Below are positions 1-64,000 of a stretch of 64,000 bases of DNA, piece by piece. Origin of the DNA: an uncultured Anaerolineaceae bacterium. Lineage in GTDB: Bacteria; Chloroflexota; Anaerolineae; JAAYZQ01. The position numbers and the translations under genes are program-made. The DNA is taken from assembly GCA_964387775.1 (NCBI GenBank), contig CAYLZO010000002.1, positions 8,003-72,002 on the forward strand, written 5' to 3'. Positions within the stretch are counted from its first letter, which is position 1. The number at the start of each line of letters is the position of its first letter. The notes under the pieces are model-generated. The model worked only from the letters and a program-made list of their open reading frames with translations. It was not told where the DNA came from and made no database searches.

Positions 1-639
1 GACCGCCAGGCGGACCTGGACGCGGCCCGGCGCTTCGACGGCTACCTGAATCGCTGGTTCCTCGATCCCCTCTTTGAGGGCCGCTATCCCGACGACCTCC
101 TCGACTATTGGGGGGGGCGGGCACCGGGCGTGGAGGCGGACGACCTGGCGGGCCTGCCTGACCGCCTCGACTTCCTGGGCATCAACTACTACTTTCGGAC
201 GATCATCCGGGCCGGAGAGGACGGGCCGGTGGCGACTGAGGCTTACAAGCCGGAGGGGGCCCGGTACACCGAGATGGACTGGGAGGTCTATCCCAATGGC
301 TTCTACCAACTCCTCGTGCGCCTCCAGCGGGACTATGAGCCCGCCGCTGTGTACGTCACCGAAAATGGGGCGGCCTTTGACGACGTGCTCCAGCCCGGCG
401 GCGTGGTGGACGATCCAGAGCGGCTCGAATACTTGCAGGGCCATCTGTTCGCCACTCGCCAGGCGTTGGACGCAGGCGTGCCGCTCCGCGGCTACTTTGT
501 CTGGTCGCTCCTGGACAACTTTGAGTGGGCCTTTGGCTACAGCAAGCGGTTCGGCATCGTCTACGTGGACTATGCTACGCAGGCGAGGTTCGTCAAGGAG
601 AGTGGACACTGGTACCGGCGCGTGATTCGGGGCCAGTGA
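1..639 (+). CDS. GH1 beta-glucosidase, C-terminal part (5' end lies outside the window)
   Basis: Frame 1 is open from nt 1 (DRQADLDAARRFDGYLNRWFLDP...) into the listed 130..639 ORF. GH1 hallmarks are present: YVTENGAAF (nucleophile Glu region) and GYFVWSLLDNFEWAFGYSKRFGIVYVDY. Confidence 0.9.
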   Translation, partial: DRQADLDAARRFDGYLNRWFLDPLFEGRYPDDLLDYWGGRAPGVEADDLAGLPDRLDFLGINYYFRTIIRAGEDGPVATEAYKPEGARYTEMDWEVYPNGFYQLLVRLQRDYEPAAVYVTENGAAFDDVLQPGGVVDDPERLEYLQGHLFATRQALDAGVPLRGYFVWSLLDNFEWAFGYSKRFGIVYVDYATQARFVKESGHWYRRVIRGQ

Positions 640-649
640 CCTCAGTGCC

Positions 650-1228
650 CTATTCGTTGAAAACCAGGCTGAGGAAGCGGTGGAGGATGCGGGCCGTCAG
701 CCCCCAGATGGTGTGCGAGCCGTAATCCCAAAAGAGAACCTCGTGGGGGCGTCCCTCGTGCTCCCAATATTCCACGCGCAGGTGTTTGGGTTCAAGCAAA
801 AAATCGAGAGGCAGCTCCACCACGCCGTCGACTTCGTGGGGATTCAGCCGGTAGTCAAAGGGGTGGGGAACCACGCCGACAAAGGGCGTCACGACAAAGT
901 CGCTGATGGTCGGAAAATCGTCCAGGACGCCCAACACTTTCACACGCTCCGGGGGAATGCCGATCTCTTCGTGGGTTTCGCGCAGGGCCGTCTCCTGGAG
1001 GGAGGCGTCCTGGGGCTCGCAGGCGCCACCGGGGAGGGAGATCTGCCCCTTGTGATGTTCCACGTTCTGGGTCCGCTGGGTGACGAGGACGTGCCACACG
1101 CCTGCCTTGCGCAACAGAGGGATGAGCACCGCCGCGCAGGTCAACGAAGGATCGGCCAGAACGCCTCGCTCTTGCCCGGCGAGGACGCGGCGGACGTGGC
1201 CCTTGAACGCTTCGGGATCGCGGTTCAC
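650..1228 (-). CDS. NUDIX hydrolase, CoA-pyrophosphatase-like
   Basis: Nudix box GGACEPQDASLQETALRETHEEIGI, preceded by LVTQRTQNVEHHKGQISLPGG (NuCoA-like motif). Start placed at GTG 1228, which overlaps the upstream TGA (GTGA); the longer 650..1345 ORF runs into the upstream gene. Confidence 0.8.
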   Translation of the reverse strand: MNRDPEAFKGHVRRVLAGQERGVLADPSLTCAAVLIPLLRKAGVWHVLVTQRTQNVEHHKGQISLPGGACEPQDASLQETALRETHEEIGIPPERVKVLGVLDDFPTISDFVVTPFVGVVPHPFDYRLNPHEVDGVVELPLDFLLEPKHLRVEYWEHEGRPHEVLFWDYGSHTIWGLTARILHRFLSLVFNE

Positions 1229-4200
1229 GTGGGGCTGCGCCTGACCGCGACCAGCGTAAAATCGTCGAACCGGGGGGCGTTGCCGACGAAATCGCCGATG
1301 ACATGCTCGATGGTCTGGGCCAACTCCTCCGCCGTCTGCTGCCAATGGGCGCTGACCAGTTCCCTGAATCGCTCGCGCCCAAACATCTCCCCCTCGGCAT
1401 CCGACGCCTCCACGACCCCGTCGGTGTAGAGGATCAGTAGGTCGCCGGGGTCCAGGTTCACATAGTGCTCGTCAAATTCTACGTCTGGCAGTACGCCCAG
1501 GGCCATGCCGTCCCGCCGCAGCTCCTCCGCCGTGCCGTTGGCGGCGCGGACGAGCAGAGGCGGCATGTGCCCGGCGTTGACAAAGCGCACCTCGCCCGAG
1601 TTTGGCTGAAGAATGGCGTAGAAAAGGGTGACGAACAGGGTAGACCGGGCGTCGGCCAGGATCAGGTTGTTGGCCTGGGCGACGGCCGTCGCCGGGGGAC
1701 GCCCGTCAATGGCCATGGTCCGCACCAACGTGCGTGAGAGGGCCATGAACAAGGCGGCCGGCACCCCCTTGTCCGCCACATCGGCGATGACCACGCCCGT
1801 CCGGCCCGGGCCGTCGCTGCCCCCGTCGGCAGGGAGGGGGATAAAGTCGTAAAAGTCGCCGCTGACCTGCCGCGCCGCGCGCCAGACGGTGGCCAGCTCC
1901 CAGCCGGGCACGTGGGGGCAGCATTCGGGCAGGAAGCTGGTCTGGATGCGCCGGGCCACGTCCAATTCCTGGCGCAATCGCTGCTGTTCGGCGGCCTCTT
2001 GGAGCAACCGGTCGTTTTCGATGGCGATGGCCGCCTGGCCCGCGATCCCGGTCAGAATGTCGAGCCAGCGCTGGCTGATGCGCTGGGCCGGCCCGGTATA
2101 GTCCACGGTCATCATGCCCAGCAACTCGCCCTTGCTGACCAGGGGAAAGGCCAGCACCGAACCCTCTCCCAGGATCTGAGCGCTTGCCTCTGTTTCGGAC
2201 GTCTCTCCCAGGGGCACAAAGGCGACGTCCTGGCGCAACGCCTGGGTCAGGGGATGATCGCCGGGAAAGCGCAGGCCCCAGAAGGCTCGTTGATCTTTGC
2301 CCTCCAGGCCATAGTCGCGGTAGGGCAGGAAGGCGTCGGCACTCAGGTCCCACAAAAAGACGGTGCAAGCCTCGACGCCGGCCAGCAGGGGCGTGATGCG
2401 CACCAGCGTCTCCAGGGCTTCCTCCAGGTCGGCGGCGCGGCTGACGGCTTCGGCCACCTGCACCAGGGCCATCGAGACGTAGGCCTCTTCTTGCTGGGCC
2501 TGCAACAGCCGGGCGCTCTGGATGACCATCGCCGCCTGGTTGGCGATGCCCGTCAGCATCTCGACCGTCCGCTCGCTAAAATGGTGGGGCTGCCCCGCAT
2601 AGTCGACCATCATGACCCCCAGCAGCTCGCCCTGAGCCAGGAGGGGCAGCAGGGCCATCTCCTGAATGTCAAAGGTCTCGGCCAGCTCGGGTGGGATGAG
2701 GCCCGCCTCGTCCTCGGCCTGGACGACGACGGGCACCTTCTCCGAGCAGAGTCGCGCTATTGCGGGGATCGCCTCGGGCGCGAACCAGGTATTCTCGTAG
2801 GCGCTGCGGAGCTCCGGGCGGAGGCCGTGGGTTTGGGCGGGCACGAAGGACTCCAGGTCCGTGTCCCAAAGCAAAATGGCGCAGCGGTCCACGCCGGCCA
2901 GGATGGGCGTCAGGCGCACGATAGTGGTCAGCACGGCGTCAATGTCCGCGACGTAGCTCATCGACTCGGCCACCTGGAGCAGGGCGGTGGAGAGCCAGGC
3001 CTGCTGCCGCTCGGCCTCGTAGAGCTGGGCTTCCTGGATGGCGATGGCGATCTGGTCGCCCAGGGTCTCCAGGATAAAGAGGTCGTCGTCGCCAAAGGCA
3101 TTGGCCTCCCTGCTCTGCACGTCGAGCACGCCCACCAGCCGGTCCTCGAGCAGGAGCGGGACGGACATTTCGGACAGGGTCTCTTCCAGCGCTTCGACGC
3201 AGCGGTAGCGGGTGTCGGTTTCGACGTCGTTGACGATGACGGCCTCGCCGTGGGCGGCGACCCAGCCGATGAGGCCCTCGCCCCAGGCCACGTCAAAGGC
3301 GACGTCGTGGGTTCCGGCGCTGGCGCTGGCCTCAAAATTCACCACCTGGCGCTCGGGGTCGGCGGTAAAGATGGCGATGTGATAGTAGCCGAAATTCTCG
3401 CGCACCAGGTGGACGATCCGTTCAAAGAGTTCGTCCAGTTCCAGCGTGGCGGTCACCTGGCGGCTGACTTGGCTGATGGTCTCCAGTTGGCGGGCGCGCC
3501 GGCGCTCCTGGTTGTAGAGCTGGGCTTTCTGGATGGCGACGGCTGCCTGGTTGGCCATGGCCGACAGCACGCGCAGGTCGCTCTCGCCGTAGGCGCTCCG
3601 CTGGAAGGATTGGATCGACATGGTGCCGATGACGGTTTCGCCGGCGATGAGCGGCACAAAGAGGGCGGAATGGGGCGGCCGTTCCGAGACGTAGGCGGGC
3701 TGGGCCGGCAGCGACTCCAATTCCCTCTCAAAGTCACGGACCAGGATCGGCTGCTTCGATTCCCGCAGCCAGTTAACCAGTCCGACACCGGGGGCGAGAC
3801 GAAAGGAGCGCCTCGGTTCTGGCTGTCCCTCGCGGACCCAGAGCCGGATGTCATAGTCGTCGCCCTCGAAAAAGCCCAGGTGAAAGATGGTCGTGTCCAC
3901 GATGCGGCGGGCGTGTTCGTACATGAGCTGGCAGAGCTCGTCGATGTCCCACTGGGCCTGGACGATGGCCCGGCCCACCTGCTCGATGGTGGTCAGCTCG
4001 GCGACCCGTTGGGTCAAGGCGGTGCGGGTATCGGCCCAGCGCTGGGTCAGGAGCGCGACGGCGACGATGGCCAGCGCCAGCAGAACGAAGGGCAGCCCGC
4101 CGAGTTCGGTGTAGGCCAGGGCAACGACGAGGCTAAGGGGCAGGGGCAGCAGCTCGATGAGCAGGGCGGTAGGGATGGCGTCCTGCACAAAGGTTCGCAG

Positions 4201-4788
4201 GCGCGACAACCCGCCGTCCAGGTAGTCAAAGAAGCCCCAGCCGACGTGATCCAGGGTGAACCACAGGAGGCAGACGGTAGCCAGGGCCAGGGCGGTCTGC
4301 CCGTTGGCGCCCGTCGCGCCGCCGACGGGCAACCGTCCGTTGAGGACCGCGAACAGCCAGCCGCCCAGCAGGGCCATCGAGGCCTTGAGCCCGGCGTTAA
4401 AGAGGGGCACTTCGATGAGGTGCCGCCGGGTCAGCCTGCGGTGGCGCAAGGCGTTCAGCTCCAGATAGGTCAGCCCGCTCCAGGCGGCGACGGCCGCGCC
4501 CCCGGCCGGTCCCAGGGCAAAGACGGCGGCCAGGTCGATGACGCCGGCCAGGCTGTGGACGATGGGTGAGCCCAGGTGAAAGCTGGATCGCTGAACGAGG
4601 AAGGAGAGGATGACAAAGAGAAGGATAGAGGGCCAGGAGGGGAGCTGGGGGGCGGTCACGAGTCGGTAGCCCAGGATGCTCAATCCGGCCAGGCCGACGA
4701 CCACGCTGTAGAACAGGGCGAGCCAGGGATGGCCCGTCGGTGACGTGCGACCTGCCTGGTTCAGCGGTGCAGGGTTCCTATTCGCCAC
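1225..4788 (-). CDS. Membrane-anchored 4xGAF PP2C/SpoIIE-type serine phosphatase (RsbU/RsbP-like output domain)
   Basis: Hydrophobic multi-pass N-terminus. Four copies of the GAF C-terminal helix motif (ANQAAVAIQKAQLY, GDQIAIAIQEAQLY, ANQAAMVIQSARLL, AGQAAIAIENDRLL). C-terminal SpoIIE motifs are SGDFYDF, VVIADVADKGVPAAL, FVNAGHMPP and LILYTDGVVEA. GTG start with an AAGAGG RBS. Confidence 0.85.
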   Translation of the reverse strand: MANRNPAPLNQAGRTSPTGHPWLALFYSVVVGLAGLSILGYRLVTAPQLPSWPSILLFVILSFLVQRSSFHLGSPIVHSLAGVIDLAAVFALGPAGGAAVAAWSGLTYLELNALRHRRLTRRHLIEVPLFNAGLKASMALLGGWLFAVLNGRLPVGGATGANGQTALALATVCLLWFTLDHVGWGFFDYLDGGLSRLRTFVQDAIPTALLIELLPLPLSLVVALAYTELGGLPFVLLALAIVAVALLTQRWADTRTALTQRVAELTTIEQVGRAIVQAQWDIDELCQLMYEHARRIVDTTIFHLGFFEGDDYDIRLWVREGQPEPRRSFRLAPGVGLVNWLRESKQPILVRDFERELESLPAQPAYVSERPPHSALFVPLIAGETVIGTMSIQSFQRSAYGESDLRVLSAMANQAAVAIQKAQLYNQERRRARQLETISQVSRQVTATLELDELFERIVHLVRENFGYYHIAIFTADPERQVVNFEASASAGTHDVAFDVAWGEGLIGWVAAHGEAVIVNDVETDTRYRCVEALEETLSEMSVPLLLEDRLVGVLDVQSREANAFGDDDLFILETLGDQIAIAIQEAQLYEAERQQAWLSTALLQVAESMSYVADIDAVLTTIVRLTPILAGVDRCAILLWDTDLESFVPAQTHGLRPELRSAYENTWFAPEAIPAIARLCSEKVPVVVQAEDEAGLIPPELAETFDIQEMALLPLLAQGELLGVMMVDYAGQPHHFSERTVEMLTGIANQAAMVIQSARLLQAQQEEAYVSMALVQVAEAVSRAADLEEALETLVRITPLLAGVEACTVFLWDLSADAFLPYRDYGLEGKDQRAFWGLRFPGDHPLTQALRQDVAFVPLGETSETEASAQILGEGSVLAFPLVSKGELLGMMTVDYTGPAQRISQRWLDILTGIAGQAAIAIENDRLLQEAAEQQRLRQELDVARRIQTSFLPECCPHVPGWELATVWRAARQVSGDFYDFIPLPADGGSDGPGRTGVVIADVADKGVPAALFMALSRTLVRTMAIDGRPPATAVAQANNLILADARSTLFVTLFYAILQPNSGEVRFVNAGHMPPLLVRAANGTAEELRRDGMALGVLPDVEFDEHYVNLDPGDLLILYTDGVVEASDAEGEMFGRERFRELVSAHWQQTAEELAQTIEHVIGDFVGNAPRFDDFTLVAVRRSPT

Positions 4789-5206
4789 GCGGCAACCTCT
4801 TGACCATGGTCAGTTCGTTGCCTTCCTCGGGGTCGAAGGAAAAGCGGACCTCGTCCATGAACTTTCGGATCAAAAAGAGCCCCAGGCCGCCCAGGGAGCG
4901 CTCCTCCAGGGGAGCGTCCACGTCGGGCTTGGGCACGTCCTCCGGTTCAAAGCTCCGGCCCCAATTACGAACGCGCATGACGAACTTTTTGTCACCGAGG
5001 TGACAGCTGACTTCCATATCGCCCGGCTCCATGTCGCGGTAGGCGTGGTGGACGACGTTGGCGCAGGCTTCGTCCACGGCGAGCTCGATCTGGTGTAGAG
5101 TCCGCTCACTGAAACCGGCCCGCTGGGCCGCCTCGCGCACGCAGGCCATGGCGCGGGGCACGTTTTCCAAAACGGCTTTCATTCTGAACTTGGCGATCTG
5201 TTCCAT
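4778..5206 (-). CDS. RsbW/SpoIIAB-like anti-sigma-type serine kinase (HATPase_c)
   Basis: 142 aa. N-box ELAVDEACANVVHHAY and G-box GGLGLFLIRKFMDEV. Lies directly downstream of a STAS gene and overlaps the PP2C gene by 11 nt. Confidence 0.8.
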   Translation of the reverse strand: MEQIAKFRMKAVLENVPRAMACVREAAQRAGFSERTLHQIELAVDEACANVVHHAYRDMEPGDMEVSCHLGDKKFVMRVRNWGRSFEPEDVPKPDVDAPLEERSLGGLGLFLIRKFMDEVRFSFDPEEGNELTMVKRLPRGE

Positions 5207-5343
5207 CGAATCCCCAGGTAATCAAGCCGGTGGGTTCACCGGCTCTATTACGAATTTTCCCGGGAGGGTGACACGAACAAGACCGCCTCGCATCCCCAGG
5301 GAATTGTGGCGGCCTTGTCCTGTGCCTGTGCCTGTGGTGGGTG

Positions 5344-5682
5344 CTAAAAGCTTCCGACGGCGTGCACGTCCTCGTCGTAGAACTTGAACAGGCGATCAAA
5401 CCCCACGAGGTCAAAGCTCTCTTTTAGTTTGGGCGTGATCTCGGAGATGACGACGTCCCCGCTCGGAATCGCCTTGCGGACCTTCATCTGAGCCGAGAGG
5501 AGTGCTTTGAGCCCGGCGCTGCTAATGTAGGGTGCGTCGGCCAGGTTCACGACGATGTTCTTCTGGCCTGCCTGGATCAGGCCCAGCAGGACCTTTTCCA
5601 ATTCTGGAGCGGTGGTGCTGTCAATCCGGCCCGAGACGGTGACCAACTCACAGCGCTTCATGGCCTCGGTCTTGATCTCCAT
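5344..5682 (-). CDS. STAS-domain anti-sigma-factor antagonist (RsbV/SpoIIAA-like)
   Basis: 112 aa from ATG 5682, with an AGGAGG RBS 7 nt upstream. Conserved phosphorylatable Ser context APYISSAGLKALL. The 197-aa ORF in the track is an upstream extension through non-coding repeats. Confidence 0.85.
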   Translation of the reverse strand: MEIKTEAMKRCELVTVSGRIDSTTAPELEKVLLGLIQAGQKNIVVNLADAPYISSAGLKALLSAQMKVRKAIPSGDVVISEITPKLKESFDLVGFDRLFKFYDEDVHAVGSF

Positions 5683-5737
5683 GGTTCGACCTCCTGTCTG
5701 ATTGAGTTTCGGAGCGTTGGCTTGAGCAACGTTGGGC

Positions 5738-5766
5738 ATTGTACCACAGTTACTTGCAGAGAGCAA
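5738..5766 (-). promoter_or_regulatory. Sigma-70-like promoter for the RsbV/RsbW/PP2C operon
   Basis: Minus strand reads TTGCTC (5766-5761), a 17-nt spacer, then TGgTACAAT (extended -10; hexamer 5743-5738). It lies about 55 nt upstream of ATG 5682. The -35 hexamer is inside the proximal copy of a 15-bp tandem repeat. Confidence 0.45.
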
Positions 5767-5785
5767 ACGTGCAGAGAGCAAACGA
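5756..5785. repeat. 15-bp tandem direct repeat (gcagagagcaaacgt / gcagagagcaaacga)
   Basis: Two adjacent copies, 14/15 identical, read directly. The proximal copy overlaps the putative -35 element. Confidence 0.9.
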
Positions 5786-5900
5786 GCGGGATTTCGTATC
5801 TTCCTGCCGTGGCCAACAGGATGATTTGCATTGTCCCACCGCAAGGCGGCAGGGCTGGTTGGCTGACAAAACTCTATTCGGCTTCTTGGCGGCAGGGACA

Positions 5901-5964
5901 GGACGCAGATTAGCGCAGATTCTTTGTGCTTTTTCATCTGCGTTTATCTGCGAAATCTGCGTCC
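5901..5964. repeat. Small palindromic intergenic element, copy 1 (GCAGATT/AATCTGC family)
   Basis: Perfect 11-bp terminal inverted repeats: ggacgcagatt (5901-5911) and aatctgcgtcc (5954-5964). Internally there are 2 forward gcagatt units and 3 reverse atctgc units around a T-rich spacer. Confidence 0.8.
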
Positions 5965-6040
5965 AGAGAGATCTGTCAGTCAACCAGGGCGGCAGGGTCT
6001 CCAGCGCGAAGGATTCTATAAAACTTCTTTGCGTCAAGAT

Positions 6041-7495
6041 CTAGGGGATTGTTCCACCCGTCTCGGTTGCCAGGCGCACGGCGGTCATCGCCAGGCCCAG
6101 GTAGAGCCAAAAGATCGAGACTGAGTGGGGAAAGTTTAGGTTAAAGAAATAGTGGTCGAGGACGCCGCCCACCAGGATGCCCGCCACCGCAGCCGTCAGC
6201 CCCAGCAGGATGGCTTCCAGGCCGGCGCGCTGACGGACCTGGGGCCAGGCCCGCCACACGTGCCAGAAAAAGAGGCCGATGGTGAGGAGAAAGACGGCCA
6301 GGCCGATGAGTCCCATTTCCTCAGCCATGAGGAGGTAGACGCTAGAAACGCCGATGTAGAGGCTGGTCTCCGGCGTGGACACGAACCCGACCCCGATCCA
6401 CGGGTGGCGGCTGATCAGCGCAAAGGCATCCTTGTATTCGCCCAGGCGCATCTGGGTTGCCAGGTCCTGGGTGCGGATGCCCTCCACAAAGTGCTGGACA
6501 TAATCCTGAGCCTGGGGCAGGAGGAGCAGGAGGGCCGCGCCCACCACGAGGGCAGGGATGAGCTTCCGGTACTTGACCAGGGCCAACACGCCCAGGCCCA
6601 CCGCCAGGCCGGCCATCGAGCCCCGGGAGTAGGTGAGGTAGAGGCAGAAGGCGTCGATCACAAACATGGCGGCCAAAAGGCGGCGCGAGAGAAGGGGCTC
6701 GCGGGCAAAGAGCTGGGCGCCCGTCAGGGTGGTGATGAGGATGAGCAGGCCGCCTAGCACGTTGGGGTCGGTGGAGGTCGAGATGGCGCGCAGGGGCAGG
6801 TCGGGATTGTCCTCGACGTAGCGCAGCACGCCCGGCCCGGAGGGATAGCCCACCCGCCCCAGGGCCGAGAGCAGCCGGATGCTCCAGTCGGCGGGCAGGT
6901 AGTAGAGCACCACGCCGATGACGGCAGCGCCGAATCCGGCCAGGAGAAGGGCGGTGACCAGCAGGCGCAATTGCGGGCGGGTCTGCACGGTATTGACCAC
7001 GACGAAAAAGAGCCCAATGCTGAGCAAAAGCTCGACAAAGTGGCGTAGGATGTATTGGTCGAGGTAAGCGTGAGCCAGGCCGGCGATGAACGAGGCGCAG
7101 GCCAGCAGCATAAAGACGACGATGGGCAGGCCCAGGGGTGTGGCGACGAACTGCCCTGCCTTGCCGGTGGCGATGCGCATCAGCCACACGAAATAGAGGG
7201 CGATGAGGGCCAGGTCCAGGAAGGTGGGCGTGAAGCCGATCTTGAAGGGCAGGGCGCCAAAGGGGAGCAGGCAGATCACGCCGGCGACGGCGATGAGGCT
7301 CCACTGGGTGTCGCGCAGCATCAGCAGCCCGCCGGCGAGGGCCACGACCCCCGCCACGGCAAAGAGGGGCGAGAGGATGGCCACGTAAGCGCCGGCCAGC
7401 AGCCCGGCGGCGAGGCAAAATGCAACGACCGCCGCCAGGGCAAAGCGACGGTCACTTTCGACGAATATCCGTTGCAAAGCGGTCACAGTTTCCAA
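6041..7495 (-). CDS. O-antigen ligase/polymerase-like (Wzy_C family) multi-pass membrane protein
   Basis: 484 aa, hydrophobic throughout. Has the YSRGSMAGLAVGLGVLAL motif region typical of O-antigen ligase domains. Confidence 0.7.
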   Translation of the reverse strand: METVTALQRIFVESDRRFALAAVVAFCLAAGLLAGAYVAILSPLFAVAGVVALAGGLLMLRDTQWSLIAVAGVICLLPFGALPFKIGFTPTFLDLALIALYFVWLMRIATGKAGQFVATPLGLPIVVFMLLACASFIAGLAHAYLDQYILRHFVELLLSIGLFFVVVNTVQTRPQLRLLVTALLLAGFGAAVIGVVLYYLPADWSIRLLSALGRVGYPSGPGVLRYVEDNPDLPLRAISTSTDPNVLGGLLILITTLTGAQLFAREPLLSRRLLAAMFVIDAFCLYLTYSRGSMAGLAVGLGVLALVKYRKLIPALVVGAALLLLLPQAQDYVQHFVEGIRTQDLATQMRLGEYKDAFALISRHPWIGVGFVSTPETSLYIGVSSVYLLMAEEMGLIGLAVFLLTIGLFFWHVWRAWPQVRQRAGLEAILLGLTAAVAGILVGGVLDHYFFNLNFPHSVSIFWLYLGLAMTAVRLATETGGTIP

Positions 7496-7529
7496 TGCCC
7501 GGTTTCCAGTCTACGCTTCAGATGGCCGA

Positions 7530-7626
7530 CGGGAGTGGATGGGAGTCGAACCCACCAGGGCCGCTTCTGCAGCGCCCCTCATACGGTTTTGAAGACCGCG
7601 GAGCCCACCGGGACTCAACCACCCCC
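7530..7626 (-). tRNA. selC: tRNA-Sec (anticodon UCA)
   Basis: Hand-folded from the minus-strand sequence:
- 8-bp acceptor stem GGGGGTGG/CCACTCCC (one G-U pair).
- 6-bp D stem GAGTCC/GGGCTC with the 4-nt loop CGGT.
- Anticodon arm GCGGT-CTTCAAA-ACCGT (anticodon TCA).
- 27-nt variable arm.
- T arm GTGGG-TTCGACT-CCCAT, discriminator G; CCA is not encoded.
The architecture mirrors E. coli selC as recalled. Confidence 0.85.
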
Positions 7627-7637
7627 ACGCGGCTACT

Positions 7638-7666
7638 AGGATACCCGTTTTCTCTCGATTCGTCAA
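7638..7666 (-). promoter_or_regulatory. Sigma-70-like promoter for tRNA-Sec
   Basis: Minus strand reads TTGACG (7666-7661), a 17-nt spacer, then TATCCT (7643-7638). It ends 11 nt upstream of the mature tRNA 5' end. Confidence 0.5.
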
Positions 7667-7699
7667 GAATCTGGTGAGGTGGTGGAGGGAGGGGGACCG

Positions 7700-8491
7700 T
7701 CAGCGGGTGCGGCGTCGCCACTCTTTTTTCACAGAGAGCTGGTCCAACTGCTCCGGGGTCTCGACGTCCATGAAATCGCGGAGCAGGCGGGCGAACTTGG
7801 CCGTCTCGTCGAGCATGGGAAAATGGTGGGACTTGGAGAGCACGATAGCCCGGGCGGCATAGTGGTTTCGCTCCAGTTCGTCGGCCTGGTTGGGGTCGAT
7901 CACATTGTCCCGCTCGCCATAGACGGTCAGCAGGGGGACGTCTATTTCGTCCAGGATCGTGCGCAGATCGAGTTGAGCCACGGTCTGGATAGACAGGGCA
8001 ATGGCGTGCTCGGCGGTCTTGCTGACTGCCATCTCGACCTCAGGATAGGGGCGCTGCCGGTGCCAGAAGAGTCGGGCCATGGCGTCGTTAGGACCGGCTG
8101 AGAGGAGCCGGCGGTTGATCCCATCGGGCTTGAGGGGCAGGCCCACGGCCATCACCTTGCTCACCCGATCGGGCTGCTGCGCCGCGAGCTTGGCCGCGAT
8201 GGCCGCACCCAGCGTATGGCCCACCACCGGTGCCTGCCAGATGCCCAGCTCGTCCATGAAGGATAGGATCAGGTCTGTGTAGCGGTCCAAGTTGTACCGC
8301 TCTTTTGACTTGTCCGAATCCCCAAACCCCCACAGATCCAGGGCATAGGTGCGGAACTCGCGGGAGAGATCGTCCATCACCGGGACCCAATAGCGCCAGG
8401 AGCCAAGCCAGCCGTGGATAAAGATGACGGGCTTGCCCCGGCCAAAGATCTCGTAGTGTATGAGGTTGCCGTGAACCAGGATTCCGCTCAT
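7700..8491 (-). CDS. Alpha/beta hydrolase-fold protein with Thr at the nucleophile position
   Basis: 263 aa. HGWLGSWRYW oxyanion region. The nucleophile elbow reads GHTLGA (Thr codon ACG at 8213-8215) instead of GxSxG. Asp (GERDNVI) and His (SHHFPMLDE) are retained. Paralogue of the gene at 34478-35260. Confidence 0.8.
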   Translation of the reverse strand: MSGILVHGNLIHYEIFGRGKPVIFIHGWLGSWRYWVPVMDDLSREFRTYALDLWGFGDSDKSKERYNLDRYTDLILSFMDELGIWQAPVVGHTLGAAIAAKLAAQQPDRVSKVMAVGLPLKPDGINRRLLSAGPNDAMARLFWHRQRPYPEVEMAVSKTAEHAIALSIQTVAQLDLRTILDEIDVPLLTVYGERDNVIDPNQADELERNHYAARAIVLSKSHHFPMLDETAKFARLLRDFMDVETPEQLDQLSVKKEWRRRTR

Positions 8492-8526
8492 ATCTTTTTC
8501 GATTTGAACCGAATGTTCTCTCCCCT

Positions 8527-8907
8527 TTACGAGAGCTTTTCCAGCAAGACGGTGACGCGCTTGTACAACTCGTCCGGCGCGAATGGTTTCAGGATGTACT
8601 CCTCGGCGCCGAGCTCCAAGCCGTGCTTGATTTCGGCTTCTTGGCCGCGGGCAGACAAAAAGACGACGGGAATGTGCTTTGTCGAGTCCTGGGACTTGAG
8701 CGCCTGACAGGCCTCGTAGCCGTTCATTTTGGGCATGCGGACGTCTAGAAGGATCAGATCCGGCTGTTCCTTGGCAGCCTTGGTCACGGCGTCCTGGCCG
8801 TTGATGGCCTGCACCACGGTGAGTCCAGCAAACTGCAAGCTGTAGGTGATGAGTTGTCGAATATCAGGCTCATCCTCTGCTATGAGGACCTTCTTGTTCT
8901 GAGACAT
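8527..8907 (-). CDS. Single-domain CheY-like response regulator receiver
   Basis: KVLIAEDEPDIRQLI ... DLILLDVRMPKMNGYE ... PVVFLSARG ... KPF. Start placed at ATG 8907 with a GGAG RBS; the track ORF begins at an upstream TTG. Confidence 0.85.
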   Translation of the reverse strand: MSQNKKVLIAEDEPDIRQLITYSLQFAGLTVVQAINGQDAVTKAAKEQPDLILLDVRMPKMNGYEACQALKSQDSTKHIPVVFLSARGQEAEIKHGLELGAEEYILKPFAPDELYKRVTVLLEKLS

Positions 8908-8939
8908 GGTAGACTCCAAACTGAGAATTCAGTTGCCGC

Positions 8940-9536
8940 TCAGGTGTCGTCGCCGGACACTTCCAGGACCGCCACTGCGACGTCGTCCTTGCTGCTGCCA
9001 AAGCGCTCGACGATCTCGTGGGCCACGGTTTCGGGTGCCGCTTCTGGCAGGGCCGCCAAGCCCCCTTGCCGGATAAACTCGGACGAGATCCCGTCGGTAT
9101 AGATGGCGAGCCGATCTCCCGGCGAACAGTCGTAGCGGAACTCGATCAACTCGGGCAACCGGTGGCCCACCACCCCGTTCTGCGAGAAGGGCTGCATCGA
9201 CTCCCGGCTGTCGGCGTTAAAGCCGACGTTGCCCACCCCTACAAAAGACAGCTTTTTCGCCCGGTGTTCCACGCGGACGAGGGCTGCAACGATCCCTCGC
9301 GTCCCGTGCAGGGCTTTATGGCAATCGGTCAGAATCTCGACCAAGGGCCGGTTGCGGTTCGCTGCCACCCAGGCCACCGCTCGGCGCGAAGCTTCGGCGG
9401 CCGGCGGCCCGCTGCCCAGGCCGTCGACCACGGCAAGCAGGGTGCTGGCCTCGTCCTGCCAGACGCCGACGGTGTCTCCAGACGCCGACTCGCCATCCTT
9501 GGGACGGCAGACCGCGGCAGCTTTGGCGGTGATCAC
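8940..9536 (-). CDS. rsbX: RsbX-like PP2C feedback phosphatase
   Basis: 198 aa. Motifs are SGDTVGVW, LLAVVDGLGSGPPAAEAS, FVGVGNV and LAIYTDGI. Resembles B. subtilis RsbX (recalled) and sits directly after the RsbT-like gene. Confidence 0.75.
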   Translation of the reverse strand: MITAKAAAVCRPKDGESASGDTVGVWQDEASTLLAVVDGLGSGPPAAEASRRAVAWVAANRNRPLVEILTDCHKALHGTRGIVAALVRVEHRAKKLSFVGVGNVGFNADSRESMQPFSQNGVVGHRLPELIEFRYDCSPGDRLAIYTDGISSEFIRQGGLAALPEAAPETVAHEIVERFGSSKDDVAVAVLEVSGDDT

Positions 9537-9539
9537 GGG

Positions 9540-9941
9540 CTAGGGCAACCACTTGCAGGCGACCACCGTCGTGCCGCTGCCGACCTCTGACTCGATCTCG
9601 AACTCGTCCATCAGTCGTTTCGTTCCGGGCAGGCCCATTCCCAATCCTTGTGTCGTCGAATAGCCATTTTGCATCACCAGTTCCAGGTCCTTGATCCCGG
9701 GCCCCTGATCCTCGCAGATGATCTGGAGCCCTTCCTTTTCGTTGTGCTCGATTCTGTTCAAGATGATCTGCCCGCTATTGGCATAAAGCACCACGTTCCG
9801 TGCCAATTCCGAGATGGCCGTTGCGATCCGGGCCTGGTCGATGATGCCAAAGCCCATCTGCCGCGCCAGGTTGCGACCCTCGACGCGGGCGGCCACGATG
9901 TCCAGGTCGCTGTTGATGACGACGCGCTGTATTTCAGACAT
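9540..9941 (-). CDS. rsbT: RsbT-like stressosome serine kinase
   Basis: DIVAARVEGRNLARQMGFGIIDQARIATAISELARNVVLYA ... EDQGPGI ... GLGMGLPGTKRLMDEF is near-collinear with B. subtilis RsbT (recalled). ATG 9941 has GGAGG 9 nt upstream; the alternative start is ATG 9947. Confidence 0.85.
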   Translation of the reverse strand: MSEIQRVVINSDLDIVAARVEGRNLARQMGFGIIDQARIATAISELARNVVLYANSGQIILNRIEHNEKEGLQIICEDQGPGIKDLELVMQNGYSTTQGLGMGLPGTKRLMDEFEIESEVGSGTTVVACKWLP

Positions 9942-10314
9942 GGGCATCTTCCTCCACCGACAGGCGGCGCAAGATCTCGATGCCCTTCTCCAGGTTGAGG
10001 GCCGTGATAACGCCCCGCAACTCGACGCCCAGTTCGACCAGCGTGACGGCCACGGCGGGTTGCAGGCCCGAAACGACGACCTGGGTGCCCATCAGGGCGG
10101 CCATCTCGGCGATGTCGCCCGTGAGTTTGGCGATAAAGCTGTCCACGATCTCCATCGCCGTGAGATCCAGGATGAGGCCCCGGGCCTTTGTGTCGTAGAT
10201 GCGCTGGAGCAGATCGTCCTTGAACTGGGTCGCCGCCTTGTCGTGGAGCTGGGTTTGCACCGAGGCCACGAGAAAGTCCTGGATCTGCAAAATTGGAATC
10301 CGCGAAACTTCCAT
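9934..10314 (-). CDS. rsbS: RsbS-like STAS scaffold protein
   Basis: 126 aa: MEVSRIPILQIQDFLVASVQ ... GLILDLTAMEIVDSFIAKL ... VVSGLQPAVAVTLVELGVEL. Closely resembles B. subtilis RsbS, including the DS phosphosite. The 250-aa ORF in the track is an out-of-context extension. Confidence 0.9.
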   Translation of the reverse strand: MEVSRIPILQIQDFLVASVQTQLHDKAATQFKDDLLQRIYDTKARGLILDLTAMEIVDSFIAKLTGDIAEMAALMGTQVVVSGLQPAVAVTLVELGVELRGVITALNLEKGIEILRRLSVEEDAHV

Positions 10315-10802
10315 CAGTTGGCCCTCCCCTCCCCGTTCACTTGGGTGACTTGGAATCCCCGCTCGCTCAGCGCGTATTCGATGCCGGCCTGCAAATTGCT
10401 CCGGGTCACCACGCCCCCCAGGTCCAGGCCGAGCGTGACGATCGAGATGGCGGTCTCGTGGCTGATGCCCACCAGCACGCACTGGGCGCCCAGAAACGAC
10501 GCGGCCTTGATCGTCTTCATTAGGTGGTGGGCAACGGCCGTATCCACCATCGGCACGCCGGTAATGTCCAAGATGACGATCTCGGCCTGGTTGCGCACGA
10601 TGCCGTTTAGCAGATTCTCCATAATCCGCGAGGCGCGGGCTGCATCGATGGTGCCAACCAGCGGTACGGCCAGCACCCCTTCCCACACCTGGATCACGGG
10701 CGTGGACATCTCTTCAAACACACCTAGTCGAATTCGGCACTGGGCGAGTTGGGATCGGAGTTTCTCTATGTCGTTGGTTGTCTCGGTCGTTTTCTCGTTC
10801 AT
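10314..10802 (-). CDS. RsbR-type STAS protein, minimal (short coiled-coil N-terminus)
   Basis: 162 aa with an RsbR-type STAS domain: STPVIQVWEGVLAVPLVGTIDAARA ... ILDITGVPMVDTAVAHH ... LVGISHETAISIVTLG. Confidence 0.85.
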   Translation of the reverse strand: MNEKTTETTNDIEKLRSQLAQCRIRLGVFEEMSTPVIQVWEGVLAVPLVGTIDAARASRIMENLLNGIVRNQAEIVILDITGVPMVDTAVAHHLMKTIKAASFLGAQCVLVGISHETAISIVTLGLDLGGVVTRSNLQAGIEYALSERGFQVTQVNGEGRAN

Positions 10803-11767
10803 CGCTCCTGCGCCACCAATTCCATGGCATATTCGATGCCGGCTTGAAGGTTGCTGCGCGTCACCAGCTCCGAAAGGTCTACGCCCAATGTGACAATGAT
10901 CTCGGCCACGTTGGGGCGCAGCCCGGTGAGGACCGCCCTGGCACCCAACAGGCGGGCTGCGCGGGCCGCCTGGAGCAACGAGTGGGCGACGTTCGTGTCT
11001 ACCTGGGGCACGCCGGTGATGTCGATAATCACGACCCGGGCGTCGTGCTCCTCGATGCCCGTCAGCAATGCCTCCAGGATGCGGTCCGCCCGGCCCGGGT
11101 CCACGGCTCCGATCAGGGGCAGCACCAGGACCTCGTCGTGGACCGGCACAATCGGCGTCGAAAGCTCCTCCAGCGCCTCCTGGACCTGCCGGAAGAGGCG
11201 GTTGTTCTCGATAGCCACGGCGGCCTGGTTGGCGATCATGCCCAGGAGTCGGCGCTCGCGGGTGTCATAGACGCCGACCTCGTAGCTCTGGACCGAGATG
11301 ACACCCTTGACCTGGCCCCGGACCTTCATGGGCACCCCCAGCCACGAGCGGGCCTTTTTCCGTTCCTGCCCATAACGCTCCGGCTCCAGTTCAAAGCGCT
11401 CTCGGGCCTGGGCATAGACGTCGTCGAACAGGAGCGGCTGCCCATGTTCGATGATCCAACGCAGCAAAGGCCCCAGCTTTCGCTCCTCTGGCGGATAGAG
11501 CACTCCGTTGTCGGCGAACAAGGGAAAAAAGCCCCTCGTGGCGCCCGGCGCCGCCAGGACGATGTAGAACGCATCGACGGACAGCACCGCACAGATCTGC
11601 TGGTAAATGGTCTGGTACAGTTTTTCCAGCCTGGAGGACTCGAGCCCCAGGAACTGGCTGACCTGGTCGATGAGTTGCAGATCGGCCTCGTATTGCTTCA
11701 GCAGCTCCCTCAGCCGCTGGACGTCTGACCGGACGCCGGGCTCAGCCGGCAACCTGGTTTCAGCCAT
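10799..11767 (-). CDS. RsbR-type STAS protein with an N-terminal GAF domain
   Basis: 322 aa. GAF helix ANQAAVAIENNRLF, then STPIVPVHDEVLVLPLIGAVD ... IDITGVPQVDTNVAHS. ATGA overlap with the next gene. Confidence 0.85.
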   Translation of the reverse strand: MAETRLPAEPGVRSDVQRLRELLKQYEADLQLIDQVSQFLGLESSRLEKLYQTIYQQICAVLSVDAFYIVLAAPGATRGFFPLFADNGVLYPPEERKLGPLLRWIIEHGQPLLFDDVYAQARERFELEPERYGQERKKARSWLGVPMKVRGQVKGVISVQSYEVGVYDTRERRLLGMIANQAAVAIENNRLFRQVQEALEELSTPIVPVHDEVLVLPLIGAVDPGRADRILEALLTGIEEHDARVVIIDITGVPQVDTNVAHSLLQAARAARLLGARAVLTGLRPNVAEIIVTLGVDLSELVTRSNLQAGIEYAMELVAQER

Positions 11768-12851
11768 CGCCGACGATCCTCTTGCTCATCTTGGTCAGGG
11801 CGTGCTCGACGCCGCTTTGCAAGTTGCGTTTCGTATCCAGATGGCGCAAATCCACGCCGACCCGGATCATCTCGGCGGCTGATCGGGCGTGAAGGCCGAC
11901 GAGCAACACCTCTGCCCCCAGGAGCCGTCCGGCCTGGCCCATCGCTTCCAGGTGGTGCACGGTCTCCTCGTCCATTTCGAGCAAGCCGGTCAGGTCGATA
12001 ATGGCGACCTTGGCCCCGTGCTCGGCGATGCCGTGCAGCAGGGAGTGGCGGATGAGGTCGGCCCGGTGGGCGTCCATGTAGCCCACGATGGGCAGGACGA
12101 TGATCTGATCGTGCACGGCAATGACCGGCGCCGCCAGCTCTTCGATGGCCTCTAGAAGCCGTGCCTGCTGTTCGGTCCGAGCTTGCAGGTCGTTCAGGAG
12201 CACGGCCTGGTCGCGGCGCGCCGCCTGCAACTCTTCCGCCTGCTGGTGGGCCTCGTGAAGGGCCAGGGACAAGTGCCGGTTGCCGATCCAGTTGAGCACG
12301 GCCACCAGCAGCAGCACCAGGCCCAGGCTGAGGACGCTGGGCAACAAGGGCCACTGCAGCGGGATTTCACTTATCCCCAGGTGTTGCAGCAGGCCCACGA
12401 CGGCATAGAGCGCCCAGGCAATCACCGCCGTCACGATGCTCCCCTTGCCACCCAACAGCAAGCCGGCCAGGCTGACGGCCAGGAAATAGAGGACCACGTC
12501 GTTGATCTCGATCCCCGCCCGCCAGAGCGCCCAAGTGGTAAAGCCCAGCAGCGCGCCGATCAGGACGTAGCTGGTCACCTGCACCGCGCCCCGGCGGGAG
12601 AGAACATAGACGGCCGCACAGGCGGCCAGACCGACCCCCAGGGCCGCGAAGGAGGGCCACTGCATGGGGAGCCGAGTCGTTTCTGTGCCCGGGGTCAGCC
12701 ACAGCAAGAGATTGCTGGCCAGCCAGAGCACCCCGACGATGATCAGGCTGATGGCCGTCGCATTGAGCACCACCTCGCGAAGGGCCACCTCCGGATCGTC
12801 CGAGCGCCCGCCGAGAATCGATTGCAGGAAAGGCGGCATCCTAAGGCTCAT
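11760..12851 (-). CDS. RsbR-type STAS protein with a multi-pass membrane N-terminus
   Basis: 363 aa. About 190 aa of consecutive hydrophobic helices, a coiled coil, then STAS: AAPVIAVHDQIIVLPIVGYMD ... IDLTGLLEMDEETVHH. Confidence 0.8.
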   Translation of the reverse strand: MSLRMPPFLQSILGGRSDDPEVALREVVLNATAISLIIVGVLWLASNLLLWLTPGTETTRLPMQWPSFAALGVGLAACAAVYVLSRRGAVQVTSYVLIGALLGFTTWALWRAGIEINDVVLYFLAVSLAGLLLGGKGSIVTAVIAWALYAVVGLLQHLGISEIPLQWPLLPSVLSLGLVLLLVAVLNWIGNRHLSLALHEAHQQAEELQAARRDQAVLLNDLQARTEQQARLLEAIEELAAPVIAVHDQIIVLPIVGYMDAHRADLIRHSLLHGIAEHGAKVAIIDLTGLLEMDEETVHHLEAMGQAGRLLGAEVLLVGLHARSAAEMIRVGVDLRHLDTKRNLQSGVEHALTKMSKRIVGDG

Positions 12852-13996
12852 CCACCCGACCTCCCGCCCGGCGATTGGGGCGCAAACCCCGGTGGTCTCA
12901 CCGTGAGCTGCTGGCCCAGGATCGTCAAGGCGTGCTGAAAGCCACTCTGCAAATCCCGGCGCGTGACCACGTCTCCCAGCTTGACGCCAAGGGCTATCAA
13001 CGTCTGGGCGACCTCCGGCCGGATGCCGACCAGGATCGTCTCAGCGCCGAGAAGCCGCGTGGCCTTGGCCGTCTGCTTGACGGCCTGGGCCACCTGGGTG
13101 TCGACCTCGGGCACCCCGGTGACGTCCACGATCACCACCCGGGCGCTCTCCGCTTCGATGGTTGCCAGGAGATTGTCCATCAGGCGCTCGGTACGCGCTG
13201 CGTCCATGTGTCCGATCAGCGGGGTGACGATCACCCCCTCGTGGACCGGGATGATCGGTATGGAGAGCTGCTCCACCGTGTTCCATAGCCGCTGTTGTTC
13301 TGCCAGGCTGGCCTCCAGTTGATGGGCCGATTCGGTTCGCCGATCTACTTCTGCTTCTAGCTGCTCGCGGATCTCTTCCAGCACCTGGGCGTAGGCCAGG
13401 GCCTGGTGCTGCGATTCCAGGGCCTCGCCCAGCGCCCGCCTCACCTCGCGGTGAGAGAGCCAGACGATGACGGCCAGGGCCAGCAGCGCAATGCCCAGGG
13501 CGAGGCTGTCGGCGGCGAGGCTGTCGCCGGGCATCACCGGACGGGGCAGCCTGCCGGCCCGCTGGACCAGGCCCACGATAGCATAGCTTGCGGTACAGAG
13601 CAGAGCCAGGATGACGGCCGGCCAGACGCCGATGAGGACCCCGGCCATCACCGTCGCCAGGGCCAGGCCCACCAACGTGCTATGCCCGATGCCCAGGCGG
13701 ATGAGAATGGCCAGCATGGTCAAAAACAAGATCCCCGTGGGAATGTAGGCGGCCAGCCGCACCCGGCCCTGTCGCCCCAGCCAGTAGGCCAAACCGTAGA
13801 ACGGAATCTGGACAAAGGTATAGAGCATGCCGATGGCCGGCGAGTAGCCCATCAGCCAGGCCCACACGCTGGCCAGCCAGAGCACGAGGCTCAGCCCGCC
13901 CACGCCGACGAGCACCCGGTTCAGCACGTACTGCTGCCGGGCGACCTCCGGGTCGGACGAGGTTGGCGCCAGCCACATCGAGAGAGGCACCGTCAT
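12848..13996 (-). CDS. RsbR-type STAS protein with a multi-pass membrane N-terminus
   Basis: 382 aa. Hydrophobic N-terminal half, a coiled coil, then STAS: LSIPIIPVHEGVIVTPLIGHMD ... VDVTGVPEVDTQVAQA ... GIRPEVAQTLIALG. Confidence 0.8.
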   Translation of the reverse strand: MTVPLSMWLAPTSSDPEVARQQYVLNRVLVGVGGLSLVLWLASVWAWLMGYSPAIGMLYTFVQIPFYGLAYWLGRQGRVRLAAYIPTGILFLTMLAILIRLGIGHSTLVGLALATVMAGVLIGVWPAVILALLCTASYAIVGLVQRAGRLPRPVMPGDSLAADSLALGIALLALAVIVWLSHREVRRALGEALESQHQALAYAQVLEEIREQLEAEVDRRTESAHQLEASLAEQQRLWNTVEQLSIPIIPVHEGVIVTPLIGHMDAARTERLMDNLLATIEAESARVVIVDVTGVPEVDTQVAQAVKQTAKATRLLGAETILVGIRPEVAQTLIALGVKLGDVVTRRDLQSGFQHALTILGQQLTVRPPGFAPQSPGGRSGG

Positions 13997-16623
13997 GGAC
14001 TCTTCCCCTTGCCCGGTTTCTGCGCCGTGAGTCGCCGGCCGATGGCGTCGAGTGCGTATTGAAAGCCGCTTTGCAGATCGCTGCGCGTCACCATGTCGCC
14101 CAGGTTTACGCCGAGCGTCACCAGGGTCTGGGCCACGTCGGGCCGGATGCCAACCAGGATCGCCTCGGCGCCCAGGAGCCGCGCAGCGCGCACGCTCTGC
14201 ATCAGGTAGTTGGCCACTTGAGTGTCGATGACCGGCACGCCCGTGATGTCCAGAATGACGACCTTGGCCCGGTGTTCCTCGACCCCCCCGAGCAGGGTCC
14301 CCAGGATCTGCCCCGCGCGGCGTTCGTCCACGCGGCCCACCAGGGGCACGACGATGACCCCGTCTACGATGGGCACGACGGGGCTGGCCAGCTCCTCCAC
14401 GGTGTGGAGCAATTGTGCCTGGGCGCCCACCAGTTCCTGGAGGTCGAGGTTCAGCAACTGCATGTCTTTGAGCAACTGAAAGTTCTGGAGGGCCAGTGCC
14501 GTCTCCTGGGCAAAGAGCTCGATGATGTGCAGGCTCTCGGCCGTAGGGCGCCGGCCGTCCTGCGGATCATCCAGGCCGATGATGCCCAAGATCCGCCGGT
14601 CCCGGCCGTAAAGGGGCACGTAGAGCAGGTCCTGGGGATGCCAGGATTCGGTTTCTTTGGCGCTCACGCGACTCTTGACGCCTTGCACGTGCTCGCGGAC
14701 CCAGGGGTCGCTCCAGGGCAAATAATAGCACTGGCCGATGCGGAACCGTTCGAATTCCTCGCCGAATCGCTTTTGCCATTCGCTGCCCGGCAGGAGGTTG
14801 GCCCGCAAGGCGGCTTCGTCCTCGGGGCGAAAGCCGGCGCAGACCAACTCCGTAACGTTCAAGTCTGCGTCTCGCAGCGACACCGAGACCCGCCCCCAGC
14901 CGGTCTCCCGGATGCCCTCGGCAATGATCCGGAGCTTGTCCGGCAGGACGTCGGTTTTCTGCACCTCCAAGACGACGCGGTGCAGGCGGGCCAGTTTGTC
15001 CCGCTCCTCGGCGGCGCTCCGGTGGGCCTGCTGGACGTCTTCGTAGAGTTGGGCGTTTTGCAGGCTAATGCCCGCCTGATTGGCGATGGCCGTGAGCAGC
15101 CTCATCTGCCGGCCAGAGAAGGCGTAGGGCTCATAGCTCTGGGCGCTGATCACGCCCAGCACCTGGCCCTTGGCGATGATGGGCGCACCGAGCCAGGACT
15201 GGGTCGGTGCGCCGATGACCTCCGGCGCGATGGGTAATTGGTCTCGCTCCATTTCCATGTTTCGGATCAGCAGCGGCTGGAGCGTGCTCACGACGTGGGC
15301 CGTCAGACTCTGGTGTCTGGCCAGGGGGCGGCTAAAGGCGGCCAGCCGCTCGCCCTGGTCGTAGACCAGCTTAAAATGCAGTTCGTCCCGGTCCCGGTCA
15401 TAGAGGGCGACGAAAAAGGCCCGGGTATCCATGATCTCGCCGGCCTGCTCGTAGATGGTCTGAAGGACGTGGTCCACGTCGAGGCTGGAGGCCATCACCG
15501 CGCCGATGTTGGAAATGCTCTCCATCTCCCGGGCGCGGCGGGTGGCCTGATCGAGGAGCCTGGCCCGCTGGATGGCGGCGGCCACCTGGGTGGCCGTGAT
15601 GTTCAGGAACTTGAGATCGGCCTCGCCAAAGGCAAAGGGTTCGTGGCGAAAGGCATAGATCGTGCCGATGGCCTGCCCGTCGACGAGGAGCGGCACGCCC
15701 ACGGCCGAGCGGATCGGGTCGGTGCGGCCGCCGATGTGGATGCGGCGGGGGTCGGTGTCGGCGTCGCCCACCAGGGTGGGTTGGCCCTCCCGATAGATCC
15801 AGGCGTTGATGCCCTGGTCGAGGGGAAACTCGAGGCCCAGCATCGATTCTGCCAGCGAACCCACGGCGGCCCGCACGCGCAGGGCCTGGCCGCTGGACGT
15901 CGCCAGGTTGATGAAACAGCCGTCAAAGTCCAGCACGTGGCCGACCTGGGAGAGGACTGTGGCCAGCATCTCGTCGAGATGGGTCGCCTGGGCCAGGGTC
16001 GCCGCGATTTCGTAGAGGGAGCCCATCTCCTCGGCGTGGCGCCGCGTCTGGTCCAGCAGGCGGGCATTTTCGATGGCTATCGCCACCTGGCTGGCAAAGA
16101 TAGCGAGCACGCGCACGTCGTCGCTCTGAAAGTCGCGCCCTTGGCGTTTGTTGCAGACCTGGATGGCTCCCAGGAGCTTGCCCTCGTGTTGGAGTCCAAC
16201 GGCCAGAACGGTCTCGACCTCGATCTGCCGGGCCATTTCGTCCAGGCCCAGCCCTCGGATCAAGGGATCGTTCTGGGCGTCGTTCACGAGCAAATAGGCG
16301 CCATTCTCCCAGATGTCGCGGATGGGGCTTGCTTCGTCGATGGGGACCTGGTAGTCGGCGAGGATCTCGTCGGAGACGCCCATGGCCGGGGCCTGGGCAA
16401 TCAGGGCCTCTGCCTCGGCGTCGTAAAGCAGGATGATGGCGATCTCGGCCTGCAGCAGCTGGGCGGCCTGTTCGGTCAACTGGTGATAGATGTCCTCGCC
16501 CAGGTGAGTGGCCGCGCCAAAGACGCGAGCCGCCCGCTCCAACGCCGAGATCTCGCGATTTCGGGCTTTGAGCAAGGTTTTCAATTTTTCACAATCGGTT
16601 GCCTTTTGCTCCAGGTCGCCCAT
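13993..16623 (-). CDS. RsbR-type STAS protein with four GAF-like domains
   Basis: 876 aa. Four GAF-helix motifs (ASQVAIAIENARLL, ATQVAAAIQRARLL, ANQAGISLQNAQLY, AQETALALQNFQLL), then STAS: ASPVVPIVDGVIVVPLVGRVD ... LDITGVPVIDTQVANY ... GIRPDVAQTLVTLG. Confidence 0.85.
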   Translation of the reverse strand: MGDLEQKATDCEKLKTLLKARNREISALERAARVFGAATHLGEDIYHQLTEQAAQLLQAEIAIILLYDAEAEALIAQAPAMGVSDEILADYQVPIDEASPIRDIWENGAYLLVNDAQNDPLIRGLGLDEMARQIEVETVLAVGLQHEGKLLGAIQVCNKRQGRDFQSDDVRVLAIFASQVAIAIENARLLDQTRRHAEEMGSLYEIAATLAQATHLDEMLATVLSQVGHVLDFDGCFINLATSSGQALRVRAAVGSLAESMLGLEFPLDQGINAWIYREGQPTLVGDADTDPRRIHIGGRTDPIRSAVGVPLLVDGQAIGTIYAFRHEPFAFGEADLKFLNITATQVAAAIQRARLLDQATRRAREMESISNIGAVMASSLDVDHVLQTIYEQAGEIMDTRAFFVALYDRDRDELHFKLVYDQGERLAAFSRPLARHQSLTAHVVSTLQPLLIRNMEMERDQLPIAPEVIGAPTQSWLGAPIIAKGQVLGVISAQSYEPYAFSGRQMRLLTAIANQAGISLQNAQLYEDVQQAHRSAAEERDKLARLHRVVLEVQKTDVLPDKLRIIAEGIRETGWGRVSVSLRDADLNVTELVCAGFRPEDEAALRANLLPGSEWQKRFGEEFERFRIGQCYYLPWSDPWVREHVQGVKSRVSAKETESWHPQDLLYVPLYGRDRRILGIIGLDDPQDGRRPTAESLHIIELFAQETALALQNFQLLKDMQLLNLDLQELVGAQAQLLHTVEELASPVVPIVDGVIVVPLVGRVDERRAGQILGTLLGGVEEHRAKVVILDITGVPVIDTQVANYLMQSVRAARLLGAEAILVGIRPDVAQTLVTLGVNLGDMVTRSDLQSGFQYALDAIGRRLTAQKPGKGKSP

Positions 16624-16633
16624 GTGTGTCCCG

Positions 16634-18844
16634 TTACTCGTCTTTCACTGCTTTCGCCACCGGAAGCGTAAAGCTGAAGGTGCTGCCCTGTCCCGGTGTG
16701 CTTTCGACCCAGATCCGCCCCCCGTGGAGCTCGACCAGGGATCTGGCGATGGATAGGCTCAACCCTCGTCCCGCGTGTTCCTGGACGAGGGGGTGCTCGG
16801 CGCGGAAGAACCGCTCAAAGACCAGGGGCTGGTCTTCGGGCGCAATGCCGATGCCGCTGTCAGACACCGAGACGGTGACCCAGTCGGGCACGCGCCGCTG
16901 CAGCCAGTGCCCGCCCTTGGCCTCCCCTTCGATGGCGATGCGGCCCTTGGGCAGCGTGTAGAGAAAGGCGTTGGTCAGCAGGCTGCTGAGCACCTGGACG
17001 ATCCGCTCTTCGTCCACGTACACGTCGGGCAGGCGCGAGGAGACCTTGACCCCCAGCTTGAGATTCTTGGCCTGCAATCGTTGCTCATAGGAAGACACCA
17101 GGGGCGCCACGATCTGTTTGAGGGCAATCGGCTTTCTCTGCAACTCGGTTTCGCCCGTTTCCAGGCGAGCGATGTCCAGCATGTCCTCCATCAGGGTGAT
17201 GAGGTACTGGGTGCTGTTCTGGATCTTGCGGACGCTTTCGACGTGCATGATGTCCAATTCGCCCATCGCGCCGGACAGCAGCATGTCGCTGTAGCCCTTG
17301 ATGGACGTCAGCGGCGAGCGAAGCTCCTTGGCCACCTTGGTCACGAATCGGCTCTGGGCAGCGTGGAGCTCGCGGGCTTCCCGGTAGAGGCGGGCATTCT
17401 CCAGGGCAATGGTCACCGAGCTGGCCACGTTGCTGAGGCGATCCATGTCGTCCTGGGTAAAGGGGCCATCGACTTTGTTGAGCAATTCGATGACGCCGAT
17501 GCAGCGGTCGCGGAGCAGGAGCGGGGCACAGAGGATGGACCGCGTCGTGAAGCCGGTCGCATCGTCCACGTGGTCGTAAAAGCGCTCGTCGCTGTAGGCG
17601 TCGTTTACGACGGCCGGTTGGCCTGTCAGGGCCACCTGGCCGGCCACCCCCTGTCCCAGCTTGAGGCGGATGCCGCGCAGCGGCTCGGGGTCGCCCAGCC
17701 AGTTGGTGACGAATTCCAATTCCTGCGTCTCTTCGTTCAGCAGCAAGAGCGCCCCGGCCTCGACGTGGAACATGTCCATGATCCGGGCGGCGATCAGGTC
17801 AAAGACCTGTTCCCGGTCCAGGGTCGAAGTCACGGTGCGGGTGATGTCGTAGAGGTAGGTCAGCTCCTCCACCCGGCCGGCCAGGGCTTGATCCGTGGCC
17901 TGGTAGGAGCGGGCGTTTTCGATGGCGATGGCCGCAAAGTCGGCCAGGGCCTGGAGCATGGCTTCGTTGTTGGCGTTGAAGGGCTGGCTGCGCGTCCGGT
18001 TTGCGACGATCAGCACCCCGAAGGGCTCGTCCTTGATCACCAGGGGCACCGAAAGGAGCGACTGTACTTGGTAGTCGGCCGCGATCTCGATGCCCTGGTC
18101 GCTCTCCCCGGCCTGCATCCGCAGGGGGCGCGAGCCGTGCAGCATCTGGCCGGCAAAGGTCTCTTTGAGGGGCAGCCGCTCCAGGCTCGATCTCTGGAGC
18201 TCCAGGTTCTTTTGGGTGCGCAGCTCGAGTTGCTCTGTCTGGGGCGCCAGCAGCCACAGGGCACTTTCCTCGGCCTTGGTGATAAAGACGGCGGCTTCCA
18301 CCACCCGCTCCAGCACCCGGTCCAGGTCGAGCTGGGCGGCGACCGACTTGCTGAGGCCAAAGAGGACGCTCAACTCGCGCACCCGCTGCTCCAGGTCGCT
18401 GCGGGTCCTTTTCAACGCCCGGTTGAGCCGCTCTTTTTCGCGCCGGAGCCGGGCCTGCTCCAGGAGGCGGTCAATGATGGCCTGGGCGGTGTCCGTGTCA
18501 AAGGGCTTGGCCAGATAATCCTTGACGCCCAGCCGGAAAGCGTCCACCACCACCCCTTCCGACCCGTGGGCGGTCATGAGTATGACAGAGCTGGTGATGC
18601 CGCGCTCCTTCATCTCCTTCAAGACGTCGATGCCCGTCATGTCGGGCAGTTGCAGGTCGAGCATGACCAGGTCGGGCTTCTCCGCGACGAGGAGATCGAG
18701 CCCGGCCTGGCCCGTGGCGGCAGTCAGCGTCTCGTAGCCGAACTGGGGCAGCATCTCTTTACCCAGGAAGGTCCGCAGTTCCTTGCTGTCGTCCACGACC
18801 AGGATGCGCCCGGCTGTTTCGACTCTTCCGGCGTCAGGAGCCAT
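16634..18844 (-). CDS. Hybrid sensor histidine kinase: REC - 2xGAF - HisKA - HATPase
   Basis: ILVVDDSKELRTFL ... DLVMLDLQLPDMTG (REC). Two GAF helices (AAIAIENARSY, SVTIALENARLY). HisKA (RSPLTSIKGYSDML). HATPase (GRGLSLSIARSLVELHGGRIWVES). Start placed at ATG 18844 with a GAGGAGG RBS. Confidence 0.85.
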   Translation of the reverse strand: MAPDAGRVETAGRILVVDDSKELRTFLGKEMLPQFGYETLTAATGQAGLDLLVAEKPDLVMLDLQLPDMTGIDVLKEMKERGITSSVILMTAHGSEGVVVDAFRLGVKDYLAKPFDTDTAQAIIDRLLEQARLRREKERLNRALKRTRSDLEQRVRELSVLFGLSKSVAAQLDLDRVLERVVEAAVFITKAEESALWLLAPQTEQLELRTQKNLELQRSSLERLPLKETFAGQMLHGSRPLRMQAGESDQGIEIAADYQVQSLLSVPLVIKDEPFGVLIVANRTRSQPFNANNEAMLQALADFAAIAIENARSYQATDQALAGRVEELTYLYDITRTVTSTLDREQVFDLIAARIMDMFHVEAGALLLLNEETQELEFVTNWLGDPEPLRGIRLKLGQGVAGQVALTGQPAVVNDAYSDERFYDHVDDATGFTTRSILCAPLLLRDRCIGVIELLNKVDGPFTQDDMDRLSNVASSVTIALENARLYREARELHAAQSRFVTKVAKELRSPLTSIKGYSDMLLSGAMGELDIMHVESVRKIQNSTQYLITLMEDMLDIARLETGETELQRKPIALKQIVAPLVSSYEQRLQAKNLKLGVKVSSRLPDVYVDEERIVQVLSSLLTNAFLYTLPKGRIAIEGEAKGGHWLQRRVPDWVTVSVSDSGIGIAPEDQPLVFERFFRAEHPLVQEHAGRGLSLSIARSLVELHGGRIWVESTPGQGSTFSFTLPVAKAVKDE

Positions 18845-21446
18845 CGACGGCCTCCTCTGAGGTGGGCAGCGTGAACCCAAAGATGCTGCCTTCGCCCATT
18901 TTGCTCTTGAGCCAGATCCGCCCGCCGTGCAGCTCGACCAGGGACTTGGTGATAGCCAGGCCCAGGCCGGTGCCCGATTGATCCTGCACCAGCGGGTCCT
19001 CGCTGCGGTAGAATCGCTCGAAAACGTGGTCGAGTTCGTCCGGCTGGATGCCGATGCCGGTGTCCCGGATCGTGGTTTCCACCACGCCGTCCAGCCGGCT
19101 GGCGGCGATGGTGATCTGCCCGCCTACGGGCGTGTAGCGGCAGGCGTTGCTGACCAGGTTGGTCAGGATCTGCACCACGCGCTGGGGATCGCCCAACACC
19201 CGGGCGCTTTCGGGCTCGATCTGGACCGCGACCTCCAGCTCCTTCTCCGAGACCAGGGTGGAGAGCGCCTCCAGGGTGTCGCCGACGGCCTCTTGCAGGT
19301 CGAGGGGCTCGGCCAAGATCGTCAGGCGGCCGTCGTCGATCTTGGAAATGTCCGAGAGGTCGGCCACTAGCCGCATGAGGCGCCGGATGTTCCTCTGGGT
19401 CGTCGTCAAGCACCGGGTCTGCTTCGCGGTCAAGGGGCCGGCCCGCTCGGCCGCCAGGAGGTCGGTATAGCCCCGGATGGCCGTCATAGGGGCACTCAGC
19501 TCGTGATAGATGGCCGAGACGAAATTGCGCAGTTCTTTGGTCCGCTCCCGGACCTTTTCTTCCAGCTCCCGGCTGGCGGCCCGGACCTCTTCGTAGAGGC
19601 GGGCGTTCGCGATGGCGACGGCGGCCTGGTTGGCCAGCGCCCGCAGCAGGTCGAGCTCCTGCCGGGCATAGATGTCGCCCGACCGTTTCGGACCTAGCAG
19701 GTAGACTCCGACCATGCTATTGCCGCTGACGAGGGGCAGTACGACGCGAACGTCGGCTTGTCCCCAGGCTTCCGGCAGTTGGTCGGCCAGGGTCTGGGCT
19801 TTGTCGCCCTCGCCATCCAGCAGCAGGATCTGGCCGGGACGGGCGAGGTTCACGGCCGGGCCGCTGCGGGAAGAAAAAGAGAGGTCCAGGGCCGGTGCTG
19901 GGTCTGCCTGGCTGCCGGCTGTTTGCGCTGGCAGGGGCTCGAAGGTGGTCTCGTCTTTATTGAGCACCAACAGCCACGCCCAAGAGATCGACATCTGTTC
20001 GGGCACGCGTTCGAGGAGGAGCTGGCCCAGGTGGCTGAAGCGCAGGCTGGTGCCCAGCTCCAGGCTCCAGCGGACGATGGCCTGCTGGAAGCTGACCTGC
20101 TGCCGAAAAAAGTGCCGGTCGATGACGGTCTGGATGCGGCGCCGCAGGGGATCGACCAGTATGCCGATGATCAGCGCCGAAACAAAGACCAGGAGTGTGT
20201 AGCCGCTGCTGCCGGTGGCCAGGCCCAGGGCCGTGGAAGCCAGGGTGATGAGCAGCAGGTAGATGGCGGCCAGGGTCCCCGTCAGCAGGCTATAGACCAC
20301 GCTGCGGTTGAGGACCAGGTCGATGTCCAGCAGGCGGTAACGCAGGATGGAAAAGCCGAACGTGACGGGCAGGGGCAGCAGGCCCAAGAGCAAGAGGACG
20401 CTGGTTTCGGCCGTGTGCAGCCTCAGGATCGTCAGGATGATGTCGATGACGTTAACCACGACAGCACAGCTCAGGCCGACCATGATCCACTGGATCTGGC
20501 GTTTCACGACGGGCTGGGCCGTGGTCGTATAGACGTAGGCCAGGCTGGCCAGGCCAAAGGCTGCGCTGATTCCCAGGTAGCCAAAGGCCACGTTGTTTAG
20601 CAGCTCGTACTGCGGACCGGCGTATTTCCCGGTGCCTCTGGCCACCGATCCGGCCAGGGTGTAGATGAGTAGCCCCATCAGGACCAGACCGGGCAGGTGA
20701 AGGAGGGCCGACCAGCGATTCCGCACAAAGGGCCGTTCTTCCGGATAGCTGAGGAAAAAGAGGATGGCCATGCCGGGCGTCATGGTGAGGGCGATGATCT
20801 GGACGTAGATGAGCGGGACGAGTTCTGCCCTGAACAGGGAAAAATACAAGCCCAAGGGAAGCGCGGTCAGGAAAAAGAGGCGCGCCGCTCTGCGTTCGGG
20901 GTGTTGAAAGAGCACCAAGACGCCCATAGCCAGAAAGGCAAAGGTGACGATGTTGCGCAGGAACAGAGGCAGCGCGGGCGGAGGCCCTTCAATCGAGGCC
21001 GGGAGTGTAAGTGTTTCGCCGTCCCGCGCCACGTCGATGGTAATTGTGGCGCCCGGCGCAAACTCCCTGAGGGCTCGGCGGTAGCCCATCACGGTGGAAA
21101 TGGGTTTGCCATGGATGGCCAGCAGTTGATCGCCCGCTTGAAAGCCCAATTCGCCGCCCAGGGGGCCAACCCCGGCAATGACGAGCGTTTCGGGATTCAG
21201 CCGGTCATAAACCTCGCGGCTGACGAATCTTTTGCTCAACTCGCCATAGATTCCCGTCCCCTGCAAGACCAGAAAGAGAGCCGCCAACACCAGGGCGCCG
21301 ACGCGAATTCGTTGCGCCCGCACCAGACCCCTGTCGTGCTGGATCTCGGCCGGGCTGTGCGGCTGCGTCCCGACTTTGGGAGCGCTGATGTCTTGGGTGC
21401 CAGGCGATGCCGACAGTGTCGGGGCCGCCCTCCGTTGGCGATTCAT
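18834..21446 (-). CDS. Membrane sensor histidine kinase: TM - PDZ - multi-TM - GAF - HisKA - HATPase
   Basis: 870 aa. PDZ-like segment GGELGFQAGDQLLAIHGKPIS ... ITIDVARDGETLTL lies between TM1 and a multi-helix hydrophobic block. GAF helix ANQAAVAIANARLY; H-box IYHELSAPMTAIRGY; G-box GTGLGLAITKSLVELHGGRIW. Confidence 0.8.
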   Translation of the reverse strand: MNRQRRAAPTLSASPGTQDISAPKVGTQPHSPAEIQHDRGLVRAQRIRVGALVLAALFLVLQGTGIYGELSKRFVSREVYDRLNPETLVIAGVGPLGGELGFQAGDQLLAIHGKPISTVMGYRRALREFAPGATITIDVARDGETLTLPASIEGPPPALPLFLRNIVTFAFLAMGVLVLFQHPERRAARLFFLTALPLGLYFSLFRAELVPLIYVQIIALTMTPGMAILFFLSYPEERPFVRNRWSALLHLPGLVLMGLLIYTLAGSVARGTGKYAGPQYELLNNVAFGYLGISAAFGLASLAYVYTTTAQPVVKRQIQWIMVGLSCAVVVNVIDIILTILRLHTAETSVLLLLGLLPLPVTFGFSILRYRLLDIDLVLNRSVVYSLLTGTLAAIYLLLITLASTALGLATGSSGYTLLVFVSALIIGILVDPLRRRIQTVIDRHFFRQQVSFQQAIVRWSLELGTSLRFSHLGQLLLERVPEQMSISWAWLLVLNKDETTFEPLPAQTAGSQADPAPALDLSFSSRSGPAVNLARPGQILLLDGEGDKAQTLADQLPEAWGQADVRVVLPLVSGNSMVGVYLLGPKRSGDIYARQELDLLRALANQAAVAIANARLYEEVRAASRELEEKVRERTKELRNFVSAIYHELSAPMTAIRGYTDLLAAERAGPLTAKQTRCLTTTQRNIRRLMRLVADLSDISKIDDGRLTILAEPLDLQEAVGDTLEALSTLVSEKELEVAVQIEPESARVLGDPQRVVQILTNLVSNACRYTPVGGQITIAASRLDGVVETTIRDTGIGIQPDELDHVFERFYRSEDPLVQDQSGTGLGLAITKSLVELHGGRIWLKSKMGEGSIFGFTLPTSEEAVDGS

Positions 21447-21451
21447 CGAGC

Positions 21452-24400
21452 CTACCTCTCCGATATGGCGCTCTTGATCTCGTCAACGAGCCCTTCGATG
21501 GACAGCGGCTTGGTCACGTATTGATCGGCGCCCATGCCCAGGACACGGACGCGATCCCGCTCCTTGTCCACCGGGCTGGCGGTGATGACGATGATGGGGA
21601 TGAAAAGGGTGGCTTCGTCCGATTTCAGGCGGCGGATGACCTCGTACCCATCTATGCCCGGCATCCTCAGGTCGAGCAAGATGAGGTCGGGGTGGCTTTC
21701 GGCCACTTGGTCCAGCGCCTCCCGGCCGTTCTTGGCGGTCCGGATGTGGTAGCCGTGGAAGGACAGCGCCTCTTCGAGGAATCCTCGGATGTCGGGATCG
21801 TCGTCCACGACGAGGAGGTGGCGTGGTGCGTCGTCGTCGTGGGGACGCAGCGCTTGCTCGATGCTTTCTAGCAGCTTTTCCTCGGCGAAAGGCTTGACGA
21901 CGTAATCCACAGCCCCTAACGCATAGCCCTTGTCTTTCTCGGTGAGGACTGCCGAAGCAATCACCACCGGGATCGGGCTGGTCAAGGGATGGGCTTTGAG
22001 CTTTTCCAGCACCACAAAGCCGTCGATGTCGGGCAACATGATGTCCAGGGTGATGAGTTGGGGCTGCTCTTCCCGGGCCAGCCAGATGGCGTCCTCGCCG
22101 CTGCCGGCCAGCAGCACCTGGTAACCCTCGAATTCAAGCTGCCGGCGCAGGAGCAGGGCCAGGTCCCGATCGTCCTCCACGACGAGGATTTTCGGGCGGC
22201 GGCTAATGACCGTCGTCGCCTCGGGGCTGAGCAGGTCGGGGTCCACGTCGGGCGCGTCGGCCGTCGCCAGGGGCAGGGTGAAGCTAAAGGTCGAGCCTAC
22301 GTCCACCTCGCTTTCGACCCAAATCTGGCCGCCCAGCATGTCCACGAACATCTTGACGATGGACAGTCCCAGGCCGGTGCCCCCCGCCTCCTCGACGACC
22401 GGGTCGTCCACCCGGTAGAAGCGGTCAAAGATGCGGGCCGCGTCGTCCTCGGCAATGCCGATGCCGGTGTCGGCGACGTCGATCCGGACGAATCCGTCCA
22501 ATTCTGTAGCCGACACGGTGACCCGCCCGCCTTCGAGCGTGTACTGCCAGGCGTTGGCGATGAGGTTGTTCAGCACCTGCGTGACCCGGTCTTTATCGCC
22601 GCGTACTTCGGGCAGCCCCTTGGGAACGTGGCACTCCAACGTGATGTACTTTTCCCGATACTGCTCCTGGAAGGCGAGTTCGACCTGGGAGATAATCTCT
22701 CTCAGGTCCAGAGCCTCGATGTTCAGCCGGATGCGCCCGGTTTCGATGCGCGAGATGTCGAGGATGTCGTTCACCAGGGCCGTGAGGCGGTCGGCGTTGG
22801 CCTTGATAATCTGCAAAAAGTTCCGCTGGCTGTCGCTGAGCCCCCCGGCCATGCCCAGGAAGAGCAGGTCGGTGTAACCCTTGATGGACGTCATCGGCGT
22901 CCGCAGCTCGTGGGAGACGGTCGAGATGAATTCGTTCTTGAGCCGCTCGATCTCCACCTCGCGGCTGATATCGCGCAGTGCCGCTACCACGCCGGGCGCG
23001 CCGCCGATGGCGGTGATGAGCGGCGCGAGGTTGACGGCCAGGGCCCGCTTGCCCGCTTCGAGGCGGACGGTGCTGGTCTCAAAGAGCCGGTCGCGGCTGG
23101 TCGGATCTTCCAACCGGTGGCGCAGCTCGGAGTAGAGGCCCTGGGCCAGCTCGCGCTGGGCCGGCGTCTCGCCCAGGCCCAACATGTAGCGAAAGTGGTC
23201 GCCTTCCAGCGCCTTGGCCGAGATGCCCAACAGCTCCTCGGCGGCCGGGTTCACCAGGAGCACACGGCCGTTGTGGTCGATCACGAGCACGCCGTCGGCG
23301 ATTGATTCGAGAACCGCCTGGTTCTTGGCGGCTTCCTCCTGCTGCGATTGGAGCATCGAGCCAAGCTGGTCGGCCTGGTCGGTGATGAAGGCATAGAGGT
23401 CCGAGTTGTTGACCGCCATCGCGATCTGAGAGGCCGCGGCGGTGACCAGTTTGAGGTGCTCCTCGGTAAAGAAGCCGATCGACGGGTGGCCCAGCGTCAA
23501 CACGCCGAGGATGTCGCCACCGCCCAGCGACAGTGGGGCCGCCAGGGCCGAGTGGATCTCGAGTTCCCGGCCCGGGATCTTGAGCCAGCGCGACTCCTCG
23601 GCAATGTTCGGCACCAGGACCGGCTCTCGGTGTTCGACCGTCCAGCCGGCCAGGCCCACGCCCGCTTTCAGCGGCGTGCGCTCGCCCACGGCAATCTCGA
23701 TCACTTCGGGCGGCATCTCGTCCTTGTTCCAGTGGACGGCGACCTCGACGGGGTTCAACGTGGCCCGCAGCTCGAGAAAGCGCGACTCCTGGTCGAGCAG
23801 CATGATGGTGCCGTGGGTCACGCCCAGGGCATCGGCAAAGAGTTGCAGCGCCCGCTCCAGGACCCGCTCCAGCTCCAGGGTGGTGCCCAGCTCGCTGGTG
23901 ATGCGGTACAGGGTCTCGACCCGGTCGCGCTCCAGCGTCAACTCTTCGAGGGCCTGCTCCAGGTCGCGGGTGCGCGCCTCGACGCGGTCCTCCAGCTCGT
24001 TGCTAAAGTCCACGATCTGCCGATAGAGCTGGGCGTTGCGCACGGCTGCCGCCGTCCCCGCGGCCAGCGTAGAAAAGAGGGCCAGGTCCTGTTCATCGTA
24101 GACCCTGTCTCGCGTGTAGTCCTGGATGGCCATCACGCCCACGATCCGGTCGGCAGCGACCAGCGGCACGCCCATCCACGATCTAGCCCGCTCGCCGACC
24201 TGGCCGATGCCATACTTTTCGTGGAAGGCCACGACCTCGTCGAGGCTGCGGAGCAAGATCGGCTCCCGGGTGCGGAGGATGTAGCCGGTAAGTCCCGCCT
24301 TGACGCTGTACCGGGCGACGGGCTCTCGCTCGCCATGTTCCTGGGCAAAGGCCAGGGTCCACTCCTCCTGGCCTTCCTGGTAGGTTGCGATGTAAAAGTT

Positions 24401-27400
24401 GGTGGTGTCAAAAATGCGGTTGACCTGTTGGTGGATCGTTTCCAGCAGGTCCTTCAACTCCAGGCTGGAGCTGATGGTCTGGCCCATCTCGTTGAGCACC
24501 GAAAGCTCGTTGATGCGCCGCTGGCGTTCCTCAAAGAGGGAGACGTTCTGGAAGGCGATGGCCGCCTGCCCGGCGACGGTGGCCAGCAGATTCAGGTGGC
24601 CCTCGTCAAAGGCATTTTCCTGGTCAAAACTCTGCACGGCGATGGCGCCGATGGCCCGGTCTTCGGCGATCATGGGCACGCCCAACCAGGATTTGGCCGG
24701 GTCTCGCTCCAGGGTCAGATCGTGCTCGCGCAGGAATTCGGTGGTGCCGTGGGTCAGCAGGATCGGCTCGCCGGTGCTGATGAGGTAGCTGGTGAGCCCC
24801 TGGCCCAGCTCGAGCTGGACCTTGGGCTGGCGCTGGCTGTTTTCCACCAGATATTCGACGTCGATGGTCTGGGCCTCGGCATCGTAGAGCGCGATGTGAA
24901 AGTTCCGGGTGTCCAGGAGTTTGCCGACCTGGGTGTAGATCATCTCGGCCAGTTGCTCGGCGTCGAGCGCGCTGCTGATGGCCCGGCCGATCTCGTTGAT
25001 CGTGGCCAGCTCGGCGACGCGGCGCTGGGTCTCTTCAAAGAGGGAGGCGTTTTGGATGGCGACGGCCAACTGGTCGGCTGCGATCTCGAGGGAGGCGGCG
25101 TCTTCTTCTGTAAAGGCCCCGGCGTGATCCGCTTCGGCGTGTAGAACCCCCGCCACCCTCTCTGCAATGCGGATGGGGACCGAGAGGCTGGCCGGCGCAT
25201 CCCAGGCCCCGGTGCGATAGTATCGCTCGTCAGTGCGTGTATCGTTTACGAGCACGGTCTCGCCCTCGGCGGCCGCTGTGCCGATCAGGCCCTGGCCCGG
25301 CGCCTGCCGATAGTTGGACGGGATGACGTCCCAGAAGCTCTCGTTGGCCGCGGCTACGGCCAGCTCGCCGGACTTTTCGTCCACCAGCAGGACGGCCACG
25401 CGAAAGTAGCCCAGGTTTTGATGCAGGGCGTTGACCGTCGTCTCTAGCATCTCTTGCAGTTCGAGTTGGGCAGCGGCCCGGCGGCCGATGACGTTCAGCA
25501 GCGAAAGCTGCACGGCCGCCTGCTGCGTGCCGGCAAAGAGGCGGGCGCTTTCGAGGACCACTGCGGCCTGGTCGGCCAGGGTGCTGAGCAAGACCTCGTC
25601 CGATTGGGAGAAGGCGTGGGTCTCGGTGCTCCCCGCGGTCAGTACGCCAATGACCTGCCGGCCGGCCATCATCGGCACGCAGATCATCGAACCGATGGGG
25701 CTGGGACCCTCGACGAAGCGGGGTTCACGGCTGGCGTCGGGGACCAGCAGGGGGCTGCCCGTCGCCGCCACGTGGCCGACCAGCCCCTCGCCGAGGCCGA
25801 AGCGGAGGTCGGCCAGCTCGTCGGGGCTGGGACCCTGGCTGGCGACCGCCACAAAGAGTCCGTGTACCGGGTCGGGCTGAAAGACGGCGCTCAGGTCGCA
25901 TTGCAGCATCTCGCTCACGGCCCGAACCGCCGTGTTGCGTACGTGGTCGGGGTCCAGCACCTGGGTCAGCGAGCGCCCGACTTCGTTGATGCGGGCCAGG
26001 TTGTCGGCCCGGGTTTGGGCGTCGCTGTAGAGTTGGGTGTTCTCGGCAGCGATGGCGGCCTGGTTGGCAAAGATGGCCAGGGCTTCGAGGGTCTGGCGGG
26101 AGGGCCGCCGGTCGTCCCGGGGATCGTCCACCGAGATGATGCCCAGCAGCCGCCCGCCACTGCCCCGCAGCGGGGCGAGGAGCATGTCGTTGGCGTGCCA
26201 CTGCCCCTCCTGCCAGTCGCCCCGGCCGACCATCGGGGCGTGGGTGTGGAGTTTGGCCGCCCAATCCTCCCGTTTTTGAAAGGGGAAGAAGTAGCAGAGA
26301 CCCTGGCGGTACTCCTCGCGCAAGATTTTTTCGTAGCGCGCTACGGGCTGGCGGACCTTTTGCAGTTGCTCAAAGGCGCGAAGTGTCAGACCGGCGGCGG
26401 CCATGCGTCGCAGGGTGGGCCGGGTGCTCTGCCAGTTCTCGACTACGCTGATGAGCACCACGTTAAAGCCGACCGTCTCCTGGATGGCGTAGGCGATCTC
26501 TTCCAGCGCCTCTCCCAGCGGCACGTCGGCGCGGAGCTTCTGGCTGATCTCCAGCAGGCGGCCCATCTGCTCGGTGCGATGGCGCAGGCGGGTGTTGGCC
26601 CGGATCTGGTCCTCGTAGCGCAGGGCATTGCCGATGGCGATGGCCGCTTGCTCGGCCAGCGATTGGACAAAGGTCAGGTCGTCCTGGTCAAAGGCCTCGA
26701 CGTCGGTGTGGCGCAGGTTGATGAGGCCCACGACGACCTGTTCGTAGAAAATGGGCACGACGAGGGCCGATCGGGTATCCTGCCGCACGCAGACGCTGCA
26801 CGTCTCCCGGCGGGCATCGTCGACGATGCGGGCCTCGCCGCTGCGGCTGACCTGGAGGGTCAGGCTGTCGCCGCTGGCGTCGAGCAGCAGCGCTTCGATG
26901 TCGGCCTGCTCTTCGGGCGAGTAGCCCTGGCTGGTTCGCAGCGAGAGTTCCCCCGTCTCCCTGTCGGTGAGCATCAGGTTGCCGTGGGTGGCGCCCGTCG
27001 TCTGCACCGCCGACTCGAGGACGACCTGGAGGATGTGGTCGAGGGCCAGCGTGGCGTTGAGCTCCTCGATGGTGTGTTGCAGGGCGGTCAATTCCTCCAG
27101 GCGGGCGCGCAGACGCTCGTCAGTCTGTTCGTAGAGCCGGGCGTTCTCGATGGCCACGGCGGCCTGGTTGGCCAGGGCTTGGCCCAGGCGGACGTCGGCC
27201 TCGGAAAACTCGCGGACGTGGCGGCTCTCGTACAGCTCCAAGAGCCCGACGACGTTGTCGCGGGCGATGAGGGGCATCATCATCAGCGATTTTTGCTGCA
27301 TCTCTTTGAGCAGCGCCACCTCAGCCTCGTCGGCGTCTGGATCGTCAACCTGAATCACGACCGGCTGGCGGCGTTTCAGAGCTTCGGCTGTGGCGGGATA

Positions 27401-30370
27401 GTCGTCCAGGGGGTAGGCCACGCCGACGTCTGACGGTGGCAGGCCAGGGATGACGTCCTCGTGCACCAGGGTCGTGACCAGGCCTCGCTCCGGGTCCCAA
27501 TCGGAGATGCTGCACGTCGAGACGTTCAGGGCGCGGGCCATCTGCCGGGCCACGGTCTGGAGGACCTCGTCGAGGGCCAGGCTCGAAGAAATGGCCGCGC
27601 TCGTTTCGAACAGGATGCCCAGCTCGCGGAGCCGTTCTTGCTGGGCTTCAAAGAGGCGGGCGTTGTCGACCACGGTGCCGGCCTGCCAGGCGATGGCATT
27701 GGCGACCTGGAGTTCTTCCTGGCTAAATTCGCGCTTCTCCGTGCTCCACACGAGATAGACGCCGCCGATGACTTGGTCGCGGGCCACCATCGGGGCAAAG
27801 AGGGTGGTCTCGTTGGGAAAGGCTTCGAGGGTCGCCGGGTCCAGCCGCGGATCGTGGGTTGGGTCCAGGCTATAGACGGCCTGGTGGGTCTGCCACGCTT
27901 CTTCGATGAAGGGATGGCCCTCGATGGGGACCCGAAAATCGCGATAGAGTTCCAATTTGTCCTTGGGAATGTGGTAGCCGGCGACGGCCCGCAGGCGGGT
28001 GCCCGTTTCGTCGGGCAAATAGACGCCGGCCATGTCGGCGTCTAGGGCGCGGCACATCTGCCGGGCGACCTGGCGGACCGTCTCGGTCAGGTCGAGGGTC
28101 GAGCCGATGGCCTCGCTGACCCGGAGCAGGAGCTGGGTCTGCTCGAATTGCTGCTCGGTCTCTTGGTAGAGACGGGCGTTCTGGATAGCGACGGCCGCCT
28201 GGTCGGCGATGATCTGTAGGATCGCGAGGTCGTCGGCGTTGTACGCGTCCAACTCGTCGCTGGCAATTTCCAGCGTGCCCACCAGCTCGTCACCGGTCTT
28301 GAGGGGCAGGCCCAGATAGGAGCGGAGCGGCGTGGCTTCTGCCTCCATCTTGGGGCGCACGTCGTGGCGGACGGGGATGTCGGCGATCAAGAGGTGTTCC
28401 TGGTGGCGGGCGATCCAGCCGGTGTAGCCCTCGTCGAGGTGGTAGATGCCGCCGCTGGCCGCCGTGTAGCGCGGGTCGCCGGCGCTGGCGTGGGTGATCA
28501 TCACCTGGTCCGTCTCGTCCCAGAGGCAGATCTCGGCGATGTAATAGTCCACCAGGTCTTTGACGCGGGCCAGGATGAGGTTGAGGGTCCGCTCCAGGTC
28601 GAGGCTGGTGCGGATTTCGCGGCCGATCTCGCCGATGGTGCGGAGCATCCGAACGCGCTGCCGCTCCTCTTCAAAGATGCGGGCGTTCTCCATGGCGATG
28701 GCGGCCTGGTTGGCAAAGGTCTTGAGCGTGTCGAGCTCGACAGAGCTGAACGAGTGCGGCTCGGCGAAATAGACGGTCAGCGTGCCGAGGTTGGCCTCGC
28801 GGCCGCGCAAGGGAAGATCGGCCAGGGCACGGAATCCCTCGCGCCGGGCCAGAGGTAGAAAGTCGGCCAGTTCGGGCTCGTCCTCGATGTCGGACACGAC
28901 CAAGGGTTCCTTGGCCAGTGTGGCCCTGGCCCGGCTGTCGGGCGTGACCTCGACGTCCTGGGCTCCGGCGACGTATTCGTCGCTGAGGCCGTGGCTCACT
29001 CTCAGGCTGACCCGGTCCTCCTCCAGGACAAAGATGGCGGCCTTTTGGCAATTGGATACTTCGATGACCGAGTCGAGGATCGTGGTGAGCACTTGCTCGG
29101 AGTCGAGCACCGAGCTGACCGTGGCCGAGACCTCGTTCAGGGTGGCCAGGTTGGCGGCGCGGCGTTGCTCTTCGCGAAAGAGGCGGGCGTTCTCCAACGC
29201 AATGCCGACGTGGTCGGCCAGGTGCTCCATGAAGTGGAGATCGTCCGGTGTGAAGGCGGCCGGCCGGTCACTCTCCAGGTTGAGCACGCCGATGACCTGT
29301 TCGGTGCCCTCGCCTGTTCCGCGTCTCTTGATCGGCACCGCGACCTCGGAGCGGGTGGTCTCGCTGACGGCTTCATAGTCCGGATCGGTCCGCACGTCGT
29401 CGATGCGGGTCGGCTCGCCGCTGCGAACGACCCGGCCGACGATGCCCCGATCCACCGGCCACGCCCGGGTCCCGGTGACGGCTTTCTGGTCGGCGCCTGA
29501 CGGGCCGGAGAAACGGGCCTCCAGCCGCTCTCCGTCGTCGCTGAGCGTGCCGATCATGCCGCTGCTGGCGTTGCAGGCTTCGATGGCCCGTTTCAAAACC
29601 AGGTCAATGATCCGGTCGTAGTCGAGGTTGGTGCCCAGTTCGTGGTCGATCTCTTCGATGGTCGCCAGTTCCCGGTGGCGCCGGGTCAGGACTCGCTCGG
29701 TTTCCGCCAGTTGGGCTTCGGCCTGGGCCAGTTGGCGCCGGGTCTCGGCGTGGGCGCGGGCGTTTTCGAGGGCGACGGCGACCTGGGCCGCAAAGGTGGA
29801 GAGGAGCTCGAGGTCCTGGCTGCTGAACGGGGCGTCGTCGGCGCCGCTCCAGACTTCCAGGGCGCCAAGGGGATGGTCGGGGCCAAGGAGCGGCACGCAG
29901 AGCAGGGACCGAACCGGGAAGCCGGGGTCGGCGTCGGGGGCGTCGGCCCATTTTTCGTCCTGGGGCAGATCGTGGACGAGTAGGCCCCGTCCCGTTTTGA
30001 GGACGGTTCCGGCGATGCCCTCGCCGGCGACAGGCCGCCGGGCGAGGAATACGCCGGCGACGGGGCCCTCGGAGGCTCGAAATACCAACTGGCCGCTCTC
30101 GCCGTCCACCCAGGCCAGCGCGGCGGCTGTCGCCTCCAGGATCTCGACGGCCTGGGTCGCCGCCTGGCCGGCGACGACGTCGAATTCCAGGGAAGCCGAG
30201 ATCGCCTGCCCGGCCTCGTAGGCCTTTATCAGGCGCTGGAGGCGGTCGAACGCACCGTTCTCGCAGCCAGAGCCGTCGGACGGCATCGTTTGCTGGATTT
30301 CCTCCAGTGCTCGCGCCAGGCGGCTTTCCCTATCCGTTTTTAGGCTGGACATTTGTACACTCATGGCCAA
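21452..30370 (-). CDS. Giant cytoplasmic hybrid histidine kinase: 13xGAF - PAS - HisKA - HATPase - REC - REC (2972 aa)
   Basis: Single uninterrupted ORF. Thirteen GAF terminal-helix motifs were counted (see finding). Also PAS (LESIADGVLVIDHNGRVLLVNPAAEELLG), H-box (FISTVSHELRTPMTSIKGY) and G-box (GTGLGLSIVKMFVDMLGGQIWVES). Two receivers are present (KILVVEDDRDLALLL..LDIMLPDIDG and HLLVVDDDPDIRGFL..LDLRMPGIDG). The start is uncertain: TTG 30370 or ATG 30364. Confidence 0.85.
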   Translation of the reverse strand: MAMSVQMSSLKTDRESRLARALEEIQQTMPSDGSGCENGAFDRLQRLIKAYEAGQAISASLEFDVVAGQAATQAVEILEATAAALAWVDGESGQLVFRASEGPVAGVFLARRPVAGEGIAGTVLKTGRGLLVHDLPQDEKWADAPDADPGFPVRSLLCVPLLGPDHPLGALEVWSGADDAPFSSQDLELLSTFAAQVAVALENARAHAETRRQLAQAEAQLAETERVLTRRHRELATIEEIDHELGTNLDYDRIIDLVLKRAIEACNASSGMIGTLSDDGERLEARFSGPSGADQKAVTGTRAWPVDRGIVGRVVRSGEPTRIDDVRTDPDYEAVSETTRSEVAVPIKRRGTGEGTEQVIGVLNLESDRPAAFTPDDLHFMEHLADHVGIALENARLFREEQRRAANLATLNEVSATVSSVLDSEQVLTTILDSVIEVSNCQKAAIFVLEEDRVSLRVSHGLSDEYVAGAQDVEVTPDSRARATLAKEPLVVSDIEDEPELADFLPLARREGFRALADLPLRGREANLGTLTVYFAEPHSFSSVELDTLKTFANQAAIAMENARIFEEERQRVRMLRTIGEIGREIRTSLDLERTLNLILARVKDLVDYYIAEICLWDETDQVMITHASAGDPRYTAASGGIYHLDEGYTGWIARHQEHLLIADIPVRHDVRPKMEAEATPLRSYLGLPLKTGDELVGTLEIASDELDAYNADDLAILQIIADQAAVAIQNARLYQETEQQFEQTQLLLRVSEAIGSTLDLTETVRQVARQMCRALDADMAGVYLPDETGTRLRAVAGYHIPKDKLELYRDFRVPIEGHPFIEEAWQTHQAVYSLDPTHDPRLDPATLEAFPNETTLFAPMVARDQVIGGVYLVWSTEKREFSQEELQVANAIAWQAGTVVDNARLFEAQQERLRELGILFETSAAISSSLALDEVLQTVARQMARALNVSTCSISDWDPERGLVTTLVHEDVIPGLPPSDVGVAYPLDDYPATAEALKRRQPVVIQVDDPDADEAEVALLKEMQQKSLMMMPLIARDNVVGLLELYESRHVREFSEADVRLGQALANQAAVAIENARLYEQTDERLRARLEELTALQHTIEELNATLALDHILQVVLESAVQTTGATHGNLMLTDRETGELSLRTSQGYSPEEQADIEALLLDASGDSLTLQVSRSGEARIVDDARRETCSVCVRQDTRSALVVPIFYEQVVVGLINLRHTDVEAFDQDDLTFVQSLAEQAAIAIGNALRYEDQIRANTRLRHRTEQMGRLLEISQKLRADVPLGEALEEIAYAIQETVGFNVVLISVVENWQSTRPTLRRMAAAGLTLRAFEQLQKVRQPVARYEKILREEYRQGLCYFFPFQKREDWAAKLHTHAPMVGRGDWQEGQWHANDMLLAPLRGSGGRLLGIISVDDPRDDRRPSRQTLEALAIFANQAAIAAENTQLYSDAQTRADNLARINEVGRSLTQVLDPDHVRNTAVRAVSEMLQCDLSAVFQPDPVHGLFVAVASQGPSPDELADLRFGLGEGLVGHVAATGSPLLVPDASREPRFVEGPSPIGSMICVPMMAGRQVIGVLTAGSTETHAFSQSDEVLLSTLADQAAVVLESARLFAGTQQAAVQLSLLNVIGRRAAAQLELQEMLETTVNALHQNLGYFRVAVLLVDEKSGELAVAAANESFWDVIPSNYRQAPGQGLIGTAAAEGETVLVNDTRTDERYYRTGAWDAPASLSVPIRIAERVAGVLHAEADHAGAFTEEDAASLEIAADQLAVAIQNASLFEETQRRVAELATINEIGRAISSALDAEQLAEMIYTQVGKLLDTRNFHIALYDAEAQTIDVEYLVENSQRQPKVQLELGQGLTSYLISTGEPILLTHGTTEFLREHDLTLERDPAKSWLGVPMIAEDRAIGAIAVQSFDQENAFDEGHLNLLATVAGQAAIAFQNVSLFEERQRRINELSVLNEMGQTISSSLELKDLLETIHQQVNRIFDTTNFYIATYQEGQEEWTLAFAQEHGEREPVARYSVKAGLTGYILRTREPILLRSLDEVVAFHEKYGIGQVGERARSWMGVPLVAADRIVGVMAIQDYTRDRVYDEQDLALFSTLAAGTAAAVRNAQLYRQIVDFSNELEDRVEARTRDLEQALEELTLERDRVETLYRITSELGTTLELERVLERALQLFADALGVTHGTIMLLDQESRFLELRATLNPVEVAVHWNKDEMPPEVIEIAVGERTPLKAGVGLAGWTVEHREPVLVPNIAEESRWLKIPGRELEIHSALAAPLSLGGGDILGVLTLGHPSIGFFTEEHLKLVTAAASQIAMAVNNSDLYAFITDQADQLGSMLQSQQEEAAKNQAVLESIADGVLVIDHNGRVLLVNPAAEELLGISAKALEGDHFRYMLGLGETPAQRELAQGLYSELRHRLEDPTSRDRLFETSTVRLEAGKRALAVNLAPLITAIGGAPGVVAALRDISREVEIERLKNEFISTVSHELRTPMTSIKGYTDLLFLGMAGGLSDSQRNFLQIIKANADRLTALVNDILDISRIETGRIRLNIEALDLREIISQVELAFQEQYREKYITLECHVPKGLPEVRGDKDRVTQVLNNLIANAWQYTLEGGRVTVSATELDGFVRIDVADTGIGIAEDDAARIFDRFYRVDDPVVEEAGGTGLGLSIVKMFVDMLGGQIWVESEVDVGSTFSFTLPLATADAPDVDPDLLSPEATTVISRRPKILVVEDDRDLALLLRRQLEFEGYQVLLAGSGEDAIWLAREEQPQLITLDIMLPDIDGFVVLEKLKAHPLTSPIPVVIASAVLTEKDKGYALGAVDYVVKPFAEEKLLESIEQALRPHDDDAPRHLLVVDDDPDIRGFLEEALSFHGYHIRTAKNGREALDQVAESHPDLILLDLRMPGIDGYEVIRRLKSDEATLFIPIIVITASPVDKERDRVRVLGMGADQYVTKPLSIEGLVDEIKSAISER

Positions 30371-30442
30371 ACCATCACCAGCTTTTCAAATCTACCACTG
30401 CCAAAGATGTTCCAAGACACGCGATTCCGGGGAAGCCGCTGT

Positions 30443-31339
30443 TTACAATCCCTGCTGTGCCCGCCGGCGGGCATCGGCGGCGACCTCGGTGATCTCGCGG
30501 ATGTCGGCAAAGGGCGCTGTGTCGTATCGGATGAGACCGACGGCCAGCGTCATGAGCGGTTTCTCTTCGACGTTTCCGTCGCTGTCCACCACCTCGATGT
30601 GGCCGCGCTCCCGGTCTCTGAAATTGTAAAAGGTCATCACTTCTTCGTTGAAACGCTGCACGAGGCGTGCTTTCATCTCGGACGCGTGCTGGGGCAGCGT
30701 GATGATCATAAAGTCGTCGCCGCCGATGTGCCCGATAAAGTCCCCGCCCGTGCCGATCTCGTCTACGACTTCGGTCAGGAGCATGGCCGTGAAGCGCAAC
30801 ACGTCGTCACCGGCGACGAAACCGTACACGTCGTTAAAATCTTCGATGTTTTTGATGCCGATGTAGAGCACGGCCCAGTCGTCCCGGCGGATGATCTCGC
30901 GTAACTGCTCCTCGACGAGTTTGCTGCTGGGCAGGCCGGTCACGGGGCTGGTGAGGCTGAGCCAGCCGGCCCGCTGGATCGAGTTCTGCACCCGCAGGAG
31001 CAGGAGCTGGAGGTCGAAGGGCTTGGTGACGTAATCGTCAGCTCCGAGCTCCAGCCCAGCGATCTGATCGCTCCGTTCGTCCTTTTGCGTCAAAAAGATG
31101 ATGGGGATGTGGCTGGTGCGCAGGTTGCCCCTCAGCCGGCGGCAGACTTCGTAGCCGTTGATGTCGGGCAACATGATGTCCAGGATTACCAGGTTGGGCA
31201 GTTTGCGCCGGCACATCTCCAGGCCCTCTTGGCCCCGGGGAGCGACCATCGTTTCGTAGCCTTGGGAATCGAAGTAGATGCGGAGCATGTTCGAGATGTC
31301 AAAGTCGTCTTCGACGATGAGTATCCGTCCTTTGCTCAT
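30443..31339 (-). CDS. Response regulator: REC + GGDEF-family domain with a GGDDF motif
   Basis: RILIVEDDFDISNML ... LVILDIMLPDINGYE (REC). The C-terminal cyclase-like domain has YGFVAGDDVLRF and IGHIGGDDFMII. No RxxD I-site is visible upstream of the motif. Confidence 0.8.
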   Translation of the reverse strand: MSKGRILIVEDDFDISNMLRIYFDSQGYETMVAPRGQEGLEMCRRKLPNLVILDIMLPDINGYEVCRRLRGNLRTSHIPIIFLTQKDERSDQIAGLELGADDYVTKPFDLQLLLLRVQNSIQRAGWLSLTSPVTGLPSSKLVEEQLREIIRRDDWAVLYIGIKNIEDFNDVYGFVAGDDVLRFTAMLLTEVVDEIGTGGDFIGHIGGDDFMIITLPQHASEMKARLVQRFNEEVMTFYNFRDRERGHIEVVDSDGNVEEKPLMTLAVGLIRYDTAPFADIREITEVAADARRRAQQGL

Positions 31340-31383
31340 CCTATTTTACCTCCCCCACGAATTTCGTGTCTTGGAATCTATCC

Positions 31384-32469
31384 TCACGACGACCTCGGTT
31401 CTACTTTTCGCGCCTTGGCCTTGACGGCTTCGATCTCCTGATCGGTTAGGACTCGCTCAAAGCTGCGAAATCCGGAAAGGCGGAAGCCGTGTGTGGTCGC
31501 GAGCTCGGCAATCTCGTCCACCTTTTCCAGCGAGATCTCTTTGCCGAGTGTATAACATTCGTACCGTTCCTCCAGGGCCAGGATCATCGTCTCTGCCATG
31601 CAGGCATAGGCCTTGCCCGGCGGGAAGCCAAAGTCAAATCCAAAGTTGGCCTGACCGGGCACGTCCATCACGCCTCCCTCGATGACGAGTACGTCGTCTC
31701 GCTCGTCGGCCACGCAGCGGGAGACGTTTCGGGGCCGGGCCACGTCACAGACGACGGCGCCCGGCTTTAGATGGGCCGGCTCGATGATCGGCTCGACGGC
31801 GCTGGTTACGGTGAGCACCACGTCGGCTTGCCGGACGTCGGCCAGCCGGGTGCTGGTGGTGGCCCGAGCGCCCAGCAGCTCGACCTGCCCCTTGACCCTC
31901 TCCAACCGGGCTGCGTCCCGGCCGACGAGCAGCAGGTGGGGCACCGTCCGGGCCAGAAGTTGGGCGCAAGCCTGGCCGATGGCGCCGTAGGCCCCGACCA
32001 CGGCGGCCAGGCAGCGGCCGGGTTCGAGGCCCATGCGCCGGGCGGCTTCCAGCGCCGCCTCGACCGCTACGGCAATGGTCAGGCTGTTGCCCGTCGTTAC
32101 CGGAATGGACAGTTTGCGCGAGACCGTCATGCCCGCGTCGCCGACGACCGACGTAAAGGCCCCCAGGCCGAGAATTCGCGCCCCCTGGCGCTCGGCGAGG
32201 TGCCCCGTCTGGACGATCTTGTTGTAGGCTGCCGAGACCGGGATCTCGAGCATCCGCTTAGGCGTGACCGGGCAGGCGACCAACCAGCCCTCGATCTCGG
32301 CACCGGTAGCTTTGGAGCGGATGCCGGTGACGTGACTCAGATACACCGGCGGGAAGTAGCGCGAAAAGTAGTCGATGACGTTCGCGGGCAACTTGCCCAG
32401 CAAGGGAAACTTGCGGGCTACGTCCTTTTGCGGCTCGATGGGATGGATCATGAAGGCAAAGTTGTTCAT
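31384..32469 (-). CDS. Acyl-ACP reductase-like NAD(P)-dependent oxidoreductase (cyanobacterial AAR / shikimate-DH-like family)
   Basis: 361 aa. GLGAFTSVVGD, VTTGNSLTIAV, Rossmann segment AAVVGAYGAIGQACAQLL and YACMAETMILALEE are collinear with recalled S. elongatus AAR motifs (GGFTSI, TTGNTHTAYV, VAVVGATGDIGSAV, FACFAEAMLLEFEG). Confidence 0.6.
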   Translation of the reverse strand: MNNFAFMIHPIEPQKDVARKFPLLGKLPANVIDYFSRYFPPVYLSHVTGIRSKATGAEIEGWLVACPVTPKRMLEIPVSAAYNKIVQTGHLAERQGARILGLGAFTSVVGDAGMTVSRKLSIPVTTGNSLTIAVAVEAALEAARRMGLEPGRCLAAVVGAYGAIGQACAQLLARTVPHLLLVGRDAARLERVKGQVELLGARATTSTRLADVRQADVVLTVTSAVEPIIEPAHLKPGAVVCDVARPRNVSRCVADERDDVLVIEGGVMDVPGQANFGFDFGFPPGKAYACMAETMILALEERYECYTLGKEISLEKVDEIAELATTHGFRLSGFRSFERVLTDQEIEAVKAKARKVEPRSS

Positions 32470-32557
32470 CGTCTAGCCCGCTTGGAGCAAAGGTGGCCTG
32501 CTCCCCGGCGATTCGGTGTATGTGCGTCCCTTCCCCTCGCTCAATCATGACTCCCTG

Positions 32558-33808
32558 CTACCGTGGATAGAGTCTGGGATGAAAATCGGCATCCGGCCAG
32601 TCCAGGTGATCGCTCTCTTCGTACGCGACGTTGTGCGAGATCACGGACCGGTCATCCTTCTTGGCCAAGATGACGTCCGACTCGATGATTCTGGCCGGAT
32701 AAATGGTCAGGTCGGCGCCAATGCGGCAATGGTGGCCGACGCAGCCGCCCAGCACCGTCGCCCCCACGTCCTCCAGGTGATCCCGGTGGATGGTGCGCAG
32801 GGGCTTGGGAATCAAGTTAAAATCGGTAAAGGTCGTGCCTGCGCCAATAAAAGAGTCGCGGCCCACGACGCAGAATTGCAGGCAGGCGTTCTGGGCCACC
32901 ATGGTGTCTTCCATGAGCGTGCTCATAAAGAGTGAGGATCGGAAGGGCAGATAGCAGCGGTCGCCGATCACGCTGATGAGCAGTTCATTGCCGTGCAGGA
33001 TGCTGACATTGTTGCCGATGATGCAATTCGAAATGGTCACGCCGGCCCCAATGTAGACGTTGTCGCCGATGATGGTTGGCCCCTGGATCACGGCGGTCGG
33101 GTCGATCTGGCTGTTGCGGCCGATCTCGACCATGTGGGAATTGCTCAGGAATTGCTTTCGCTCCAACAGCGAGCGCCAAAAGACCTTGAGTTGCATTCTG
33201 AACCTGCTGAGGCTGCGCTCCATGCGCGCGCCCTCGGCCAGGACGCCAAAGAGGCAGTTGGTGACATAAATGTGAACCCAGTTCTCGATAGAGAGGAAGG
33301 CGCGGGTGGGGATCTGAAAGACCAGGTCGCCCTTGGCCGTGGACATGTGGGTGGGCACCCGATAGGAGCCGAACTCGTAGGCGCCGCAGTCGACAACCAG
33401 GGGGCGGGTCATCTCCTCCAGCCCCCGGGGATAGTACCACATGTTGCCGACGTAGACGTCCCCTTCGCGGCGGATGCCGCTCTGGAGGGTGAGGGCGTGG
33501 CTGGTGATGACCTTGTCGTCCAGCGAAAAGGCGACGCGGCACGCTTTGCCCAGGGATCTGGCTTTGGAGAGGAAGGCCTCGATGAATGCCTCGTCGAAAA
33601 AGAGGTTGTCGCGATAGACGAGGGTCTCCTCGTATTCGCCGTTAGGGATCTGCTCAAAAAAGTCTACTTCGATCTCGGAGCCGGTGTAGGGGGCCAGTAC
33701 GTCTTTTTGGTGGAGCCAGAGGGGCTTGTTGAGTACTCTCAGATCGCGGGCAGGCTCGTTGAACGGAGGTATCTTTCGTTTGTCCCGAATGATGACCTTT
33801 CTCATCAC
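32558..33808 (-). CDS. Left-handed beta-helix (hexapeptide-repeat) transferase-like protein with an uncharacterised N-terminal domain
   Basis: 416 aa. Hexapeptide run IDPTAVIQGPTIIGDNVYIGAGVTISNCIIGNNVSILHGNELLISVIGDRCYL, and later GAGTTFTDFN ... GHHCRIGADLTIYPARIIESDV. Confidence 0.55.
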   Translation of the reverse strand: MMRKVIIRDKRKIPPFNEPARDLRVLNKPLWLHQKDVLAPYTGSEIEVDFFEQIPNGEYEETLVYRDNLFFDEAFIEAFLSKARSLGKACRVAFSLDDKVITSHALTLQSGIRREGDVYVGNMWYYPRGLEEMTRPLVVDCGAYEFGSYRVPTHMSTAKGDLVFQIPTRAFLSIENWVHIYVTNCLFGVLAEGARMERSLSRFRMQLKVFWRSLLERKQFLSNSHMVEIGRNSQIDPTAVIQGPTIIGDNVYIGAGVTISNCIIGNNVSILHGNELLISVIGDRCYLPFRSSLFMSTLMEDTMVAQNACLQFCVVGRDSFIGAGTTFTDFNLIPKPLRTIHRDHLEDVGATVLGGCVGHHCRIGADLTIYPARIIESDVILAKKDDRSVISHNVAYEESDHLDWPDADFHPRLYPR

Positions 33809-33813
33809 GGTGC

Positions 33814-34470
33814 TTAATCCAATGGCCGCTTGTCAATGACGTAGGTACACGTTGCATCCCCTTTGGCGATGCAGAGCGTCTCCTCCACCCGCATGTTCTT
33901 CCCGCCGGTGACCCAGTGCAGGCCCTCCAGCAGGAGGCCCAGGCCGCCGTGGCAAATCGGGACGTCCGATTCTCTCTGCCAGCACACGGGGCAGCGGTCG
34001 ATGTGATAGAGAAAGTGATCGACCTCTTCTTCAACCCGGACGATCTGGTCGCTCGTTTTGTTAAAGGTCTCGGCCATGGCGTTGAGGCCCACTTTCATCT
34101 TCATGCCCAGGGGCAGCAGACGAAAGGCCAGGTCGGCGACGCCCAGGACGGCACCAAAGTCCTTGAGGGCGTAGTAGAGTCCCGCTCGCCCGGCTCGAAC
34201 GGAAAGCCCCTTGCCTCCGCGCGGGCCGTACATGTCGTCCAGCGCCTGGTTCAGGGCCCCCATTTCCTCAAAACTCCAGCCGAGGTCCAGGTTGTTGGGC
34301 GGATAGTTGTTGATGAGGTGACGCAACTTGGCCAAATTGAGGACCGCGTTCACCCCGTTCTTGCCCATGACGTCTTCCAGGGCGAGGAGGTACATCCGCC
34401 CCATTTTGTTGGGCCAGTAATACTGCTCGGTGGATTCCGCTTTGATCTGTTCGTCGTTGGTCATCCTCAC
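33814..34470 (-). CDS. V4R (4-vinyl-reductase) small-molecule-binding domain protein
   Basis: 218 aa. C-terminal V4R signature: IDRCPVCW ... ICHGGLGLLLEGLHWVTGG ... VEETLCIAKGDATCTYVI. Confidence 0.7.
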   Translation of the reverse strand: MRMTNDEQIKAESTEQYYWPNKMGRMYLLALEDVMGKNGVNAVLNLAKLRHLINNYPPNNLDLGWSFEEMGALNQALDDMYGPRGGKGLSVRAGRAGLYYALKDFGAVLGVADLAFRLLPLGMKMKVGLNAMAETFNKTSDQIVRVEEEVDHFLYHIDRCPVCWQRESDVPICHGGLGLLLEGLHWVTGGKNMRVEETLCIAKGDATCTYVIDKRPLD

Positions 34471-34477
34471 TTGCCTT

Positions 34478-35260
34478 TCAATTAGCCAGGAAGCTCAGGA
34501 GAATTGGATAAAAGTCCTCCGGTTCATCCAGCATCGGGAAGTGGCGTGAACCCGCCATCAACTCCACGCGGGAACGCGCGACGCGACGGAACAATTCTGC
34601 CTGTCTGGGGTCGACGATCTTGTCGCCCTGCCCGTAGACGCCCATCGTTGGCATGCGCAAGGTACCCAGCCGGGGACGCAGGTCGGTGCGGTGGAGGGAG
34701 TGGATGCTCCATAGAAAGGATTCCAAGGTCATTTTGGACAGATCGCCCATCAACAAGTCGTACCAATCGCTCCAGTTGGCCGCGATCCAGGGCGCAAAAA
34801 GCTTGATGCCCAGGCGCAACAGCGCCGGCGAGTTCCAAACCAGGAACGCGATCCACGGCTGGCCTGCCAATTTGAGAAAGACGTTCAACGAGCGGCCGTC
34901 TATAGGCGAGCCGACGACGGCTACCTTTTCCACACGTTGCGGGCGATCGAGGGCCAGGTTCAGCGCGACGGTGCCCCCCATCGAGTGGCCAATGACCGGC
35001 GCACGCTGGATGCCCAGCCTTTCCATAAACTGATCCACCAACGCGACAAAATCCGAGACGTTGTAGCTTTCACGGCGCTTGTCCGATTCACCAAACCCCC
35101 AAAAGTCGAGGGCGTAGGCCCGGTATCGCGAGGACAGGGCCTCCATAGTGCCCAACCAACAGCCCCACGAGCCCAGCCATCCGTGAAGCAGCACGACCGG
35201 TTTGCCGCGTCCATAGGTTTCGTAATGGACGACGCCTTGGTTAGTAACGATGGAGCTCAA
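34478..35260 (-). CDS. Alpha/beta hydrolase (canonical Ser nucleophile), paralogue of 7700-8491
   Basis: 260 aa. Motifs are HGWLGSWGCW, GHSMGG, GQGDKIV and SRHFPMLDE. Alignable end to end with the 263-aa protein at 7700-8491. Confidence 0.85.
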   Translation of the reverse strand: MSSIVTNQGVVHYETYGRGKPVVLLHGWLGSWGCWLGTMEALSSRYRAYALDFWGFGESDKRRESYNVSDFVALVDQFMERLGIQRAPVIGHSMGGTVALNLALDRPQRVEKVAVVGSPIDGRSLNVFLKLAGQPWIAFLVWNSPALLRLGIKLFAPWIAANWSDWYDLLMGDLSKMTLESFLWSIHSLHRTDLRPRLGTLRMPTMGVYGQGDKIVDPRQAELFRRVARSRVELMAGSRHFPMLDEPEDFYPILLSFLAN

Positions 35261-35317
35261 AGTCTCTCCTTCTCAAGACATATTCGTTCCCAGACAGTCC
35301 CTGCGGCTTCCTCCAGG

Positions 35318-35689
35318 TCAGATCAATCGGCTCAAATCCTCGGCGGCGCGGCGCATGTCCAAAAAGACCAAGCCCAGCTTGGCATCTTTGTGAGCCAGTA
35401 CGGTGAGTACGGCGTCTTCTCCGACTGAAGTCAGGATCACGTAGCCGTTGGCGCCCCGGATGTAGACCTGGTCCAGGATCCCCCGCCCCAATTCGCCCGC
35501 AATTCGCTCGCCCAAGCTGAGCATGGCCGCACTCATGGCCGAAACCCGGTCTTCTTCCACGTCCGTGGGGAGTGCGGAGGCGATGATGAGCCCGTCGACG
35601 CTCACCACGGCGGAGGCCTCAATATCGGGCGTGCTGATTTGTAGATCTTTGAGGCGAGCTACCATCTGTTCCGTGCGTGATCGTGTCAT
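35318..35689 (-). CDS. Roadblock/LC7 (MglB-like) domain protein
   Basis: 123 aa. Motifs IEASAVVSVDGLIIASALP ... MSAAMLSLGERIA ... GYVILTSVGEDAVLTVL are typical of Roadblock/LC7. Confidence 0.8.
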   Translation of the reverse strand: MTRSRTEQMVARLKDLQISTPDIEASAVVSVDGLIIASALPTDVEEDRVSAMSAAMLSLGERIAGELGRGILDQVYIRGANGYVILTSVGEDAVLTVLAHKDAKLGLVFLDMRRAAEDLSRLI

Positions 35690-35735
35690 TTGTTATTGCT
35701 CCTTCCTTCGTTCAAAATAAACTCGTTTCGGTTGC

Positions 35736-36266
35736 CTATTCGGGGGTCTTGTCCAGTATGGTATAGAGCAGCTCCAATAGAACTCGTTTTACACTTTCTT
35801 TTTCCGTTGCTACACAAGGCAGCAATTTGATGTCCGGCCGGACCTTGAGGGCGATGCGCAGGTCTTCAGGGGGCCAGGCGTCCTCCATGTCCTGCTTGTT
35901 GGCGGCGACGACGTAGGGGGTATGGGCGTAATTGCGAAAGATGTCCAGGATGCGGCGCGCTTCGCGAAAGGTCTCAGGGCGGACACTGTCCACCAAAACG
36001 ACAAAGCCGAGCATGCCTTCGGAGAGGATCTCCCACATAAAATCGAAGCGTTTCTGGCCGGGCGTGCCAAATAGGTAGAGGACAAGGTCTTCGTCCACTG
36101 CGATGCGCCCAAAGTCCATGGCGACGGTGGTTTCCCGTTTGATCCGGGAGGTGGCGTCCGTGATCTTGCGCTCGGTGGATACGACGTCAATCTCGCTAAT
36201 GGTGCGAATGAATTCGGTCTTGCCAGCGCTAAAGGGGCCGGTAATAACCATCTTTACTGTTTGCAT
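35736..36266 (-). CDS. MglA/CvnD-like small GTPase (ATP/GTP-binding protein)
   Basis: 176 aa. G1 is GPFSAGKT, G3 is LFGTPGQ (lacks the canonical Asp, as in MglA-type GTPases), and G4 is ANKQD. Confidence 0.8.
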   Translation of the reverse strand: MQTVKMVITGPFSAGKTEFIRTISEIDVVSTERKITDATSRIKRETTVAMDFGRIAVDEDLVLYLFGTPGQKRFDFMWEILSEGMLGFVVLVDSVRPETFREARRILDIFRNYAHTPYVVAANKQDMEDAWPPEDLRIALKVRPDIKLLPCVATEKESVKRVLLELLYTILDKTPE

Positions 36267-36369
36267 CTTTGCATCAACCTTGTCCTATATCACCAATGAT
36301 CTAGTAAGCCGAATGCTTCAACTTGGGACGGCATCCCGGCCGATCCTGGGATGCTGCCCATGCACTCCC

Positions 36370-37197
36370 CTAAAGCCGCTTGATCCGGTCGATCAGCTTG
36401 TGGATGACGGATCGTTTGACCGCCGGCGGCCGCGAGATGACCTTTTCCATCGCGGCGGTTGGGGCTCTGCGCGGTTTTGCGCCTTCCGGTTCTATGATCT
36501 CAACCAGGCCGGCCTGCAAGAGCCCATAGACGATCTTGCGGATCTGGAAATCGTCCATCCCGATGCGCTGGCCGATCCGCTTGATGGAGTTTTTGGGATT
36601 GATGTAGGAGATAACGCGCCACTCGTCTACGCTCAGGTTGATGTTACGCAACTGGGCCTGGGGGCGGTCGGTGAATTTGAGCGCCATCTCCAGATCGGGC
36701 AGTTCGTCCTGCAGCCGCTCCCATTCCTTGACCCGGCGGCTTCCTTCCAGGATGATGTTCTCCAGGTCTATGGAGACGGTGATGGCGTCGTTGGCCGGCA
36801 ATTGGTTGGGCTCAAAGTGGAACAAGCCCTCGGTCCACGTAAAGAGGCTGTAGACCACGTCCAGAAAGTCGCTGCGGACACTGTTCAGGATGTCCGACTG
36901 GCTGACGTGACCAGCGCTGATGAGGAGCATTCCCAGCTCCTTGTCGGTCTTGACGCCGGCTCGCTCCCGGATCACCCTGGCCTGCTCGCGGGTCAGCTTT
37001 CCGCCCCGGGCCAATACGCTGGCCAAGTGCGAGTCTCTGCCGCTTGCCGTGGCGTAGACCAACTTGCCCTCGCGAAAAAAGAGGGTTGTCACGCCCGGCT
37101 GGACCTGTGTCGTCAGGGCACCGGTCTTGCGTGCCAGGTGGATCAGATTCAAGAGCTGTGTCGTGCTAAAGTCTCTGAGGTTCCCTTTCAGCGCCAT
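36370..37197 (-). CDS. DUF4388 (PATAN-like) domain protein with a C-terminal winged-helix-like segment
   Basis: 275 aa. The N-terminus LKGNLRDFSTTQLLNLIHLARKTGALT is the typical DUF4388 opening. The C-terminus LSVDEWRVISYINPKNSIKRIGQRIGMDDFQIRKIVYGLLQAGLVEI looks like a wHTH (DUF742/CvnC-like). Confidence 0.7.
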   Translation of the reverse strand: MALKGNLRDFSTTQLLNLIHLARKTGALTTQVQPGVTTLFFREGKLVYATASGRDSHLASVLARGGKLTREQARVIRERAGVKTDKELGMLLISAGHVSQSDILNSVRSDFLDVVYSLFTWTEGLFHFEPNQLPANDAITVSIDLENIILEGSRRVKEWERLQDELPDLEMALKFTDRPQAQLRNINLSVDEWRVISYINPKNSIKRIGQRIGMDDFQIRKIVYGLLQAGLVEIIEPEGAKPRRAPTAAMEKVISRPPAVKRSVIHKLIDRIKRL

Positions 37198-37281
37198 CTC
37201 GACTTATCCTTTGATTCGTTGTCGGCCCTGGCCTCATTTCTCGGTCAACGGCCATCCTCGGTGCTGACCTTGCTGCCGCCC

Positions 37282-37310
37282 ATTATACCTTGTCTCCAAG
37301 TATAAGTCAA
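37282..37310 (-). promoter_or_regulatory. Near-consensus sigma-70 promoter driving the minus-strand supercluster
   Basis: Minus strand reads TTGACT (37310-37305), a 17-nt spacer, then TATAAT (37287-37282). It lies about 85 nt upstream of ATG 37197. Confidence 0.6.
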
Positions 37311-37382
37311 CTGCTCTTTCGGTTCTTATCCCCGCGATCGCCGATTTCTTTGAGGTGCAGTCTGCTGCTGCCCCTTGCGGAT

Positions 37383-37412
37383 TTGAAGGAAGGGGCGGAC
37401 GTGTGTTATAAT
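37383..37412 (+). promoter_or_regulatory. Sigma-70-like promoter (extended -10) for the DUF3048 gene
   Basis: TTGAAG (37383-37388), an 18-nt spacer, then TGtTATAAT (hexamer 37407-37412). It lies about 60 nt upstream of ATG 37475. Confidence 0.5.
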
Positions 37413-37474
37413 GACCGGCACTCAGGTCCCATTGCCGTCGAGATGAAGGGAATGCCGATGGAGGATGAGAGAGA

Positions 37475-38770
37475 ATGGACCCAAAACAGACGGGGCGATT
37501 GAGATTTGCTGTCTTGACCGTGCTCTTGGTGCTGGTCACGGCCTATGTCACTGCCTGTTTGCCTTCAGAAACGGCCAGCGTCACGCCGACACCCACCAAG
37601 ACCTTGCGCCCGGCCAAGACCGAGGTTTCGGTCCTTCCGACCTCAACTCATACGCCACCGGCCACGGCGACACCTACGGCCGCCGACCAACCCCTGGCTC
37701 AGATTACGACTGAGCCTCCAACCGAGACCCCCTCGCCCACAGCCAAGCCGACCGAGAGCCTGGACCCCACGCCGACGCCCTGGCCAACCCTGGCCGCCGA
37801 CCTCTGCCCCCTGACCGGCCTGCCGGTGGACGATCCGGCCCGGCTGGATCGCCGGCCCCTGGCCGTCAAAGTACAGAACGCACCCATCTCCCGCCCCCAG
37901 TACGGCCTGACCCAGGCCGACATCGTCTACGAACACCTGTCAGAGGCCGGCATCACCCGCTTCACGGCCATCTACTTGTGCCAGGAGGTGGACAAGATCG
38001 GCTCGATCCGCAGCGCGCGCTTTATCGACCTGGAGATCCCGGCCATGTACGAGAGCTTGACGGCGTTCTCCGGGACCAGCGCCGGGCTCTATCCCAAGTT
38101 TCTCAACGCCGATTTCTACGACCGCGAGTTCTGTTACGGCTGGGGCCTGCATCCGGAGGGCTTTTACCGCGACAAGGAGCTTCGCCAGCAGGGCATCCCT
38201 ATTGAGCACACCCTCTTTGCCGACCCGGTCAAGATCTGGAAGATCGCCGACGAGCTGGGCGTCAACGAGCGGCAGACCCTGGACGACATGAACTTTGCGG
38301 CCGAGGTGCCCGAGGGCGGGCAGCCGGCGACTCACATTTACCTGCCCTTCCCCCACAAGGACATGATCGTGGACTATTACTACGACGAGGCGCTGGGCGC
38401 CTACCTGCGCTGGGATGGCGGCAAGCCTCACGTGGACGCCGAGACGGGGGAGCAGATCAGCGCCACCAACGTCGTCGTGGTCTATGCCACGCACGTGGAT
38501 ACCGACATCTACGAGGACGAACCCCGGCGCAACCACCCCTCGGTCCAGATCCAGCTTTGGGGCACCGGACCGGCCGTCCTCTTTCGCGACGGACAGGCTT
38601 TCGAGGGCTTGTGGGCGCGGCCGGAGCGCGATCACATGCTTGTACTCCGCGACGCGGCGGGCCAGGTGCCCATCCCGCTCAAGCCGGGTAACACCTGGTT
38701 CCAGCCCGTCCCGCTGCCCGGCCATCGCTGGGCGTTCGAGGCATCGTGGGATACTGAGGAGCGACCGTGA
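37475..38770 (+). CDS. DUF3048 (YerB-like) lipoprotein
   Basis: Signal peptide with a lipobox-like VTAC, then a Pro/Thr-rich linker. DUF3048 core: RPLAVKVQNAPISRPQYGLTQADIVYEHLSEAGITRFTAIY. Confidence 0.75.
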   Translation: MDPKQTGRLRFAVLTVLLVLVTAYVTACLPSETASVTPTPTKTLRPAKTEVSVLPTSTHTPPATATPTAADQPLAQITTEPPTETPSPTAKPTESLDPTPTPWPTLAADLCPLTGLPVDDPARLDRRPLAVKVQNAPISRPQYGLTQADIVYEHLSEAGITRFTAIYLCQEVDKIGSIRSARFIDLEIPAMYESLTAFSGTSAGLYPKFLNADFYDREFCYGWGLHPEGFYRDKELRQQGIPIEHTLFADPVKIWKIADELGVNERQTLDDMNFAAEVPEGGQPATHIYLPFPHKDMIVDYYYDEALGAYLRWDGGKPHVDAETGEQISATNVVVVYATHVDTDIYEDEPRRNHPSVQIQLWGTGPAVLFRDGQAFEGLWARPERDHMLVLRDAAGQVPIPLKPGNTWFQPVPLPGHRWAFEASWDTEERP

Positions 38771-39186
38771 TGATTGTAACAGGGCGGATCAAGTTGAATA
38801 CGCAGGGCCACGGCGACGTCATCGACATAACGGGTGAGGTGAATCGTGAGATCCGGGAGGCGGGCTTGGGCGATGGGACCGTGACGGTCTTTACGCCGAG
38901 CTCTACCAGCGCATTGACGACCATCGAGTACGAGTCGGGGGCGGTGCACGATCTGCAGCAGTTGTTCGACCGCATCGTGCCGCCGGATAGGGAGTACCGG
39001 CACAACCTGCGGTGGGGTGACGGAAACGGCCACTCCCACGTCCGCCATGCACTGCTGGGGCCATCGCTCACCGTTCCTTTCGTCGACGGGCGCATGACGC
39101 TGGGCACGTGGCAGCAGATTGTCTTTGTCGATTTCGACAACCGCGCCCGATCCCGGTCTCTGGTCGTCCAGATCATGGGCGAGTGA
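38770..39186 (+). CDS. YjbQ/UPF0047 family protein (secondary thiamine-phosphate synthase family)
   Basis: 138 aa: VIDITGEV ... GTVTVFTPSSTSALTTIEYESG ... GNGHSHVRHALLGPSLTVPF ... LGTWQQIVFVDFD. ATG overlaps the upstream TGA (TGATG). Confidence 0.8.
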   Translation: MIVTGRIKLNTQGHGDVIDITGEVNREIREAGLGDGTVTVFTPSSTSALTTIEYESGAVHDLQQLFDRIVPPDREYRHNLRWGDGNGHSHVRHALLGPSLTVPFVDGRMTLGTWQQIVFVDFDNRARSRSLVVQIMGE

Positions 39187-39389
39187 GCCTGACGGCGGCC
39201 AGGACCTGGTTCGCTTTTCGATTGTTAAAGAGCGGATCCTACGCGCCCCATCGGGCTTTGTAGGCATTTCAACCGAGTGAAAGCAGGTCAGATTCATTAT
39301 AGCACACGGCCAAGGGGCGGACAATAGGCTTTTGGTATTAAATGAAGGTACTACCTCAAGAACCTGGGGTGTAGGCTGAGAGGGGGCAT

Positions 39390-40058
39390 TTGAACAGAAT
39401 GGCTGAGAAATCCGCTGCGGACCTCCATTCTCAGCGTCAGCCCGAGGCCTGGCTGCACGAGCGGGCCAGGCTGGCGCCTCGCTTGCGGATCGAATCTTCC
39501 CCCTGGGTTCGCAGCGTGTTCGAGCACGCCTGGGCGCCGATGCAGGCGCTCACAGACCACTTGCGCTGTCTGCCCGATGCGGTTTGGGATTACTTGTTGA
39601 GCTGTGACGGAGGGTTTGCCCTGATCGGTGTGGGGGAATCCCACTACGAGCCGGGTCCCGCGCGGATTCGGCGGCTCGCGGTGCGAAACGTGGCCCACAT
39701 CTCGGTGGAAGACCTGGCCGACGAAAACGAGCGGCCGCTGCACGTCCTGGGCCACTTGCTCGATCACCATTTGGGCTGTGGGGGCGCGCCGGAGGGTCCC
39801 TGGCTCTCCGATGGGGGCGGCCTGGTGCCCCGCTGGCGGGAGGCGGGCGCCCGGCTGCTACGCCTCTTCGACCTGGGCTACGGCCCGGACGACGTGGCTC
39901 TGAGCGACGCGCGGAACTACTTTGCCCAATCCCTGGCCTACTATTGCCGCGATCGCCAGCGGTTGAACGTGGCCGATCCCCAGATCTGGAAATGGTTCCG
40001 CAGCACCCTCTGGGACGACGGCTTCTGGCGGGCGGCCAACAACCGGAAGGGAGCGTGA
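39390..40058 (+). CDS. Hypothetical protein
   Basis: 222-aa ORF with coding-like composition and no motif I can name. Preceded by a 200-bp AT-richer spacer. Confidence 0.5.
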   Translation: MNRMAEKSAADLHSQRQPEAWLHERARLAPRLRIESSPWVRSVFEHAWAPMQALTDHLRCLPDAVWDYLLSCDGGFALIGVGESHYEPGPARIRRLAVRNVAHISVEDLADENERPLHVLGHLLDHHLGCGGAPEGPWLSDGGGLVPRWREAGARLLRLFDLGYGPDDVALSDARNYFAQSLAYYCRDRQRLNVADPQIWKWFRSTLWDDGFWRAANNRKGA

Positions 40059-41165
40059 ATGTACGAGACTCGACTGGAAGCTCTGCGAGCGCTGGCCAAG
40101 GCCAACGGCGTCGACTGTGTAGCCTTGATGCCGGGGGCCAATCTGCGCTACTTTACCGGTTTGACCACCCGTCTGAGCGAGCGGCCGACGGTCCTCTTTG
40201 TGCCAACCGAGGGGCCGCTGGCCGTCGTCGTGCCCCAGCTCGAGGCTGCGGCGGCCGAGGATCAGCTACCGGAAGGTGCCCGGCTGTTCGTCTATCGAGA
40301 CGAGGAGGGCCACGAGCATATCTTTTATCAAGTTGCTGAGGCGCTGGACCTGGCCGGCAAGGCCATCGGCGTCGAGTACCTGGCCATGCGCGTCATGGAG
40401 ATGCGGCGGATCGAGCAGGCGGCGCCGGGCTGCCAATTGTTGGCCACCGAGCCGTGGCTGCCCCAGCTCCGCAGGGTCAAGGACGAGGTCGAGATCGCCC
40501 ACATGCGCCGCGCCGTCGAGGTCGCCGAGCGGGCCATGGCGCGCCTGCTCGACGAGGGCGGCATCCGGCCCGGCCGCACCGAGTTGGAGGTGGCCGCTGA
40601 CCTAAAGATCGCCCTGCTGCGAGAGGGGACGCAGGGCGAGCCGTTTGAGCCCCTGGTCGTCGCCGGCCCGAACTCGGCCTTGCCTCACGCCGGCCCGTCC
40701 AACCGGCCCCTGGCCGAGGGTGACCTGGTCATCGTCGATTGGGGGGCGGTGGTGGAGGGCTATCGCTCCGACATCACCCGCACCTTTGTGCTGGGCGAGC
40801 CCACGGCCGAGATGGTCCGCATCCACGACGCGGTGCTGGCTGCCAACCGGTCGGCGCGGCTGGCCGTGCGTCCCCAGATGCCGGCCCAGGAGGTGGATTG
40901 TCTGGCCCGGCGGGCCATCACGTCGGCCGGCTACGGCGAGTTTTTCATCCACCGCACCGGTCACGGCCTGGGCCTGGAGACCCACGAGCCGCCGTACCTG
41001 GTCGAGGGCAACCTGGCGCTTTTGGAGCCGGGCATGACGTTCACGGTCGAGCCAGGGGTCTATGTGCCCGGCCTGGGCGGCGTGCGCATCGAGGACGACG
41101 TGCTGGTCACGCCCGATGGCTCGGAGACGTTGACGACGCTGCGGCGTGGGTTGATTGCCTTGTGA
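40059..41165 (+). CDS. M24 family Xaa-Pro aminopeptidase/dipeptidase
   Basis: Metal-ligand motifs are IVDWGAVVEGYRSDITRT, HRTGHGLGLETHEPPYL, FTVEPGVY and GVRIEDDVLVT. Confidence 0.85.
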   Translation: MYETRLEALRALAKANGVDCVALMPGANLRYFTGLTTRLSERPTVLFVPTEGPLAVVVPQLEAAAAEDQLPEGARLFVYRDEEGHEHIFYQVAEALDLAGKAIGVEYLAMRVMEMRRIEQAAPGCQLLATEPWLPQLRRVKDEVEIAHMRRAVEVAERAMARLLDEGGIRPGRTELEVAADLKIALLREGTQGEPFEPLVVAGPNSALPHAGPSNRPLAEGDLVIVDWGAVVEGYRSDITRTFVLGEPTAEMVRIHDAVLAANRSARLAVRPQMPAQEVDCLARRAITSAGYGEFFIHRTGHGLGLETHEPPYLVEGNLALLEPGMTFTVEPGVYVPGLGGVRIEDDVLVTPDGSETLTTLRRGLIAL

Positions 41166-41176
41166 CCCGGCCCGCG

Positions 41177-41205
41177 TTGCCTATCTGCCCCCTTTGGGTT
41201 ATCAT
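41177..41205 (+). promoter_or_regulatory. Sigma-70-like promoter for the Uma2 gene
   Basis: TTGCCT (41177-41182), a 17-nt spacer, then TATCAT (41200-41205). An AGGAGG RBS precedes ATG 41226. Confidence 0.4.
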
Positions 41206-41225
41206 GAGGCAGGAGGGAATGAGCC

Positions 41226-41996
41226 ATGAGCGAGAGAGATAACGTGACGGTGGCCGAGGTGAAGGAGCTGGTGATACGCGAGCTGCCCCGTTGGCTCCGG
41301 GAGACGCCGGCGTTCTGGGACCAACTGGACGTGGCGTGGCGTGAGCGCCCTTCCCGGCTGCGCATGAGCTACGACGAATTCCTGGCCTGGGCCGATGAGG
41401 ATACCCTGGCCGAGTGGGTGGATGGGGAGGTGATCATGTACAGCCCGGCTTCCCGGCGGCATCAAGACATCGCCGATTTCCTGACAAGTATCATGCGCTC
41501 CTTTGTGGAACAGTGGGACCTGGGGGTGATTTTGAGCACACCTTTCCAGATGAAGCTGTCCCGTTCAGGGCGAGAGCCGGACCTGTTGTTCGTGGCCCGC
41601 GAGCGCCTGGATCGGCTGAAGGCGACCTACCTCGACGGCCCGGCTGATCTGGCCGTGGAGATCGTCTCGGCGGAGAGCGAGAGGCGGGACCGCGTGACCA
41701 AGTTCTACGAGTACCAGGCGGAAGGCGTGCGAGAGTACTGGCTGATCGACCCCAACCGCCGTCAAGCCGAATTCTGCTGTCTGGGAGAGGATGGGCGGTA
41801 CGAGGCCGTCCAGCCTGGGGAGGAGGGGAAATTCCACTCCCAGACGCTGCCCGGCTTCTGGCTGCGGGCGGAGTGGCTGTGGCGGGAGCCGCTGCCTGCT
41901 GTGGCGCGCACTGCCTGGGAAATCATGGGCGTTGAGGAACTACACCGCTTGTTGGCCGAGTTGGGGCGCCCGGCTCCTGCTGGAGATGAGGAGTAG
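41226..41996 (+). CDS. Uma2 (DUF820) family putative endonuclease
   Basis: EWVDGEVIMYSPASRRHQDIADFL ... REPDLLFV ... PADLAVEIVSAESERRDRVTKFYEYQAEGVREYWLIDP is the PD-(D/E)xK-like Uma2 pattern. Confidence 0.8.
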   Translation: MSERDNVTVAEVKELVIRELPRWLRETPAFWDQLDVAWRERPSRLRMSYDEFLAWADEDTLAEWVDGEVIMYSPASRRHQDIADFLTSIMRSFVEQWDLGVILSTPFQMKLSRSGREPDLLFVARERLDRLKATYLDGPADLAVEIVSAESERRDRVTKFYEYQAEGVREYWLIDPNRRQAEFCCLGEDGRYEAVQPGEEGKFHSQTLPGFWLRAEWLWREPLPAVARTAWEIMGVEELHRLLAELGRPAPAGDEE

Positions 41997-42135
41997 GCGC
42001 CTCGGCGAGGAATCATGCCTGACGGGTTGGACACTCCCTCAAAATCCGTTAATCCTGCGCATCCGATGTTCTTCTGGCAGCGATGATTTTCGCCAATCTT
42101 ATTTGCGCCCAGTATCTTGCGAGGGGGTCTTTTGA

Positions 42136-44621
<2,486 letters not shown>

Positions 44622-44635
44622 CCGGAATAGGTCGG

Positions 44636-45691
44636 ATGGGTCAGATGGTGATGGATGACCGTGGAAGCAAGAGAATCGAGTCATCTGTGATTCTGGAGCA
44701 AATGATATTGTCCGGTGGGCCTCCTCGGAGTGGAACGATGCTCCTGGCCAAGATCTTGAACGCACATCCCGAGATATCGGTGGCCATGGACAACAGCGTT
44801 TATGAGAGCTGGAGCTTGTACTATTACCGCACGCGGCAAGGACTGGTTCAGGAACTCCGCGTCGGGATGCTGACCCCAGACCAGGCCCGGGCGCGCATGC
44901 TGGAATATCTGGTCAAAGATGGGCAGGTGTGGGGAGTCGCGCCCTCACCGAAGGTGGCCGGGTACCCGCTGGCTCCGGCGCCGGTTCGTCCTGGCTCTGA
45001 TGAACCCGTGCGATGGGGATTCACTTGGAGGATAAGTCGTTCGGTTCGACGGCGTTTGGGGTGGAGGGGGACTGACCCGCACAGATTCGTGCGGCACCGT
45101 GTGCCTGTGGCGTCCTATCGCGACGATCTACGGCTCTGCCTGAAATCGCCCGAGATCGTGTTCGTACTGCCTGAACTGGTCAGGGCTTTTCCACAATCCA
45201 AGATCGTGCTGGTCTACCGGCCAATTATCGAGATTGCCGAGTCTATGTATCGCAAAGGGTTTGAATGGCGGTTGTCATCCTATCACCGGCGTTGGAAGCA
45301 AGAAGTCGACGAATACGGCGATCTGATTCCGCCGCCGGGTGTACCCGAGAAATGGCGTGAATTGTGGTCTGGGGTGAGTGATTTTCAGCGATGCGTTATC
45401 TATGCCGCGAGTTATCTGCGGGCCATGGCCTTGGATGTTCCCAAACTCCCGGAGCCGGTCTTTATCTACGATCACGTCGACTTGAGGCAAGAGCCCTCAT
45501 CCGTGCTCGATCCTCTGGCTGAGTACCTGGGGGTAGAGGCTGGCGGCTGGCAAAGGGCGACCAAAATGATACAGAAAACGAGGCCCAAGGTTTCTTTGGA
45601 ACTCGAGATAGAGTATGCCGAAATCGCGCCGGAGATTGCCGTTCAAGAATGGAGCACGCGGATTGCGCGCCTTGCTACGAAAGGCTATTAG
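44636..45691 (+). CDS. Sulfotransferase-family protein (ST1)
   Basis: PAPS 5'-phosphosulfate-binding loop GGPPRSGTMLLAKIL. Later LVYRPIIEIAESMYRKG (3'-phosphate-binding-like R...S). Confidence 0.7.
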   Translation: MGQMVMDDRGSKRIESSVILEQMILSGGPPRSGTMLLAKILNAHPEISVAMDNSVYESWSLYYYRTRQGLVQELRVGMLTPDQARARMLEYLVKDGQVWGVAPSPKVAGYPLAPAPVRPGSDEPVRWGFTWRISRSVRRRLGWRGTDPHRFVRHRVPVASYRDDLRLCLKSPEIVFVLPELVRAFPQSKIVLVYRPIIEIAESMYRKGFEWRLSSYHRRWKQEVDEYGDLIPPPGVPEKWRELWSGVSDFQRCVIYAASYLRAMALDVPKLPEPVFIYDHVDLRQEPSSVLDPLAEYLGVEAGGWQRATKMIQKTRPKVSLELEIEYAEIAPEIAVQEWSTRIARLATKGY

Positions 45692-45697
45692 TCGTCC

Positions 45698-46576
45698 ATG
45701 TTTTTTGTTGTCAGCACTGGCCGATCCGGAAGCAAGACGATAGCGCACATGCTCTCTTTGGTAGAGGGATGTGTTTGTCTGCACGAGCCGCCCCCAGAGT
45801 TGATCCTGGAATCATCGGCCTATCGCTACGGCAGCATCGATGAAGCCGAGCTGCGAGCGATCTTGGAGAAGACACGGTCTCCTTACGTAAATGGGTCCGT
45901 ATACTGCGAATCCAATCAGACCCTGTCTCTCATTATCCCCGTCTTGGTCGATGTGTTTCCTCAAGCTCGCTACGTCTGGCTCATGCGCAATGGCCTGGAC
46001 ACGGTTGCTTCGGCCTATAGTAAGCAGTGGTACAGTGGCCACTCGGAGAACCACGATCGCTACGAAGATTGTTCCCCGCTGGAGCAAGCCTGGATTGACG
46101 GTCGCATTGAGGGGGATCTTTGCGGCGATGTGAGCTCGAAACAATGGGTGCAACTGGATCGGTTTGAGCGCTGCTGCTGGTATTGGAGCTATGTCACGCG
46201 GCTCATAGGATCGGATTTGCAGACATATGCCCCTGATCGCTTCCGGCTCTTGCGGCTGGAAGAACTGGATCGGCAGTTTCCCGATATTCTCCGCTGGATG
46301 GGCTCGAAAGCAGCGATTGTTCCCGTAGCCAAGCAGATTAATGTTGGCAAGCGGGAGCCTTATCCCTGGACGGCCTGGACCCCTGAACAGCGCAGCACCT
46401 TTGAATACTGGTGTAGCGACCTGATGGATCGTTTCTATCCCTCATGGCGCACGCCCACCGGGGAATGGCGGGGCATCGAGTACGTCGCCCGTTCTGATTT
46501 ACTTGCCAGGGTGGCCCGCATATACAGATTGGTGCGGCTTGTAAACGCCTGGCTGGCACCCAATCGGGTACGATGA
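45698..46576 (+). CDS. Sulfotransferase-family protein (ST2)
   Basis: MFFVVSTGRSGSKTIAHML loop, and WLMRNGLDTVASAYSK. Confidence 0.65.
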   Translation: MFFVVSTGRSGSKTIAHMLSLVEGCVCLHEPPPELILESSAYRYGSIDEAELRAILEKTRSPYVNGSVYCESNQTLSLIIPVLVDVFPQARYVWLMRNGLDTVASAYSKQWYSGHSENHDRYEDCSPLEQAWIDGRIEGDLCGDVSSKQWVQLDRFERCCWYWSYVTRLIGSDLQTYAPDRFRLLRLEELDRQFPDILRWMGSKAAIVPVAKQINVGKREPYPWTAWTPEQRSTFEYWCSDLMDRFYPSWRTPTGEWRGIEYVARSDLLARVARIYRLVRLVNAWLAPNRVR

Positions 46577-47562
46577 AGATCTCGGTGTTCATCACGTCTT
46601 ACAATCAGAAGCAGTATCTGATCGAGGCGATTGACAGCGTCCTGGCACAAACCTTGCCACCCACCCAGATCGTCATCGTGGACGATTGCTCCCAGGATGG
46701 CTCCCAGGAAGTGATCGCGGGCTATGCCTCCCGATACCCAGATCTCATCACGCCGATCTATCATGCCCATAACCGAGGAGTATCCCAGACTCGCATTGAT
46801 GCGTTGAGTGTTGTGACAGGCGACTATGTGACCTATGTCGATGGGGACGACAGGTTTCTCCCTGACAAACTCGAAAAAGAAGCCGGGGTTCTGCGTGGAC
46901 ATCCGATCGCCAAGATTGTATTTGCAAACAACTACCATATCACCGATGAGGGAGTTCGAACCAAGGTATGGGCGGACGAGGAACTGCCGCCAGGAGGGGA
47001 CGTTTTCTGCCAGACGTTTGCCCGGGATTTCCCTAGACATAATCTTTTCCGAATGGAGCTGGTGGATTATCGGTCCTGGAAACGTGTTGGCTTTCACGAT
47101 CCCGATCTGCGTCTGTACGAAGATTGGGACATGCGCATTCGTTTGACAAAACACTACCAGGTTGCGTATTGCAATCAATTGCTTTCCGAGATCCGCGTTC
47201 ACCGAAAAGGACTCTCCAGTGCGGGTGCGGCTGAACATCTGGCCGCTTTGGAGCACATCGTGCAAAAGAATGCACACCTGTTGGATGATATTGAGCCTCA
47301 GCAGCGCCGCTACGTGCATCAGAGACTAGACGAGCGCCGGGCAAGGATGATGCGGCGTGGGGCAAGAGAGGCGCTGGGCGTGAAACCTGGTCAAAAGGCA
47401 GAGCGAAAGCAGGCGCTGGCGCTCTATATCCAGAGCTGGAGGTACCAGCCGCTCTACTTCGACCACGAACTACTCTTTCGGCTTATACTGCCCAGGGGGG
47501 CATACCGATTGTTGAAAAGCATGTCCGTTGGGTTCAGGCTGCGCAAGCATTCAGGTCAGTGA
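46573..47562 (+). CDS. Family 2 glycosyltransferase
   Basis: ISVFITSYNQKQYLIEAIDSVLAQT ... IVIVDDCSQDGS ... YVDGDD. ATGA overlap with ST2. Confidence 0.85.
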   Translation: MKISVFITSYNQKQYLIEAIDSVLAQTLPPTQIVIVDDCSQDGSQEVIAGYASRYPDLITPIYHAHNRGVSQTRIDALSVVTGDYVTYVDGDDRFLPDKLEKEAGVLRGHPIAKIVFANNYHITDEGVRTKVWADEELPPGGDVFCQTFARDFPRHNLFRMELVDYRSWKRVGFHDPDLRLYEDWDMRIRLTKHYQVAYCNQLLSEIRVHRKGLSSAGAAEHLAALEHIVQKNAHLLDDIEPQQRRYVHQRLDERRARMMRRGAREALGVKPGQKAERKQALALYIQSWRYQPLYFDHELLFRLILPRGAYRLLKSMSVGFRLRKHSGQ

Positions 47563-48572
47563 TGCATTTTTCCAGTGACAATTTGATTCTTCTCATCTCC
47601 CAGCCCCGCGCCGGCTCGACGATGCTGCAGCGCATCCTGGCCGGCCATTCAGAGGTGTACACCACCGCCGAGCCGTGGCTCATGCTTCACCCGGTCTATG
47701 CCCTGCGCGAGGAGGGCCACGAGGCCGAGTATGGGGCGCGCACCGCCTACCGCGCTCTACAAGACTTTCTTGGCACGCTCAACGGCGGCGAGGCGCATTA
47801 CCTGGCGGCGCTGCGTGCCATGGGCCTGCACCTGTATGGCGCCGCCTGCCAGCAGGCCGGCAAACCTTACTTCCTGGACAAGACGCCGCGCTACTTTTTC
47901 ATCATCCCCGAGTTGGCCCGGATTTTCCCTGAGGCGCGGTTCATCCTCTTGCAACGCAACCCCCTGGCTGTGCTGGCCTCCATCCTGCACACCTGGGTCC
48001 AGGGGGATTGGATCCGGCTAGCGCGCCACTACGACAACCTGGTCCAGGCCCCGTGCTTCTTGCTGGAGGGCGCCGAGTTGTTGGACGAGCGGGCCATCGT
48101 CGTCCAGTACGAAAAGCTGGTGGAAGAGCCGGCGTCGCAGGTGGCCGAGCTGTGCGCTCGGTTGGGCCTGACTTTCGAGCCAGACATGGTCGACTATGGG
48201 ACGCGGCCCGCCTTTGAGGGCCGCTACGGAGATCCCGCCGGCGTGGAGCAGCACACGCGGCCCAGCGCCGCCAGCCTAGATCGCTGGCTGGAACTGGGAC
48301 GATCGCGCCAGGGGCGGCACCTCGCCGGAGCCTACCTGGCTGCCCTGGGGCCGGAGCTGGTGGCGGCCCTGGGCTACGACGCCGCCGAACTGGCCGCCCG
48401 CCTGGAGGCCGAGCCGCTCACCGAGCGGGGCCTGGTCGTCTCCTGGGATCGCATCTTTGGCAAGCCCACGTTTGCCAACCGGCTGTCGTTGATCCTGGGC
48501 GAACTGCTGCAAAAGCGCCAGCCGGCCCACGCCGGCCGCCAGATCGCCAAGCTGCTGCTGGGGCGCCTGTGA
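47562..48572 (+). CDS. Sulfotransferase-family protein (ST3)
   Basis: LILLISQPRAGSTMLQRIL loop, and ILLQRNPLAVLASILH. TGATG overlap with the preceding GT2 gene. Confidence 0.65.
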   Translation: MHFSSDNLILLISQPRAGSTMLQRILAGHSEVYTTAEPWLMLHPVYALREEGHEAEYGARTAYRALQDFLGTLNGGEAHYLAALRAMGLHLYGAACQQAGKPYFLDKTPRYFFIIPELARIFPEARFILLQRNPLAVLASILHTWVQGDWIRLARHYDNLVQAPCFLLEGAELLDERAIVVQYEKLVEEPASQVAELCARLGLTFEPDMVDYGTRPAFEGRYGDPAGVEQHTRPSAASLDRWLELGRSRQGRHLAGAYLAALGPELVAALGYDAAELAARLEAEPLTERGLVVSWDRIFGKPTFANRLSLILGELLQKRQPAHAGRQIAKLLLGRL

Positions 48573-48591
48573 GCCGGGGAGGGTAGAAACA

Positions 48592-49488
48592 GTGTCCACG
48601 TCAGGCAGGTTGCACCGGGGTCTCACCCGCCGCATCGGCCGGGTCGTCCATCCCCTCTGGCCCGGCGAGATCCGTGACGTCGTATTCGTCGTCGGCTGCC
48701 CCCGCTCGGGCACGTCGGTCTTTGGCCGCATCCTGAGCCGCTATCCCGATTTTCTCTACATGCACGAGCCGCGCTACATCTGGCGGGGGGTCAACCCCGC
48801 GTTGAACGTCTGGCGCGGCCACGAGACGCGGGGCTGGCTGGCCTGGGACGCCGGCGATGTGAACGAGCAGGATCGCCGCCGCCTGGCGCGCTGGTTCCAC
48901 CTGGCGTTGACCCTCAGCTTTCGCCGGCGGCTGGTGGAAAAGATGCCGCTCAACGTCTTCCGGCTGCCCTGGCTGGCGGCTACCTTCCCCGAGGCGCAGT
49001 TCATCCATGTCGTCCGCCACGCCCGCGACGCGGCGCTGTCGCTGCAAGAGGCCGTGGGCCGCTGGTTTTCGGCCGAGCGGGGTTACGAGCCGGGCCACTG
49101 GGCGTCGAGTTGGAACTATCTCATGTTCGAGGAATACGCCGAGGGCCTGCCCGAACTGCGCGACAAGGTTCCCCTGGTCCGCGCCCACGACGACGATTAT
49201 GCGCGCGGGCTGCTCGTCTGGCTGTGCTCTGTGTGGGCCGGTCGCCAGGCCGGTCGGGAGCTGGGCGAAGCGCGCTACCTGGAGGTCCGCTACGAACCGC
49301 TGGTGGCCGACCCAGCCGCCGAACTGCGCCGCGTCCTGGACTTTTTGGGGGAGCCGTTCGACGCGGCCCCGGCGGACCACGCCCGCGCCGTGCTGCACCG
49401 GGGGTCGCTGCGCAAACCCGACCCCAATCCCCAGGCCACGCGGGCCATCGCTGGCGATCTGCTGGCCGAGTTGGGCTACGAGGTGTAA
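48592..49488 (+). CDS. Sulfotransferase-family protein (ST4)
   Basis: VVFVVGCPRSGTSVFGRIL loop, and FIHVVRHARDAALSLQE. GTG start; the exact start is uncertain. Confidence 0.7.
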   Translation: MSTSGRLHRGLTRRIGRVVHPLWPGEIRDVVFVVGCPRSGTSVFGRILSRYPDFLYMHEPRYIWRGVNPALNVWRGHETRGWLAWDAGDVNEQDRRRLARWFHLALTLSFRRRLVEKMPLNVFRLPWLAATFPEAQFIHVVRHARDAALSLQEAVGRWFSAERGYEPGHWASSWNYLMFEEYAEGLPELRDKVPLVRAHDDDYARGLLVWLCSVWAGRQAGRELGEARYLEVRYEPLVADPAAELRRVLDFLGEPFDAAPADHARAVLHRGSLRKPDPNPQATRAIAGDLLAELGYEV

Positions 49489-49494
49489 AGACCG

Positions 49495-50346
49495 ATGACC
49501 GACCTGCCCTGGGTGTCCATCGTGACGCCGTCTTACAACCAGGCGCAGTACCTCGAAGAGACGCTGCGCTCGGTGCTCGACCAGGGCTATCCCAACCTGG
49601 AGTACATCGTCATGGACGGCGGCTCCACCGACGGCAGTGTGGACGTGATTCGTAAATACGAGGATCGGCTGGCCTACTGGGTCAGCGAGCCGGACGACGG
49701 CCAGGCCGACGCCATCAATCGCGGCTTTGCGCGGGCGACGGGCCACATCCTGGCCTGGCTCAACTCCGACGATACCTACGAGCCGGGCGCCATCCGGGCC
49801 GTGGTGGACGCCTTCCGGGCCCATCCCGAGGCGCGGCTGGTCTATGGCGAGGGTTGGTACATCGACCCCGCCGGTGAGCGCATCCGGCCCTGCAAATTCG
49901 TGCGCGACCGCTTTCCGGCCAGTTATATTTGCAACAAGGACCCCATTTTGCAGCAGGCCGCTTTCTGGACCCGCGACTTGTGGGACGAGGTCGGCCCGTT
50001 GAACGAAGCCTTGAACTGGGTCTTTGACTGGGAGTGGTTCATCCGCGCCCACCGAGCCACCCAGTTTCACTACCTGCCCCGTTTCCTGGGCAGCTATCGC
50101 GTCCATCCCCAGGCCAAGACGCGCACCAAGGATGTGGCGCGGCGCCAGGAGCACGCCTGGATCACGCGCACCTACGGCGCCTGGTGGCATCCCAACTATC
50201 TCGTGCAGCGGGCGCGCATCGTGTCTCACCGGGTGGATGCGGCCACGGCCCGCTGGCCTCGCTGGCTGGCGGCTCCGATGCAGGCGCTGGCCGCCCTGCC
50301 CCGGCGCGCCGCCGAGCACCTGTTCTACGGGATGTACACGACCTGA
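49495..50346 (+). CDS. Family 2 glycosyltransferase
   Basis: [42 protein letters not shown] ... LNSDD. Confidence 0.85.
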
Positions 50347-50347
50347 C

Positions 50348-51412
50348 ATGGAACTCACCGTCGCCTTTTTGCCCGTCTACCAAAACCCCTACCAGCACCT
50401 GCTCACCGCCGAGTTGGAAAAGCTCGGCGTCCACGTCGAGCACCTGGACGGCATGCCTTCGGCGGCCTGGCTGCTGCGCAACCGGGGGCGGGTGCGCGTG
50501 CTCCACCTCCACTGGCTCTACGGCCTCTACATGAAGCACCTGCTGACGCCCGCCCGCCTGCTGGCCTTCCTGGCCCGCTTCCATCTGGCGCGGCACCTGG
50601 GTTACCGCTTCGTCTGGACTGTCCATAACATCCTCCCCCACCGCCAGCCCTTCCCGCCCATGCACCGCCTGGTCCGCCGCCTGGTGATGCGCCGCGCCAG
50701 CGCCGTCATCGCTCACTGCGAATATGGCCGCCGCGAGATTCTGCGCCTCTTTCCCAGCGACGTGCCGGTCCACGTCGTGCCCCACGGCAACTATGCCGGC
50801 GTCCACCCCGTGACCGTGACCCGCACCGAGGCCCGCGCCGCGCTGGACATCGAGCCGGGACGTTTCGTCTACGCGCTGTTGGGCAATATCTCGGCCTACA
50901 AGGGGGTCGAAGCCTTCGTCGCGTCCTTCCAGGCCGGCGCCGGGCCGGATGACGTGGCCCTCGTCGCCGGGCGCAACCGGGCGCCGGCCCTGGTCGAGCG
51001 GCTGGAGGCCCTGGCCGCCGCCGACCCGCGCCTGCGCATCCACGCCGGCTTTATCCCTGACGACGCGATGCAGTGCTACTTGCTGGCTTCCGACGTGGCC
51101 GTTTTCTGTTTCCGCGAGGTGCTGACCAGCGGCTCGGTGCTCCTGGCCATGACCTACGGCCTGCCCGTCATCGCGCCCGCCCGCGGCTGCCTGCCCGAAT
51201 TGGTCACGCCCGAAGCCGGCCTGCTCTACGACCCCGACGACCCGGCGGCCCTGGGCCAGGCGCTGCGACGCATCAAGAATCTGGACGCGGCCCAGATGGG
51301 CGCCGAGGCACGACGCATCGCCGACGAGTTGCGTTGGGGGGACATTGCCCGCCAGACGGCGGCCGTCTACCGGGCGTGCCTGTCAGGCCCGCACCCGGCG
51401 TGGGGCATTTGA
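50348..51412 (+). CDS. GT-B fold (group 1-like) glycosyltransferase
   Basis: Starts at ATG 50348 (MELTVAFLPVYQNPYQHLL), 1 nt after the GT2 stop. The C-terminal half has FCFREVLTSGSVLLAMTYGLPVIAP (EX7E-like region). The 462-aa ORF in the track is an overlapping extension. Confidence 0.7.
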   Translation: MELTVAFLPVYQNPYQHLLTAELEKLGVHVEHLDGMPSAAWLLRNRGRVRVLHLHWLYGLYMKHLLTPARLLAFLARFHLARHLGYRFVWTVHNILPHRQPFPPMHRLVRRLVMRRASAVIAHCEYGRREILRLFPSDVPVHVVPHGNYAGVHPVTVTRTEARAALDIEPGRFVYALLGNISAYKGVEAFVASFQAGAGPDDVALVAGRNRAPALVERLEALAAADPRLRIHAGFIPDDAMQCYLLASDVAVFCFREVLTSGSVLLAMTYGLPVIAPARGCLPELVTPEAGLLYDPDDPAALGQALRRIKNLDAAQMGAEARRIADELRWGDIARQTAAVYRACLSGPHPAWGI

Positions 51413-51437
51413 TCTCCCAGACGGCCTGTGCTACAAT
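51409..51437 (+). promoter_or_regulatory. Sigma-70-like promoter (extended -10) for the MNT/HEPN pair
   Basis: TTGATC (51409-51414), a 17-nt spacer, then TGcTACAAT (hexamer 51432-51437). It overlaps the stop codon of the upstream GT gene. Confidence 0.45.
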
Positions 51438-51454
51438 GTCGTGGGACTGGCAAA

Positions 51455-51829
51455 ATGGCAAGTGACAAGGCGCAAAGCAAACCCTTTGACACGAGTGTAC
51501 TCGATGCCGCGCTGGAGCAGCAGCGGGAGGCCCTCGAACAGGAGCGACGGCAGGTCGTAGCCCGGCTTCTGTCGCTCCTGGACCGCTGGGGGCCGGTTTA
51601 TGGCATCCGCCGGGCGTATCTATTCGGCTCGGTGGCCCATCCGGGTCGCTTCCGGTCCGATTCGGACGTGGACCTGGCCGTGGACCAGATCGATCCGCTG
51701 TCGTTTTTCCGTGCCTGGGGGCGACTTTCCGGCGATCTGGGCCGGCCCTTGGATCTGGTCGAGATGGCGCATTGTCCTTTTGCCAACAAGATCCGGCGTG
51801 AGGGAATCAAATGGACCCAATCCGCTTAA
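51455..51829 (+). CDS. Nucleotidyltransferase-domain antitoxin (MNT-like)
   Basis: RRAYLFGSVAHPGRFRSDSDVDLAVD is the minimal nucleotidyltransferase GS...D.D motif. It overlaps the next ORF by 19 nt. Confidence 0.75.
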   Translation: MASDKAQSKPFDTSVLDAALEQQREALEQERRQVVARLLSLLDRWGPVYGIRRAYLFGSVAHPGRFRSDSDVDLAVDQIDPLSFFRAWGRLSGDLGRPLDLVEMAHCPFANKIRREGIKWTQSA

Positions 51830-52284
51830 AAGTATTGGAGGCTGAAGTGCAGGTCCAATGGGCGTCCATAAACGATCTGTACACCACGGTCGAGGCGCGG
51901 GCCCAGGGCCTGCGGCCCGACGACCCCGCTTCCCTGGAGGGCCTGGCCTATCAACTGCACAACCTCTACAACGCCCTGGAAGACCTGTTCAAAATCGTGG
52001 CCGACGCTTTCGAAAACAGTGTGACGGACACGAGCCGCTGGCACACAGAGCTTTTGGGTCGGATGCGACTAGAGATCGAGGGGGTGAGGCCGGCCTTGAT
52101 TTCCACGGGGCTTTATCCCCTGTTGGACGAACTGCGAGCTTTTCGCCACTTTTTCCGTCACGCCTATGGCCGACGGCTGGAAGAGGCCCGGGTGCAGCTT
52201 GTGCTGGACCGGGCGAGGGAAGCCAGGTCCCTCTTGCAGCAAGATGTGACCGGCTTTTTGTCCCAACTGGGTTCCGATCGCTAG
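51811..52284 (+). CDS. HEPN-like putative toxin (partner of MNT)
   Basis: 157 aa, all-helical in appearance. The R-x4-H-type motif LRAFRHFFRHAYG resembles the RN(x)3H(x)Y motif of HI0074/HepT-type HEPN proteins. Position is directly after the MNT gene. Confidence 0.6.
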   Translation: MDPIRLKVLEAEVQVQWASINDLYTTVEARAQGLRPDDPASLEGLAYQLHNLYNALEDLFKIVADAFENSVTDTSRWHTELLGRMRLEIEGVRPALISTGLYPLLDELRAFRHFFRHAYGRRLEEARVQLVLDRAREARSLLQQDVTGFLSQLGSDR

Positions 52285-52290
52285 GGGTAG

Positions 52291-53427
52291 ATGGCCAAAG
52301 TCTGCATCCTGTCCAGCGTCCACGACGCCCTGGACAACCGCGTCTTTTACCGCGAGGCCCGCAGCCTGCAGCGCGCCGGCTACGACGTGACCCTGGTCGC
52401 CATCCACGGCCGGGACGAGGTCAAGGACGGCGTGCGCATCGTCAGCCTGCCGCGGCTGCCGCGCTGGCAGCGCCCCCGCCTGTGGCTCACGCTGCTGCGC
52501 CACGCGCTGAATGCCGAGGCCGACGTCTACCACTTTCACGACCCCGAGCTGCTGCTGGTGGCGCCCTGGCTGCGCCTGCTGACCGGCAAGCCGACCATCT
52601 ACGACGTGCACGAGGCCTACCCTGATTTTGTCCGGGTCAAGGACTATTTGCCGCGCTGGGTGCGCGATCCGGTCGCCTGGACTTTTGGCTGGCTGGAGCC
52701 GCTGCTGGCCCGCTTGCAGAGCGGCCTCGTCTTTGCCGACGACCAGATCGCCGCGGCGTTCCAGGGCGTCCGGCGGCCCAAGACGACGTTGTTCAACTTT
52801 CCGGCATTGAGCTTTGTGGAGGAGGCCGCTGCCGCCACGCGCGACATCGAGCAACGCGAGCCCGTGGTCCTCTACCTGGGCGGCCTGGAGCGTAATCGCG
52901 GCTCGCGGCTGATGGTCGAAGCTTTTGCCCGGGTGCTGGCCGAGTATCCGCAAGCGCGGCTGCTGCACGTCGGCCACATGGCCCCGCCCGATCTGGCCGA
53001 CGAGGTGCGCGCCGACCTGGACGCGCGGGGCATCGAGGCGGCCGTGACGTTGGCCGGGCGCGTGCCGTTCGAGCAGATCGGCGCCTATCTGCAGCGCGCC
53101 GCCGTGGGCTGGGTCACCTGGCAGCCGGTGCCCAAAAACGAGAAGAACATCCCGACCAAGCTCTTTGAGTACATGGCCTACGGGCTGCCGGTGGTCAGCA
53201 GCAGCCTGGCCAGCACGCGGCCCTTTGTCCGGCCGGGCGAGAATGGCTTCCTGGTCACGGCCGACGATCCGAGCGCCCACGCCGGGGCGATCCTGCACCT
53301 CTTGCGGCGGCCCGGAGAGGCGGCGGCCATGGGCCGGCGGGGCCAGGCGATGGTCCGCGCTCGCTACAATTGGGCCGAGATGGAGAAAAAGCTGTTGAAA
53401 CTGTATGAAGAACTATTAAAACCCTAA
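52291..53427 (+). CDS. GT4-family (group 1) glycosyltransferase
   Basis: MAKVCILSSVHDALDNRVFYREARSLQRAGYDVTLV N-terminus. C-terminal EYMAYGLPVVSS ... GENGFLV (EX7E region). Confidence 0.8.
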   Translation: MAKVCILSSVHDALDNRVFYREARSLQRAGYDVTLVAIHGRDEVKDGVRIVSLPRLPRWQRPRLWLTLLRHALNAEADVYHFHDPELLLVAPWLRLLTGKPTIYDVHEAYPDFVRVKDYLPRWVRDPVAWTFGWLEPLLARLQSGLVFADDQIAAAFQGVRRPKTTLFNFPALSFVEEAAAATRDIEQREPVVLYLGGLERNRGSRLMVEAFARVLAEYPQARLLHVGHMAPPDLADEVRADLDARGIEAAVTLAGRVPFEQIGAYLQRAAVGWVTWQPVPKNEKNIPTKLFEYMAYGLPVVSSSLASTRPFVRPGENGFLVTADDPSAHAGAILHLLRRPGEAAAMGRRGQAMVRARYNWAEMEKKLLKLYEELLKP

Positions 53428-53462
53428 GGGTCTCGCCCCCACCGGCCAGACCCTTAGGGTTT
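53419..53462. terminator. Perfect 15-bp-stem palindrome between convergent genes (bidirectional terminator candidate)
   Basis: aaaccctaagggtct (53419-53433), a 14-nt loop, then agacccttagggttt (53448-53462). The arms contain both stop codons (TAA 53425-53427 on the plus strand and TAA 53456-53454 on the minus strand). Confidence 0.6.
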
Positions 53463-54449
53463 GTTCAGCCGCGCCATCAGCGGCGCGATGAGGGGCTCGA
53501 TGCGGGCGATGGCCTCGGGGTTCTCGCGGCGCCATTTTTCGCGGTCCGGCGCCGAGACGACGTTGATGCGCGGCAGGCCCTCGGCAAAGCGGGCCAGGTT
53601 CGTTTCAAAGTCAATGTCGAGAAAGGCGGCGACCTGGGGCAGCACCGCGCCGGGGTCGGCGATCAGGTCCTCGTAGCGGATGGTCAGATACGGGGCCTGG
53701 CCGGTCTCGCGGTGGGCCAGCACCGCCTCGTTGCAACGGATCCACTGCCAGGCGCAGACCTCCTCCAGGGGGCTATCCGTCAGGTCGTGCCAGCCGGGGA
53801 TGAGGGTGAAGGCCCAGCGGTCGCGGGTGTAGCCGAGGATGTGCAGCGGCTCCGGCACCCGGTAGCCGGGGAAGAGGTGGGGCTGCCGCCAGCCCTCGAT
53901 GAGCGAGTTGACGTTGCTGCGCCCGTCGCGGGTCAGGTAGAGGACGCGGGCGTCGGGAAAGAGGGCCAGCAGAAAGGGCAGCCGCAGGCAGTTCTCGGGC
54001 GTCTTTTCCAGGAGGCGGATCGGCCCGTCGGGCTTGCGGAACGTATTTCGCAGGCGGACCAGGCGGCGGACCGCGTCCAGCCCCTGCTGGGGCAGCGCGC
54101 TGCTGACGCCCGAGCCGGGCTCGGTGGTCCGGCCCCGGCGCTTGACCTGGTGCCACAGACGATTGCCGCGCAGCCAGGCGCGAAAACGGTTGACCCGCTG
54201 CCAGAAGGTGCCCGGCGCCGCCTGGCGCTCGAACTCGGCCAGGATGTAGGCTCGCGACTCGGGGGTCAGGTCGTCGGCGTCGAGGGCGCCCGAATCCCAG
54301 CCTTTCGTGCGGGGATGGTGGTAGCGCTCGATGATGGCCTTGCTCTCGTAGCCGATGGACCACAGCGAGGGCACCTCGGAGAGGATGTTGAACAACAGCG
54401 TCGTGCCCGAGCGCGGGCAGCCGATGACCAGAACCGGTGATTGAATCAT
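53454..54449 (-). CDS. Sulfotransferase-family protein (ST5)
   Basis: MIQSPVLVIGCPRSGTTLLFNIL loop, and LYLTRDGRSNVNSLIEG. Start placed at ATG 54449 with a GAGGTG RBS. Confidence 0.75.
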   Translation of the reverse strand: MIQSPVLVIGCPRSGTTLLFNILSEVPSLWSIGYESKAIIERYHHPRTKGWDSGALDADDLTPESRAYILAEFERQAAPGTFWQRVNRFRAWLRGNRLWHQVKRRGRTTEPGSGVSSALPQQGLDAVRRLVRLRNTFRKPDGPIRLLEKTPENCLRLPFLLALFPDARVLYLTRDGRSNVNSLIEGWRQPHLFPGYRVPEPLHILGYTRDRWAFTLIPGWHDLTDSPLEEVCAWQWIRCNEAVLAHRETGQAPYLTIRYEDLIADPGAVLPQVAAFLDIDFETNLARFAEGLPRINVVSAPDREKWRRENPEAIARIEPLIAPLMARLNKP

Positions 54450-54529
54450 GCGCACCTCAACCGTTTGTTGCCTGATGGGCCGGATGATACTCGACAGGCA
54501 GGCAGATGTCAAGTTGCGGGGAGTACGAG

Positions 54530-55486
54530 ATGTCTGGTTCCAAAAGCCCTATCTTTATCGTCGGCGTGCACCGCTCGGGCACGACGCTGCTGCGCTTCAT
54601 GCTCAGCAGCAGCCCGCGCCTCTACATCCCGCCCGAGTCGGACTTTATCCCGCGCTTTTTCGGTAGCAATCCGACCGGGACGTTGAGCGAGGCGCGCATC
54701 GCCCATCTCCTGGACGTCATCTTTGGCCGCTACCGCCTGGTCAAGGAGTGGCAGGGCGAGCGCCCCACGGTCCAGCAATTCGTCGCGGCGATGCCGGGCC
54801 GGACGCCGGCTGACTTTCTCGACACCCTCTACGGCACCTACGCCCGGCAGCACGGCGCCGCGCGCTGGGGCGACAAGACGCCGATTTACGCCAGCTACGT
54901 GGATCTCATCCACGAGATATTCCCGACAGCCCAGTTCGTGCACATCGTGCGCGACGGGCGCGACGTGGCCCTGTCGATGCTCGACAAGTGGGCGCACGAG
55001 ATCCACATCGACGTCTATTTCTCCACCCGCAACTGGGTGCGCCGCATCCGCCAGGCGCAGGCTTCGGGGGCGCGGCTGGGGCCGGACCTCTACTACGAGC
55101 TGCGCTACGAGGACCTGGTGGCCGACCCCGAGGCAGAGCTGCGGCCCCTGTGTGATTTTTTGGACGAGCCCTTTTTGCCCCAGATGGCCGAGCCGCACCG
55201 CCTGGGCCGCCGGCAATTCGACGAGGGTGACTTTCACGCGGCCCTGCGCCGGCCGCCTAGCACGGCCCGCATCGCCCGCTGGCGAGACGAGATGCCGGCG
55301 CCTGACCAACGCCTCTTCCAGCGCATCGCCGGGCCGCTGCTGGCTGAGCTGGGCTACGAGGTCCCCGACGCGGGGCCGATGCCGCCCGTCGAGTGTCTGC
55401 GCTACGCCGCGTTGGGGCTCAAGTACGCGACCTTGCAGGCCGGCCGCCGCGTCTTGCAGGCATTGGGCCTCGTGCCGCCGATCTAG
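54530..55486 (+). CDS. Sulfotransferase-family protein (ST6)
   Basis: IFIVGVHRSGTTLLRFML loop, WGDKTP, and VHIVRDGRDVALSMLDK. Start placed at ATG 54530 with a GGGGAG RBS. Confidence 0.8.
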   Translation: MSGSKSPIFIVGVHRSGTTLLRFMLSSSPRLYIPPESDFIPRFFGSNPTGTLSEARIAHLLDVIFGRYRLVKEWQGERPTVQQFVAAMPGRTPADFLDTLYGTYARQHGAARWGDKTPIYASYVDLIHEIFPTAQFVHIVRDGRDVALSMLDKWAHEIHIDVYFSTRNWVRRIRQAQASGARLGPDLYYELRYEDLVADPEAELRPLCDFLDEPFLPQMAEPHRLGRRQFDEGDFHAALRRPPSTARIARWRDEMPAPDQRLFQRIAGPLLAELGYEVPDAGPMPPVECLRYAALGLKYATLQAGRRVLQALGLVPPI

Positions 55487-55516
55487 ACCGAGGCGATTGA
55501 CTGGCGGATCTCTTGA

Positions 55517-55600
55517 GGACACGGATTTACACAGATTTCACAGATTGTCTGGCCGAGACGGGGCTGAAAAATCTGTGTGAATCTGTGAGAATCTGTGTCC
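55517..55600. repeat. Small palindromic intergenic element, copy 2 (CAGATT/AATCTG family)
   Basis: Terminal inverted repeats ggacacggatt (55517-55527) and aatctgtgtcc (55590-55600) match 10/11. There are three forward ac(g/a)gatt units and three reverse aatctgt units around a 22-nt spacer. Confidence 0.8.
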
Positions 55601-55637
55601 TAGATCGAATTGACCAGGACAGAAGGGGAGAACTGCC

Positions 55638-56597
55638 ATGACTAACTTGCCGGAACGGCCCTTTTTCGTCGTGGGCAACCCCCGCTCGGGGACCACGCTG
55701 CTGCGCTTCATCCTCAGCAGCCACCCGCGCCTGTACACTCCCTCGGAGACGGGCTTTGTGCCCTTTCTCGGATTCGACGCCGACGCCAGGCTGACGCCGG
55801 CCCAGGCCCGCGCCGTGTTGGCCCGGATCGAGCGGCTGAACCGCGAGTGGGCCGGCCTGGTGGAGGACGTGGGCGCGTTCTACCGCGGACTCCCCGAGCC
55901 GACCCTAGCGCATCTGCTCGACGCGCTCTATCGCCGCAAAATCGCCGGGCAGGACGCCGCGCGCTGGGGCGACAAAACGCCGAGCTACGTCCTGCACGTT
56001 TCCTGGCTCGCCCGCATCTTTCCCACGAGCCAGTTCGTGCACGTCATCCGCGACGGCCGCGACGCGACGCTCTCGGCCCGGAAAAAGTGGGGGCGCTGGT
56101 ACATGGACAACTACTACCTCTTGCGCAACTGGGTCCGCCACGTCGAGGCGGGACGCCGGGCCGGGCGTGCGCTGTCGCCGGAGCGTTACCTGGAGATTCA
56201 CTACGAGGACCTGGTGCGGCAGTCCGAGGCGGTCGTTGCTCAAACCTGCGAGTTTCTGGGCGAAGCGTTCCATCCCGAGATGCTGGATCACACCCAACTG
56301 GCCCGCGAGCAGATCGGGCCACGCGGCCACGTCGAGGTTCGTAAGCCGATCTCGACGGCGAGCGTGGCGCGCTGGAAGACGGATATGTCGGATTCCGACA
56401 AGAGAGTGGCCGACCGGGTGGCTGGTCCGACCCTGACCGCCTGTGGCTACGAACTCTCGGGCTTGGGGCCGCCGACCGGCAGCGAACGGCTCAAATTCAT
56501 GCTTCTTGCATCCAAATACGTCCTGGTCCAGGCCGGCCGCCAGGCGCTCACGCGGCTGGGATGGCTGACGCTCAACCGCGGCAAGCGAAGCGGGTGA
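55638..56597 (+). CDS. Sulfotransferase-family protein (ST7), paralogue of ST6
   Basis: FFVVGNPRSGTTLLRFIL loop, WGDKTP, and VHVIRDGRDATLSARKK. Collinear with ST6. Confidence 0.8.
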   Translation: MTNLPERPFFVVGNPRSGTTLLRFILSSHPRLYTPSETGFVPFLGFDADARLTPAQARAVLARIERLNREWAGLVEDVGAFYRGLPEPTLAHLLDALYRRKIAGQDAARWGDKTPSYVLHVSWLARIFPTSQFVHVIRDGRDATLSARKKWGRWYMDNYYLLRNWVRHVEAGRRAGRALSPERYLEIHYEDLVRQSEAVVAQTCEFLGEAFHPEMLDHTQLAREQIGPRGHVEVRKPISTASVARWKTDMSDSDKRVADRVAGPTLTACGYELSGLGPPTGSERLKFMLLASKYVLVQAGRQALTRLGWLTLNRGKRSG

Positions 56598-56622
56598 CAC
56601 TGGCTCCCAGGCAAAACCACAA

Positions 56623-56651
56623 TTCGCGCTTTTGGCGAAATGTGCTATAAT
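56623..56651 (+). promoter_or_regulatory. Possible extended -10 promoter upstream of the GT1 gene
   Basis: TGcTATAAT (hexamer 56646-56651) with a weak -35 TTCGCG 17 nt upstream. It has the same gtgcta(c/t)aatg core as the 51.4-kb promoter. Confidence 0.3.
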
Positions 56652-56693
56652 GGGGCGCGTCTGTCCTGGCGGGGATGGACCTTGAGGGGGGGG

Positions 56694-57881
56694 ATGCGGA
56701 TTCTGTGTCTGACGTCTCGCTTGCCCTATCCGCCCAACCGGGGCGACCGGCTGCGAGCGTTCCATTTTATCGAGCATCTGGCACAGGAACACGAACTGAG
56801 CCTGGTGTCGTTCGTCGCCAGCGAGTCAGAGCGGGCGCACGTGGCGCCCCTGTTGGATCATTGCCAGCAGGTTCATGTGCTGCGGATGGACGCCCGGCGC
56901 TCGGCACTGGCCGTGTCGGCCAACTTTTGGCGGCGCGAGCCACTGCAAGCGCTCTACTACCGCTCGCGGGCGATGCAGCGCCTGGTGGATCGCACCTTAG
57001 CAGAAAATGAATTTGACGTAATCTACGTGCACCTCTTTCGGATGGCGCCCTACGTGGCCCACCGCCCGGACCTGTACCGCGTCGTGGACCTGACCGACGT
57101 GATTTCGCAGGAGGTGGTCCGCTCTTTGCCCTACCGGGGGCTGCCCTGGCGCTTGCTTTACCGCTTTGAGCGGCCGCGCATCGAGCGCTACGAGCGCTAC
57201 GTGGCTGAGACGTTTGAGGAGACGTGGCTTATCTCCGAGGCGGACCGGCAGGTACTGGCCGCGGCCTGCCCTTCGGCCCACATCCGCGTGGTGCCCAATG
57301 GCGTGGACGCGGATTATTTCCACCCCACCGGCCAGCCCGCCGAGCCGGATAGCCTGGTGTTCGTCGGGCACCTGCGCGTCTTTCACAACGTGGATGCCGC
57401 CACGCACCTGGTCCACGACGTGCTGCCGCTGGTGCGAGAGCGGGTTCCGGGTTGCACGCTGACCATCGTCGGCGCCAATCCCGCCCCCCAGGTCGAGCGG
57501 CTGGGCGATGTGCCGGGCGTTGAGGTGACGGGCTTTGTGCCCGACCTGAACGACTATTTGAACCGGGCGGCCGTCTTTTGCGCGCCACTCCGTTTTGCGG
57601 CCGGGGTGCAGAACAAGGTCCTGGAGGCGATGGCCGCCGGCCGGCCGGTGGTGACCACGTCGGTGGTCAACGCCGGGCTCGGTGCCCGGGCCGGCGAAGA
57701 GGTCCTGGTCGCCGACGATGCCGCAACGACGGCGGTCCACGTCGTGGCCCTGTTGCGCGACCCTGACCTGCGGGCGCGCCTCGGCCGCGCGGGGCGGCGC
57801 TTTGTACGCCGCACCTACGACTGGGCCCACGCCGTGCGACGCATGAACGAGATCGAGGAATCACTGGCAAAGCGTACCTGA
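56694..57881 (+). CDS. Group 1 glycosyltransferase (resembles the EpsH1/PEP-CTERM-associated sugar transferase family)
   Basis: MRILCLTSRLPYPPNRGDRLRAFHFIEHL N-terminus (family signature as recalled). C-terminal GVQNKVLEAMAAGRPVVTT. Confidence 0.7.
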   Translation: MRILCLTSRLPYPPNRGDRLRAFHFIEHLAQEHELSLVSFVASESERAHVAPLLDHCQQVHVLRMDARRSALAVSANFWRREPLQALYYRSRAMQRLVDRTLAENEFDVIYVHLFRMAPYVAHRPDLYRVVDLTDVISQEVVRSLPYRGLPWRLLYRFERPRIERYERYVAETFEETWLISEADRQVLAAACPSAHIRVVPNGVDADYFHPTGQPAEPDSLVFVGHLRVFHNVDAATHLVHDVLPLVRERVPGCTLTIVGANPAPQVERLGDVPGVEVTGFVPDLNDYLNRAAVFCAPLRFAAGVQNKVLEAMAAGRPVVTTSVVNAGLGARAGEEVLVADDAATTAVHVVALLRDPDLRARLGRAGRRFVRRTYDWAHAVRRMNEIEESLAKRT

Positions 57882-57902
57882 CGTAGGAGAGAAGAAGCCT
57901 GT

Positions 57903-60900
57903 ATGCGAACGAAATTGAGTCTTTTTTGTGACAAGATCATCGAGGCGGGCTGGCTGGCGGCACTGATCATCGTGCCCCTCTTTTTCAACATCTACTCCCA
58001 GCGCGTCTTTGAGCCCGACAAGCTGTCTCTGCTGCGTTCCCTCGCCCTGGTGATGAGCACGGCCTGGGTCATCCGCGTCGTCGAAGACTGGCGCTCCGGC
58101 GCGGAGCGAAACGATGACCAGCCCTCATTCTGGCAGCGCGTGGTCAAGACGCCTATGGTGCTGCCTACGCTCTTGCTTGTTTTGGTCTACCTCGTCAGCA
58201 CGGTCCTCTCGGTGACGTGGAAGGTCAGCTTGCTGGGCTCCTACCAGCGCTTGCAGGGCACCTATACCACCTTTTCCTACATCGTCATCTTTTTCCTGAT
58301 GCTCGATGGCTTGCGCAACCGGCGCCAACTCGATCGCATCATCACTCTTGTGGTCATTGTGAGCTTTCCCATCGCCATGTACGGCCTGGTCCAGCACTTT
58401 GGCCTCGACCCCCTGCCCTGGGGCGGGGACGTGAAGCGGCGCGTGGCCTCCAATATGGGCAACGCCATCTTTGTCTCCGCCTACATGATCATGATCTTGC
58501 CCCTGACCCTCTCGCGTCTGCTGGAAAATTGGAAAAGCGTCGTCGGCGACGTCGAGACGCGGGACGGCATCCTGGGCGTGGTCGCTTTTGTCGTCCTGGT
58601 CGCCGCCCTGTTGGTCGGCATGCTGGTGCGCCGGGGCGAGAGCGTCATCTGGCTGCGCTGGGCGGCTTTGGCGGTGGGCGTCGCTCTCCAGGTGCCCATC
58701 TATCTCCTCAGTCCCGCCGAGCGCCGCTCCAAGGTGCTCTCGATCTCGCTGCCGCTGACCTTTGCCTTTCTCGTCGGCTTTTCCTGGGTCCTGGAACTCT
58801 TTTTCCCGCCCGAGGCCGGGGGCACCATCGACCGCTACTTCTGGCTGGGATTGGGCGCGGCCGGGGTCTTTGTTTTGGCCATGGTGGCCTTTGCCTACTA
58901 CCTGCGCAAGCCGGTCGCTCGCCTGCTGCTCCTTTCGTGCTACGCCGTCATCCTCATCGCCCAGTTGGTCATGATCTTCTATACCCAGAGCCGGGGTCCG
59001 CTACTCGGGCTCCTGGCCGGTGTCTTTGCCTACTTTGCCCTGTTGGGCGTCATTCGCCGGCGGGTCTGGCTGCCGTGGTTGATGACGGCTGGTGCAGTGG
59101 GATTGGGCGTTTTTCTCATCGCGTTCAACACCGTCGAGTCGCCCTTTTTCGATAGGCTGCGCGAGACGCCCTACGTCGGGCGCCTGGGCAAAGTCTTGCA
59201 GACCGAGGAAGGCACGGGCAAGGTTCGCGTCCTCATCTGGGAGGGCGTGACGAACATGATCGACTGGCACGAGCCGCTGGAGGCGCCCGTGGACGACTGG
59301 GAGGACCCCTACAACGCCATCCGGCCCATCGTCGGCTACGGGCCAGAGTCGATGTATGTGGCCTACAACCGCTTCTACCCGCCCGACCTGGCCCACTATG
59401 AAAAGCGCAACGCCTCGCCCGACCGCTCTCACAACGAGACCTTTGACTCGCTGGTTATCACCGGCGGGATTGGCTTTGTCATCTATATGCTGGTCTTTTC
59501 CAGCGTCTTCTACTTCGGCTTGAAGTGGCTGGGTCTCATCCGTGAGCGCTGGCAGACGATCCTCTTCGTTGCCCTCTGGATCGGGGGCGGGATCGCCGGC
59601 GCCATCGGGACTTGGGCCTGGCGGGGGCCGGTCTATGTAGGGGTCGGCATCCCTGGCGGGGTGATGCTCGGTCTTGGCCTCTATGTCTTTATCGAGGTCC
59701 TGCTGGCGACGTTTAGGCCCCAGGCGCAACGCCCGGCGACGGGGCGCTACTCGATCTGGATCTTGGCCCTCTTTGCCGCCATCATGGCCCACTTTGTCGA
59801 GATCCATTTTGGCATCGCCATCGCTGCCACGCGGACCTACTTTTGGATCTATACCGCGCTGCTGGTCGTGATCGGCAGCCGCCTGGTGACGCTGCCGGCC
59901 GGTGGGGAAGAACCCGCTGCCGAAGCCGTGGCCCAAGAGGAACCTTCTCAACCCCGGCGGCGCCGACGTCGCAGATCGTCGCCCCGGCGCCAGCCGCGGA
60001 CATCACGGGCCCACGACTGGCAGGGCTCCCTCCTCGTCTGGAGCTTGCTGGCGATTTTGATCCTCAGCACCATGTTGTTCAATTCGATCACCATCCAGCA
60101 GGGCGATCCGGGTGTGATATTGACCATCCTGAACTCACTCATCGAGGCCCGGGGCCAGCCCTCTCTGGTCATGCTCGTCCTCTTTGTCAGCACCTGGACC
60201 ATGATCGGCCTCGTCGGCCTGGGCGACCTGGCGACGCGCCGCGAATCGGCCGGGAAAGAGCCCGTGGACTGGTTGGCGGCGGCTGGCATCTTTGCCCTGG
60301 TGACCTTTGGCGGCTGGCTCATCTTTGCCCTGCTGCACGCCACGCGCCTCCGGCCGGTGACCATCACCAGCGTCGATGCGCCGAATCCGTTGGCGAATAC
60401 GGTTACGTTCTACTACGTCTTTGCCCTCGTCGTCCTGCTGGCGTTGGCCGGCGTGATGACCTTCCTTTTCCGGCACCGCACCTTGCCCTTCCGCTGGACC
60501 GGCGAGTTGGGCGACATCGGCGTGGTGGCCCTGTCTGTCGTTCTGCCCATTGTCGTCGCGGTGCTGATCTTTGCCACCAACACCAGCATCATCCGTGCCG
60601 ATATCGTCTACAAGCAGGGGCTCAGTGCCGAGAAGGCCCGCCAATGGGACGGGGCCATCTACTTTTACGAAAAGGCCATCGAGATGGCCCGCGAGCAGGA
60701 CTTTTACTACCTCTTTCTGGGGCGGGCCTACATGGAAAAGGGCAAGTCGGCCAAGGGGCAGAATCGTGAGGCCCTGCTCCAGCGCAGCGAGGATGCCCTC
60801 CGCCAGGCCCGGCAGTTGGCGCCCCTCAACACAGACCACTCGGCCAACCTGGCCCGCCTCTACCGGACCTGGGGCGGGCTGAGCCAGGGCGAGGAGCGCA

Positions 60901-62375
60901 GGACGCGCCTCAACAAGGCCCTCGAATTCTACGCCGACGCCACCAGCTTGAGCCCCCACAATGCCCAGCTCTTTAACGAGTGGGGCCAGACCTACTTTGC
61001 CCTGGGGGACGTGGACCAGGCTCAGGAGATGTACGACCGGTCGCTGGCCCTGGACCAGCAGTACGTACAGACCTATCTCCTTCGCGGTGAACTGCACATG
61101 CAGCAGAGCCAGTGGGAGGAGGCCGCTGCCGCCTACGAGCAGGCCATCGAGGTCTCGCCGAAATCGGTGCAGGCCTACAGCGCCCTGGGCTACGTCTTGA
61201 CCCAGTTGCAGGATTTCGAGGGGGCGCTCGATGCCTACCTGCAGACCGTCGAGCTCCAGCCCAACAACTGGAATCACCACAAGAACCTGGCCGTCCTTTA
61301 CAACGAGATGGGCCGGGTGGAGGACGCCGTCCGCGAGGCGACCCAGGCCCTCGAACTGGCGCCGGAGAATCAAAAGCCCCAGCTCCAGAGCTTCCTGGCC
61401 CAACTTCGCCAAACCCAGTCGGCGCTCTCGCCCGAGGATGAGGAGCGGGTGCAGGCGTTGATCGCCCAGGGCCGCGAGCAGTTGGATGCTGAAGAATGGG
61501 ACGCCGCCGAGCAGACCTTCAAGGAGTTGCTGGCCCTCGATCCCAATCACCCCCAGGGCCACAGCGGCCTGGCCTACGTCTATGCCCGGCAGGGCCGCAT
61601 CGACGAGGCCATTGCCCAGAATCTCATCGTGGCCGAGTTGCTGCCCAACGACTATAACAGCCACAAGAACCTGGCCCTTCTCTACCAGCAGCAGGGGGAG
61701 ATTGACAAGGCTATCGCCGCGACCGAGGCCGCCATTGCCCGGGCGCCCGATGCGGAAAAAGAGGCGCTCCAGACCTACCTGGAGCAGCTACAACAGATAC
61801 AGGGACAGTCGCCGCCGGCCGGCGAGACCGACCAGCAGGCCGGTGAACTGGCCCCTGAGGAGAGGAACAACATGTATAATTCGCCACCGCCGCTGGTCAT
61901 CGACCCGGAGAAGGATTACCAGGCGACCATCGTCACCGAGAAGGGCAACGTCGTCGTGGAGCTTTACGACGACCTCGTGCCCAACACCGTCAACAACTTT
62001 GTCTTTTTGGCTCGCGAGGGGTTCTACGACAACACGGTCTTCCACCGGGTGCTGCCCGGCTTCATGGCCCAGGCCGGAGACCCAACCGGCACCGGGATGG
62101 GCGGGCCGGGCTACCGCTTCGCCGACGAGTTCACGCCCGAACTGCGCCACGACGAGCCCGGGACACTCTCCATGGCCAACGCCGGGCCGAACACCAATGG
62201 CAGCCAGTTCTTTATCACCTACGACGCGACGCCCTGGCTGGACGACCGCCACGCCGTGTTCGGCCAGGTGATCGAGGGCATGGAGGCCCTGCAATCACTG
62301 ACGCCCCGCGATCCCCAGCAGAATCCCGATTTTGCGGGTGACGAGATCCTGACGATCCTCATCCAGGAGCAGTAG
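57903..62375 (+). CDS. Fusion protein: Wzy/O-antigen-ligase-like multi-pass membrane domain - TPR repeats - cyclophilin-type PPIase
   Basis: 1490 aa. Wzy_C-like motif [21 protein letters not shown] with about 20 hydrophobic helices. Arg-rich insert [16 protein letters not shown]. About 10 TPR-like repeats (A..YE.AIE..P.....Y..LG). C-terminal cyclophilin domain: [31 protein letters not shown] ... [19 protein letters not shown]. Confidence 0.85.
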
Positions 62376-62419
62376 CGCAAAATGGCATTTTGCGCTACAG
62401 GGCGCCCCCGGAGCCGTAT

Positions 62420-63466
62420 ATGACGACGACTTTCATGCTCATCTTTGCCAGCGCGTTGGTGCTGGCCATCGGGGGCACCCCCCTGGCCCGCCGCTTTGCG
62501 CTGCGCCTCGACTTGACCGACAAACCCAGCGCCCGCAAGCTCCACGTCAGTCCCATCCCCCTGCTGGGCGGAGTGGCCATCTATGCGGCCTTTATCGCTG
62601 CCGTGCTGCTCTTCGGCAACCGCTTTCGCCTCGACGAGTTGGTCAGCATCCTGGTCGGCGCCAGCCTCATGTCCTTTCTCGGCGTCTGGGACGACCGCCG
62701 CAGCCTGAGCCCCCTGCTCAAGCTGGTCGGCCAGTTCGCCGCGGCCTCGATCCTGATCTTTACCGGCGTGCGCATCGGCACGTTCGTCTGGGAGCCGCTG
62801 AACGTCGTCGTCACCCTGGGCTGGGTGGTGGTTATCACCAACGCCCTGAACTTGCTGGACAACATGGACGGGCTGTCGGGCGGCGTGGGCGCGGCGGCGG
62901 CCGTCTTTTTCCTGCTGCTGGCGGCCATGAACGGCCAATATCTGGTCGGCGCGCTGTCGGCGGCGCTGGTGGGCGCCTGCCTGGGTTTCTTGATCTACAA
63001 CTTTAACCCGGCCAGCATTTTCATGGGCGACGCCGGCAGCCTCTTCCTGGGCTTTATCCTGGCGGCGACGGCCATCAAGCTCCGTTTCCCGGACAACGTC
63101 GAGATGGTGACCTGGATGGTGCCGGTCCTCATCCTGGGTCTGCCCCTGTTCGACACGACGCTCGTCATCGTCTCCCGGCTGCGGCGGGGCTTCAACCCCC
63201 TGACTACGCCGGGCAAGGACCACGTCTCCCATCGCCTGGTGGCCCTGGGCTACACCCGGCGCGAAGCGGTGCTCATCTGTTACCTCGCTTGCGCCGGGCT
63301 GGGCGTGCTGGCCCTCTTTGTGACGCAGGCCGGCATCGTCGAGGGCTACGTGGTTGGGGGCAGCGTGGCTGCGTTTGCTGCCTGGGCCTTGTGGCGGCTG
63401 GAGCAGGTGGATTTTCCGGGGAAAGAGGTGCGGGGGAAATTCTTGCGACGGAGACAGGTACATTGA
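62420..63466 (+). CDS. Polyprenyl-phosphate N-acetylhexosamine-1-phosphate transferase (MraY/WecA family)
   Basis: [17 protein letters not shown] and [19 protein letters not shown]. Start placed at ATG 62420 with a GGAG RBS. Confidence 0.85.
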
Positions 63467-63503
63467 TGGCTCTTTTTCCTTGTCCTTATCTGAATGGGGA
63501 CGT

Positions 63504-63611
63504 ATGGAAACGACCTTAACTTTTGAATATGATCGTGACGCTGATATTCTTTATATCGTGGCTGCTCACCTGCGTCTGGTCACATCCGAGCCCCTGGTTT
63601 CATCTTTGTGA
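63504..63611 (+). pseudogene. Possible DUF2283-like remnant (35 codons)
   Basis: METTLTFEYDRDADILYI resembles the N-terminus of DUF2283 proteins but is about half their length. It lies in an AT-richer spacer. Confidence 0.3.
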
Positions 63612-63622
63612 GGGTTACAACC

Positions 63623-64000
63623 TTGAATGCATTAGCGCATAGTATTGCCGACAAATCGGCCCGGATCGCCGTCATCGGCCTGGGCTACGTGGGCCTGCCG
63701 CTGGCCGTGGGCTTTGCCAAGGCCGGCTATACGGTCCTCGGCCTCGACGTGGACGGGCGAAAGCTGGAGGCGCTGCACGAGGGCCGCAGCTACATCCCCG
63801 ACGCGGACACCGCCGACGTGGCAGCGACGGTCCGCGAGGGCCTGCTGTCGGCCAGCGACGACTACGACCGGCTATCCGAGAGCGAGGCCATCTTTATCTG
63901 TGTGCCGACGCCCTTTGACGCCATGAAGGCCCCCGACCTGAGCTACGTCGAGGAGTCGGCGCGGGGCATCGCCTCGCGGCTGCGGGCCGGGCAGTTGATC
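63623..64000 (+). CDS. UDP-sugar (UDP-glucose/GDP-mannose family) dehydrogenase, N-terminal part (3' end outside the window)
   Basis: This frame is absent from the ORF track because no stop falls inside the window. It reads (TTG)NALAHSIADKSARIAVIGLGYVGLPLAVGFAKAGYTVLGLDVDGRKLEALHEGRSYIPD, the classic NAD-binding N-terminus. A GAGGG RBS lies upstream. Confidence 0.8.
   Translation, partial: MNALAHSIADKSARIAVIGLGYVGLPLAVGFAKAGYTVLGLDVDGRKLEALHEGRSYIPDADTADVAATVREGLLSASDDYDRLSESEAIFICVPTPFDAMKAPDLSYVEESARGIASRLRAGQLI

Follow-up and report, generated by a model that had tools for sequence, protein, structure and literature searches.

The minus strand of the window, by which is meant the whole 64-kb stretch of DNA analysed, carries a four-gene operon for a STAS protein, an RsbW-like kinase, a membrane phosphatase with GAF and PP2C domains, and a NUDIX hydrolase (Table 1). 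All claims made at sequence level in a preliminary description of this DNA, concerning gene content, overlaps and promoter, were confirmed by ORFs, Pfam and direct reading. The start of the phosphatase gene overlaps the stop of the kinase gene by 11 nt, and the GTG of the NUDIX gene overlaps the phosphatase TGA as GTGA. The four genes are found together in 12/12 loci with enough DNA, with flanks that differ. The NUDIX gene adjoins the phosphatase gene in every one of them and has the NTGA overlap in eight, which upholds its earlier designation as an operon partner. The operon is real and widely conserved in Anaerolineae-type bacteria.

Table 1. Position of the operon, its control elements and its upstream neighbours in the window
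Feature	Position	Strand	Basis or detail
NUDIX hydrolase, CoA-pyrophosphatase (NudL/NUDT7) type, 192 aa	650..1228	-	PRK10707 and PDB matches
Sensor phosphatase, TM/4xGAF/PP2C, 1187 aa	1225..4788	-	Pfam: four GAF, C-terminal SpoIIE/PP2C; N-terminal multi-TM
RsbW-like GHKL serine kinase, 142 aa	4778..5206	-	HATPase_c_2 1.3e-32
Two-tier G+C-rich hairpin with T-rich tail, STAS-kinase spacer	5270..5326	-	Candidate attenuator/terminator
STAS anti-sigma-antagonist-type protein, 112 aa	5344..5682	-	Pfam STAS 9.2e-14; TIGR00377
Operon promoter	5738..5766	-	-35 TTGCTC (5766-5761), 14 nt, extended -10 TGGTACAAT (5746-5738)
Tandem duplication doubling the -35 element	5755..5784	-	15-nt unit CGTTTGCTCTCTGCA x2; direct reading
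Wzy_C-family (O-antigen polymerase/ligase-like) polytopic membrane protein, 484 aa	6041..7495	-	Pfam Wzy_C 7.7e-17
tRNA-Sec (selC)	7530..7626	-	Rfam RF01852, 69.6 bits; ARAGORN

Promoter, switch proteins and NUDIX hydrolase

The promoter-like element reported earlier was borne out by comparison. The pattern TTGnnn-N13-16-TGnTAnAAT sits 30-59 nt ahead of the STAS ATG in 26 of 27 distinct related loci and is kept there regardless of the upstream gene content. A generic promoter scan of the window did not pick it up because the -35 element is weak, and it was recovered by the conservation analysis. The duplication of the 15-nt unit CGTTTGCTCTCTGCA is specific to the window and was not found in aligned relatives.

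The start of the STAS protein is MEIKTE after an AGGAGG Shine-Dalgarno sequence, as fixed by this sequence and by homology. A longer STAS protein, corresponding to a 197-aa mechanical ORF, was rejected since conservation with locus L001 begins exactly at MEIKT. The protein has a single domain and scores 57.2 bits against TIGR00377 (cut-off 53.45). The motif YISSAGL is invariant in 8/8 orthologues and contains the predicted phospho-site, S55. The 137-nt spacer between the STAS and kinase genes has a fold of -63.3 kcal/mol (z = -4.46), and its hairpin is a candidate attenuator or terminator. The arrangement GRCCGCC-loop-GGCGGYY with a T-rich tail is present in 19/34 related loci, with inner-stem sequences that vary. 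Rfam searches at gathering thresholds found no known RNA in the spacer, the tRNA-Sec being the sole match in the window.

The kinase belongs to a family of 674 proteins at E<=1e-10, of which the best 120 are 60-73% identical to it, and the nearest kinase in the genome collection is only 59% identical. The alignment of 46 kinase sequences has 26 invariant columns. RsbW is the closest solved structure (6m36, 2.5e-11). With 77.7 bits against the NCBIfam model for RsbW (PRK04069, cut-off 145) and 49.4 bits against that for SpoIIAB (TIGR01925, cut-off 135), the protein is by score an equivalog of neither. Both the N box (E46, N50) and the G2 box (GGLGL) are preserved. The Asp of the G1 box contacts adenine in GHKL ATPases; in the window it is replaced by Asn81, a change overlooked in the preliminary description, and the family alignment has D at this position in 114/119 relatives. 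The replacement is not a sequencing error because an identical kinase was recovered on a 1.4-kb contig from an independent read set.

Asn81 may weaken ATP binding and alter how the switch works in this organism. A more drastic consequence would be that D81N abolishes ATP binding, so that the protein is only a binding partner or is being lost, leaving the phosphatase without a substrate produced in cis. The conservation of the adenine-contacting Asp points in this direction, but the same D-to-N change recurs in three other lineages (P0007, P0099 and P0104, 61-68% identical to the window kinase), and the operon is intact in both of these relatives whose context was examined (P0099 at locus L024 and P0104 at locus L025). 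The codon bias of the kinase gene is normal, and apart from the G1 Asp all motifs are intact, including the STAS serine and those of the phosphatase. A degenerate switch thus seems quite unlikely.

The PP2C domain of the phosphatase (SpoIIE, 1.2e-55) contains all four metal motifs: GDFYD, DVADKG, YTDG and DDFT. Hydropathy places hydrophobic segments at residues ~20-250, and this N-terminal membrane sensor domain is rare, unnamed and previously undescribed. SiaABCD of Pseudomonas aeruginosa likewise combines a kinase and a membrane PP2C sensor with a small protein as phospho-switch, and its output is not a sigma factor. However, SiaC falls outside the canonical STAS proteins, and the output is a diguanylate cyclase, SiaD, encoded in the operon. 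The operon described here has no cyclase, the nearest GGDEF gene being at 30443-31339, past a block of histidine kinases, and the NCBIfam SiaA model matches the PP2C domain weakly (55 bits, cut-off 700).

By motif and family model, the NUDIX protein is placed in the CoA-pyrophosphatase subfamily. It scores 141.7 bits against the CoA pyrophosphatase model PRK10707 (cut-off 134), and its top PDB matches are all CoA diphosphatases (NUDT11, NUDT7 and DR1184). A Nudix box is present together with an upstream NuCoA-like motif, VTQRTxxVEHHKGQISxPGG, which is kept in 14 orthologues. The protein shares these motifs and a score above the equivalog cut-off with the known CoA pyrophosphatases NudL, NUDT7 and DR1184, but these have not been reported as partners in partner-switching operons, and a literature search for an operon combining a CoA pyrophosphatase with a partner-switching phosphatase found nothing relevant. 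In four loci (L017, L018, L024 and L025) an Inositol_P gene neighbours the NUDIX gene. The two were considered as a PAPS/PAP pair serving a sulfotransferase locus, and this was dropped: the Inositol_P proteins score higher as SuhB/HisN-like than as CysQ, all of them below cut-off, and the gene is not in the window.

Stressosome and sigma factors

Stressosome domains were identified with Pfam at 8940-16623, where five RsbR-like proteins are encoded together with RsbS, RsbT and RsbX. This cassette has the composition that defines a stressosome: a single operon for RsbR-type proteins with a C-terminal STAS domain, an RsbS that consists of one domain, the kinase RsbT and the PP2C protein RsbX. The preliminary description placed it 3 kb upstream of the operon and joined the two as one SigB-like cascade without the sigma factor; in such a cascade the stressosome would free RsbT, RsbT would activate the GAF-PP2C phosphatase and the V/W pair would then switch. 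Domains of R, S, T, X, V and W type and a PP2C are indeed present, and in the window and in loci L017 and L026 they lie within 16 kb on one strand. A single, completed cascade of Bacillus subtilis type is not supported, as the cassette is facultative. These three are the only loci among approximately 15 related ones with the module that have the full RsbR/S/T/X cassette. In L019 and L047 an RsbT-like gene is all that is left of it, and L001, L018, L024, L025, L028, L040, L042, L045, L049 and L050 lack it altogether, so that at least ten related loci keep the module without the full cassette. The STAS-kinase-PP2C-NUDIX unit is retained whether the stressosome is reduced or absent.

The arrangement within the window also argues against the linkage. 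An alpha/beta-hydrolase gene, the tRNA-Sec gene, the Wzy_C gene and the dedicated promoter of the operon lie between the stressosome and the operon. RsbT activates RsbU in B. subtilis, but Pfam found no RsbU_N docking domain in the phosphatase, whose N-terminus is multi-TM, or elsewhere in the window, and this speaks against coupling of RsbT to the phosphatase. In addition, the cassette has histidine kinases on one side and a response regulator consisting of a receiver alone on the other, and in this it resembles the stressosome of Vibrio vulnificus, which is associated with a two-component system and lacks SigB (PMC10436020, PMC10014275). The combined cascade is therefore highly improbable. 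The stressosome would instead be a separate, facultative cassette of the histidine-kinase and response-regulator block and give no input to the phosphatase. The switch shares its three protein families (STAS, GHKL serine kinase and PP2C) with RsbU-RsbV-RsbW-SigB of B. subtilis, and in the window a stressosome set is near. It differs in having no sigB-like gene, a phosphatase whose input is a membrane/GAF region rather than the RsbU N-domain, and a stressosome that is facultative and belongs to another transcription unit. The Bacillus system has no NUDIX and Wzy_C partners.

The statement that the 64 kb contain no sigma-factor ORF holds. Pfam detected none in practically the full set of ORFs whose codon bias is coding-like, and phmmer with FliA, RpoS and RpoE as queries detected none among all six-frame ORFs of 60 aa or more. 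The same search did recover ECF sigma factors next to distant kinase homologues in L013-L015, which served as a positive control. The statement extends to every syntenic locus examined: no close-clade locus has a sigma gene in the context searched (up to 20 kb each, up to 10 kb per side of the kinase gene).

It was also claimed that the kinase must sequester a target other than a neighbouring sigma factor. Read as implying a non-sigma target, this is not warranted: the lack of a sigma factor in cis is no proof of such a target, as Slr1861, from a similar sigma-less operon, binds the distantly encoded SigC. This is the icfG operon of Synechocystis PCC 6803, with two STAS proteins (Slr1856 and Slr1859), the PP2C IcfG, the RsbW-like Slr1861, a demonstrated anti-sigma factor for SigC, and the isoamylase Slr1857 (PMC12329169). 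It resembles the operon described here in combining STAS, PP2C and an RsbW-like kinase with a co-transcribed metabolic enzyme and no sigma factor in cis. It differs in that the phosphatase is not a TM/4xGAF protein, there are two STAS proteins, the enzyme is not a CoA pyrophosphatase and the kinase has a demonstrated target. In other sigma-less systems the output is the STAS protein itself, and the kinase need not sequester anything (PMC8256260).

The kinase might accordingly be a true anti-sigma factor whose partner, an alternative sigma factor of group 2/3 or ECF type, has its gene elsewhere in the genome. In that case the module would be a general stress or adaptation switch, with Wzy_C and NUDIX as bystanders or members of the regulon. 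The best kinase matches are RsbW and SpoIIAB, the distant homologues in L013-L015 directly adjoin ECF sigma genes, and besides the SigC example an RsbW-type system in Chlamydia targets sigma66 (PMC8256260). On the other hand, the RsbW and SpoIIAB scores fall far under the equivalog cut-offs, no sigma gene lies within 10 kb on either side in any close-clade locus despite many rearrangements, and apart from the NUDIX gene only glycan-assembly genes recur as neighbours. Such a split regulon is possible but somewhat doubtful. It is compatible with a glycan-related role of the module.

Polysaccharide context and proposed mechanism

The most constant upstream neighbour of the operon is the Wzy_C gene, found ahead of the STAS gene in 20/22 close-clade loci and also in a second clade with kinases 39-45% identical (L068, L077, L078, L083 and L097). 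The Wzy_C protein has no solved relative at E<=1, and its identification as an IctB orthologue was rejected (53.7 bits, cut-off 366). Approximately 34 nt upstream of the Wzy_C ORF, tRNA-Sec borders the variable upstream signalling block, and its position is the same in 9/9 close-clade loci scanned.

At 43-63.5 kb the window contains a sulfotransferase/glycosyltransferase/flippase locus that includes a Wzy_C-TPR-cyclophilin protein and a WecA-like priming transferase. The same polysaccharide locus is 6-8 kb from the module in L024 and L025. In L050 the Wzy_C-TPR-cyclophilin protein and the WecA-like transferase take the place upstream of the module, and in L078 a PMT_2 glycosyltransferase and a malectin/CBM protein flank the module. 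None of these contexts contains a sigma gene. The upstream Wzy_C gene and the repeated nearness to a Wzx/Wzy-type sulfated-polysaccharide locus suggest a role in control of envelope polysaccharide. Against this role, the module in L040 adjoins prolyl-tRNA synthetase with no glycan gene. The polysaccharide locus also has its own Wzy_C-domain protein, which counts against a clear role for the paralogue adjacent to the operon. Part of the synteny may be inherited rather than selected because the close-clade loci are all of one lineage.

On balance, we consider it somewhat probable that the operon encodes a partner switch that works autonomously, is probably linked to the assembly of envelope polysaccharide and has its output in trans. 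Transcription of the module would start from a promoter of its own, of housekeeping type with an extended -10 element. As we infer the direction of signalling, the TM/4xGAF/PP2C protein would be the sensor, and a membrane or small-ligand cue would lead it to dephosphorylate STAS-P at S55. Unphosphorylated STAS would bind the RsbW-like kinase, which could reset the switch by re-phosphorylating it. The output partner would be a protein that the kinase holds until switching frees it, such as a sigma factor encoded elsewhere, or a target to which unphosphorylated STAS binds directly. The NUDIX enzyme, translationally coupled to the phosphatase, would be co-expressed and not a component of the switch.

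A more specific proposal is a sigma-independent gate on envelope glycan assembly. Here unphosphorylated STAS or the freed kinase would act directly on the adjacent Wzy_C protein or on a different enzyme in the pathway to the sulfated polysaccharide. The phosphatase would sense the state of this pathway in the membrane through its TM domain, and the NUDIX enzyme would in parallel tune a pool of 3'-phospho-ADP-containing cofactor (CoA or a related nucleotide). This gate seems unlikely, but if it exists it would be a lineage-wide regulatory device of Anaerolineae without a characterised equivalent.

Partner switches that lack a sigma factor in cis and control polysaccharide have been described, namely SypA/SypE and HmpU/V/W (PMC8256260) and HenR/All4160/Alr3423 (bioRxiv 10.64898/2026.04.08.717354). 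In Vibrio fischeri (Syp), Nostoc (Hmp) and Anabaena (Hen) alike, a STAS phospho-switch is found in or beside polysaccharide loci with no sigma output shown. These systems have receiver-domain inputs and fusions of kinase with phosphatase (SypE) or of STAS with glycosyltransferase (All4160), whereas the operon described here has a free-standing STAS protein, a TM/GAF input and a link to a Wzy_C protein that is one of genomic context only. Sigma-less switches are thus already known, and the operon is a modest variant rather than a new kind of system.

The operon is an unusually clean case for comparison, with hundreds of metagenome orthologues, a fixed promoter and gene order, and two constant non-regulatory partners in the Wzy_C membrane protein and the CoA-pyrophosphatase-type NUDIX. 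To our knowledge, genomes often carry partner-switching modules that lack a sigma factor in cis, but these are rarely understood. If the kinase merely binds a distant sigma factor, the locus amounts to a conventional split regulon and its interest is only local. If the glycan link is true, an uncultured and environmentally abundant lineage would join the few cases of STAS-controlled glycan (Syp, Hmp and Hen), and the locus would supply candidate direct targets.

Gene order and signals of the partner-switching operon

A run of four minus-strand genes occupies 650-5766 of the window, which has a G+C content of 62-68% across most of its length and in which real genes were recognised by high third-position G+C. 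They encode a STAS protein, an RsbW-like kinase, a phosphatase and a NUDIX protein, and the sequence observations of the preliminary description were confirmed in every particular. The STAS start was set at MEIKTE, with AGGAGG read just ahead of it, since sequence conservation with the closest genomic relative sets in at exactly this point. Among solved structures the kinase is most similar to RsbW (6m36, 2.5e-11), followed by SpoIIAB. The phosphatase has hydrophobic segments at residues ~20-250 and all four PP2C metal-binding motifs intact, and the best solved relatives of the NUDIX protein are all CoA diphosphatases (NUDT11, NUDT7 and Deinococcus DR1184). A spacer of 137 nt separates STAS from the kinase gene, the kinase stop and phosphatase start overlap by 11 nt, and the GTG of the NUDIX gene overlaps the phosphatase TGA (GTGA, read directly).

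Features of the window and their coordinates
Feature	Position	Strand	Evidence or content
NUDIX, 192 aa	650-1228	-	NCBI CoA pyrophosphatase model, 141.7 bits against curated cut-off 134
Phosphatase, 1187 aa	1225-4788	-	SpoIIE/PP2C 1.2e-55, four GAF stretches
RsbW-like kinase, 142 aa	4778-5206	-	HATPase_c_2 1.3e-32
Kinase codon 81 (G1 box)	4964-4966	-	Asn
Hairpin in STAS-kinase spacer	5270-5326	-	G+C-rich, T-rich tail
STAS protein, 112 aa	5344-5682	-	TIGR00377 anti-sigma-antagonist model, 57.2 bits against cut-off 53.45
Operon promoter	5766-5738	-	TTGCTC, 14 nt, TGGTACAAT
15-nt tandem duplication	5755-5784	-	CGTTTGCTCTCTGCA twice
selC (tRNA-Sec)	7530-7626	-	~34 nt upstream of the Wzy_C ORF
Alpha/beta hydrolase	7700-8491		
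Stressosome set	8940-16623		RsbR (five), RsbS, RsbT, RsbX (Pfam)
GAF signalling block	16634-31339	-	Very large GAF-based proteins
MglA/MglB-like trio	33814-37197	-	Ras-like small GTPase, Roadblock/LC7 protein, DUF4388 protein
Wzx/Wzy-type polysaccharide locus	43089-64000	+/-	
Toxin-antitoxin pair	51428-52284		Nucleotidyltransferase/HepT-like, inside the polysaccharide locus

The G1-box Asp of GHKL ATPases contacts adenine, and this residue is Asn81 in the window kinase. The position holds Asp in 114 of 119 kinase relatives and Glu in P0120, and the change to Asn is also found in at least three other lineages (P0007, P0099 and P0104) that are merely 61-68% identical. The two of these with examined context, P0099 in locus L024 and P0104 in locus L025, have otherwise intact operons, and an independent assembly of another read set gave an identical copy of the window kinase. 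Asn81 thus reflects a variant that is tolerated in the family, not a sequence error, and it may alter kinase activity.

The operon promoter combines a weak -35 with an extended -10 and was not picked up by a generic consensus scan. The pattern TTGnnn-N13-16-TGnTAnAAT is present 30-59 nt ahead of the STAS start codon in 26 of 27 distinct related loci, irrespective of which gene precedes, so the promoter-like element noticed earlier is real and the operon has its own promoter of housekeeping type. The tandem duplication, which doubles the -35 region, was seen only in the window and an identical Logan contig and not in relatives.

Folding of the STAS-kinase spacer (-63.3 kcal/mol, z = -4.46) gives a strong hairpin of two tiers for which Rfam has no family. 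The outer stem GRCCGCC/GGCGGYY with its T-rich tail is found in 19 of 34 related loci while the inner-stem sequences vary. The hairpin is a candidate attenuator or partial terminator that would yield more STAS than kinase and phosphatase.

Conservation of the operon and its neighbours

The search for kinase relatives gave 674 sequences at E<=1e-10, and the best 120 of these are 60-73% identical and nearly all metagenomic; the nearest named genome is an Anaerolineae MAG. Complete MAGs with the module include GCA_034435455.1, the DAOQVR01 assembly, GCA_976012695.1 and GCA_975970865.1. Locus contexts were obtained from exact-protein look-ups, a genome collection and a metagenome scan seeded by a 46-sequence kinase alignment. 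They were annotated by phmmer with the window's own proteins as queries, and counts refer to the close clade of nearer loci.

The phosphatase gene is followed by the NUDIX gene in all 12 close-clade loci with enough downstream DNA, eight of them with an NTGA stop/start overlap. The NUDIX co-expression implied by the earlier description is real and conserved. Translational coupling to the phosphatase makes co-expressed enzyme the best view of the protein, and the idea that it is an output of the switch is unsupported. Two variants were seen: a NUDIX-NIF3/DUF34 fusion of 476 aa in L019 (14051-15481), and a kinase gene followed by NUDIX with no phosphatase gene between in L036 (1-2614), a short contig where misassembly is possible.

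On the other side, a Wzy_C gene is directly 5' of STAS in 20 of 22 close-clade loci with enough upstream DNA, and tRNA-Sec directly 5' of Wzy_C in the window and in all nine close-clade loci scanned. These nine share the arrangement selC, Wzy_C, STAS operon, and the region upstream of selC is variable, with a histidine-kinase/stressosome block, a V4R gene or others. The two close-clade loci without adjacent Wzy_C are L040, where the upstream neighbour is prolyl-tRNA synthetase, and L050, where a 1525-aa Wzy_C-TPR-cyclophilin protein, a WecA-like priming transferase and a VTT protein lie upstream. In the window, counterparts of the first two L050 genes close the Wzx/Wzy-type locus (57.9-63.5 kb), and in L024 and L025 the polysaccharide locus is just 6-8 kb from the module.

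A second clade (L068, L077, L078, L083 and L097), with kinases 39-45% identical to that of the window, has the order Wzy_C, STAS, kinase, STAS and then a GAF or PP2C protein, with no NUDIX. The link to Wzy_C is thus older than the link to NUDIX.

The polysaccharide locus of the window, which probably makes a sulfated surface polysaccharide, contains six sulfotransferase genes, several glycosyltransferases, a MOP flippase, a WecA-like priming transferase, the start of a UDP-glucose dehydrogenase gene and a 1490-aa Wzy_C-TPR-cyclophilin fusion.

The stressosome cassette and the phosphatase N-terminus

The preliminary description placed a stressosome upstream and counted every component of a SigB-like cascade. 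The R/S/T/X set is indeed complete in the window, but its link to the module is unsupported. Among related loci the full set occurs only in L017 and L026. L019 and L047 retain no more of it than an RsbT-like gene, and it is absent from ten loci that keep the module (L001, L018, L024, L025, L028, L040, L042, L045, L049 and L050). An RsbU N-domain is missing from the phosphatase. The first 275 residues of this protein make up a membrane domain so rare that 1.84 billion clustered proteins include only 90 representatives of it; the domain is always N-terminal with GAF domains next (46/46), and these proteins end in SpoIIE in 34 and in a histidine kinase in 6 of the 46. The stressosome is no part of the STAS-kinase-PP2C-NUDIX unit.

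The inserted cassette has a GAF histidine-kinase block on one side and a receiver-only response regulator on the other. The STAS operon is set apart from it by an alpha/beta-hydrolase gene, by tRNA-Sec, by Wzy_C and by the conserved promoter. A better analogue is found in Vibrio vulnificus, where a SigB-less stressosome is associated with a two-component system (PMC10436020, PMC10014275). The five RsbR paralogues, all on the minus strand, comprise a 4xGAF protein of 876 aa, two multi-TM proteins of 382 and 363 aa, a one-GAF protein of 322 aa and a short protein of 162 aa. Downstream of the cassette are the response regulator and the hydrolase, not an RsbU-type phosphatase.

The GAF block upstream of the cassette, whose kinase block is conserved in L017-L019, includes an RR-GAF-histidine kinase (748 aa), a PDZ-GAF-histidine kinase (870 aa), an RR-GGDEF protein and a hybrid kinase of 2972 aa with 12-13 GAF domains, PAS and two receivers. 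Three outputs, namely STAS/RsbR, histidine kinase and PP2C, occur in fusion with GAF arrays of this one type. A paralogue of the alpha/beta hydrolase lies with a V4R-domain protein beside the MglA/MglB-like trio.

Sigma factors and the output of the switch

A Pfam search of essentially all coding-bias ORFs in the 64-kb window found no sigma-70 region. As an independent test, FliA, RpoS and RpoE of E. coli K-12 were used as phmmer queries against six-frame ORFs of >=60 aa from the window and related loci, with no match in the window or close relatives. That the test works is shown by L013, L014 and L015, where it recovered ECF sigma genes directly adjoining distant homologues of the kinase. The sigma-less state of the module, as first described, is real and conserved.

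The invariant phospho-acceptor loop of STAS (S55, predicted), the GHKL kinase and the intact PP2C are likely to follow the logic of a canonical partner switch. A signal would act through the membrane/GAF phosphatase to dephosphorylate STAS-P, unphosphorylated STAS would bind the kinase, and the kinase would reset the switch by re-phosphorylating STAS.

No gene for a switched target lies beside the module, and it was proposed earlier that the kinase must sequester a target other than a neighbouring sigma factor. Read as pointing to a non-sigma target, this does not follow from the data. A distant sigma factor held by the kinase is one class of possible output. The icfG operon of Synechocystis is similar in having no sigma gene and in including an enzyme of metabolism, but the kinase that it encodes, Slr1861, serves SigC as anti-sigma factor (PMC12329169). 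A non-sigma target is the other, with precedents in the partner-switch proteins SypA, BtrV and HmpV (PMC8256260) and in HenR/All4160/Alr3423, a system with direct control over a polysaccharide enzyme (bioRxiv 10.64898/2026.04.08.717354). The two classes are mutually compatible and the module might use either or both.

The literature already documents sigma-less partner switches, among them some that have a metabolic enzyme in the operon and some tied to polysaccharide synthesis. What is new here is the particular, strongly conserved architecture of selC, Wzy_C, STAS, kinase, novel-TM/4xGAF/PP2C and CoA-pyrophosphatase NUDIX, together with the restriction of this architecture to an Anaerolineae-like lineage. 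The module repeatedly adjoins Wzy_C-type and polysaccharide-locus genes, across independent rearrangements and in two clades. Judged by gene neighbourhood, envelope glycan assembly is the best-supported guess at its physiological role.

Follow-up and report, generated by a model that had tools for sequence, protein, structure and literature searches.

A lineage-specific signalling locus assembled from known modules in uncultured Anaerolineae (Chloroflexota)

The window, by which we mean the whole 64,000-nt stretch of DNA analysed here, contains a long block of signalling genes which a sequence-only reading had described as 26 protein genes and one tRNA, all on the minus strand between 650 and 37197. 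This layout was borne out by Pfam and NCBIfam annotation and, for the tRNA, by ARAGORN and Rfam (the 26th gene encodes a 162-aa STAS protein at 10314–10802), and all features described below are on the minus strand. Among the plus-strand ORFs that overlap the block, the ten longest had no Pfam match and are therefore regarded as spurious high-GC antisense ORFs. The junctions are as tight as had been claimed, with 20 of 26 being ≤60 nt or overlapping, and the four largest gaps are indeed 5683–6040, 5207–5343, 36267–36369 and 32470–32557. Different module types are joined by overlapping stop and start codons, e.g. the PDZ kinase and REC kinase genes, and the RsbX and REC genes are separated by 20 nt. 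Co-orientation by itself is unremarkable here because the neighbouring, unrelated polysaccharide genes, in a cluster 5 kb from the block, lie in a plus-strand run at least 16 genes long. The G+C content of the block is uniform (58–67%) and the same as that of its surroundings, no integrase, transposase or recombinase was found by Pfam among the 26 genes, and no notable direct or tandem repeats were found in the sequence. No sigma factor was found within the 64-kb window, and no transcription factor or effector was identified for the locus.

The block opens with a 275-aa PATAN (DUF4388 / PatA_N) protein (36370–37197; Pfam E 1.4e-28) which is 83–89% identical in the related lineages L095 and L096 and has a weak MarR-like match in the C-terminal 120 aa (E 0.097). 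It is followed by a 176-aa MglA-like small GTPase (35736–36266; Pfam ATP_bind_1, Ras and Arf), for which the top PDB match is Thermus MglA (E 6.5e-7) and which shows 88% identity in relatives, and by a 123-aa Roadblock/LC7 (MglB-like) protein (35318–35689; Pfam E 3.5e-20) with 94–95% identity among relatives. Beyond this triad are α/β hydrolase B (34478–35260; Pfam Abhydrolase_1, E 4.7e-33) and a 218-aa V4R-domain protein (33814–34470; Pfam V4R, E 1.2e-6, although the score of 28.9 bits is under the Pfam gathering cutoff of 31), which is 77–91% identical and found in all lineages covering the slot bar L016, including the minimal L099. The next gene encodes a 416-aa left-handed β-helix (hexapeptide, LbH) protein (32558–33808; Pfam Hexapep, E 8e-18), 81–88% identical in relatives, in which only residues ~225–335 match GlmU, QdtC and γ-CA, with no match found for the N-terminal 225 aa. 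The acyl-ACP-reductase-like (AAR-like) oxidoreductase (31384–32469; PDB and NCBIfam matches), the gene with a ‘Shikimate_DH’ match, aligns over its full length with the acyl-ACP reductase 6JZQ (E 8e-24) and also matches the PigE N-terminal domain 4PPM (E 1.5e-36).

The 298-aa response regulator that follows (30443–31339; Pfam) combines a receiver with a GGDEF fold, and is 77–90% identical across the clade in more than 120 cluster representatives (74–86% in the comparison of syntenic relatives). The phospho-acceptor Asp, Thr and Lys of the receiver are all invariant, and the GGDEF signature reads GGDDF or GGDQF with the fourth residue being D or Q across the clade. In an alignment with PleD, an invariant glycine (G161) takes the position of the metal-binding Asp327 and the RxxD I-site is absent. 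The label of c-di-GMP-type output given to this protein earlier is doubtful because these catalytic residues are non-canonical. On its residues, the protein is probably inactive as a cyclase, and we say no more than probably because a GGDDF enzyme, GSU1937, can be active (PMC8835794); it probably serves as a phosphorylation-controlled adaptor or nucleotide binder instead.

Three histidine kinases are encoded next. The first is a giant cytoplasmic hybrid kinase of 2972 aa (21452–30370; Pfam) with 13 GAF, PAS, HisKA, HATPase and two REC domains (Pfam and GAF profile), whose orthologs range from 1630 to 3279 aa and carry 7–14 GAFs. The second is an 870-aa membrane kinase with a PDZ–multi-TM–GAF–HisKA–HATPase architecture (18834–21446; Pfam and hydropathy), for which ~55 full-length orthologs share 46–60% identity, and the third is a REC–GAF–GAF–HisKA–HATPase kinase (16634–18844; Pfam) limited to the window, L013, L095 and L011/12. 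Further along are a single-domain, CheY-like receiver of 130 aa (8527–8919; Pfam E 2.5e-31), 65–89% identical in relatives, and α/β hydrolase A (7700–8491; Pfam), 64–79% identical. We count five receiver domains in the block rather than the four claimed. The count of 25 GAF domains (13+4+4+2+1+1) was reproduced using an HMM built from the window’s own domains, in agreement with Pfam stretch counts, with two of the 25 partial or degenerate (giant kinase residues 1380–1443 and GAF4-STAS residues 638–713). The motif by which they had been counted, A.Q.A.AI.NA.L[YF], matches literally only four times; it approximates the C-terminal GAF helix as a loose consensus and is unusable for counting. TM prediction gives four membrane-embedded sensors in the block plus the Wzy_C protein.

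Between the third kinase and the single receiver lies a stressosome cassette. Five RsbR-like proteins are encoded: an 876-aa protein with three full GAFs and one partial before the STAS domain (13993–16623; Pfam and GAF count), 68% identical in L013; a membrane-integral paralog (12848–13996; TM prediction) with 5–6 TM helices, a coiled coil and a STAS domain matching Listeria RsbR (E 5e-29) with both phospho-Thr positions kept; a second membrane-integral paralog (11760–12851; Pfam STAS, TM prediction); a 322-aa GAF-STAS paralog (10799–11767; Pfam); and the short 162-aa STAS protein (10314–10802; Pfam STAS, E 1.1e-16), 72% identical in L013. These are followed by a 125-aa RsbS (9934–10311; E 2e-35 to Listeria and Bacillus RsbS) which keeps the phospho-Ser ‘DSF’ and has JGI homologs carrying the name RsbS, and directly after rsbS by a 135-aa RsbT-like GHKL Ser/Thr kinase (9540–9947; Pfam HATPase_c and HATPase_c_2) with N, G1 and G2 boxes seen in a SpoIIAB alignment. 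The cassette ends with a 198-aa RsbX-like stand-alone PP2C (8940–9536; Pfam SpoIIE, E 5.4e-9, full length).

The tRNA is tRNA-Sec (selC; 7531–7626; ARAGORN, and Rfam RF01852 at 69.6 bits), and its slot is unchanged in every relative covering it (L009–L012 and L097–L099). The adjacent gene encodes a Wzy_C / O-antigen-ligase-like membrane protein (6041–7495; Pfam E 7.7e-17) with ~11 TM helices, 71–79% identical in every relative covering the slot. The partner switch comprises a 112-aa SpoIIAA/RsbV-like STAS antagonist (5344–5682; PDB SpoIIAA, E 4e-8) with the Ser position kept and 73–82% identity in relatives, a 142-aa RsbW/SpoIIAB-like kinase (4778–5206; Pfam HATPase_c_2, E 1.3e-32), and an 1187-aa membrane protein (1225–4788; Pfam SpoIIE, E 1.2e-55) with 5–6 TM helices, four GAFs and a PP2C phosphatase domain, the orthologs of which carry four GAFs without exception. 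All five claimed module types (GTPase switch, REC-GGDEF protein, kinases, stressosome and partner switch) are thus present. The last of the 26 genes, on the flank of the backbone, encodes a NUDIX hydrolase (650–1345; Pfam; the true start is probably near 1240) which is syntenic in L097–L099, whereas L009 and L010 have DUF58 in its place.

The locus appears to have at least three conserved promoters, and because of these we regard the block as more than one operon. The head promoter P1 (37282–37312; AGTTGACT, 17-nt spacer, TATAAT; 11/12 consensus match) is invariant in seven lineages, in an intergenic region whose mean identity is 42%, and is kept even in L097 and L099, both of which are without the first three genes. 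P2 (7638–7666; TTGACG, 17-nt spacer, TATCCT; consensus scan) has its −35 and −10 conserved 5′ of tRNA-Sec in relatives, and P3 (5738–5766; TTGCTC, 17-nt spacer, TG-extended TACAAT) includes an element, TnTGGTAnAAT, which is invariant in seven lineages where the region around it has 28% mean identity. Phylogenetic footprinting found no footprint upstream of the REC-GGDDF or giant kinase genes, and no intergenic terminator-like sites were seen on the minus strand of the block. Judged from these elements, P1 could drive expression from PATAN through hydrolase A (~29.5 kb and 21 genes with short or overlapping junctions), P2 tRNA-Sec and possibly Wzy_C too, and P3 the partner switch.

When gene neighbourhoods were compared across related genomes, the modules proved not to be scattered: about ten related Anaerolineae lineages share their order and orientation, and the proposal of a non-chance neighbourhood therefore stands (most relatives are MAGs or metagenome contigs, and cassette absence refers to the locus and not the whole genome). 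The full 26-gene arrangement is found in at least one further lineage (L096 plus L013) and probably on four more contigs. Small non-sensor proteins are 72–95% identical compared to 47–61% for the sensor kinases (and 73–74% for PepM24 and 63–74% for DUF3048 in the flank), and by these identities the small proteins are under purifying selection. Several modules are optional: L098 and L100–102 are without the REC-GAF2 kinase and stressosome; L097 is in addition missing PATAN-MglA-Roadblock and the AAR-like gene; and L099 retains only the backbone (V4R, one kinase, tRNA-Sec, Wzy_C, partner switch and NUDIX). The presence or absence of stressosome, REC-GAF2 kinase, PATAN-MglA-Roadblock and AAR-like gene is independent of one another. 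By indirect matching of RsbS orthologs to cluster genes, the stressosome is confined to the closest relatives of the window, with the two paired on only six contigs.

This is a real, undescribed and lineage-specific arrangement of known modules, and not one indivisible new circuit. We consider it likely that this signalling locus has been inherited vertically within a clade of uncultured Anaerolineae (Chloroflexota) as a backbone plus optional cassettes. Its place in the chromosome would be fixed, with a divergent DUF3048 gene on one side and NUDIX, or whatever has replaced it, on the other. The backbone, seen in all relatives covering it (bar V4R in L016), would comprise the head promoter, V4R, membrane GAF histidine kinase, tRNA-Sec, Wzy_C and the STAS/RsbW-like/4×GAF-PP2C partner switch. 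The cassettes would be PATAN-MglA-Roadblock; α/β hydrolase, LbH and AAR-like enzyme; REC-GGDDF and giant multi-GAF hybrid kinase; REC-GAF2 kinase; RsbR(×5)-RsbS-RsbT-RsbX stressosome; and single REC with the second hydrolase, of which the window carries the maximal configuration.

Going by what is known of these protein families, several mostly GAF-based and membrane-embedded sensors would act in parallel, with the three HisKA kinases passing phosphoryl groups to the five receivers, the stressosome, where present, releasing RsbT to a partner, and the GAF-PP2C and RsbW-like kinase controlling phosphorylation of the STAS protein without involvement of the stressosome. A handful of small, slowly evolving proteins (REC-GGDDF, the CheY-like REC, MglA/Roadblock/PATAN and V4R) may be where these inputs meet. 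The target is likely to be a cell-envelope, surface-polymer or polarity process, a circumstantial link made because of the four membrane-embedded sensors, Wzy_C and the nearby polysaccharide cluster.

The sequence-only reading had proposed one integrated decision circuit, of which the conserved neighbourhood stands but obligatory integration does not. In its strong form, RsbT acts on the GAF-PP2C switch, the kinases act on a c-di-GMP-producing REC-GGDEF, and all feed a GTPase switch. Complete co-orientation with tight junctions, the recurrence of the full arrangement elsewhere, and the encoding of every σB-like cascade component except the sigma factor are in keeping with this. However, it was already weakened by the presence/absence matrix, as most relatives have no stressosome and yet always have the partner switch (kept in six lineages with a stressosome-free locus), and PATAN-MglA-Roadblock is missing from L097 and L099. 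The partner switch is also served by a conserved promoter of its own, the catalytic residues of the GGDEF domain are degenerate, and Pfam found no RsbU-type N-terminal docking domain (RsbU_N), the criterion for RsbT docking taken from PMC12143880, in any block protein, leaving action of RsbT on the GAF-PP2C unsupported. We therefore think an indivisible circuit unlikely.

Slightly less likely again is passive synteny, in which kinship and a lack of rearrangement have kept RsbRSTX, STAS/RsbW/PP2C and MglA/MglB together as independent systems without cross-talk. Every relative comes from a single clade of Anaerolineae, so that synteny partly reflects shared ancestry. Most relatives also keep synteny in the upstream flank (DUF3048, YjbQ and PepM24), and long same-strand runs are normal for this genome. 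Against this, gene order is kept despite sensor divergence to 47–56% identity and changed flanks (downstream in L009 and L010, and upstream in L016, which is without DUF3048), cassettes are gained and lost only at fixed slots 3′ of one invariant promoter, and the cross-module junctions tie different module types together. Finally, since enterobacterial pathogenicity islands integrate at selC, the tRNA-Sec inside a block of varying gene content might suggest a mobile island, but this is very improbable and essentially refuted by the missing mobility genes and repeats, the uniform G+C, variable slots located away from the tRNA 3′ end, and conserved genes (hydrolase A and Wzy_C) on both sides of the tRNA.

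The backbone-plus-cassettes locus can be compared with several known systems. Like the Bacillus/Listeria σB cascade, it has RsbS and RsbR STAS domains matching solved proteins with phospho-Ser and phospho-Thr positions kept, multiple RsbR paralogs, the order rsbS–rsbT–small PP2C, and a SpoIIAA/RsbV-like STAS, RsbW-like kinase and sensor PP2C nearby. It differs in having no sigma factor in the 64 kb, a PP2C with TM helices and four GAFs rather than RsbU_N, a separately promoted partner switch which is stressosome-free in most relatives, and RsbR N-termini that are GAF arrays or 5–6 TM domains and not globins. Stressosomes with non-sigma outputs include that of Vibrio vulnificus, downstream of which are two-component proteins (PMC9237108), and that of Moorella thermoacetica, with the GGDEF protein MtG (as cited in PMC12143880). 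As in these, RsbRSTX is found among histidine kinases and receivers with no sigma factor adjoining and, as in V. vulnificus, the neighbours have no detectable RsbU_N domain. In contrast, there are five RsbR-like proteins rather than the one of Vibrio, and the cassette, which is optional inside a larger conserved locus, has a REC-GAF2 kinase immediately upstream of it and a single REC immediately downstream.

As in the MglA/MglB polarity modules with PATAN neighbours (Wuichet & Søgaard-Andersen 2014; PMC4316618), a Ras-like GTPase without the G3 Asp adjoins Roadblock and PATAN proteins, though unlike group-1 MglA the G3 Thr is replaced by Gly and there is no Arg53 finger. The GTPase/Roadblock pair shares the block with histidine kinases as in actinobacterial conservons (CvnABCD; PMC13343842), but the locus is not a conservon because CvnC/DUF742 is absent, and in neither system do V4R, hydrolase, LbH and reductase genes follow as they do here. 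The REC-GGDDF protein resembles PleD, WspR and DgcR in its REC and GGDEF fold and invariant receiver residues, while differing in the Gly at the Asp327 position, the signature and the missing I-site; its conservation across the clade (77–90% identity) is unusually high. Degenerate-GGDEF receptors or adaptors such as FimX and CbrR (PMC8779298) are also among its closest known counterparts. Lastly, although the GAF-PP2C has four GAFs, an N-terminal 5–6 TM domain and no sigma factor alongside, it is like Clostridioides difficile RsbZ and Streptomyces coelicolor OsaC (PMC12143880) in its tandem GAFs, helical linkers and PPM/SpoIIE phosphatase, with a STAS antagonist and RsbW-like kinase adjoining.

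The sequence-only reading had described a continuous set of minus-strand genes at 650–37197, and our Pfam and NCBIfam annotation supports this for 26 protein genes and a tRNA. In transcription order the block starts with a PATAN protein, an MglA-like GTPase and a Roadblock protein, followed by an alpha/beta hydrolase, a V4R protein, a left-handed beta-helix (LbH) protein, an acyl-ACP-reductase-like enzyme and a REC-GGDEF-like regulator. Three HisKA and HATPase_c kinases come next: a giant cytoplasmic hybrid kinase of 2972 aa with 13 GAF, PAS, HisKA, HATPase and two REC domains (21452–30370), a membrane PDZ/multi-TM/GAF kinase (the PDZ kinase, 18834–21446) and a REC-GAF-GAF kinase (16634–18844). 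Beyond these lie five RsbR-like STAS proteins, RsbS, an RsbT-like kinase and an RsbX-like PP2C (the stressosome cassette, 8940–16623), then a CheY-like REC protein, a second hydrolase, tRNA-Sec and a Wzy_C membrane protein, and the block ends with a partner switch (1225–5682) of a SpoIIAA/RsbV-like STAS protein, an RsbW-like kinase and a membrane 4xGAF-PP2C, and with a NUDIX gene. The 3' end of a GH1 beta-glucosidase gene (130–639, plus strand) is found at the left edge, convergent with the NUDIX gene. Because the G+C of the window is about 64%, spurious antisense frames crowd the ORF lists; of the plus-strand ORFs that overlap the block, the ten longest had no family match. The 26th protein gene is a 162-aa STAS gene (10314–10802), and an apparent 250-aa 'STAS' ORF is really the 125-aa RsbS with its start at 10311. 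After start correction, junctions are as short as had been claimed, with 20 of the 26 at or below 60 nt or overlapping, and the four largest gaps are unchanged (5683–6040, 5207–5343, 36267–36369 and 32470–32557). Co-orientation, offered earlier as a sign of one circuit, is unremarkable by itself because at least 16 unrelated genes to the right likewise run together on the plus strand.

An HMM profile trained on the GAF domains of the window itself gave the same 25 GAF domains in six proteins (13+4+4+2+1+1) as counted before, two of which are partial copies. The motif quoted as the counting rule does not itself produce this number, as a literal regular expression has only 4 matches, and the profile count was therefore used instead; the motif loosely summarises the last helix of the GAF domain, and a degenerate form of it ends each of the 23 full-length domains. 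Pairwise identity between copies has a mean of 22% and a maximum of 37% and there is no DNA-level repeat, which marks the copies as ancient; with tandem repeats absent, recent DNA-level duplication of GAF units can be ruled out. Giant kinase orthologs have 7–14 GAF domains and PP2C orthologs always have four.

We compared gene neighbourhoods from related Anaerolineae (L009–L013, L016 and L095–L102), taken around orthologs of the PDZ kinase and the REC-GGDEF-like protein, by tblastn. Homologs of the block proteins, where they carry names, are from Anaerolineae MAGs. A large protein database contained about 55 full-length orthologs of the PDZ kinase (46–60% identical); a species-genome scan had no close ortholog, its matches being generic kinase cores from unrelated phyla, and in a metagenome scan with the regulator the matches listed were mostly generic receiver domains, with L015 and L016 the only orthologous ones among them. 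Gene order and orientation are kept in about ten lineages, and the complete 26-gene arrangement was found again on a JGI contig (L096 plus L013). The flanks change: L009 and L010 have DUF58 in place of NUDIX and keep the block, and the most divergent locus, L016, is without the DUF3048 flank and keeps PATAN, MglA, hydrolase, LbH, reductase and regulator genes. Across relatives the small proteins (Roadblock 94–95%, MglA 88%, PATAN 83–89%, V4R 77–91% and LbH 81–88% identity) exceed the flanking housekeeping genes (PepM24 73–74%, DUF3048 63–74%), with the sensor kinases at only 47–61%. The kept order, the changed flanks and the higher identity of the small proteins together argue against a chance neighbourhood.

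The relatives also differ by whole cassettes. L098 and L100–L102, from a species present in many samples, are without the REC-GAF-GAF kinase and the stressosome, L011 and L012 are without the stressosome, and L097 lacks PATAN-MglA-Roadblock, the reductase, the second kinase and the stressosome. L099 has only an unannotated 210-aa gene, V4R, one GAF kinase, tRNA-Sec, Wzy_C, the partner switch and NUDIX. The stressosome slot of L009 (12697–14488) and L010 (12442–14257) is occupied by a 434–443-aa GAF protein and an RsbT-like kinase (53–58%); this GAF protein has no STAS domain and is 42–44% identical to the N-terminal half of the GAF4-STAS protein, and the pair could be a decayed stressosome or the precursor of one. 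In a census based on RsbS homologs, in which contigs were matched indirectly, by identical length, across three match lists, RsbS orthologs (78–100% identical) and cluster genes shared a contig in six cases only (lengths 75445, 47766, 48569, 47959, 31337 and 22144), all from the window's nearest relatives. For many of the long cluster contigs, among them ones of 118 kb, 119 kb, 195 kb and 1 Mb, there was no RsbS ortholog. The giant kinase ortholog is divided into 3–4 ORFs in L009 (1977–9995) and L095 (10952–16613), two long-read-style assemblies, probably as a result of frameshift errors or pseudogenisation, and is a single ORF of 1630–3279 aa in the other lineages.

Transcription of the block as a single operon is not favoured by its promoter-like sites, as conserved footprints are found upstream of tRNA-Sec and the partner-switch STAS gene as well as at the head of the locus. 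The top promoter-like match in 38 kb is upstream of the first gene, and when the head intergenic region was aligned for seven lineages the only invariant block was AGTTGACT-N17-GTATAAT (P1, 37282–37312), which is unchanged even in L097 and L099 where another gene comes after the promoter. Alignment of relatives also revealed a conserved TTGACG/-10 pair upstream of tRNA-Sec (P2, 7638–7666) and an extended -10 that does not vary, TnTGGTAnAAT (5748–5738, within P3 at 5738–5766), ahead of the partner-switch STAS gene. A perfect 15-bp tandem duplication on the plus strand at 5755–5784, TGCAGAGAGCAAACG x2, overlaps the -35-like TTGCTC of P3, so the window genome has two copies of this -35 region. 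Upstream of the regulator and the giant kinase there is no promoter footprint and the Shine-Dalgarno sequence alone is conserved, and for this reason a 9/12 promoter-like match at 31372–31343 was regarded as unsupported. A simple terminator scan placed no minus-strand site in any intergenic gap, and its totals were within about 2 SD of shuffled sequences (19 vs 12.5, sd 3.1; 11 vs 13.2, sd 4.3). No riboswitch or structured RNA was found in the gaps at Rfam gathering thresholds, tRNA-Sec being the sole match. From the conserved footprints we infer at least three transcription units, running from PATAN to hydrolase A (P1, about 29.5 kb), from tRNA-Sec (P2), perhaps with Wzy_C, and through the partner switch (P3). 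Of the proposal that the block is one integrated circuit, the part that stands is that the neighbourhood is not due to chance; the modular make-up, the cassettes missing from relatives and the number of predicted transcription units count against the rest.

The tRNA-Sec gene (selC; 7531–7626, minus strand) keeps its slot directly upstream of Wzy_C, on the strand of the signalling genes, in all relatives covering the position (L009 15978–16075, L010 15639–15736, L011 16348–16445, L097 13823–13920, L098 13973–14070 and L099 12834–12931). No selA, selB, selD or obvious selenoprotein gene was seen within the 64-kb window. A genomic island at selC was ruled out, as there is no integrase, the G+C is uniform and conserved genes abut the tRNA.

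The 298-aa regulator (30443–31339) is 77–90% identical across more than 120 cluster representatives, against 46–60% for the adjoining kinases, and is probably phosphorylatable because its receiver residues are invariant. The sequence-only reading assigned it a c-di-GMP-type output. A GGDEF fold is present (Pfam E 2.9e-11, a partial match to 5–107 of 161), and the C-terminal domain of an AF2 model (pLDDT 73–91) had PleD, WspR and DgcR as top Foldseek matches; the model was made from an alignment of search matches only and its receiver half was of low confidence, so that only the C-terminal domain was used. The catalytic and metal-binding residues are degenerate and the I-site is absent. In alignment with PleD, the metal-binding Asp327 on beta1 corresponds to an invariant Gly (G161) and Asp329 to Lys or Asn, the signature is GGDDF, or GGDQF in one widespread lineage, and the I-site RxxD is without its Arg, with TGGD or TGSD five residues before the signature. 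The GGDDF motif alone is not decisive, as the GGDDF enzyme GSU1937 can be active (PMC8835794). With the beta1 Asp missing and the signature varying between D and Q, the protein is unlikely to be a canonical cyclase, and we consider it quite probably inactive as one. 'REC-GGDEF' at this locus should not be equated with c-di-GMP synthesis in annotation, and the clade-wide degenerate protein offers a clean case for the role of pseudo-cyclase receivers.

Stressosomes are pseudo-icosahedral complexes of about 1.8 MDa. In the window, RsbS (9934–10311) matches the Listeria (6QCM, E 2.3e-35) and Bacillus (6JHK, E 2.5e-35) proteins and keeps the phospho-serine in 'VDSFIAK', and an RsbR-type protein (12848–13996), of which four more STAS proteins are paralogs, has a STAS match to Listeria RsbR (E 5e-29) with the 'DVTGVP' and 'GIRPEVAQT' threonines kept. 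The RsbT-like kinase is a 135-aa GHKL protein with N, G1 and G2 boxes encoded directly after rsbS; its best curated-family match was SpoIIAB, below that family's cutoff, in a set that had no RsbT-specific model. The RsbX-like protein (8940–9536; 198 aa) matches Pfam SpoIIE over its full length (E 5.4e-9) and starts 3 nt past rsbT. Two RsbR-type proteins (12848–13996 and 11760–12851, minus strand) have five to six predicted N-terminal TM helices followed by a coiled coil, with orthologs of 390 and 363 aa in L013, and their TM domains had only a weak and non-significant MASE11 match (E 0.16). They are candidate integral-membrane paralogs that would provide a membrane-tethered stressosome. Should they assemble with RsbS, the idea that stressosomes are purely cytoplasmic would be called into question; transmembrane RsbR proteins are hardly mentioned in the stressosome literature we searched.

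The partner switch consists of a 112-aa STAS protein (5344–5682; SpoIIAA match E 4e-8, with the Ser aligned), a kinase (4778–5206; HATPase_c_2 E 1.3e-32) and a phosphatase (1225–4788; SpoIIE E 1.2e-55), and these three are contiguous in all relatives. It had been asked whether RsbT acts on the GAF-PP2C. The RsbU-type N-terminal domain is the known RsbT docking module (PMC12143880), and Pfam RsbU_N had no match at E≤1e-3 in any of the 26 proteins; such a domain is likewise reported to be missing around the stressosome genes of Vibrio vulnificus (PMC9237108). As the partner switch occurs throughout the relatives under a promoter of its own and the stressosome is rare, the two are probably not obligatorily coupled, and the adjacent two-component proteins are the more likely stressosome partner by analogy with Vibrio (PMC9237108). 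Neither the annotated genes across the 64 kb nor the loci of the relatives contained a sigma-factor domain.

The MglA-like GTPase, whose gene is 46 nt upstream of the Roadblock gene, has GPFSAGKT, FGTPGQ and NKQD in alignment with Thermus MglA, and the G3 Asp is absent. Because Gly replaces the G3 Thr and Thr replaces Arg53, its sequence places it as a non-group-1 member of the MglA family in the scheme of PMC4316618. An actinobacterial conservon (CvnABCD) was ruled out for the block, which has the order PATAN-GTPase-Roadblock and no CvnC/DUF742 match. The C-terminal 120 aa of the PATAN protein (36370–36730, minus strand) have a weak MarR_2 winged-helix match (E 0.097), which is not significant and hints that the protein could bind DNA.

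The hydrolase, V4R, LbH and reductase-like genes form a conserved enzyme and ligand-binding sub-block inside the locus (31384–35260, minus strand). V4R is a small-molecule-binding domain, the 'Shikimate_DH' match is homologous over its full length to cyanobacterial AAR and to the N-terminal reductase of PigE, and the N-terminal 225 aa of the LbH protein had no significant domain match; the role of the sub-block may be to produce or detect a small molecule derived from lipid. On the other side of the locus, a Uma2-family putative endonuclease gene (41226–41996, plus strand) separates the PepM24 gene from a large cluster for polysaccharide biosynthesis (42142–62375, plus strand), which includes an epimerase, a Wzx-type flippase, about seven sulfotransferases, several GT2 and GT4 glycosyltransferases and a 1490-aa Wzy_C-TPR-cyclophilin fusion protein, and whose product appears to be a sulfated polymer. 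The G+C at 42–48 kb is 56–59%, compared with about 64% elsewhere.

Beyond the observed module identities, gene order, cassette pattern and promoter footprints, a working scheme can be proposed from what is known of these families. The three HisKA kinases would phosphorylate some of the five receivers in the block, RsbT would be held by the RsbR/RsbS complex and freed on stress, the STAS protein would be toggled by the RsbW-like kinase and the GAF-PP2C, and Roadblock would act as the GAP for the MglA-like GTPase. Our best guess for the target, and a tentative one, is a cell-envelope, surface-polymer or polarity process, since four sensors and Wzy_C are membrane proteins, the polysaccharide cluster is 5 kb away, and other MglA/PATAN systems are regulators of polarity and patterning. 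A more complete reading, improbable when all its parts are taken jointly, is that the locus is a regulatory hub specific to filamentous Anaerolineae, in which a multi-GAF phosphorelay would act through the REC-pseudo-GGDEF protein, as a phosphorylation-gated adaptor or nucleotide sensor, on the MglA/Roadblock/PATAN switch and so on an envelope or surface-polymer machine (Wzy_C), and in which in some lineages a membrane-tethered stressosome with partly integral-membrane RsbR would feed the two-component network and not a sigma factor. If true, four signalling chemistries would be wired together in a new way, and the stressosome would have a new form, bound to the membrane.

Sediments, digesters and sludge contain abundant Anaerolineae, which are hard to culture and whose signalling, to our knowledge, has hardly been studied. 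The locus is real and well defined in these uncultured hosts, as a conserved set of about 10–26 genes whose small output proteins are more constrained than the neighbouring housekeeping genes, which marks them as important for the biology of the clade. The relatives provide a natural 'deletion series' for the stressosome, the GTPase triad and the giant kinase, from which the wiring might be inferred.

Every module is of a known kind and the locus is not a new mechanism. FimX is a precedent for a non-catalytic GGDEF receiver. CbrR is a further precedent (PMC8779298), PATAN-MglA-MglB neighbourhoods have been documented (PMC4316618), and GAF-PP2C partner-switch phosphatases are known in RsbZ and OsaC (PMC12143880). 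Stressosomes wired to non-sigma outputs have also been described (PMC12143880, PMC9237108), including the proposal that the Vibrio stressosome talks to two-component proteins (PMC9237108). Compared with these systems, what is new as far as the literature we searched shows is the conserved Anaerolineae-specific arrangement, the hyper-conserved degenerate REC-GGDEF protein, the integral-membrane and GAF-array RsbR paralogs, and the embedded, separately promoted tRNA-Sec.

Follow-up and report, generated by a model that had tools for sequence, protein, structure and literature searches.

Results

Gene content and organization of the locus

The window analysed here (a stretch of DNA of 64 kb, considered as a whole) contains nine minus-strand ORFs at positions 8527-16623, all of which were recovered as originally predicted, and Pfam, PDB phmmer and Foldseek matches support their reading as a complete RsbR/RsbS/RsbT/RsbX module with five RsbR paralogues. 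In the direction of transcription, the first is R876 (13993..16623), followed by R382 (12848..13996), in which a 6-TM sensor domain is connected by a cytoplasmic helix of ~65 residues to the STAS domain; R363 (11760..12851), whose membrane domain is homologous to that of R382, whose stalk is shorter and whose RsbR-type STAS is divergent; R322 (10799..11767); and R162 (10314..10802), constituted by a linker helix and a STAS domain only (Pfam STAS E 1e-16). These are followed by RsbS (126 aa; 9934..10314); the RsbT switch kinase (9540..9941; Pfam HATPase_c/HATPase_c_2), annotated by NCBI with 133 aa and extended to 135 aa by an alternative start at 9947; a RsbX-type single-domain PP2C feedback phosphatase of 198 aa (8940..9536; Pfam SpoIIE/PP2C); and REC130, a single-domain receiver of 130 aa (8527..8919; Pfam Response_reg E 2.5e-31).

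The predicted junctions were also confirmed, namely ATGA overlaps at R876/R382, R382/R363 and R322/R162, 8-nt overlaps at R363/R322 and at RsbS/RsbT (the latter with the 133-aa RsbT start), and a 1-nt overlap at R162/RsbS. With RsbT and RsbX spaced by 3 nt, and RsbX and the receiver by 20 nt, the rsb genes are overlapping or nearly abutting, which indicates tight translational coupling. As anticipated, Pfam detected STAS in RsbS and in each of the five RsbR proteins, together with divergent N-termini: four GAF stretches in R876 and one GAF in R322, the search yielding no N-terminal Pfam domain in R363, R382 or R162. The five paralogues share a common RsbR-type STAS, and their inputs correspond to four GAF domains, one GAF domain, none (R162) and, in two cases, a six-helix membrane domain.

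Three histidine kinases are encoded on the same strand directly upstream of R876, separated by a 10 nt gap, an overlap and a 5 nt gap, respectively. The nearest is a REC-GAF-GAF-HisKA-HATPase kinase of 748 aa (16634..18880; Pfam), whose stop codon lies 10 nt before the R876 start; next are a membrane PDZ-GAF-HisKA-HATPase kinase of 870 aa (18834..21446; Pfam, hydrophobic spans) and a hybrid histidine kinase of 2972 aa (21452..30370) in which Pfam recognizes 12-13 GAF, PAS, HisKA, HATPase_c and two REC domains. Beyond them, also on the minus strand, a 298-aa REC + GGDEF-like protein with the motif GGDDF is encoded (30443..31339; Pfam Response_reg E 1e-27; GGDEF E 2.9e-11, a partial match); it is a partner that is conserved upstream of the module. 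At the opposite end, the last gene of the array encodes an alpha/beta-hydrolase-fold protein of 263 aa (7700..8491, minus strand; Pfam). The array from 30443 to 7700 is co-directional, spans ~24 kb and has gaps of no more than 72 nt. A tRNA-Sec gene (7531..7626, minus strand; ARAGORN; Rfam RF01852, 69.6 bits), with a site at 7666-7638 that a promoter scan found promoter-like, is the likely downstream operon boundary.

Past the tRNA-Sec gene, ~2 kb downstream of the rsb array, three further minus-strand genes encode a RsbV/SpoIIAA-type anti-sigma antagonist of 113 aa with the motif YISSAGL (5344..5685; Pfam STAS), a RsbW/SpoIIAB-type kinase of 142 aa (4778..5206; Pfam HATPase_c_2 E 1.3e-32) and a 1187-aa protein (1225..4788) that combines a hydrophobic N-terminal region of ~250 aa with four GAF domains and a PP2C (SpoIIE) phosphatase domain (Pfam). 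The STAS protein of this neighbouring partner-switching unit was discarded as a member of the RsbS/RsbR type, its best PDB matches being SpoIIAA (4e-8) and RsbV (1e-3). The original prediction had regarded the receiver and the hydrolase as the only visible outputs of the operon; this did not hold, given the three upstream histidine kinases, the REC-GGDEF-like gene and the downstream RsbV-like/RsbW-like/GAF-PP2C set.

STAS type and phosphorylation sites

The original prediction had named STAS domains of the generic SpoIIAA/SulP type as one refuting outcome; by PDB phmmer and Foldseek they are of the RsbR/RsbS type. The STAS domains of R382 and R363 matched Listeria RsbR in PDB phmmer searches (E 5e-29 and 6e-22, respectively), in both cases ahead of RsbS, and no SpoIIAA chains were present among their matches. 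The top Foldseek matches of the R382 model were all stressosome chains, and the stressosome structures 6QCM, 7B0U and 7O0I were among the PDB/Foldseek matches. STAS identity to Listeria RsbR was 43-46% for the soluble paralogues (44% in R876), 39% for R382 and 33% for R363, the most divergent, which carries HARSAA in place of RPEVAQ. The predicted RsbS-like protein showed 51% identity to B. subtilis RsbS, with PDB phmmer matches to B. subtilis RsbS (E 1.9e-35), Listeria RsbS (2.4e-35) and Moorella MtS (5.8e-33). RsbT has thousands of homologues at 64-84% identity, under the JGI name 'serine/threonine-protein kinase RsbT', and the RsbX-like assignment is borne out by the only two PDB matches of this protein, Moorella MtX (3ZT9, E 2.9e-24) and B. 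subtilis RsbX (3W40, E 2.3e-13).

The phosphorylation sites are conserved in RsbS (Ser59, in a VDSF motif) and, at the T205-equivalent position, in four of the five RsbR paralogues (Thr801 in R876, Thr300 in R382, Thr258 in R322 and Thr88 in R162). R363 displays Glu295 there and is therefore not phosphorylatable at this position; its orthologues have P/A/G. The T171-equivalent site was missing from all five paralogues in the alignment.

A six-helix membrane domain in two RsbR paralogues

In agreement with the prediction of two polytopic membrane RsbR proteins, R363 and R382 were the only RsbR paralogues with multiple hydrophobic spans in Kyte-Doolittle profiles. In R382, AF2 modelling (mean pLDDT 82) placed the six helices at residues 16-48, 54-75, 79-101, 105-121, 124-146 and 156-244, with outer loops of just 4-14 residues; the last transmembrane helix (TM6) continues unbroken into a cytoplasmic helix of ~50-65 residues that leads to the STAS domain. 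The K+R counts of 20 homologues fit the positive-inside rule with an N-in/C-in topology, and R363 aligns with R382 along its whole length. The six-helix domain has no Pfam model, and is present in 290 representative clusters; among 87 scanned, the partners found were HATPase_c (39), GAF (33), PAS_9 (14) and STAS (7). It thus behaves as a modular sensor, and outside RsbR its fusions are mostly to histidine kinases.

Membrane-type rsbR genes occur in rsbS-rsbT operons of the Chloroflexota loci L003, L004, L048 and L053, and the upstream gene order is alike in L005, where the contig stops before rsbS. Roseiflexus and Chloroflexus have full-length homologues that are 'orphans', distant from rsbS/rsbT. 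A literature search found no published description of a membrane-integral RsbR, and such proteins appear to be undescribed, but are common in Chloroflexota genomes.

Conservation of the flanking genes

Five loci keep the RsbS-RsbT-RsbX-REC-ABH order, with the receiver directly after rsbX in each: L003, L004 and three distant ones, L029 (Thermoflexales), L039 and L044 (Anaerolineae). Conversely, in another Chloroflexia lineage (L011, L018, L053 and L060) the genes after rsbX are unrelated ones, e.g., glycosyltransferase and aminotransferase, so the REC-hydrolase pair is not universal. On the upstream side, REC-GGDEF and a giant GAF kinase are found in L007, L039 and L044, the REC-GGDEF-like orthologues scoring 413-440 bits; counterparts of the giant kinase, with 1700-2600 aa, precede rsbR in L003, L007, L029 (at the contig edge), L039 and L044. 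Orthologues of the 870-aa and 748-aa kinases are present in L003 and L004, which also encode R162 orthologues of 161 and 164 aa.

REC130 retains an intact acceptor pocket (E15/D16, D59, S89, K111). Regarding its neighbour, the description as a 'Thr-variant hydrolase' was correct as to the residue, with Thr93 replacing the nucleophile Ser in GHTLG (vs GHSMG of 7DQ9), but the protein is probably not catalytic: the orthologues have Thr in L003 and L004 and Ala in L029, L039 and L044, and because of the Ala in the distant ones it looks like a pseudo-enzyme from its sequence. Its C-terminal tail is basic and conserved, and the paralogue ABH260 retains the nucleophile Ser.

Discussion

We interpret this locus as a Chloroflexota 'RSTX' stressosome module (rsbR x5, rsbS, rsbT, rsbX) inside a two-component/c-di-GMP array, and hold this explanation as a whole, mechanism included, with moderate confidence. 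The RsbR paralogues and RsbS would co-assemble into a core that sequesters RsbT, with the membrane paralogues filling a few positions and their long stalks holding the particle at the membrane, so that the stressosome may be tethered or nucleated there, and membrane or envelope signals would enter the same hub as GAF ligands. Since a closed pseudo-icosahedral core cannot put all its turrets in one membrane, the geometry allows only for mixed or partial particles. Upon stimulus, RsbT would phosphorylate Ser59 of RsbS and the one conserved Thr of the RsbR proteins; once freed, it may act on the neighbouring phosphorelay, formed by the REC-GAF-GAF kinase and the giant hybrid kinase, with REC130 and the REC-GGDEF-like protein as their putative acceptors. 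RsbX would reset the system, and the serine-less hydrolase-fold protein could be a non-catalytic adaptor or ligand receptor beside REC130. Several observations weigh against this scheme: Pfam detected no RsbU_N in the neighbouring proteins, the REC-hydrolase pair is missing after rsbX in L011, L018, L053 and L060, orphan homologues exist in Roseiflexus and Chloroflexus, and the five RsbR paralogues lack the T171-equivalent site.

An unlikely, though appreciable, alternative is that R382 and R363 stay outside the particle as separate STAS dimers resident in the membrane, where they would capture RsbT (or RsbS) and provide a sink or release site in competition with a cytoplasmic stressosome of R876, R322, R162 and RsbS. 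The geometry of a closed icosahedral core, whose turrets face all directions, points this way, as do the divergence of the R363 STAS, with its HARSAA sequence and no phosphorylatable Thr, and the orphan homologues in Roseiflexus and Chloroflexus. However, RsbR paralogues of B. subtilis are encoded off the operon and still co-assemble, the R382 STAS is as RsbR-like as those of the soluble paralogues (39% vs 43-46% identity), both membrane genes lie within the translationally coupled rsbR block, and the stalks of 50-65 residues in the AF2 model would be long enough to clear neighbouring turrets. A third reading, that both proteins are degenerate transporters, or transporter regulators, of a SulP/SLC26-like kind merely adjoining rsb genes, draws on the SLC26-like layout of a membrane domain followed by STAS, and on matches to SLC26A11 (Foldseek E 2.6e-5) and NCBIfam sulP (E 5e-5). 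It is effectively refuted: the helices are six and not fourteen, there is no Sulfate_transp Pfam match, the Foldseek SLC26 alignments have rmsd >30 A or cover the STAS domain only, the STAS match to RsbR is at least 20 orders of magnitude better than any SulP model, and the membrane domain is common to histidine kinases, not transporters.

As for the output, it is rather improbable that classical partner switching operates downstream in a sigma-B-like manner, with RsbT activating the GAF-PP2C phosphatase, which would dephosphorylate the RsbV-like protein and thereby make the RsbW-like kinase release its target, a sigma factor whose gene lies elsewhere. These three genes do share the strand of the array, in an arrangement syntenic in L003 and L004, but a Wzy_C membrane-protein gene and the tRNA-Sec gene, which has a promoter-like site of its own, intervene, and the set was not found beside RSTX-REC-ABH in L029, L039 and L044. 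Moreover, the phosphatase carries four GAF sensors and a membrane region of its own, Pfam detected RsbU_N, the RsbT docking domain, neither in it nor in any other neighbour or elsewhere in the window, and no sigma factor gene was found in the 64-kb window. Returning to the two-component/c-di-GMP reading, published RSTX modules with non-sigma outputs have HisKA/REC/GGDEF downstream partners (PMC9237108), and outputs of this kind are already known; the module described here is closest to the Moorella/Vibrio class, and not to the Bacillus sigma-B class.

Organization of the rsb gene block and identity of its products

The nine consecutive minus-strand open reading frames expected from the original prediction were all found between positions 8527 and 16623, and encode five RsbR paralogues (R876, R382, R363, R322 and R162, named by their length in amino acids), followed by RsbS (126 aa), RsbT, RsbX (198 aa) and a single-domain receiver (REC130). 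The gene junctions were also seen in the sequence as predicted, with ATGA overlaps at R876/R382, R382/R363 and R322/R162, 8-nt overlaps at R363/R322 and, if the 133-aa RsbT start of the NCBI annotation is used, at RsbS/RsbT, and a 1-nt overlap (TGATG) at R162/RsbS; gaps of 3 and 20 nt precede rsbX and the receiver gene, respectively. Pfam searches located a STAS domain at the C-terminus of all five RsbR and in RsbS. R876 further contains four GAF stretches and R322 a single one; the 135-aa form of RsbT matches HATPase_c/HATPase_c_2, and RsbX matches SpoIIE/PP2C. This gene set constitutes a complete RsbR-RsbS-RsbT-RsbX (RSTX) stressosome module with five input-diverse RsbR paralogues, two of which are predicted to be six-pass membrane proteins.

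PDB, NCBIfam and alignment matches agree that the STAS domains are of the RsbR/RsbS type, a point on which the original prediction depended. RsbS matched its counterparts from Bacillus subtilis (E 1.9e-35), Listeria (2.4e-35) and Moorella (MtS, 5.8e-33) in PDB searches, is 49-51% identical to the B. subtilis and Listeria proteins, and keeps the phosphorylatable Ser59 (B. subtilis S59) within a VDSF motif. The RsbR STAS domains are 33-46% identical to that of Listeria RsbR and 38-56% among themselves, and the STAS region of the family of YtvA, an RsbR paralogue, was the top NCBIfam match of every one of them. For both R382 (E 5e-29 to Listeria RsbR) and R363 (6e-22), the latter being the most divergent paralogue, RsbR ranked above RsbS, and stressosome chains were the best Foldseek matches of the R382 model. 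In contrast, a small STAS protein encoded 2 kb downstream (5344-5685) matches SpoIIAA-type/RsbV-type antagonists, not RsbS.

RsbX, predicted as an RsbX-like PP2C after rsbT, has two PDB relatives only, Moorella MtX (E 2.9e-24) and B. subtilis RsbX (2.3e-13), both of them stressosome feedback phosphatases. The putative RsbT is a GHKL Ser/Thr kinase of about 133 aa whose gene lies directly after rsbS and overlaps it, and its homologues at 64-84% identity bear the JGI name 'serine/threonine-protein kinase RsbT'; the assignment rests on family, size, position and naming. Stressosomes are pseudo-icosahedral complexes of RsbR and RsbS, of about 1.5-1.8 MDa, which bind RsbT. For the present proteins such an assembly is a prediction, drawn from STAS domains that resemble those of stressosomes in sequence and in fold. 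As far as can be read from sequence, the module belongs to the RSTX class, with all the defining features present except the T171 site.

Regarding the phospho-acceptor sites, the equivalent of B. subtilis T205/Listeria T209 is kept in four of the five paralogues (R876 T801, R382 T300, R322 T258 and R162 T88). With Glu at this position in R363 (E295), and Pro, Ala or Gly in its orthologues, the R363 subfamily would be unable to undergo phosphorylation there; R363 diverges elsewhere too, with HARSAA in place of RPEVAQ. The T171/T175 equivalent (B. subtilis/Listeria) is absent throughout, being E, A, A, P and A in the five RsbR.

A predicted six-helix membrane domain in two RsbR paralogues

The transmembrane helices attributed to R363 and R382 by the original prediction were recovered by hydropathy, structural modelling and charge counts. 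Over their N-terminal ~190 residues, both proteins display several strongly hydrophobic 19-residue windows (scores 1.9-2.5), and the remaining rsb proteins have isolated weaker windows only (1.6-2.0), located inside soluble domains. An AF2 model of R382, built from 20 homologues (mean pLDDT 82), predicts helices at residues 16-48, 54-75, 79-101, 105-121, 124-146 and 156-244, the last of which is unbroken, would exit the membrane near residue 178, and continues for ~65 residues to the first STAS strand. R363 aligns to R382 across all six helices, with a stalk ~25 residues shorter.

Topology was assessed from the number of Lys and Arg residues per segment, averaged over 20 homologues. The N-terminus (3.45), loop 2 (2.6) and the post-TM6 segment (2.45) were assigned inside, and loops 1 (0.25), 3 (0) and 5 (0.7) outside, which fits the positive-inside rule for a predicted N-in/C-in arrangement; the STAS domain would therefore face the cytoplasm, where it is required. 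With outer loops of 4-14 residues, the sensing of any signal must take place inside the membrane or at its surface. The stalk would measure ~65 residues in R382 and ~50 in R363, or roughly 7-10 nm, whereas the linkers of the GAF paralogues span about 15-30 residues and that of Listeria RsbR about 20; such a stalk length is what a membrane domain would need to clear the neighbouring turrets of a mixed particle.

Residues 1-240 of R382 and R363 matched no Pfam family above cut-off in searches up to E 10. The nearest candidate, MASE11 (PF20969), scored 12.6 bits against the R382 N-terminus (cut-off 27.3; E 0.13) and did not match R363, and a MASE assignment was dropped on this sub-threshold score. 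Further, an exhaustive HMMER search of R382 residues 1-200 against 1.84 billion representatives returned 290 clusters at E<=1e-3, of which 60 reached E<=1e-10; in almost all clusters the domain is N-terminal, and protein lengths vary widely. A Pfam scan of 87 of these clusters found partner domains HATPase_c (39/87), GAF (33/87), HisKA (16/87), PAS (14/87, for PAS_9, the commonest PAS model), REC (7/87), STAS (7/87) and SpoIIE (1/87). By these matches, the six-helix domain is a modular and still unnamed one that resembles MASE domains and serves signalling proteins as a sensor or anchor; in R382 and R363 it has been recombined with the STAS domain of an RsbR. The domain (R382 1-200; P0224-P0372) occurs for the most part in fusion with histidine kinases and with GAF and PAS domains, and is a candidate for a new MASE-like sensor family.

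The possibility that R382 and R363 are SulP remnants was considered, as SLC26/SulP proteins likewise consist of a membrane domain followed by a cytoplasmic STAS domain. Conversely, SLC26/SulP transporters have fourteen helices in a 7+7 inverted repeat, whereas six are predicted here, the STAS domain is of another subtype, and neither Sulfate_transp nor any other transporter Pfam family was matched. The SLC26 matches of R382 in Foldseek were STAS-driven or had an rmsd above 30 A. This reading was rejected because the membrane domain is a modular one, common to signalling proteins. The comparison of the full R382 model with the PDB gave nothing informative on the six-helix fold, all matches being STAS-driven.

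The receiver and the hydrolase-fold protein

REC130 matched Response_reg in Pfam (E 2.5e-31, covering 1-110 of 111 positions), and its acceptor pocket (E15/D16, D59, S89 and K111) is intact and kept in five orthologues, as expected from its sequence for a CheY-like single-domain response regulator. The gene that follows after a 35-nt gap (7700-8491, minus strand) encodes a 263-aa protein of alpha/beta-hydrolase fold, ABH263, for which a Thr-variant hydrolase had been proposed. The Thr was indeed found at the nucleophile position (Thr93, in GHTLG) in the window and in two related Chloroflexota loci (L003, 14715-15506; L004, 15486-16277), and the variant-enzyme part of the proposal probably does not hold, as three other orthologues carry Ala (GHALG; L029, 12495-13283; L039, 12690-13514; L044, 13144-13935); in all of them the gene comes after RsbX-REC. 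The orthologues keep Asp, His and a basic tail at the C-terminus (K-x-EWRRRTR); a catalytic Ser-Asp-His triad with Ser in G-x-S-x-G is lacking. ABH260, a paralogue in the window (34478-35260) with 39% identity to ABH263, retains GHSMG. Read most simply, these residues make ABH263 an adaptor or receptor without catalytic activity, and probably a pseudo-enzyme that partners the receiver. A role like that of RsbQ, the alpha/beta hydrolase partner of RsbP in B. subtilis, is not supported, as RsbQ does not figure among the 60 best PDB matches and ABH263 has lost the nucleophile.

Signalling neighbourhood and absence of a sigma factor

The operon is larger than first described, as kinase and REC-GGDEF genes extend it upstream on the same strand. 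A REC-GAF-GAF-HisKA-HATPase kinase gene (16634-18880) lies 10 nt from R876 and is overlapped by that of a membrane PDZ-GAF kinase (18834-21446); after 5 nt comes a 2972-aa hybrid histidine kinase with 12-13 tandem GAF, PAS, HisKA, HATPase_c and two REC domains (21452-30370), and after 72 nt a REC-GGDEF-like protein with the active-site motif GGDDF (30443-31339), all on the minus strand. The Pfam GGDEF match of the latter is partial only, and its cyclase activity is doubtful.

On the downstream side, a minus-strand tRNA-Sec gene (selC, 7531-7626; detected by ARAGORN, Rfam 69.6 bits), with a promoter-like site just upstream of it (7666-7638), follows the hydrolase-fold gene and probably ends the stressosome transcription unit. 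It thereby stands between the hydrolase-fold and Wzy_C genes, inside an otherwise protein-coding signalling island. Beyond it lie the Wzy_C membrane-protein gene and then a minus-strand partner-switching set (1225-5685) consisting of an RsbV/SpoIIAA-type STAS protein (113 aa), an RsbW-type kinase (142 aa) and a 1187-aa phosphatase (PP2C1187), in which a hydrophobic, membrane-like, multi-helix N-terminal region of ~250 aa is followed by four GAF domains and PP2C. Both these genes and the upstream kinases and REC-GGDEF contradict the original view of the receiver and the hydrolase as the only visible outputs.

In keeping with the proposal of a module that is not wired to sigma-B, the genes scanned from 650 to 63466 of the window include no sigma factor or sigma-70 domain and no RsbU_N, and neither RsbU_N nor another RsbT-docking domain was found in PP2C1187, the kinases, REC130 or ABH263. 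A sigma-B type output, with RsbU_N-PP2C, RsbV, RsbW and a sigma factor in one operon, was not detected at this locus; RsbV-like, RsbW-like and GAF-PP2C genes are present, but past the tRNA-Sec and Wzy_C genes.

Conservation among related Chloroflexota loci

Three close metagenomic relatives (L003, L004 and L005; R382 identity 51-58%), with four to five rsbR each, share the order giant GAF kinase, PDZ kinase, REC-GAF kinase, GAF-RsbR, TM-RsbR, TM-RsbR, (GAF-RsbR), short RsbR, RsbS, RsbT, RsbX, REC, hydrolase, Wzy_C, RsbV-like, RsbW-like and GAF-PP2C, the contig of L005 ending before rsbS. RsbS-RsbT-RsbX-REC-hydrolase is kept in the distant L029 (Thermoflexales), L039 and L044 (Anaerolineae), with match scores of 140-152 bits for REC and 257-268 bits for the hydrolase. 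Giant GAF kinase counterparts of 1700-2760 aa lie upstream of rsbR in these three loci as well as in L003 and L007, and REC-GGDEF orthologues adjoin them in L007, L039 and L044 (413-440 bits; 413-422 in the last two). L029, L039 and L044 are without Wzy and partner-switch genes. This retention of both blocks in distant loci devoid of the Wzy and partner-switch genes supports a functional tie of the RSTX module to the two-component genes, and would make the tie to the partner-switch set a weaker one.

Another Chloroflexia lineage (L011, L018, L053, L060 and L048) displays operons of five to nine rsbR, of which three are of TM type in L048 and one in L053; unrelated genes come after the rsb operon in L011 and L053. 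The L048 operon (1-14013) consists of nine tandem rsbR, including its TM-type ones, and then rsbS-rsbT-rsbX, and in L014 (221-5921) three TM-type STAS genes are consecutive. Furthermore, seven loci encode a second RsbT-like kinase of divergent sequence, scoring 83-118 bits to the 135-aa RsbT, just upstream of the first rsbR (L011, 5891-6325; L018, 7031-7474; L029, 7739-8338; L039, 8988-9455; L044, 8906-9382; L053, 3629-4216; L060, 5894-6337); the window is without it, and histidine kinases occupy that position.

Homologues that span the whole 6TM-STAS protein, at 30-36% identity, occur commonly in Roseiflexus, Chloroflexus, Oscillochloris and Herpetosiphonaceae, mostly as orphans or tandem pairs apart from rsbS/rsbT, and many bear the IMG label 'rsbT co-antagonist protein RsbR'. 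The same homologue search returned other membrane architectures, namely RsbR-like STAS proteins with dCache+HAMP or HAMP N-termini.

Comparison with known stressosomes and proposed function

The closest type is represented by MtR-MtS-MtT-MtX of Moorella thermoacetica, with a GGDEF output, and RsbRSTX of Vibrio vulnificus and V. brasiliensis, with a D1/D2 two-component output. The module shares with them the order rsbR-rsbS-rsbT-rsbX, in which rsbT is immediately followed by the feedback phosphatase gene, and the lack of a sigma factor together with HisKA, REC and GGDEF neighbours (catalogued in PMC9237108); its RsbX is nearest to the Moorella protein, which its RsbS also matches. Published outputs of non-sigma RSTX modules are PP2C, c-di-GMP and HisKA/REC phosphorelays (PMC9237108). 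Unlike the Moorella and Vibrio modules, which have a single RsbR with a globin-type sensor, this one has five paralogues that bear a GAF or 6-TM sensor or lack a sensor domain; kinases lie upstream, and a single-domain REC plus a serine-less hydrolase-fold protein downstream. As in the sigma-B stressosome of B. subtilis and Listeria (RsbRA-RD, YtvA, RsbS, RsbT and RsbX), there are several RsbR paralogues of one STAS type, RsbS Ser59 is kept, and the T205/T209-equivalent Thr is present in four of the five paralogues. Conversely, RsbU (RsbU_N), RsbV, RsbW and SigB are missing from the operon, the T171/T175 equivalent is absent from all paralogues, the paralogues are all in tandem, and GAF or membrane domains serve as sensors where B. 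subtilis and Listeria have non-haem globin or LOV.

Two further comparisons concern the membrane domain. MASE-type sensors of histidine kinases and diguanylate cyclases are likewise N-terminal, multi-helix, with minimal extracytoplasmic loops, and modular, being fused to HisKA/HATPase, GAF, PAS and STAS outputs; unlike them, the present domain reaches the cut-off of no Pfam family and is currently unnamed. Prli42, a membrane miniprotein of Listeria, is reported to tether the stressosome or to activate it (Impens et al. 2017, cited in PMC8942246). The concept of the original prediction, a physical link from membrane to RsbR turret, is alike, whereas Prli42 is a separate, single-pass protein that binds soluble RsbR, and here the RsbR subunit would itself be six-pass.

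The components are all of known kinds, and the membrane family is widespread and already auto-annotated as RsbR in public metagenomes. No polytopic RsbR, nor any study of a Chloroflexota stressosome, was found in the searchable literature, the coverage of which is incomplete, so that this negative is absence of evidence and not proof.

What stressosomes sense and how envelope signals reach a cytoplasmic particle are the key open questions on these complexes, and the separate miniprotein of Listeria is the only envelope-stressosome link proposed that we know of. If the six-pass membrane sensor is the RsbR subunit itself, envelope signals would have a direct, genetically tractable route, by way of a sensor domain that is otherwise found on histidine kinases and is encoded here alongside soluble paralogues in one translationally coupled block. 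We propose tentatively, and with rather less than even confidence, that membrane RsbR dimers, soluble GAF-RsbR and RsbS form a membrane-docked stressosome on 7-10 nm coiled-coil stalks, or that the TM paralogues nucleate an open membrane-bound partial shell; either hub would join an intramembrane or envelope signal with cytoplasmic GAF ligands and relay them to the histidine-kinase/REC/c-di-GMP network, not to a sigma factor. In the mechanism that we consider the most likely, mixed RsbR:RsbS cores would sequester RsbT, and GAF ligands together with the membrane-derived signal would promote RsbT-dependent phosphorylation of RsbS S59 and of the single RsbR Thr. Freed RsbT may then modulate one of the adjacent kinases, and thereby the phosphorylation of REC130 and the REC-GGDEF-like protein, and RsbX would reset the system; the membrane paralogues would keep a fraction of the particles at the membrane.

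Two rival explanations bear on different parts of this proposal. Less probably, the membrane paralogues could act as separate RsbT sinks, standing outside a mixed particle, in keeping with their homologues in Roseiflexus and Chloroflexus that lie away from rsbS/rsbT; against this, in the window they are translationally coupled to the soluble paralogues and carry the long stalk suited to a mixed particle. Less probably still, the output could run via the downstream partner-switch set, which close relatives share in the same order; against this, the set is separated from the module by the tRNA-Sec and absent from the distant loci that keep the receiver and the hydrolase.

The membrane-docked arrangement raises the structural puzzle of how an icosahedral core would accommodate membrane-embedded turrets. 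The conserved neighbourhood of RSTX, REC and pseudo-hydrolase with giant GAF kinase and REC-GGDEF across Chloroflexota offers candidates for the RsbT target in non-sigma stressosomes, and the locus provides a testable route both to envelope-signal input and to that target where RsbU is absent.

Other features of the window

A second minus-strand signalling cluster (33814-37197) comprises a V4R-domain protein, an alpha/beta hydrolase whose GHSMG is intact, Roadblock/LC7, a Ras-like small GTPase and DUF4388, and corresponds to an MglA/MglB-like set. Further along, a polysaccharide-type cluster (42142-63466) includes a NAD epimerase, at least 4 sulfotransferase-family genes and glycosyltransferases. 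The G+C content is 0.56-0.57 around 44-48 kb, compared with about 0.65 elsewhere, which could mean a foreign origin.
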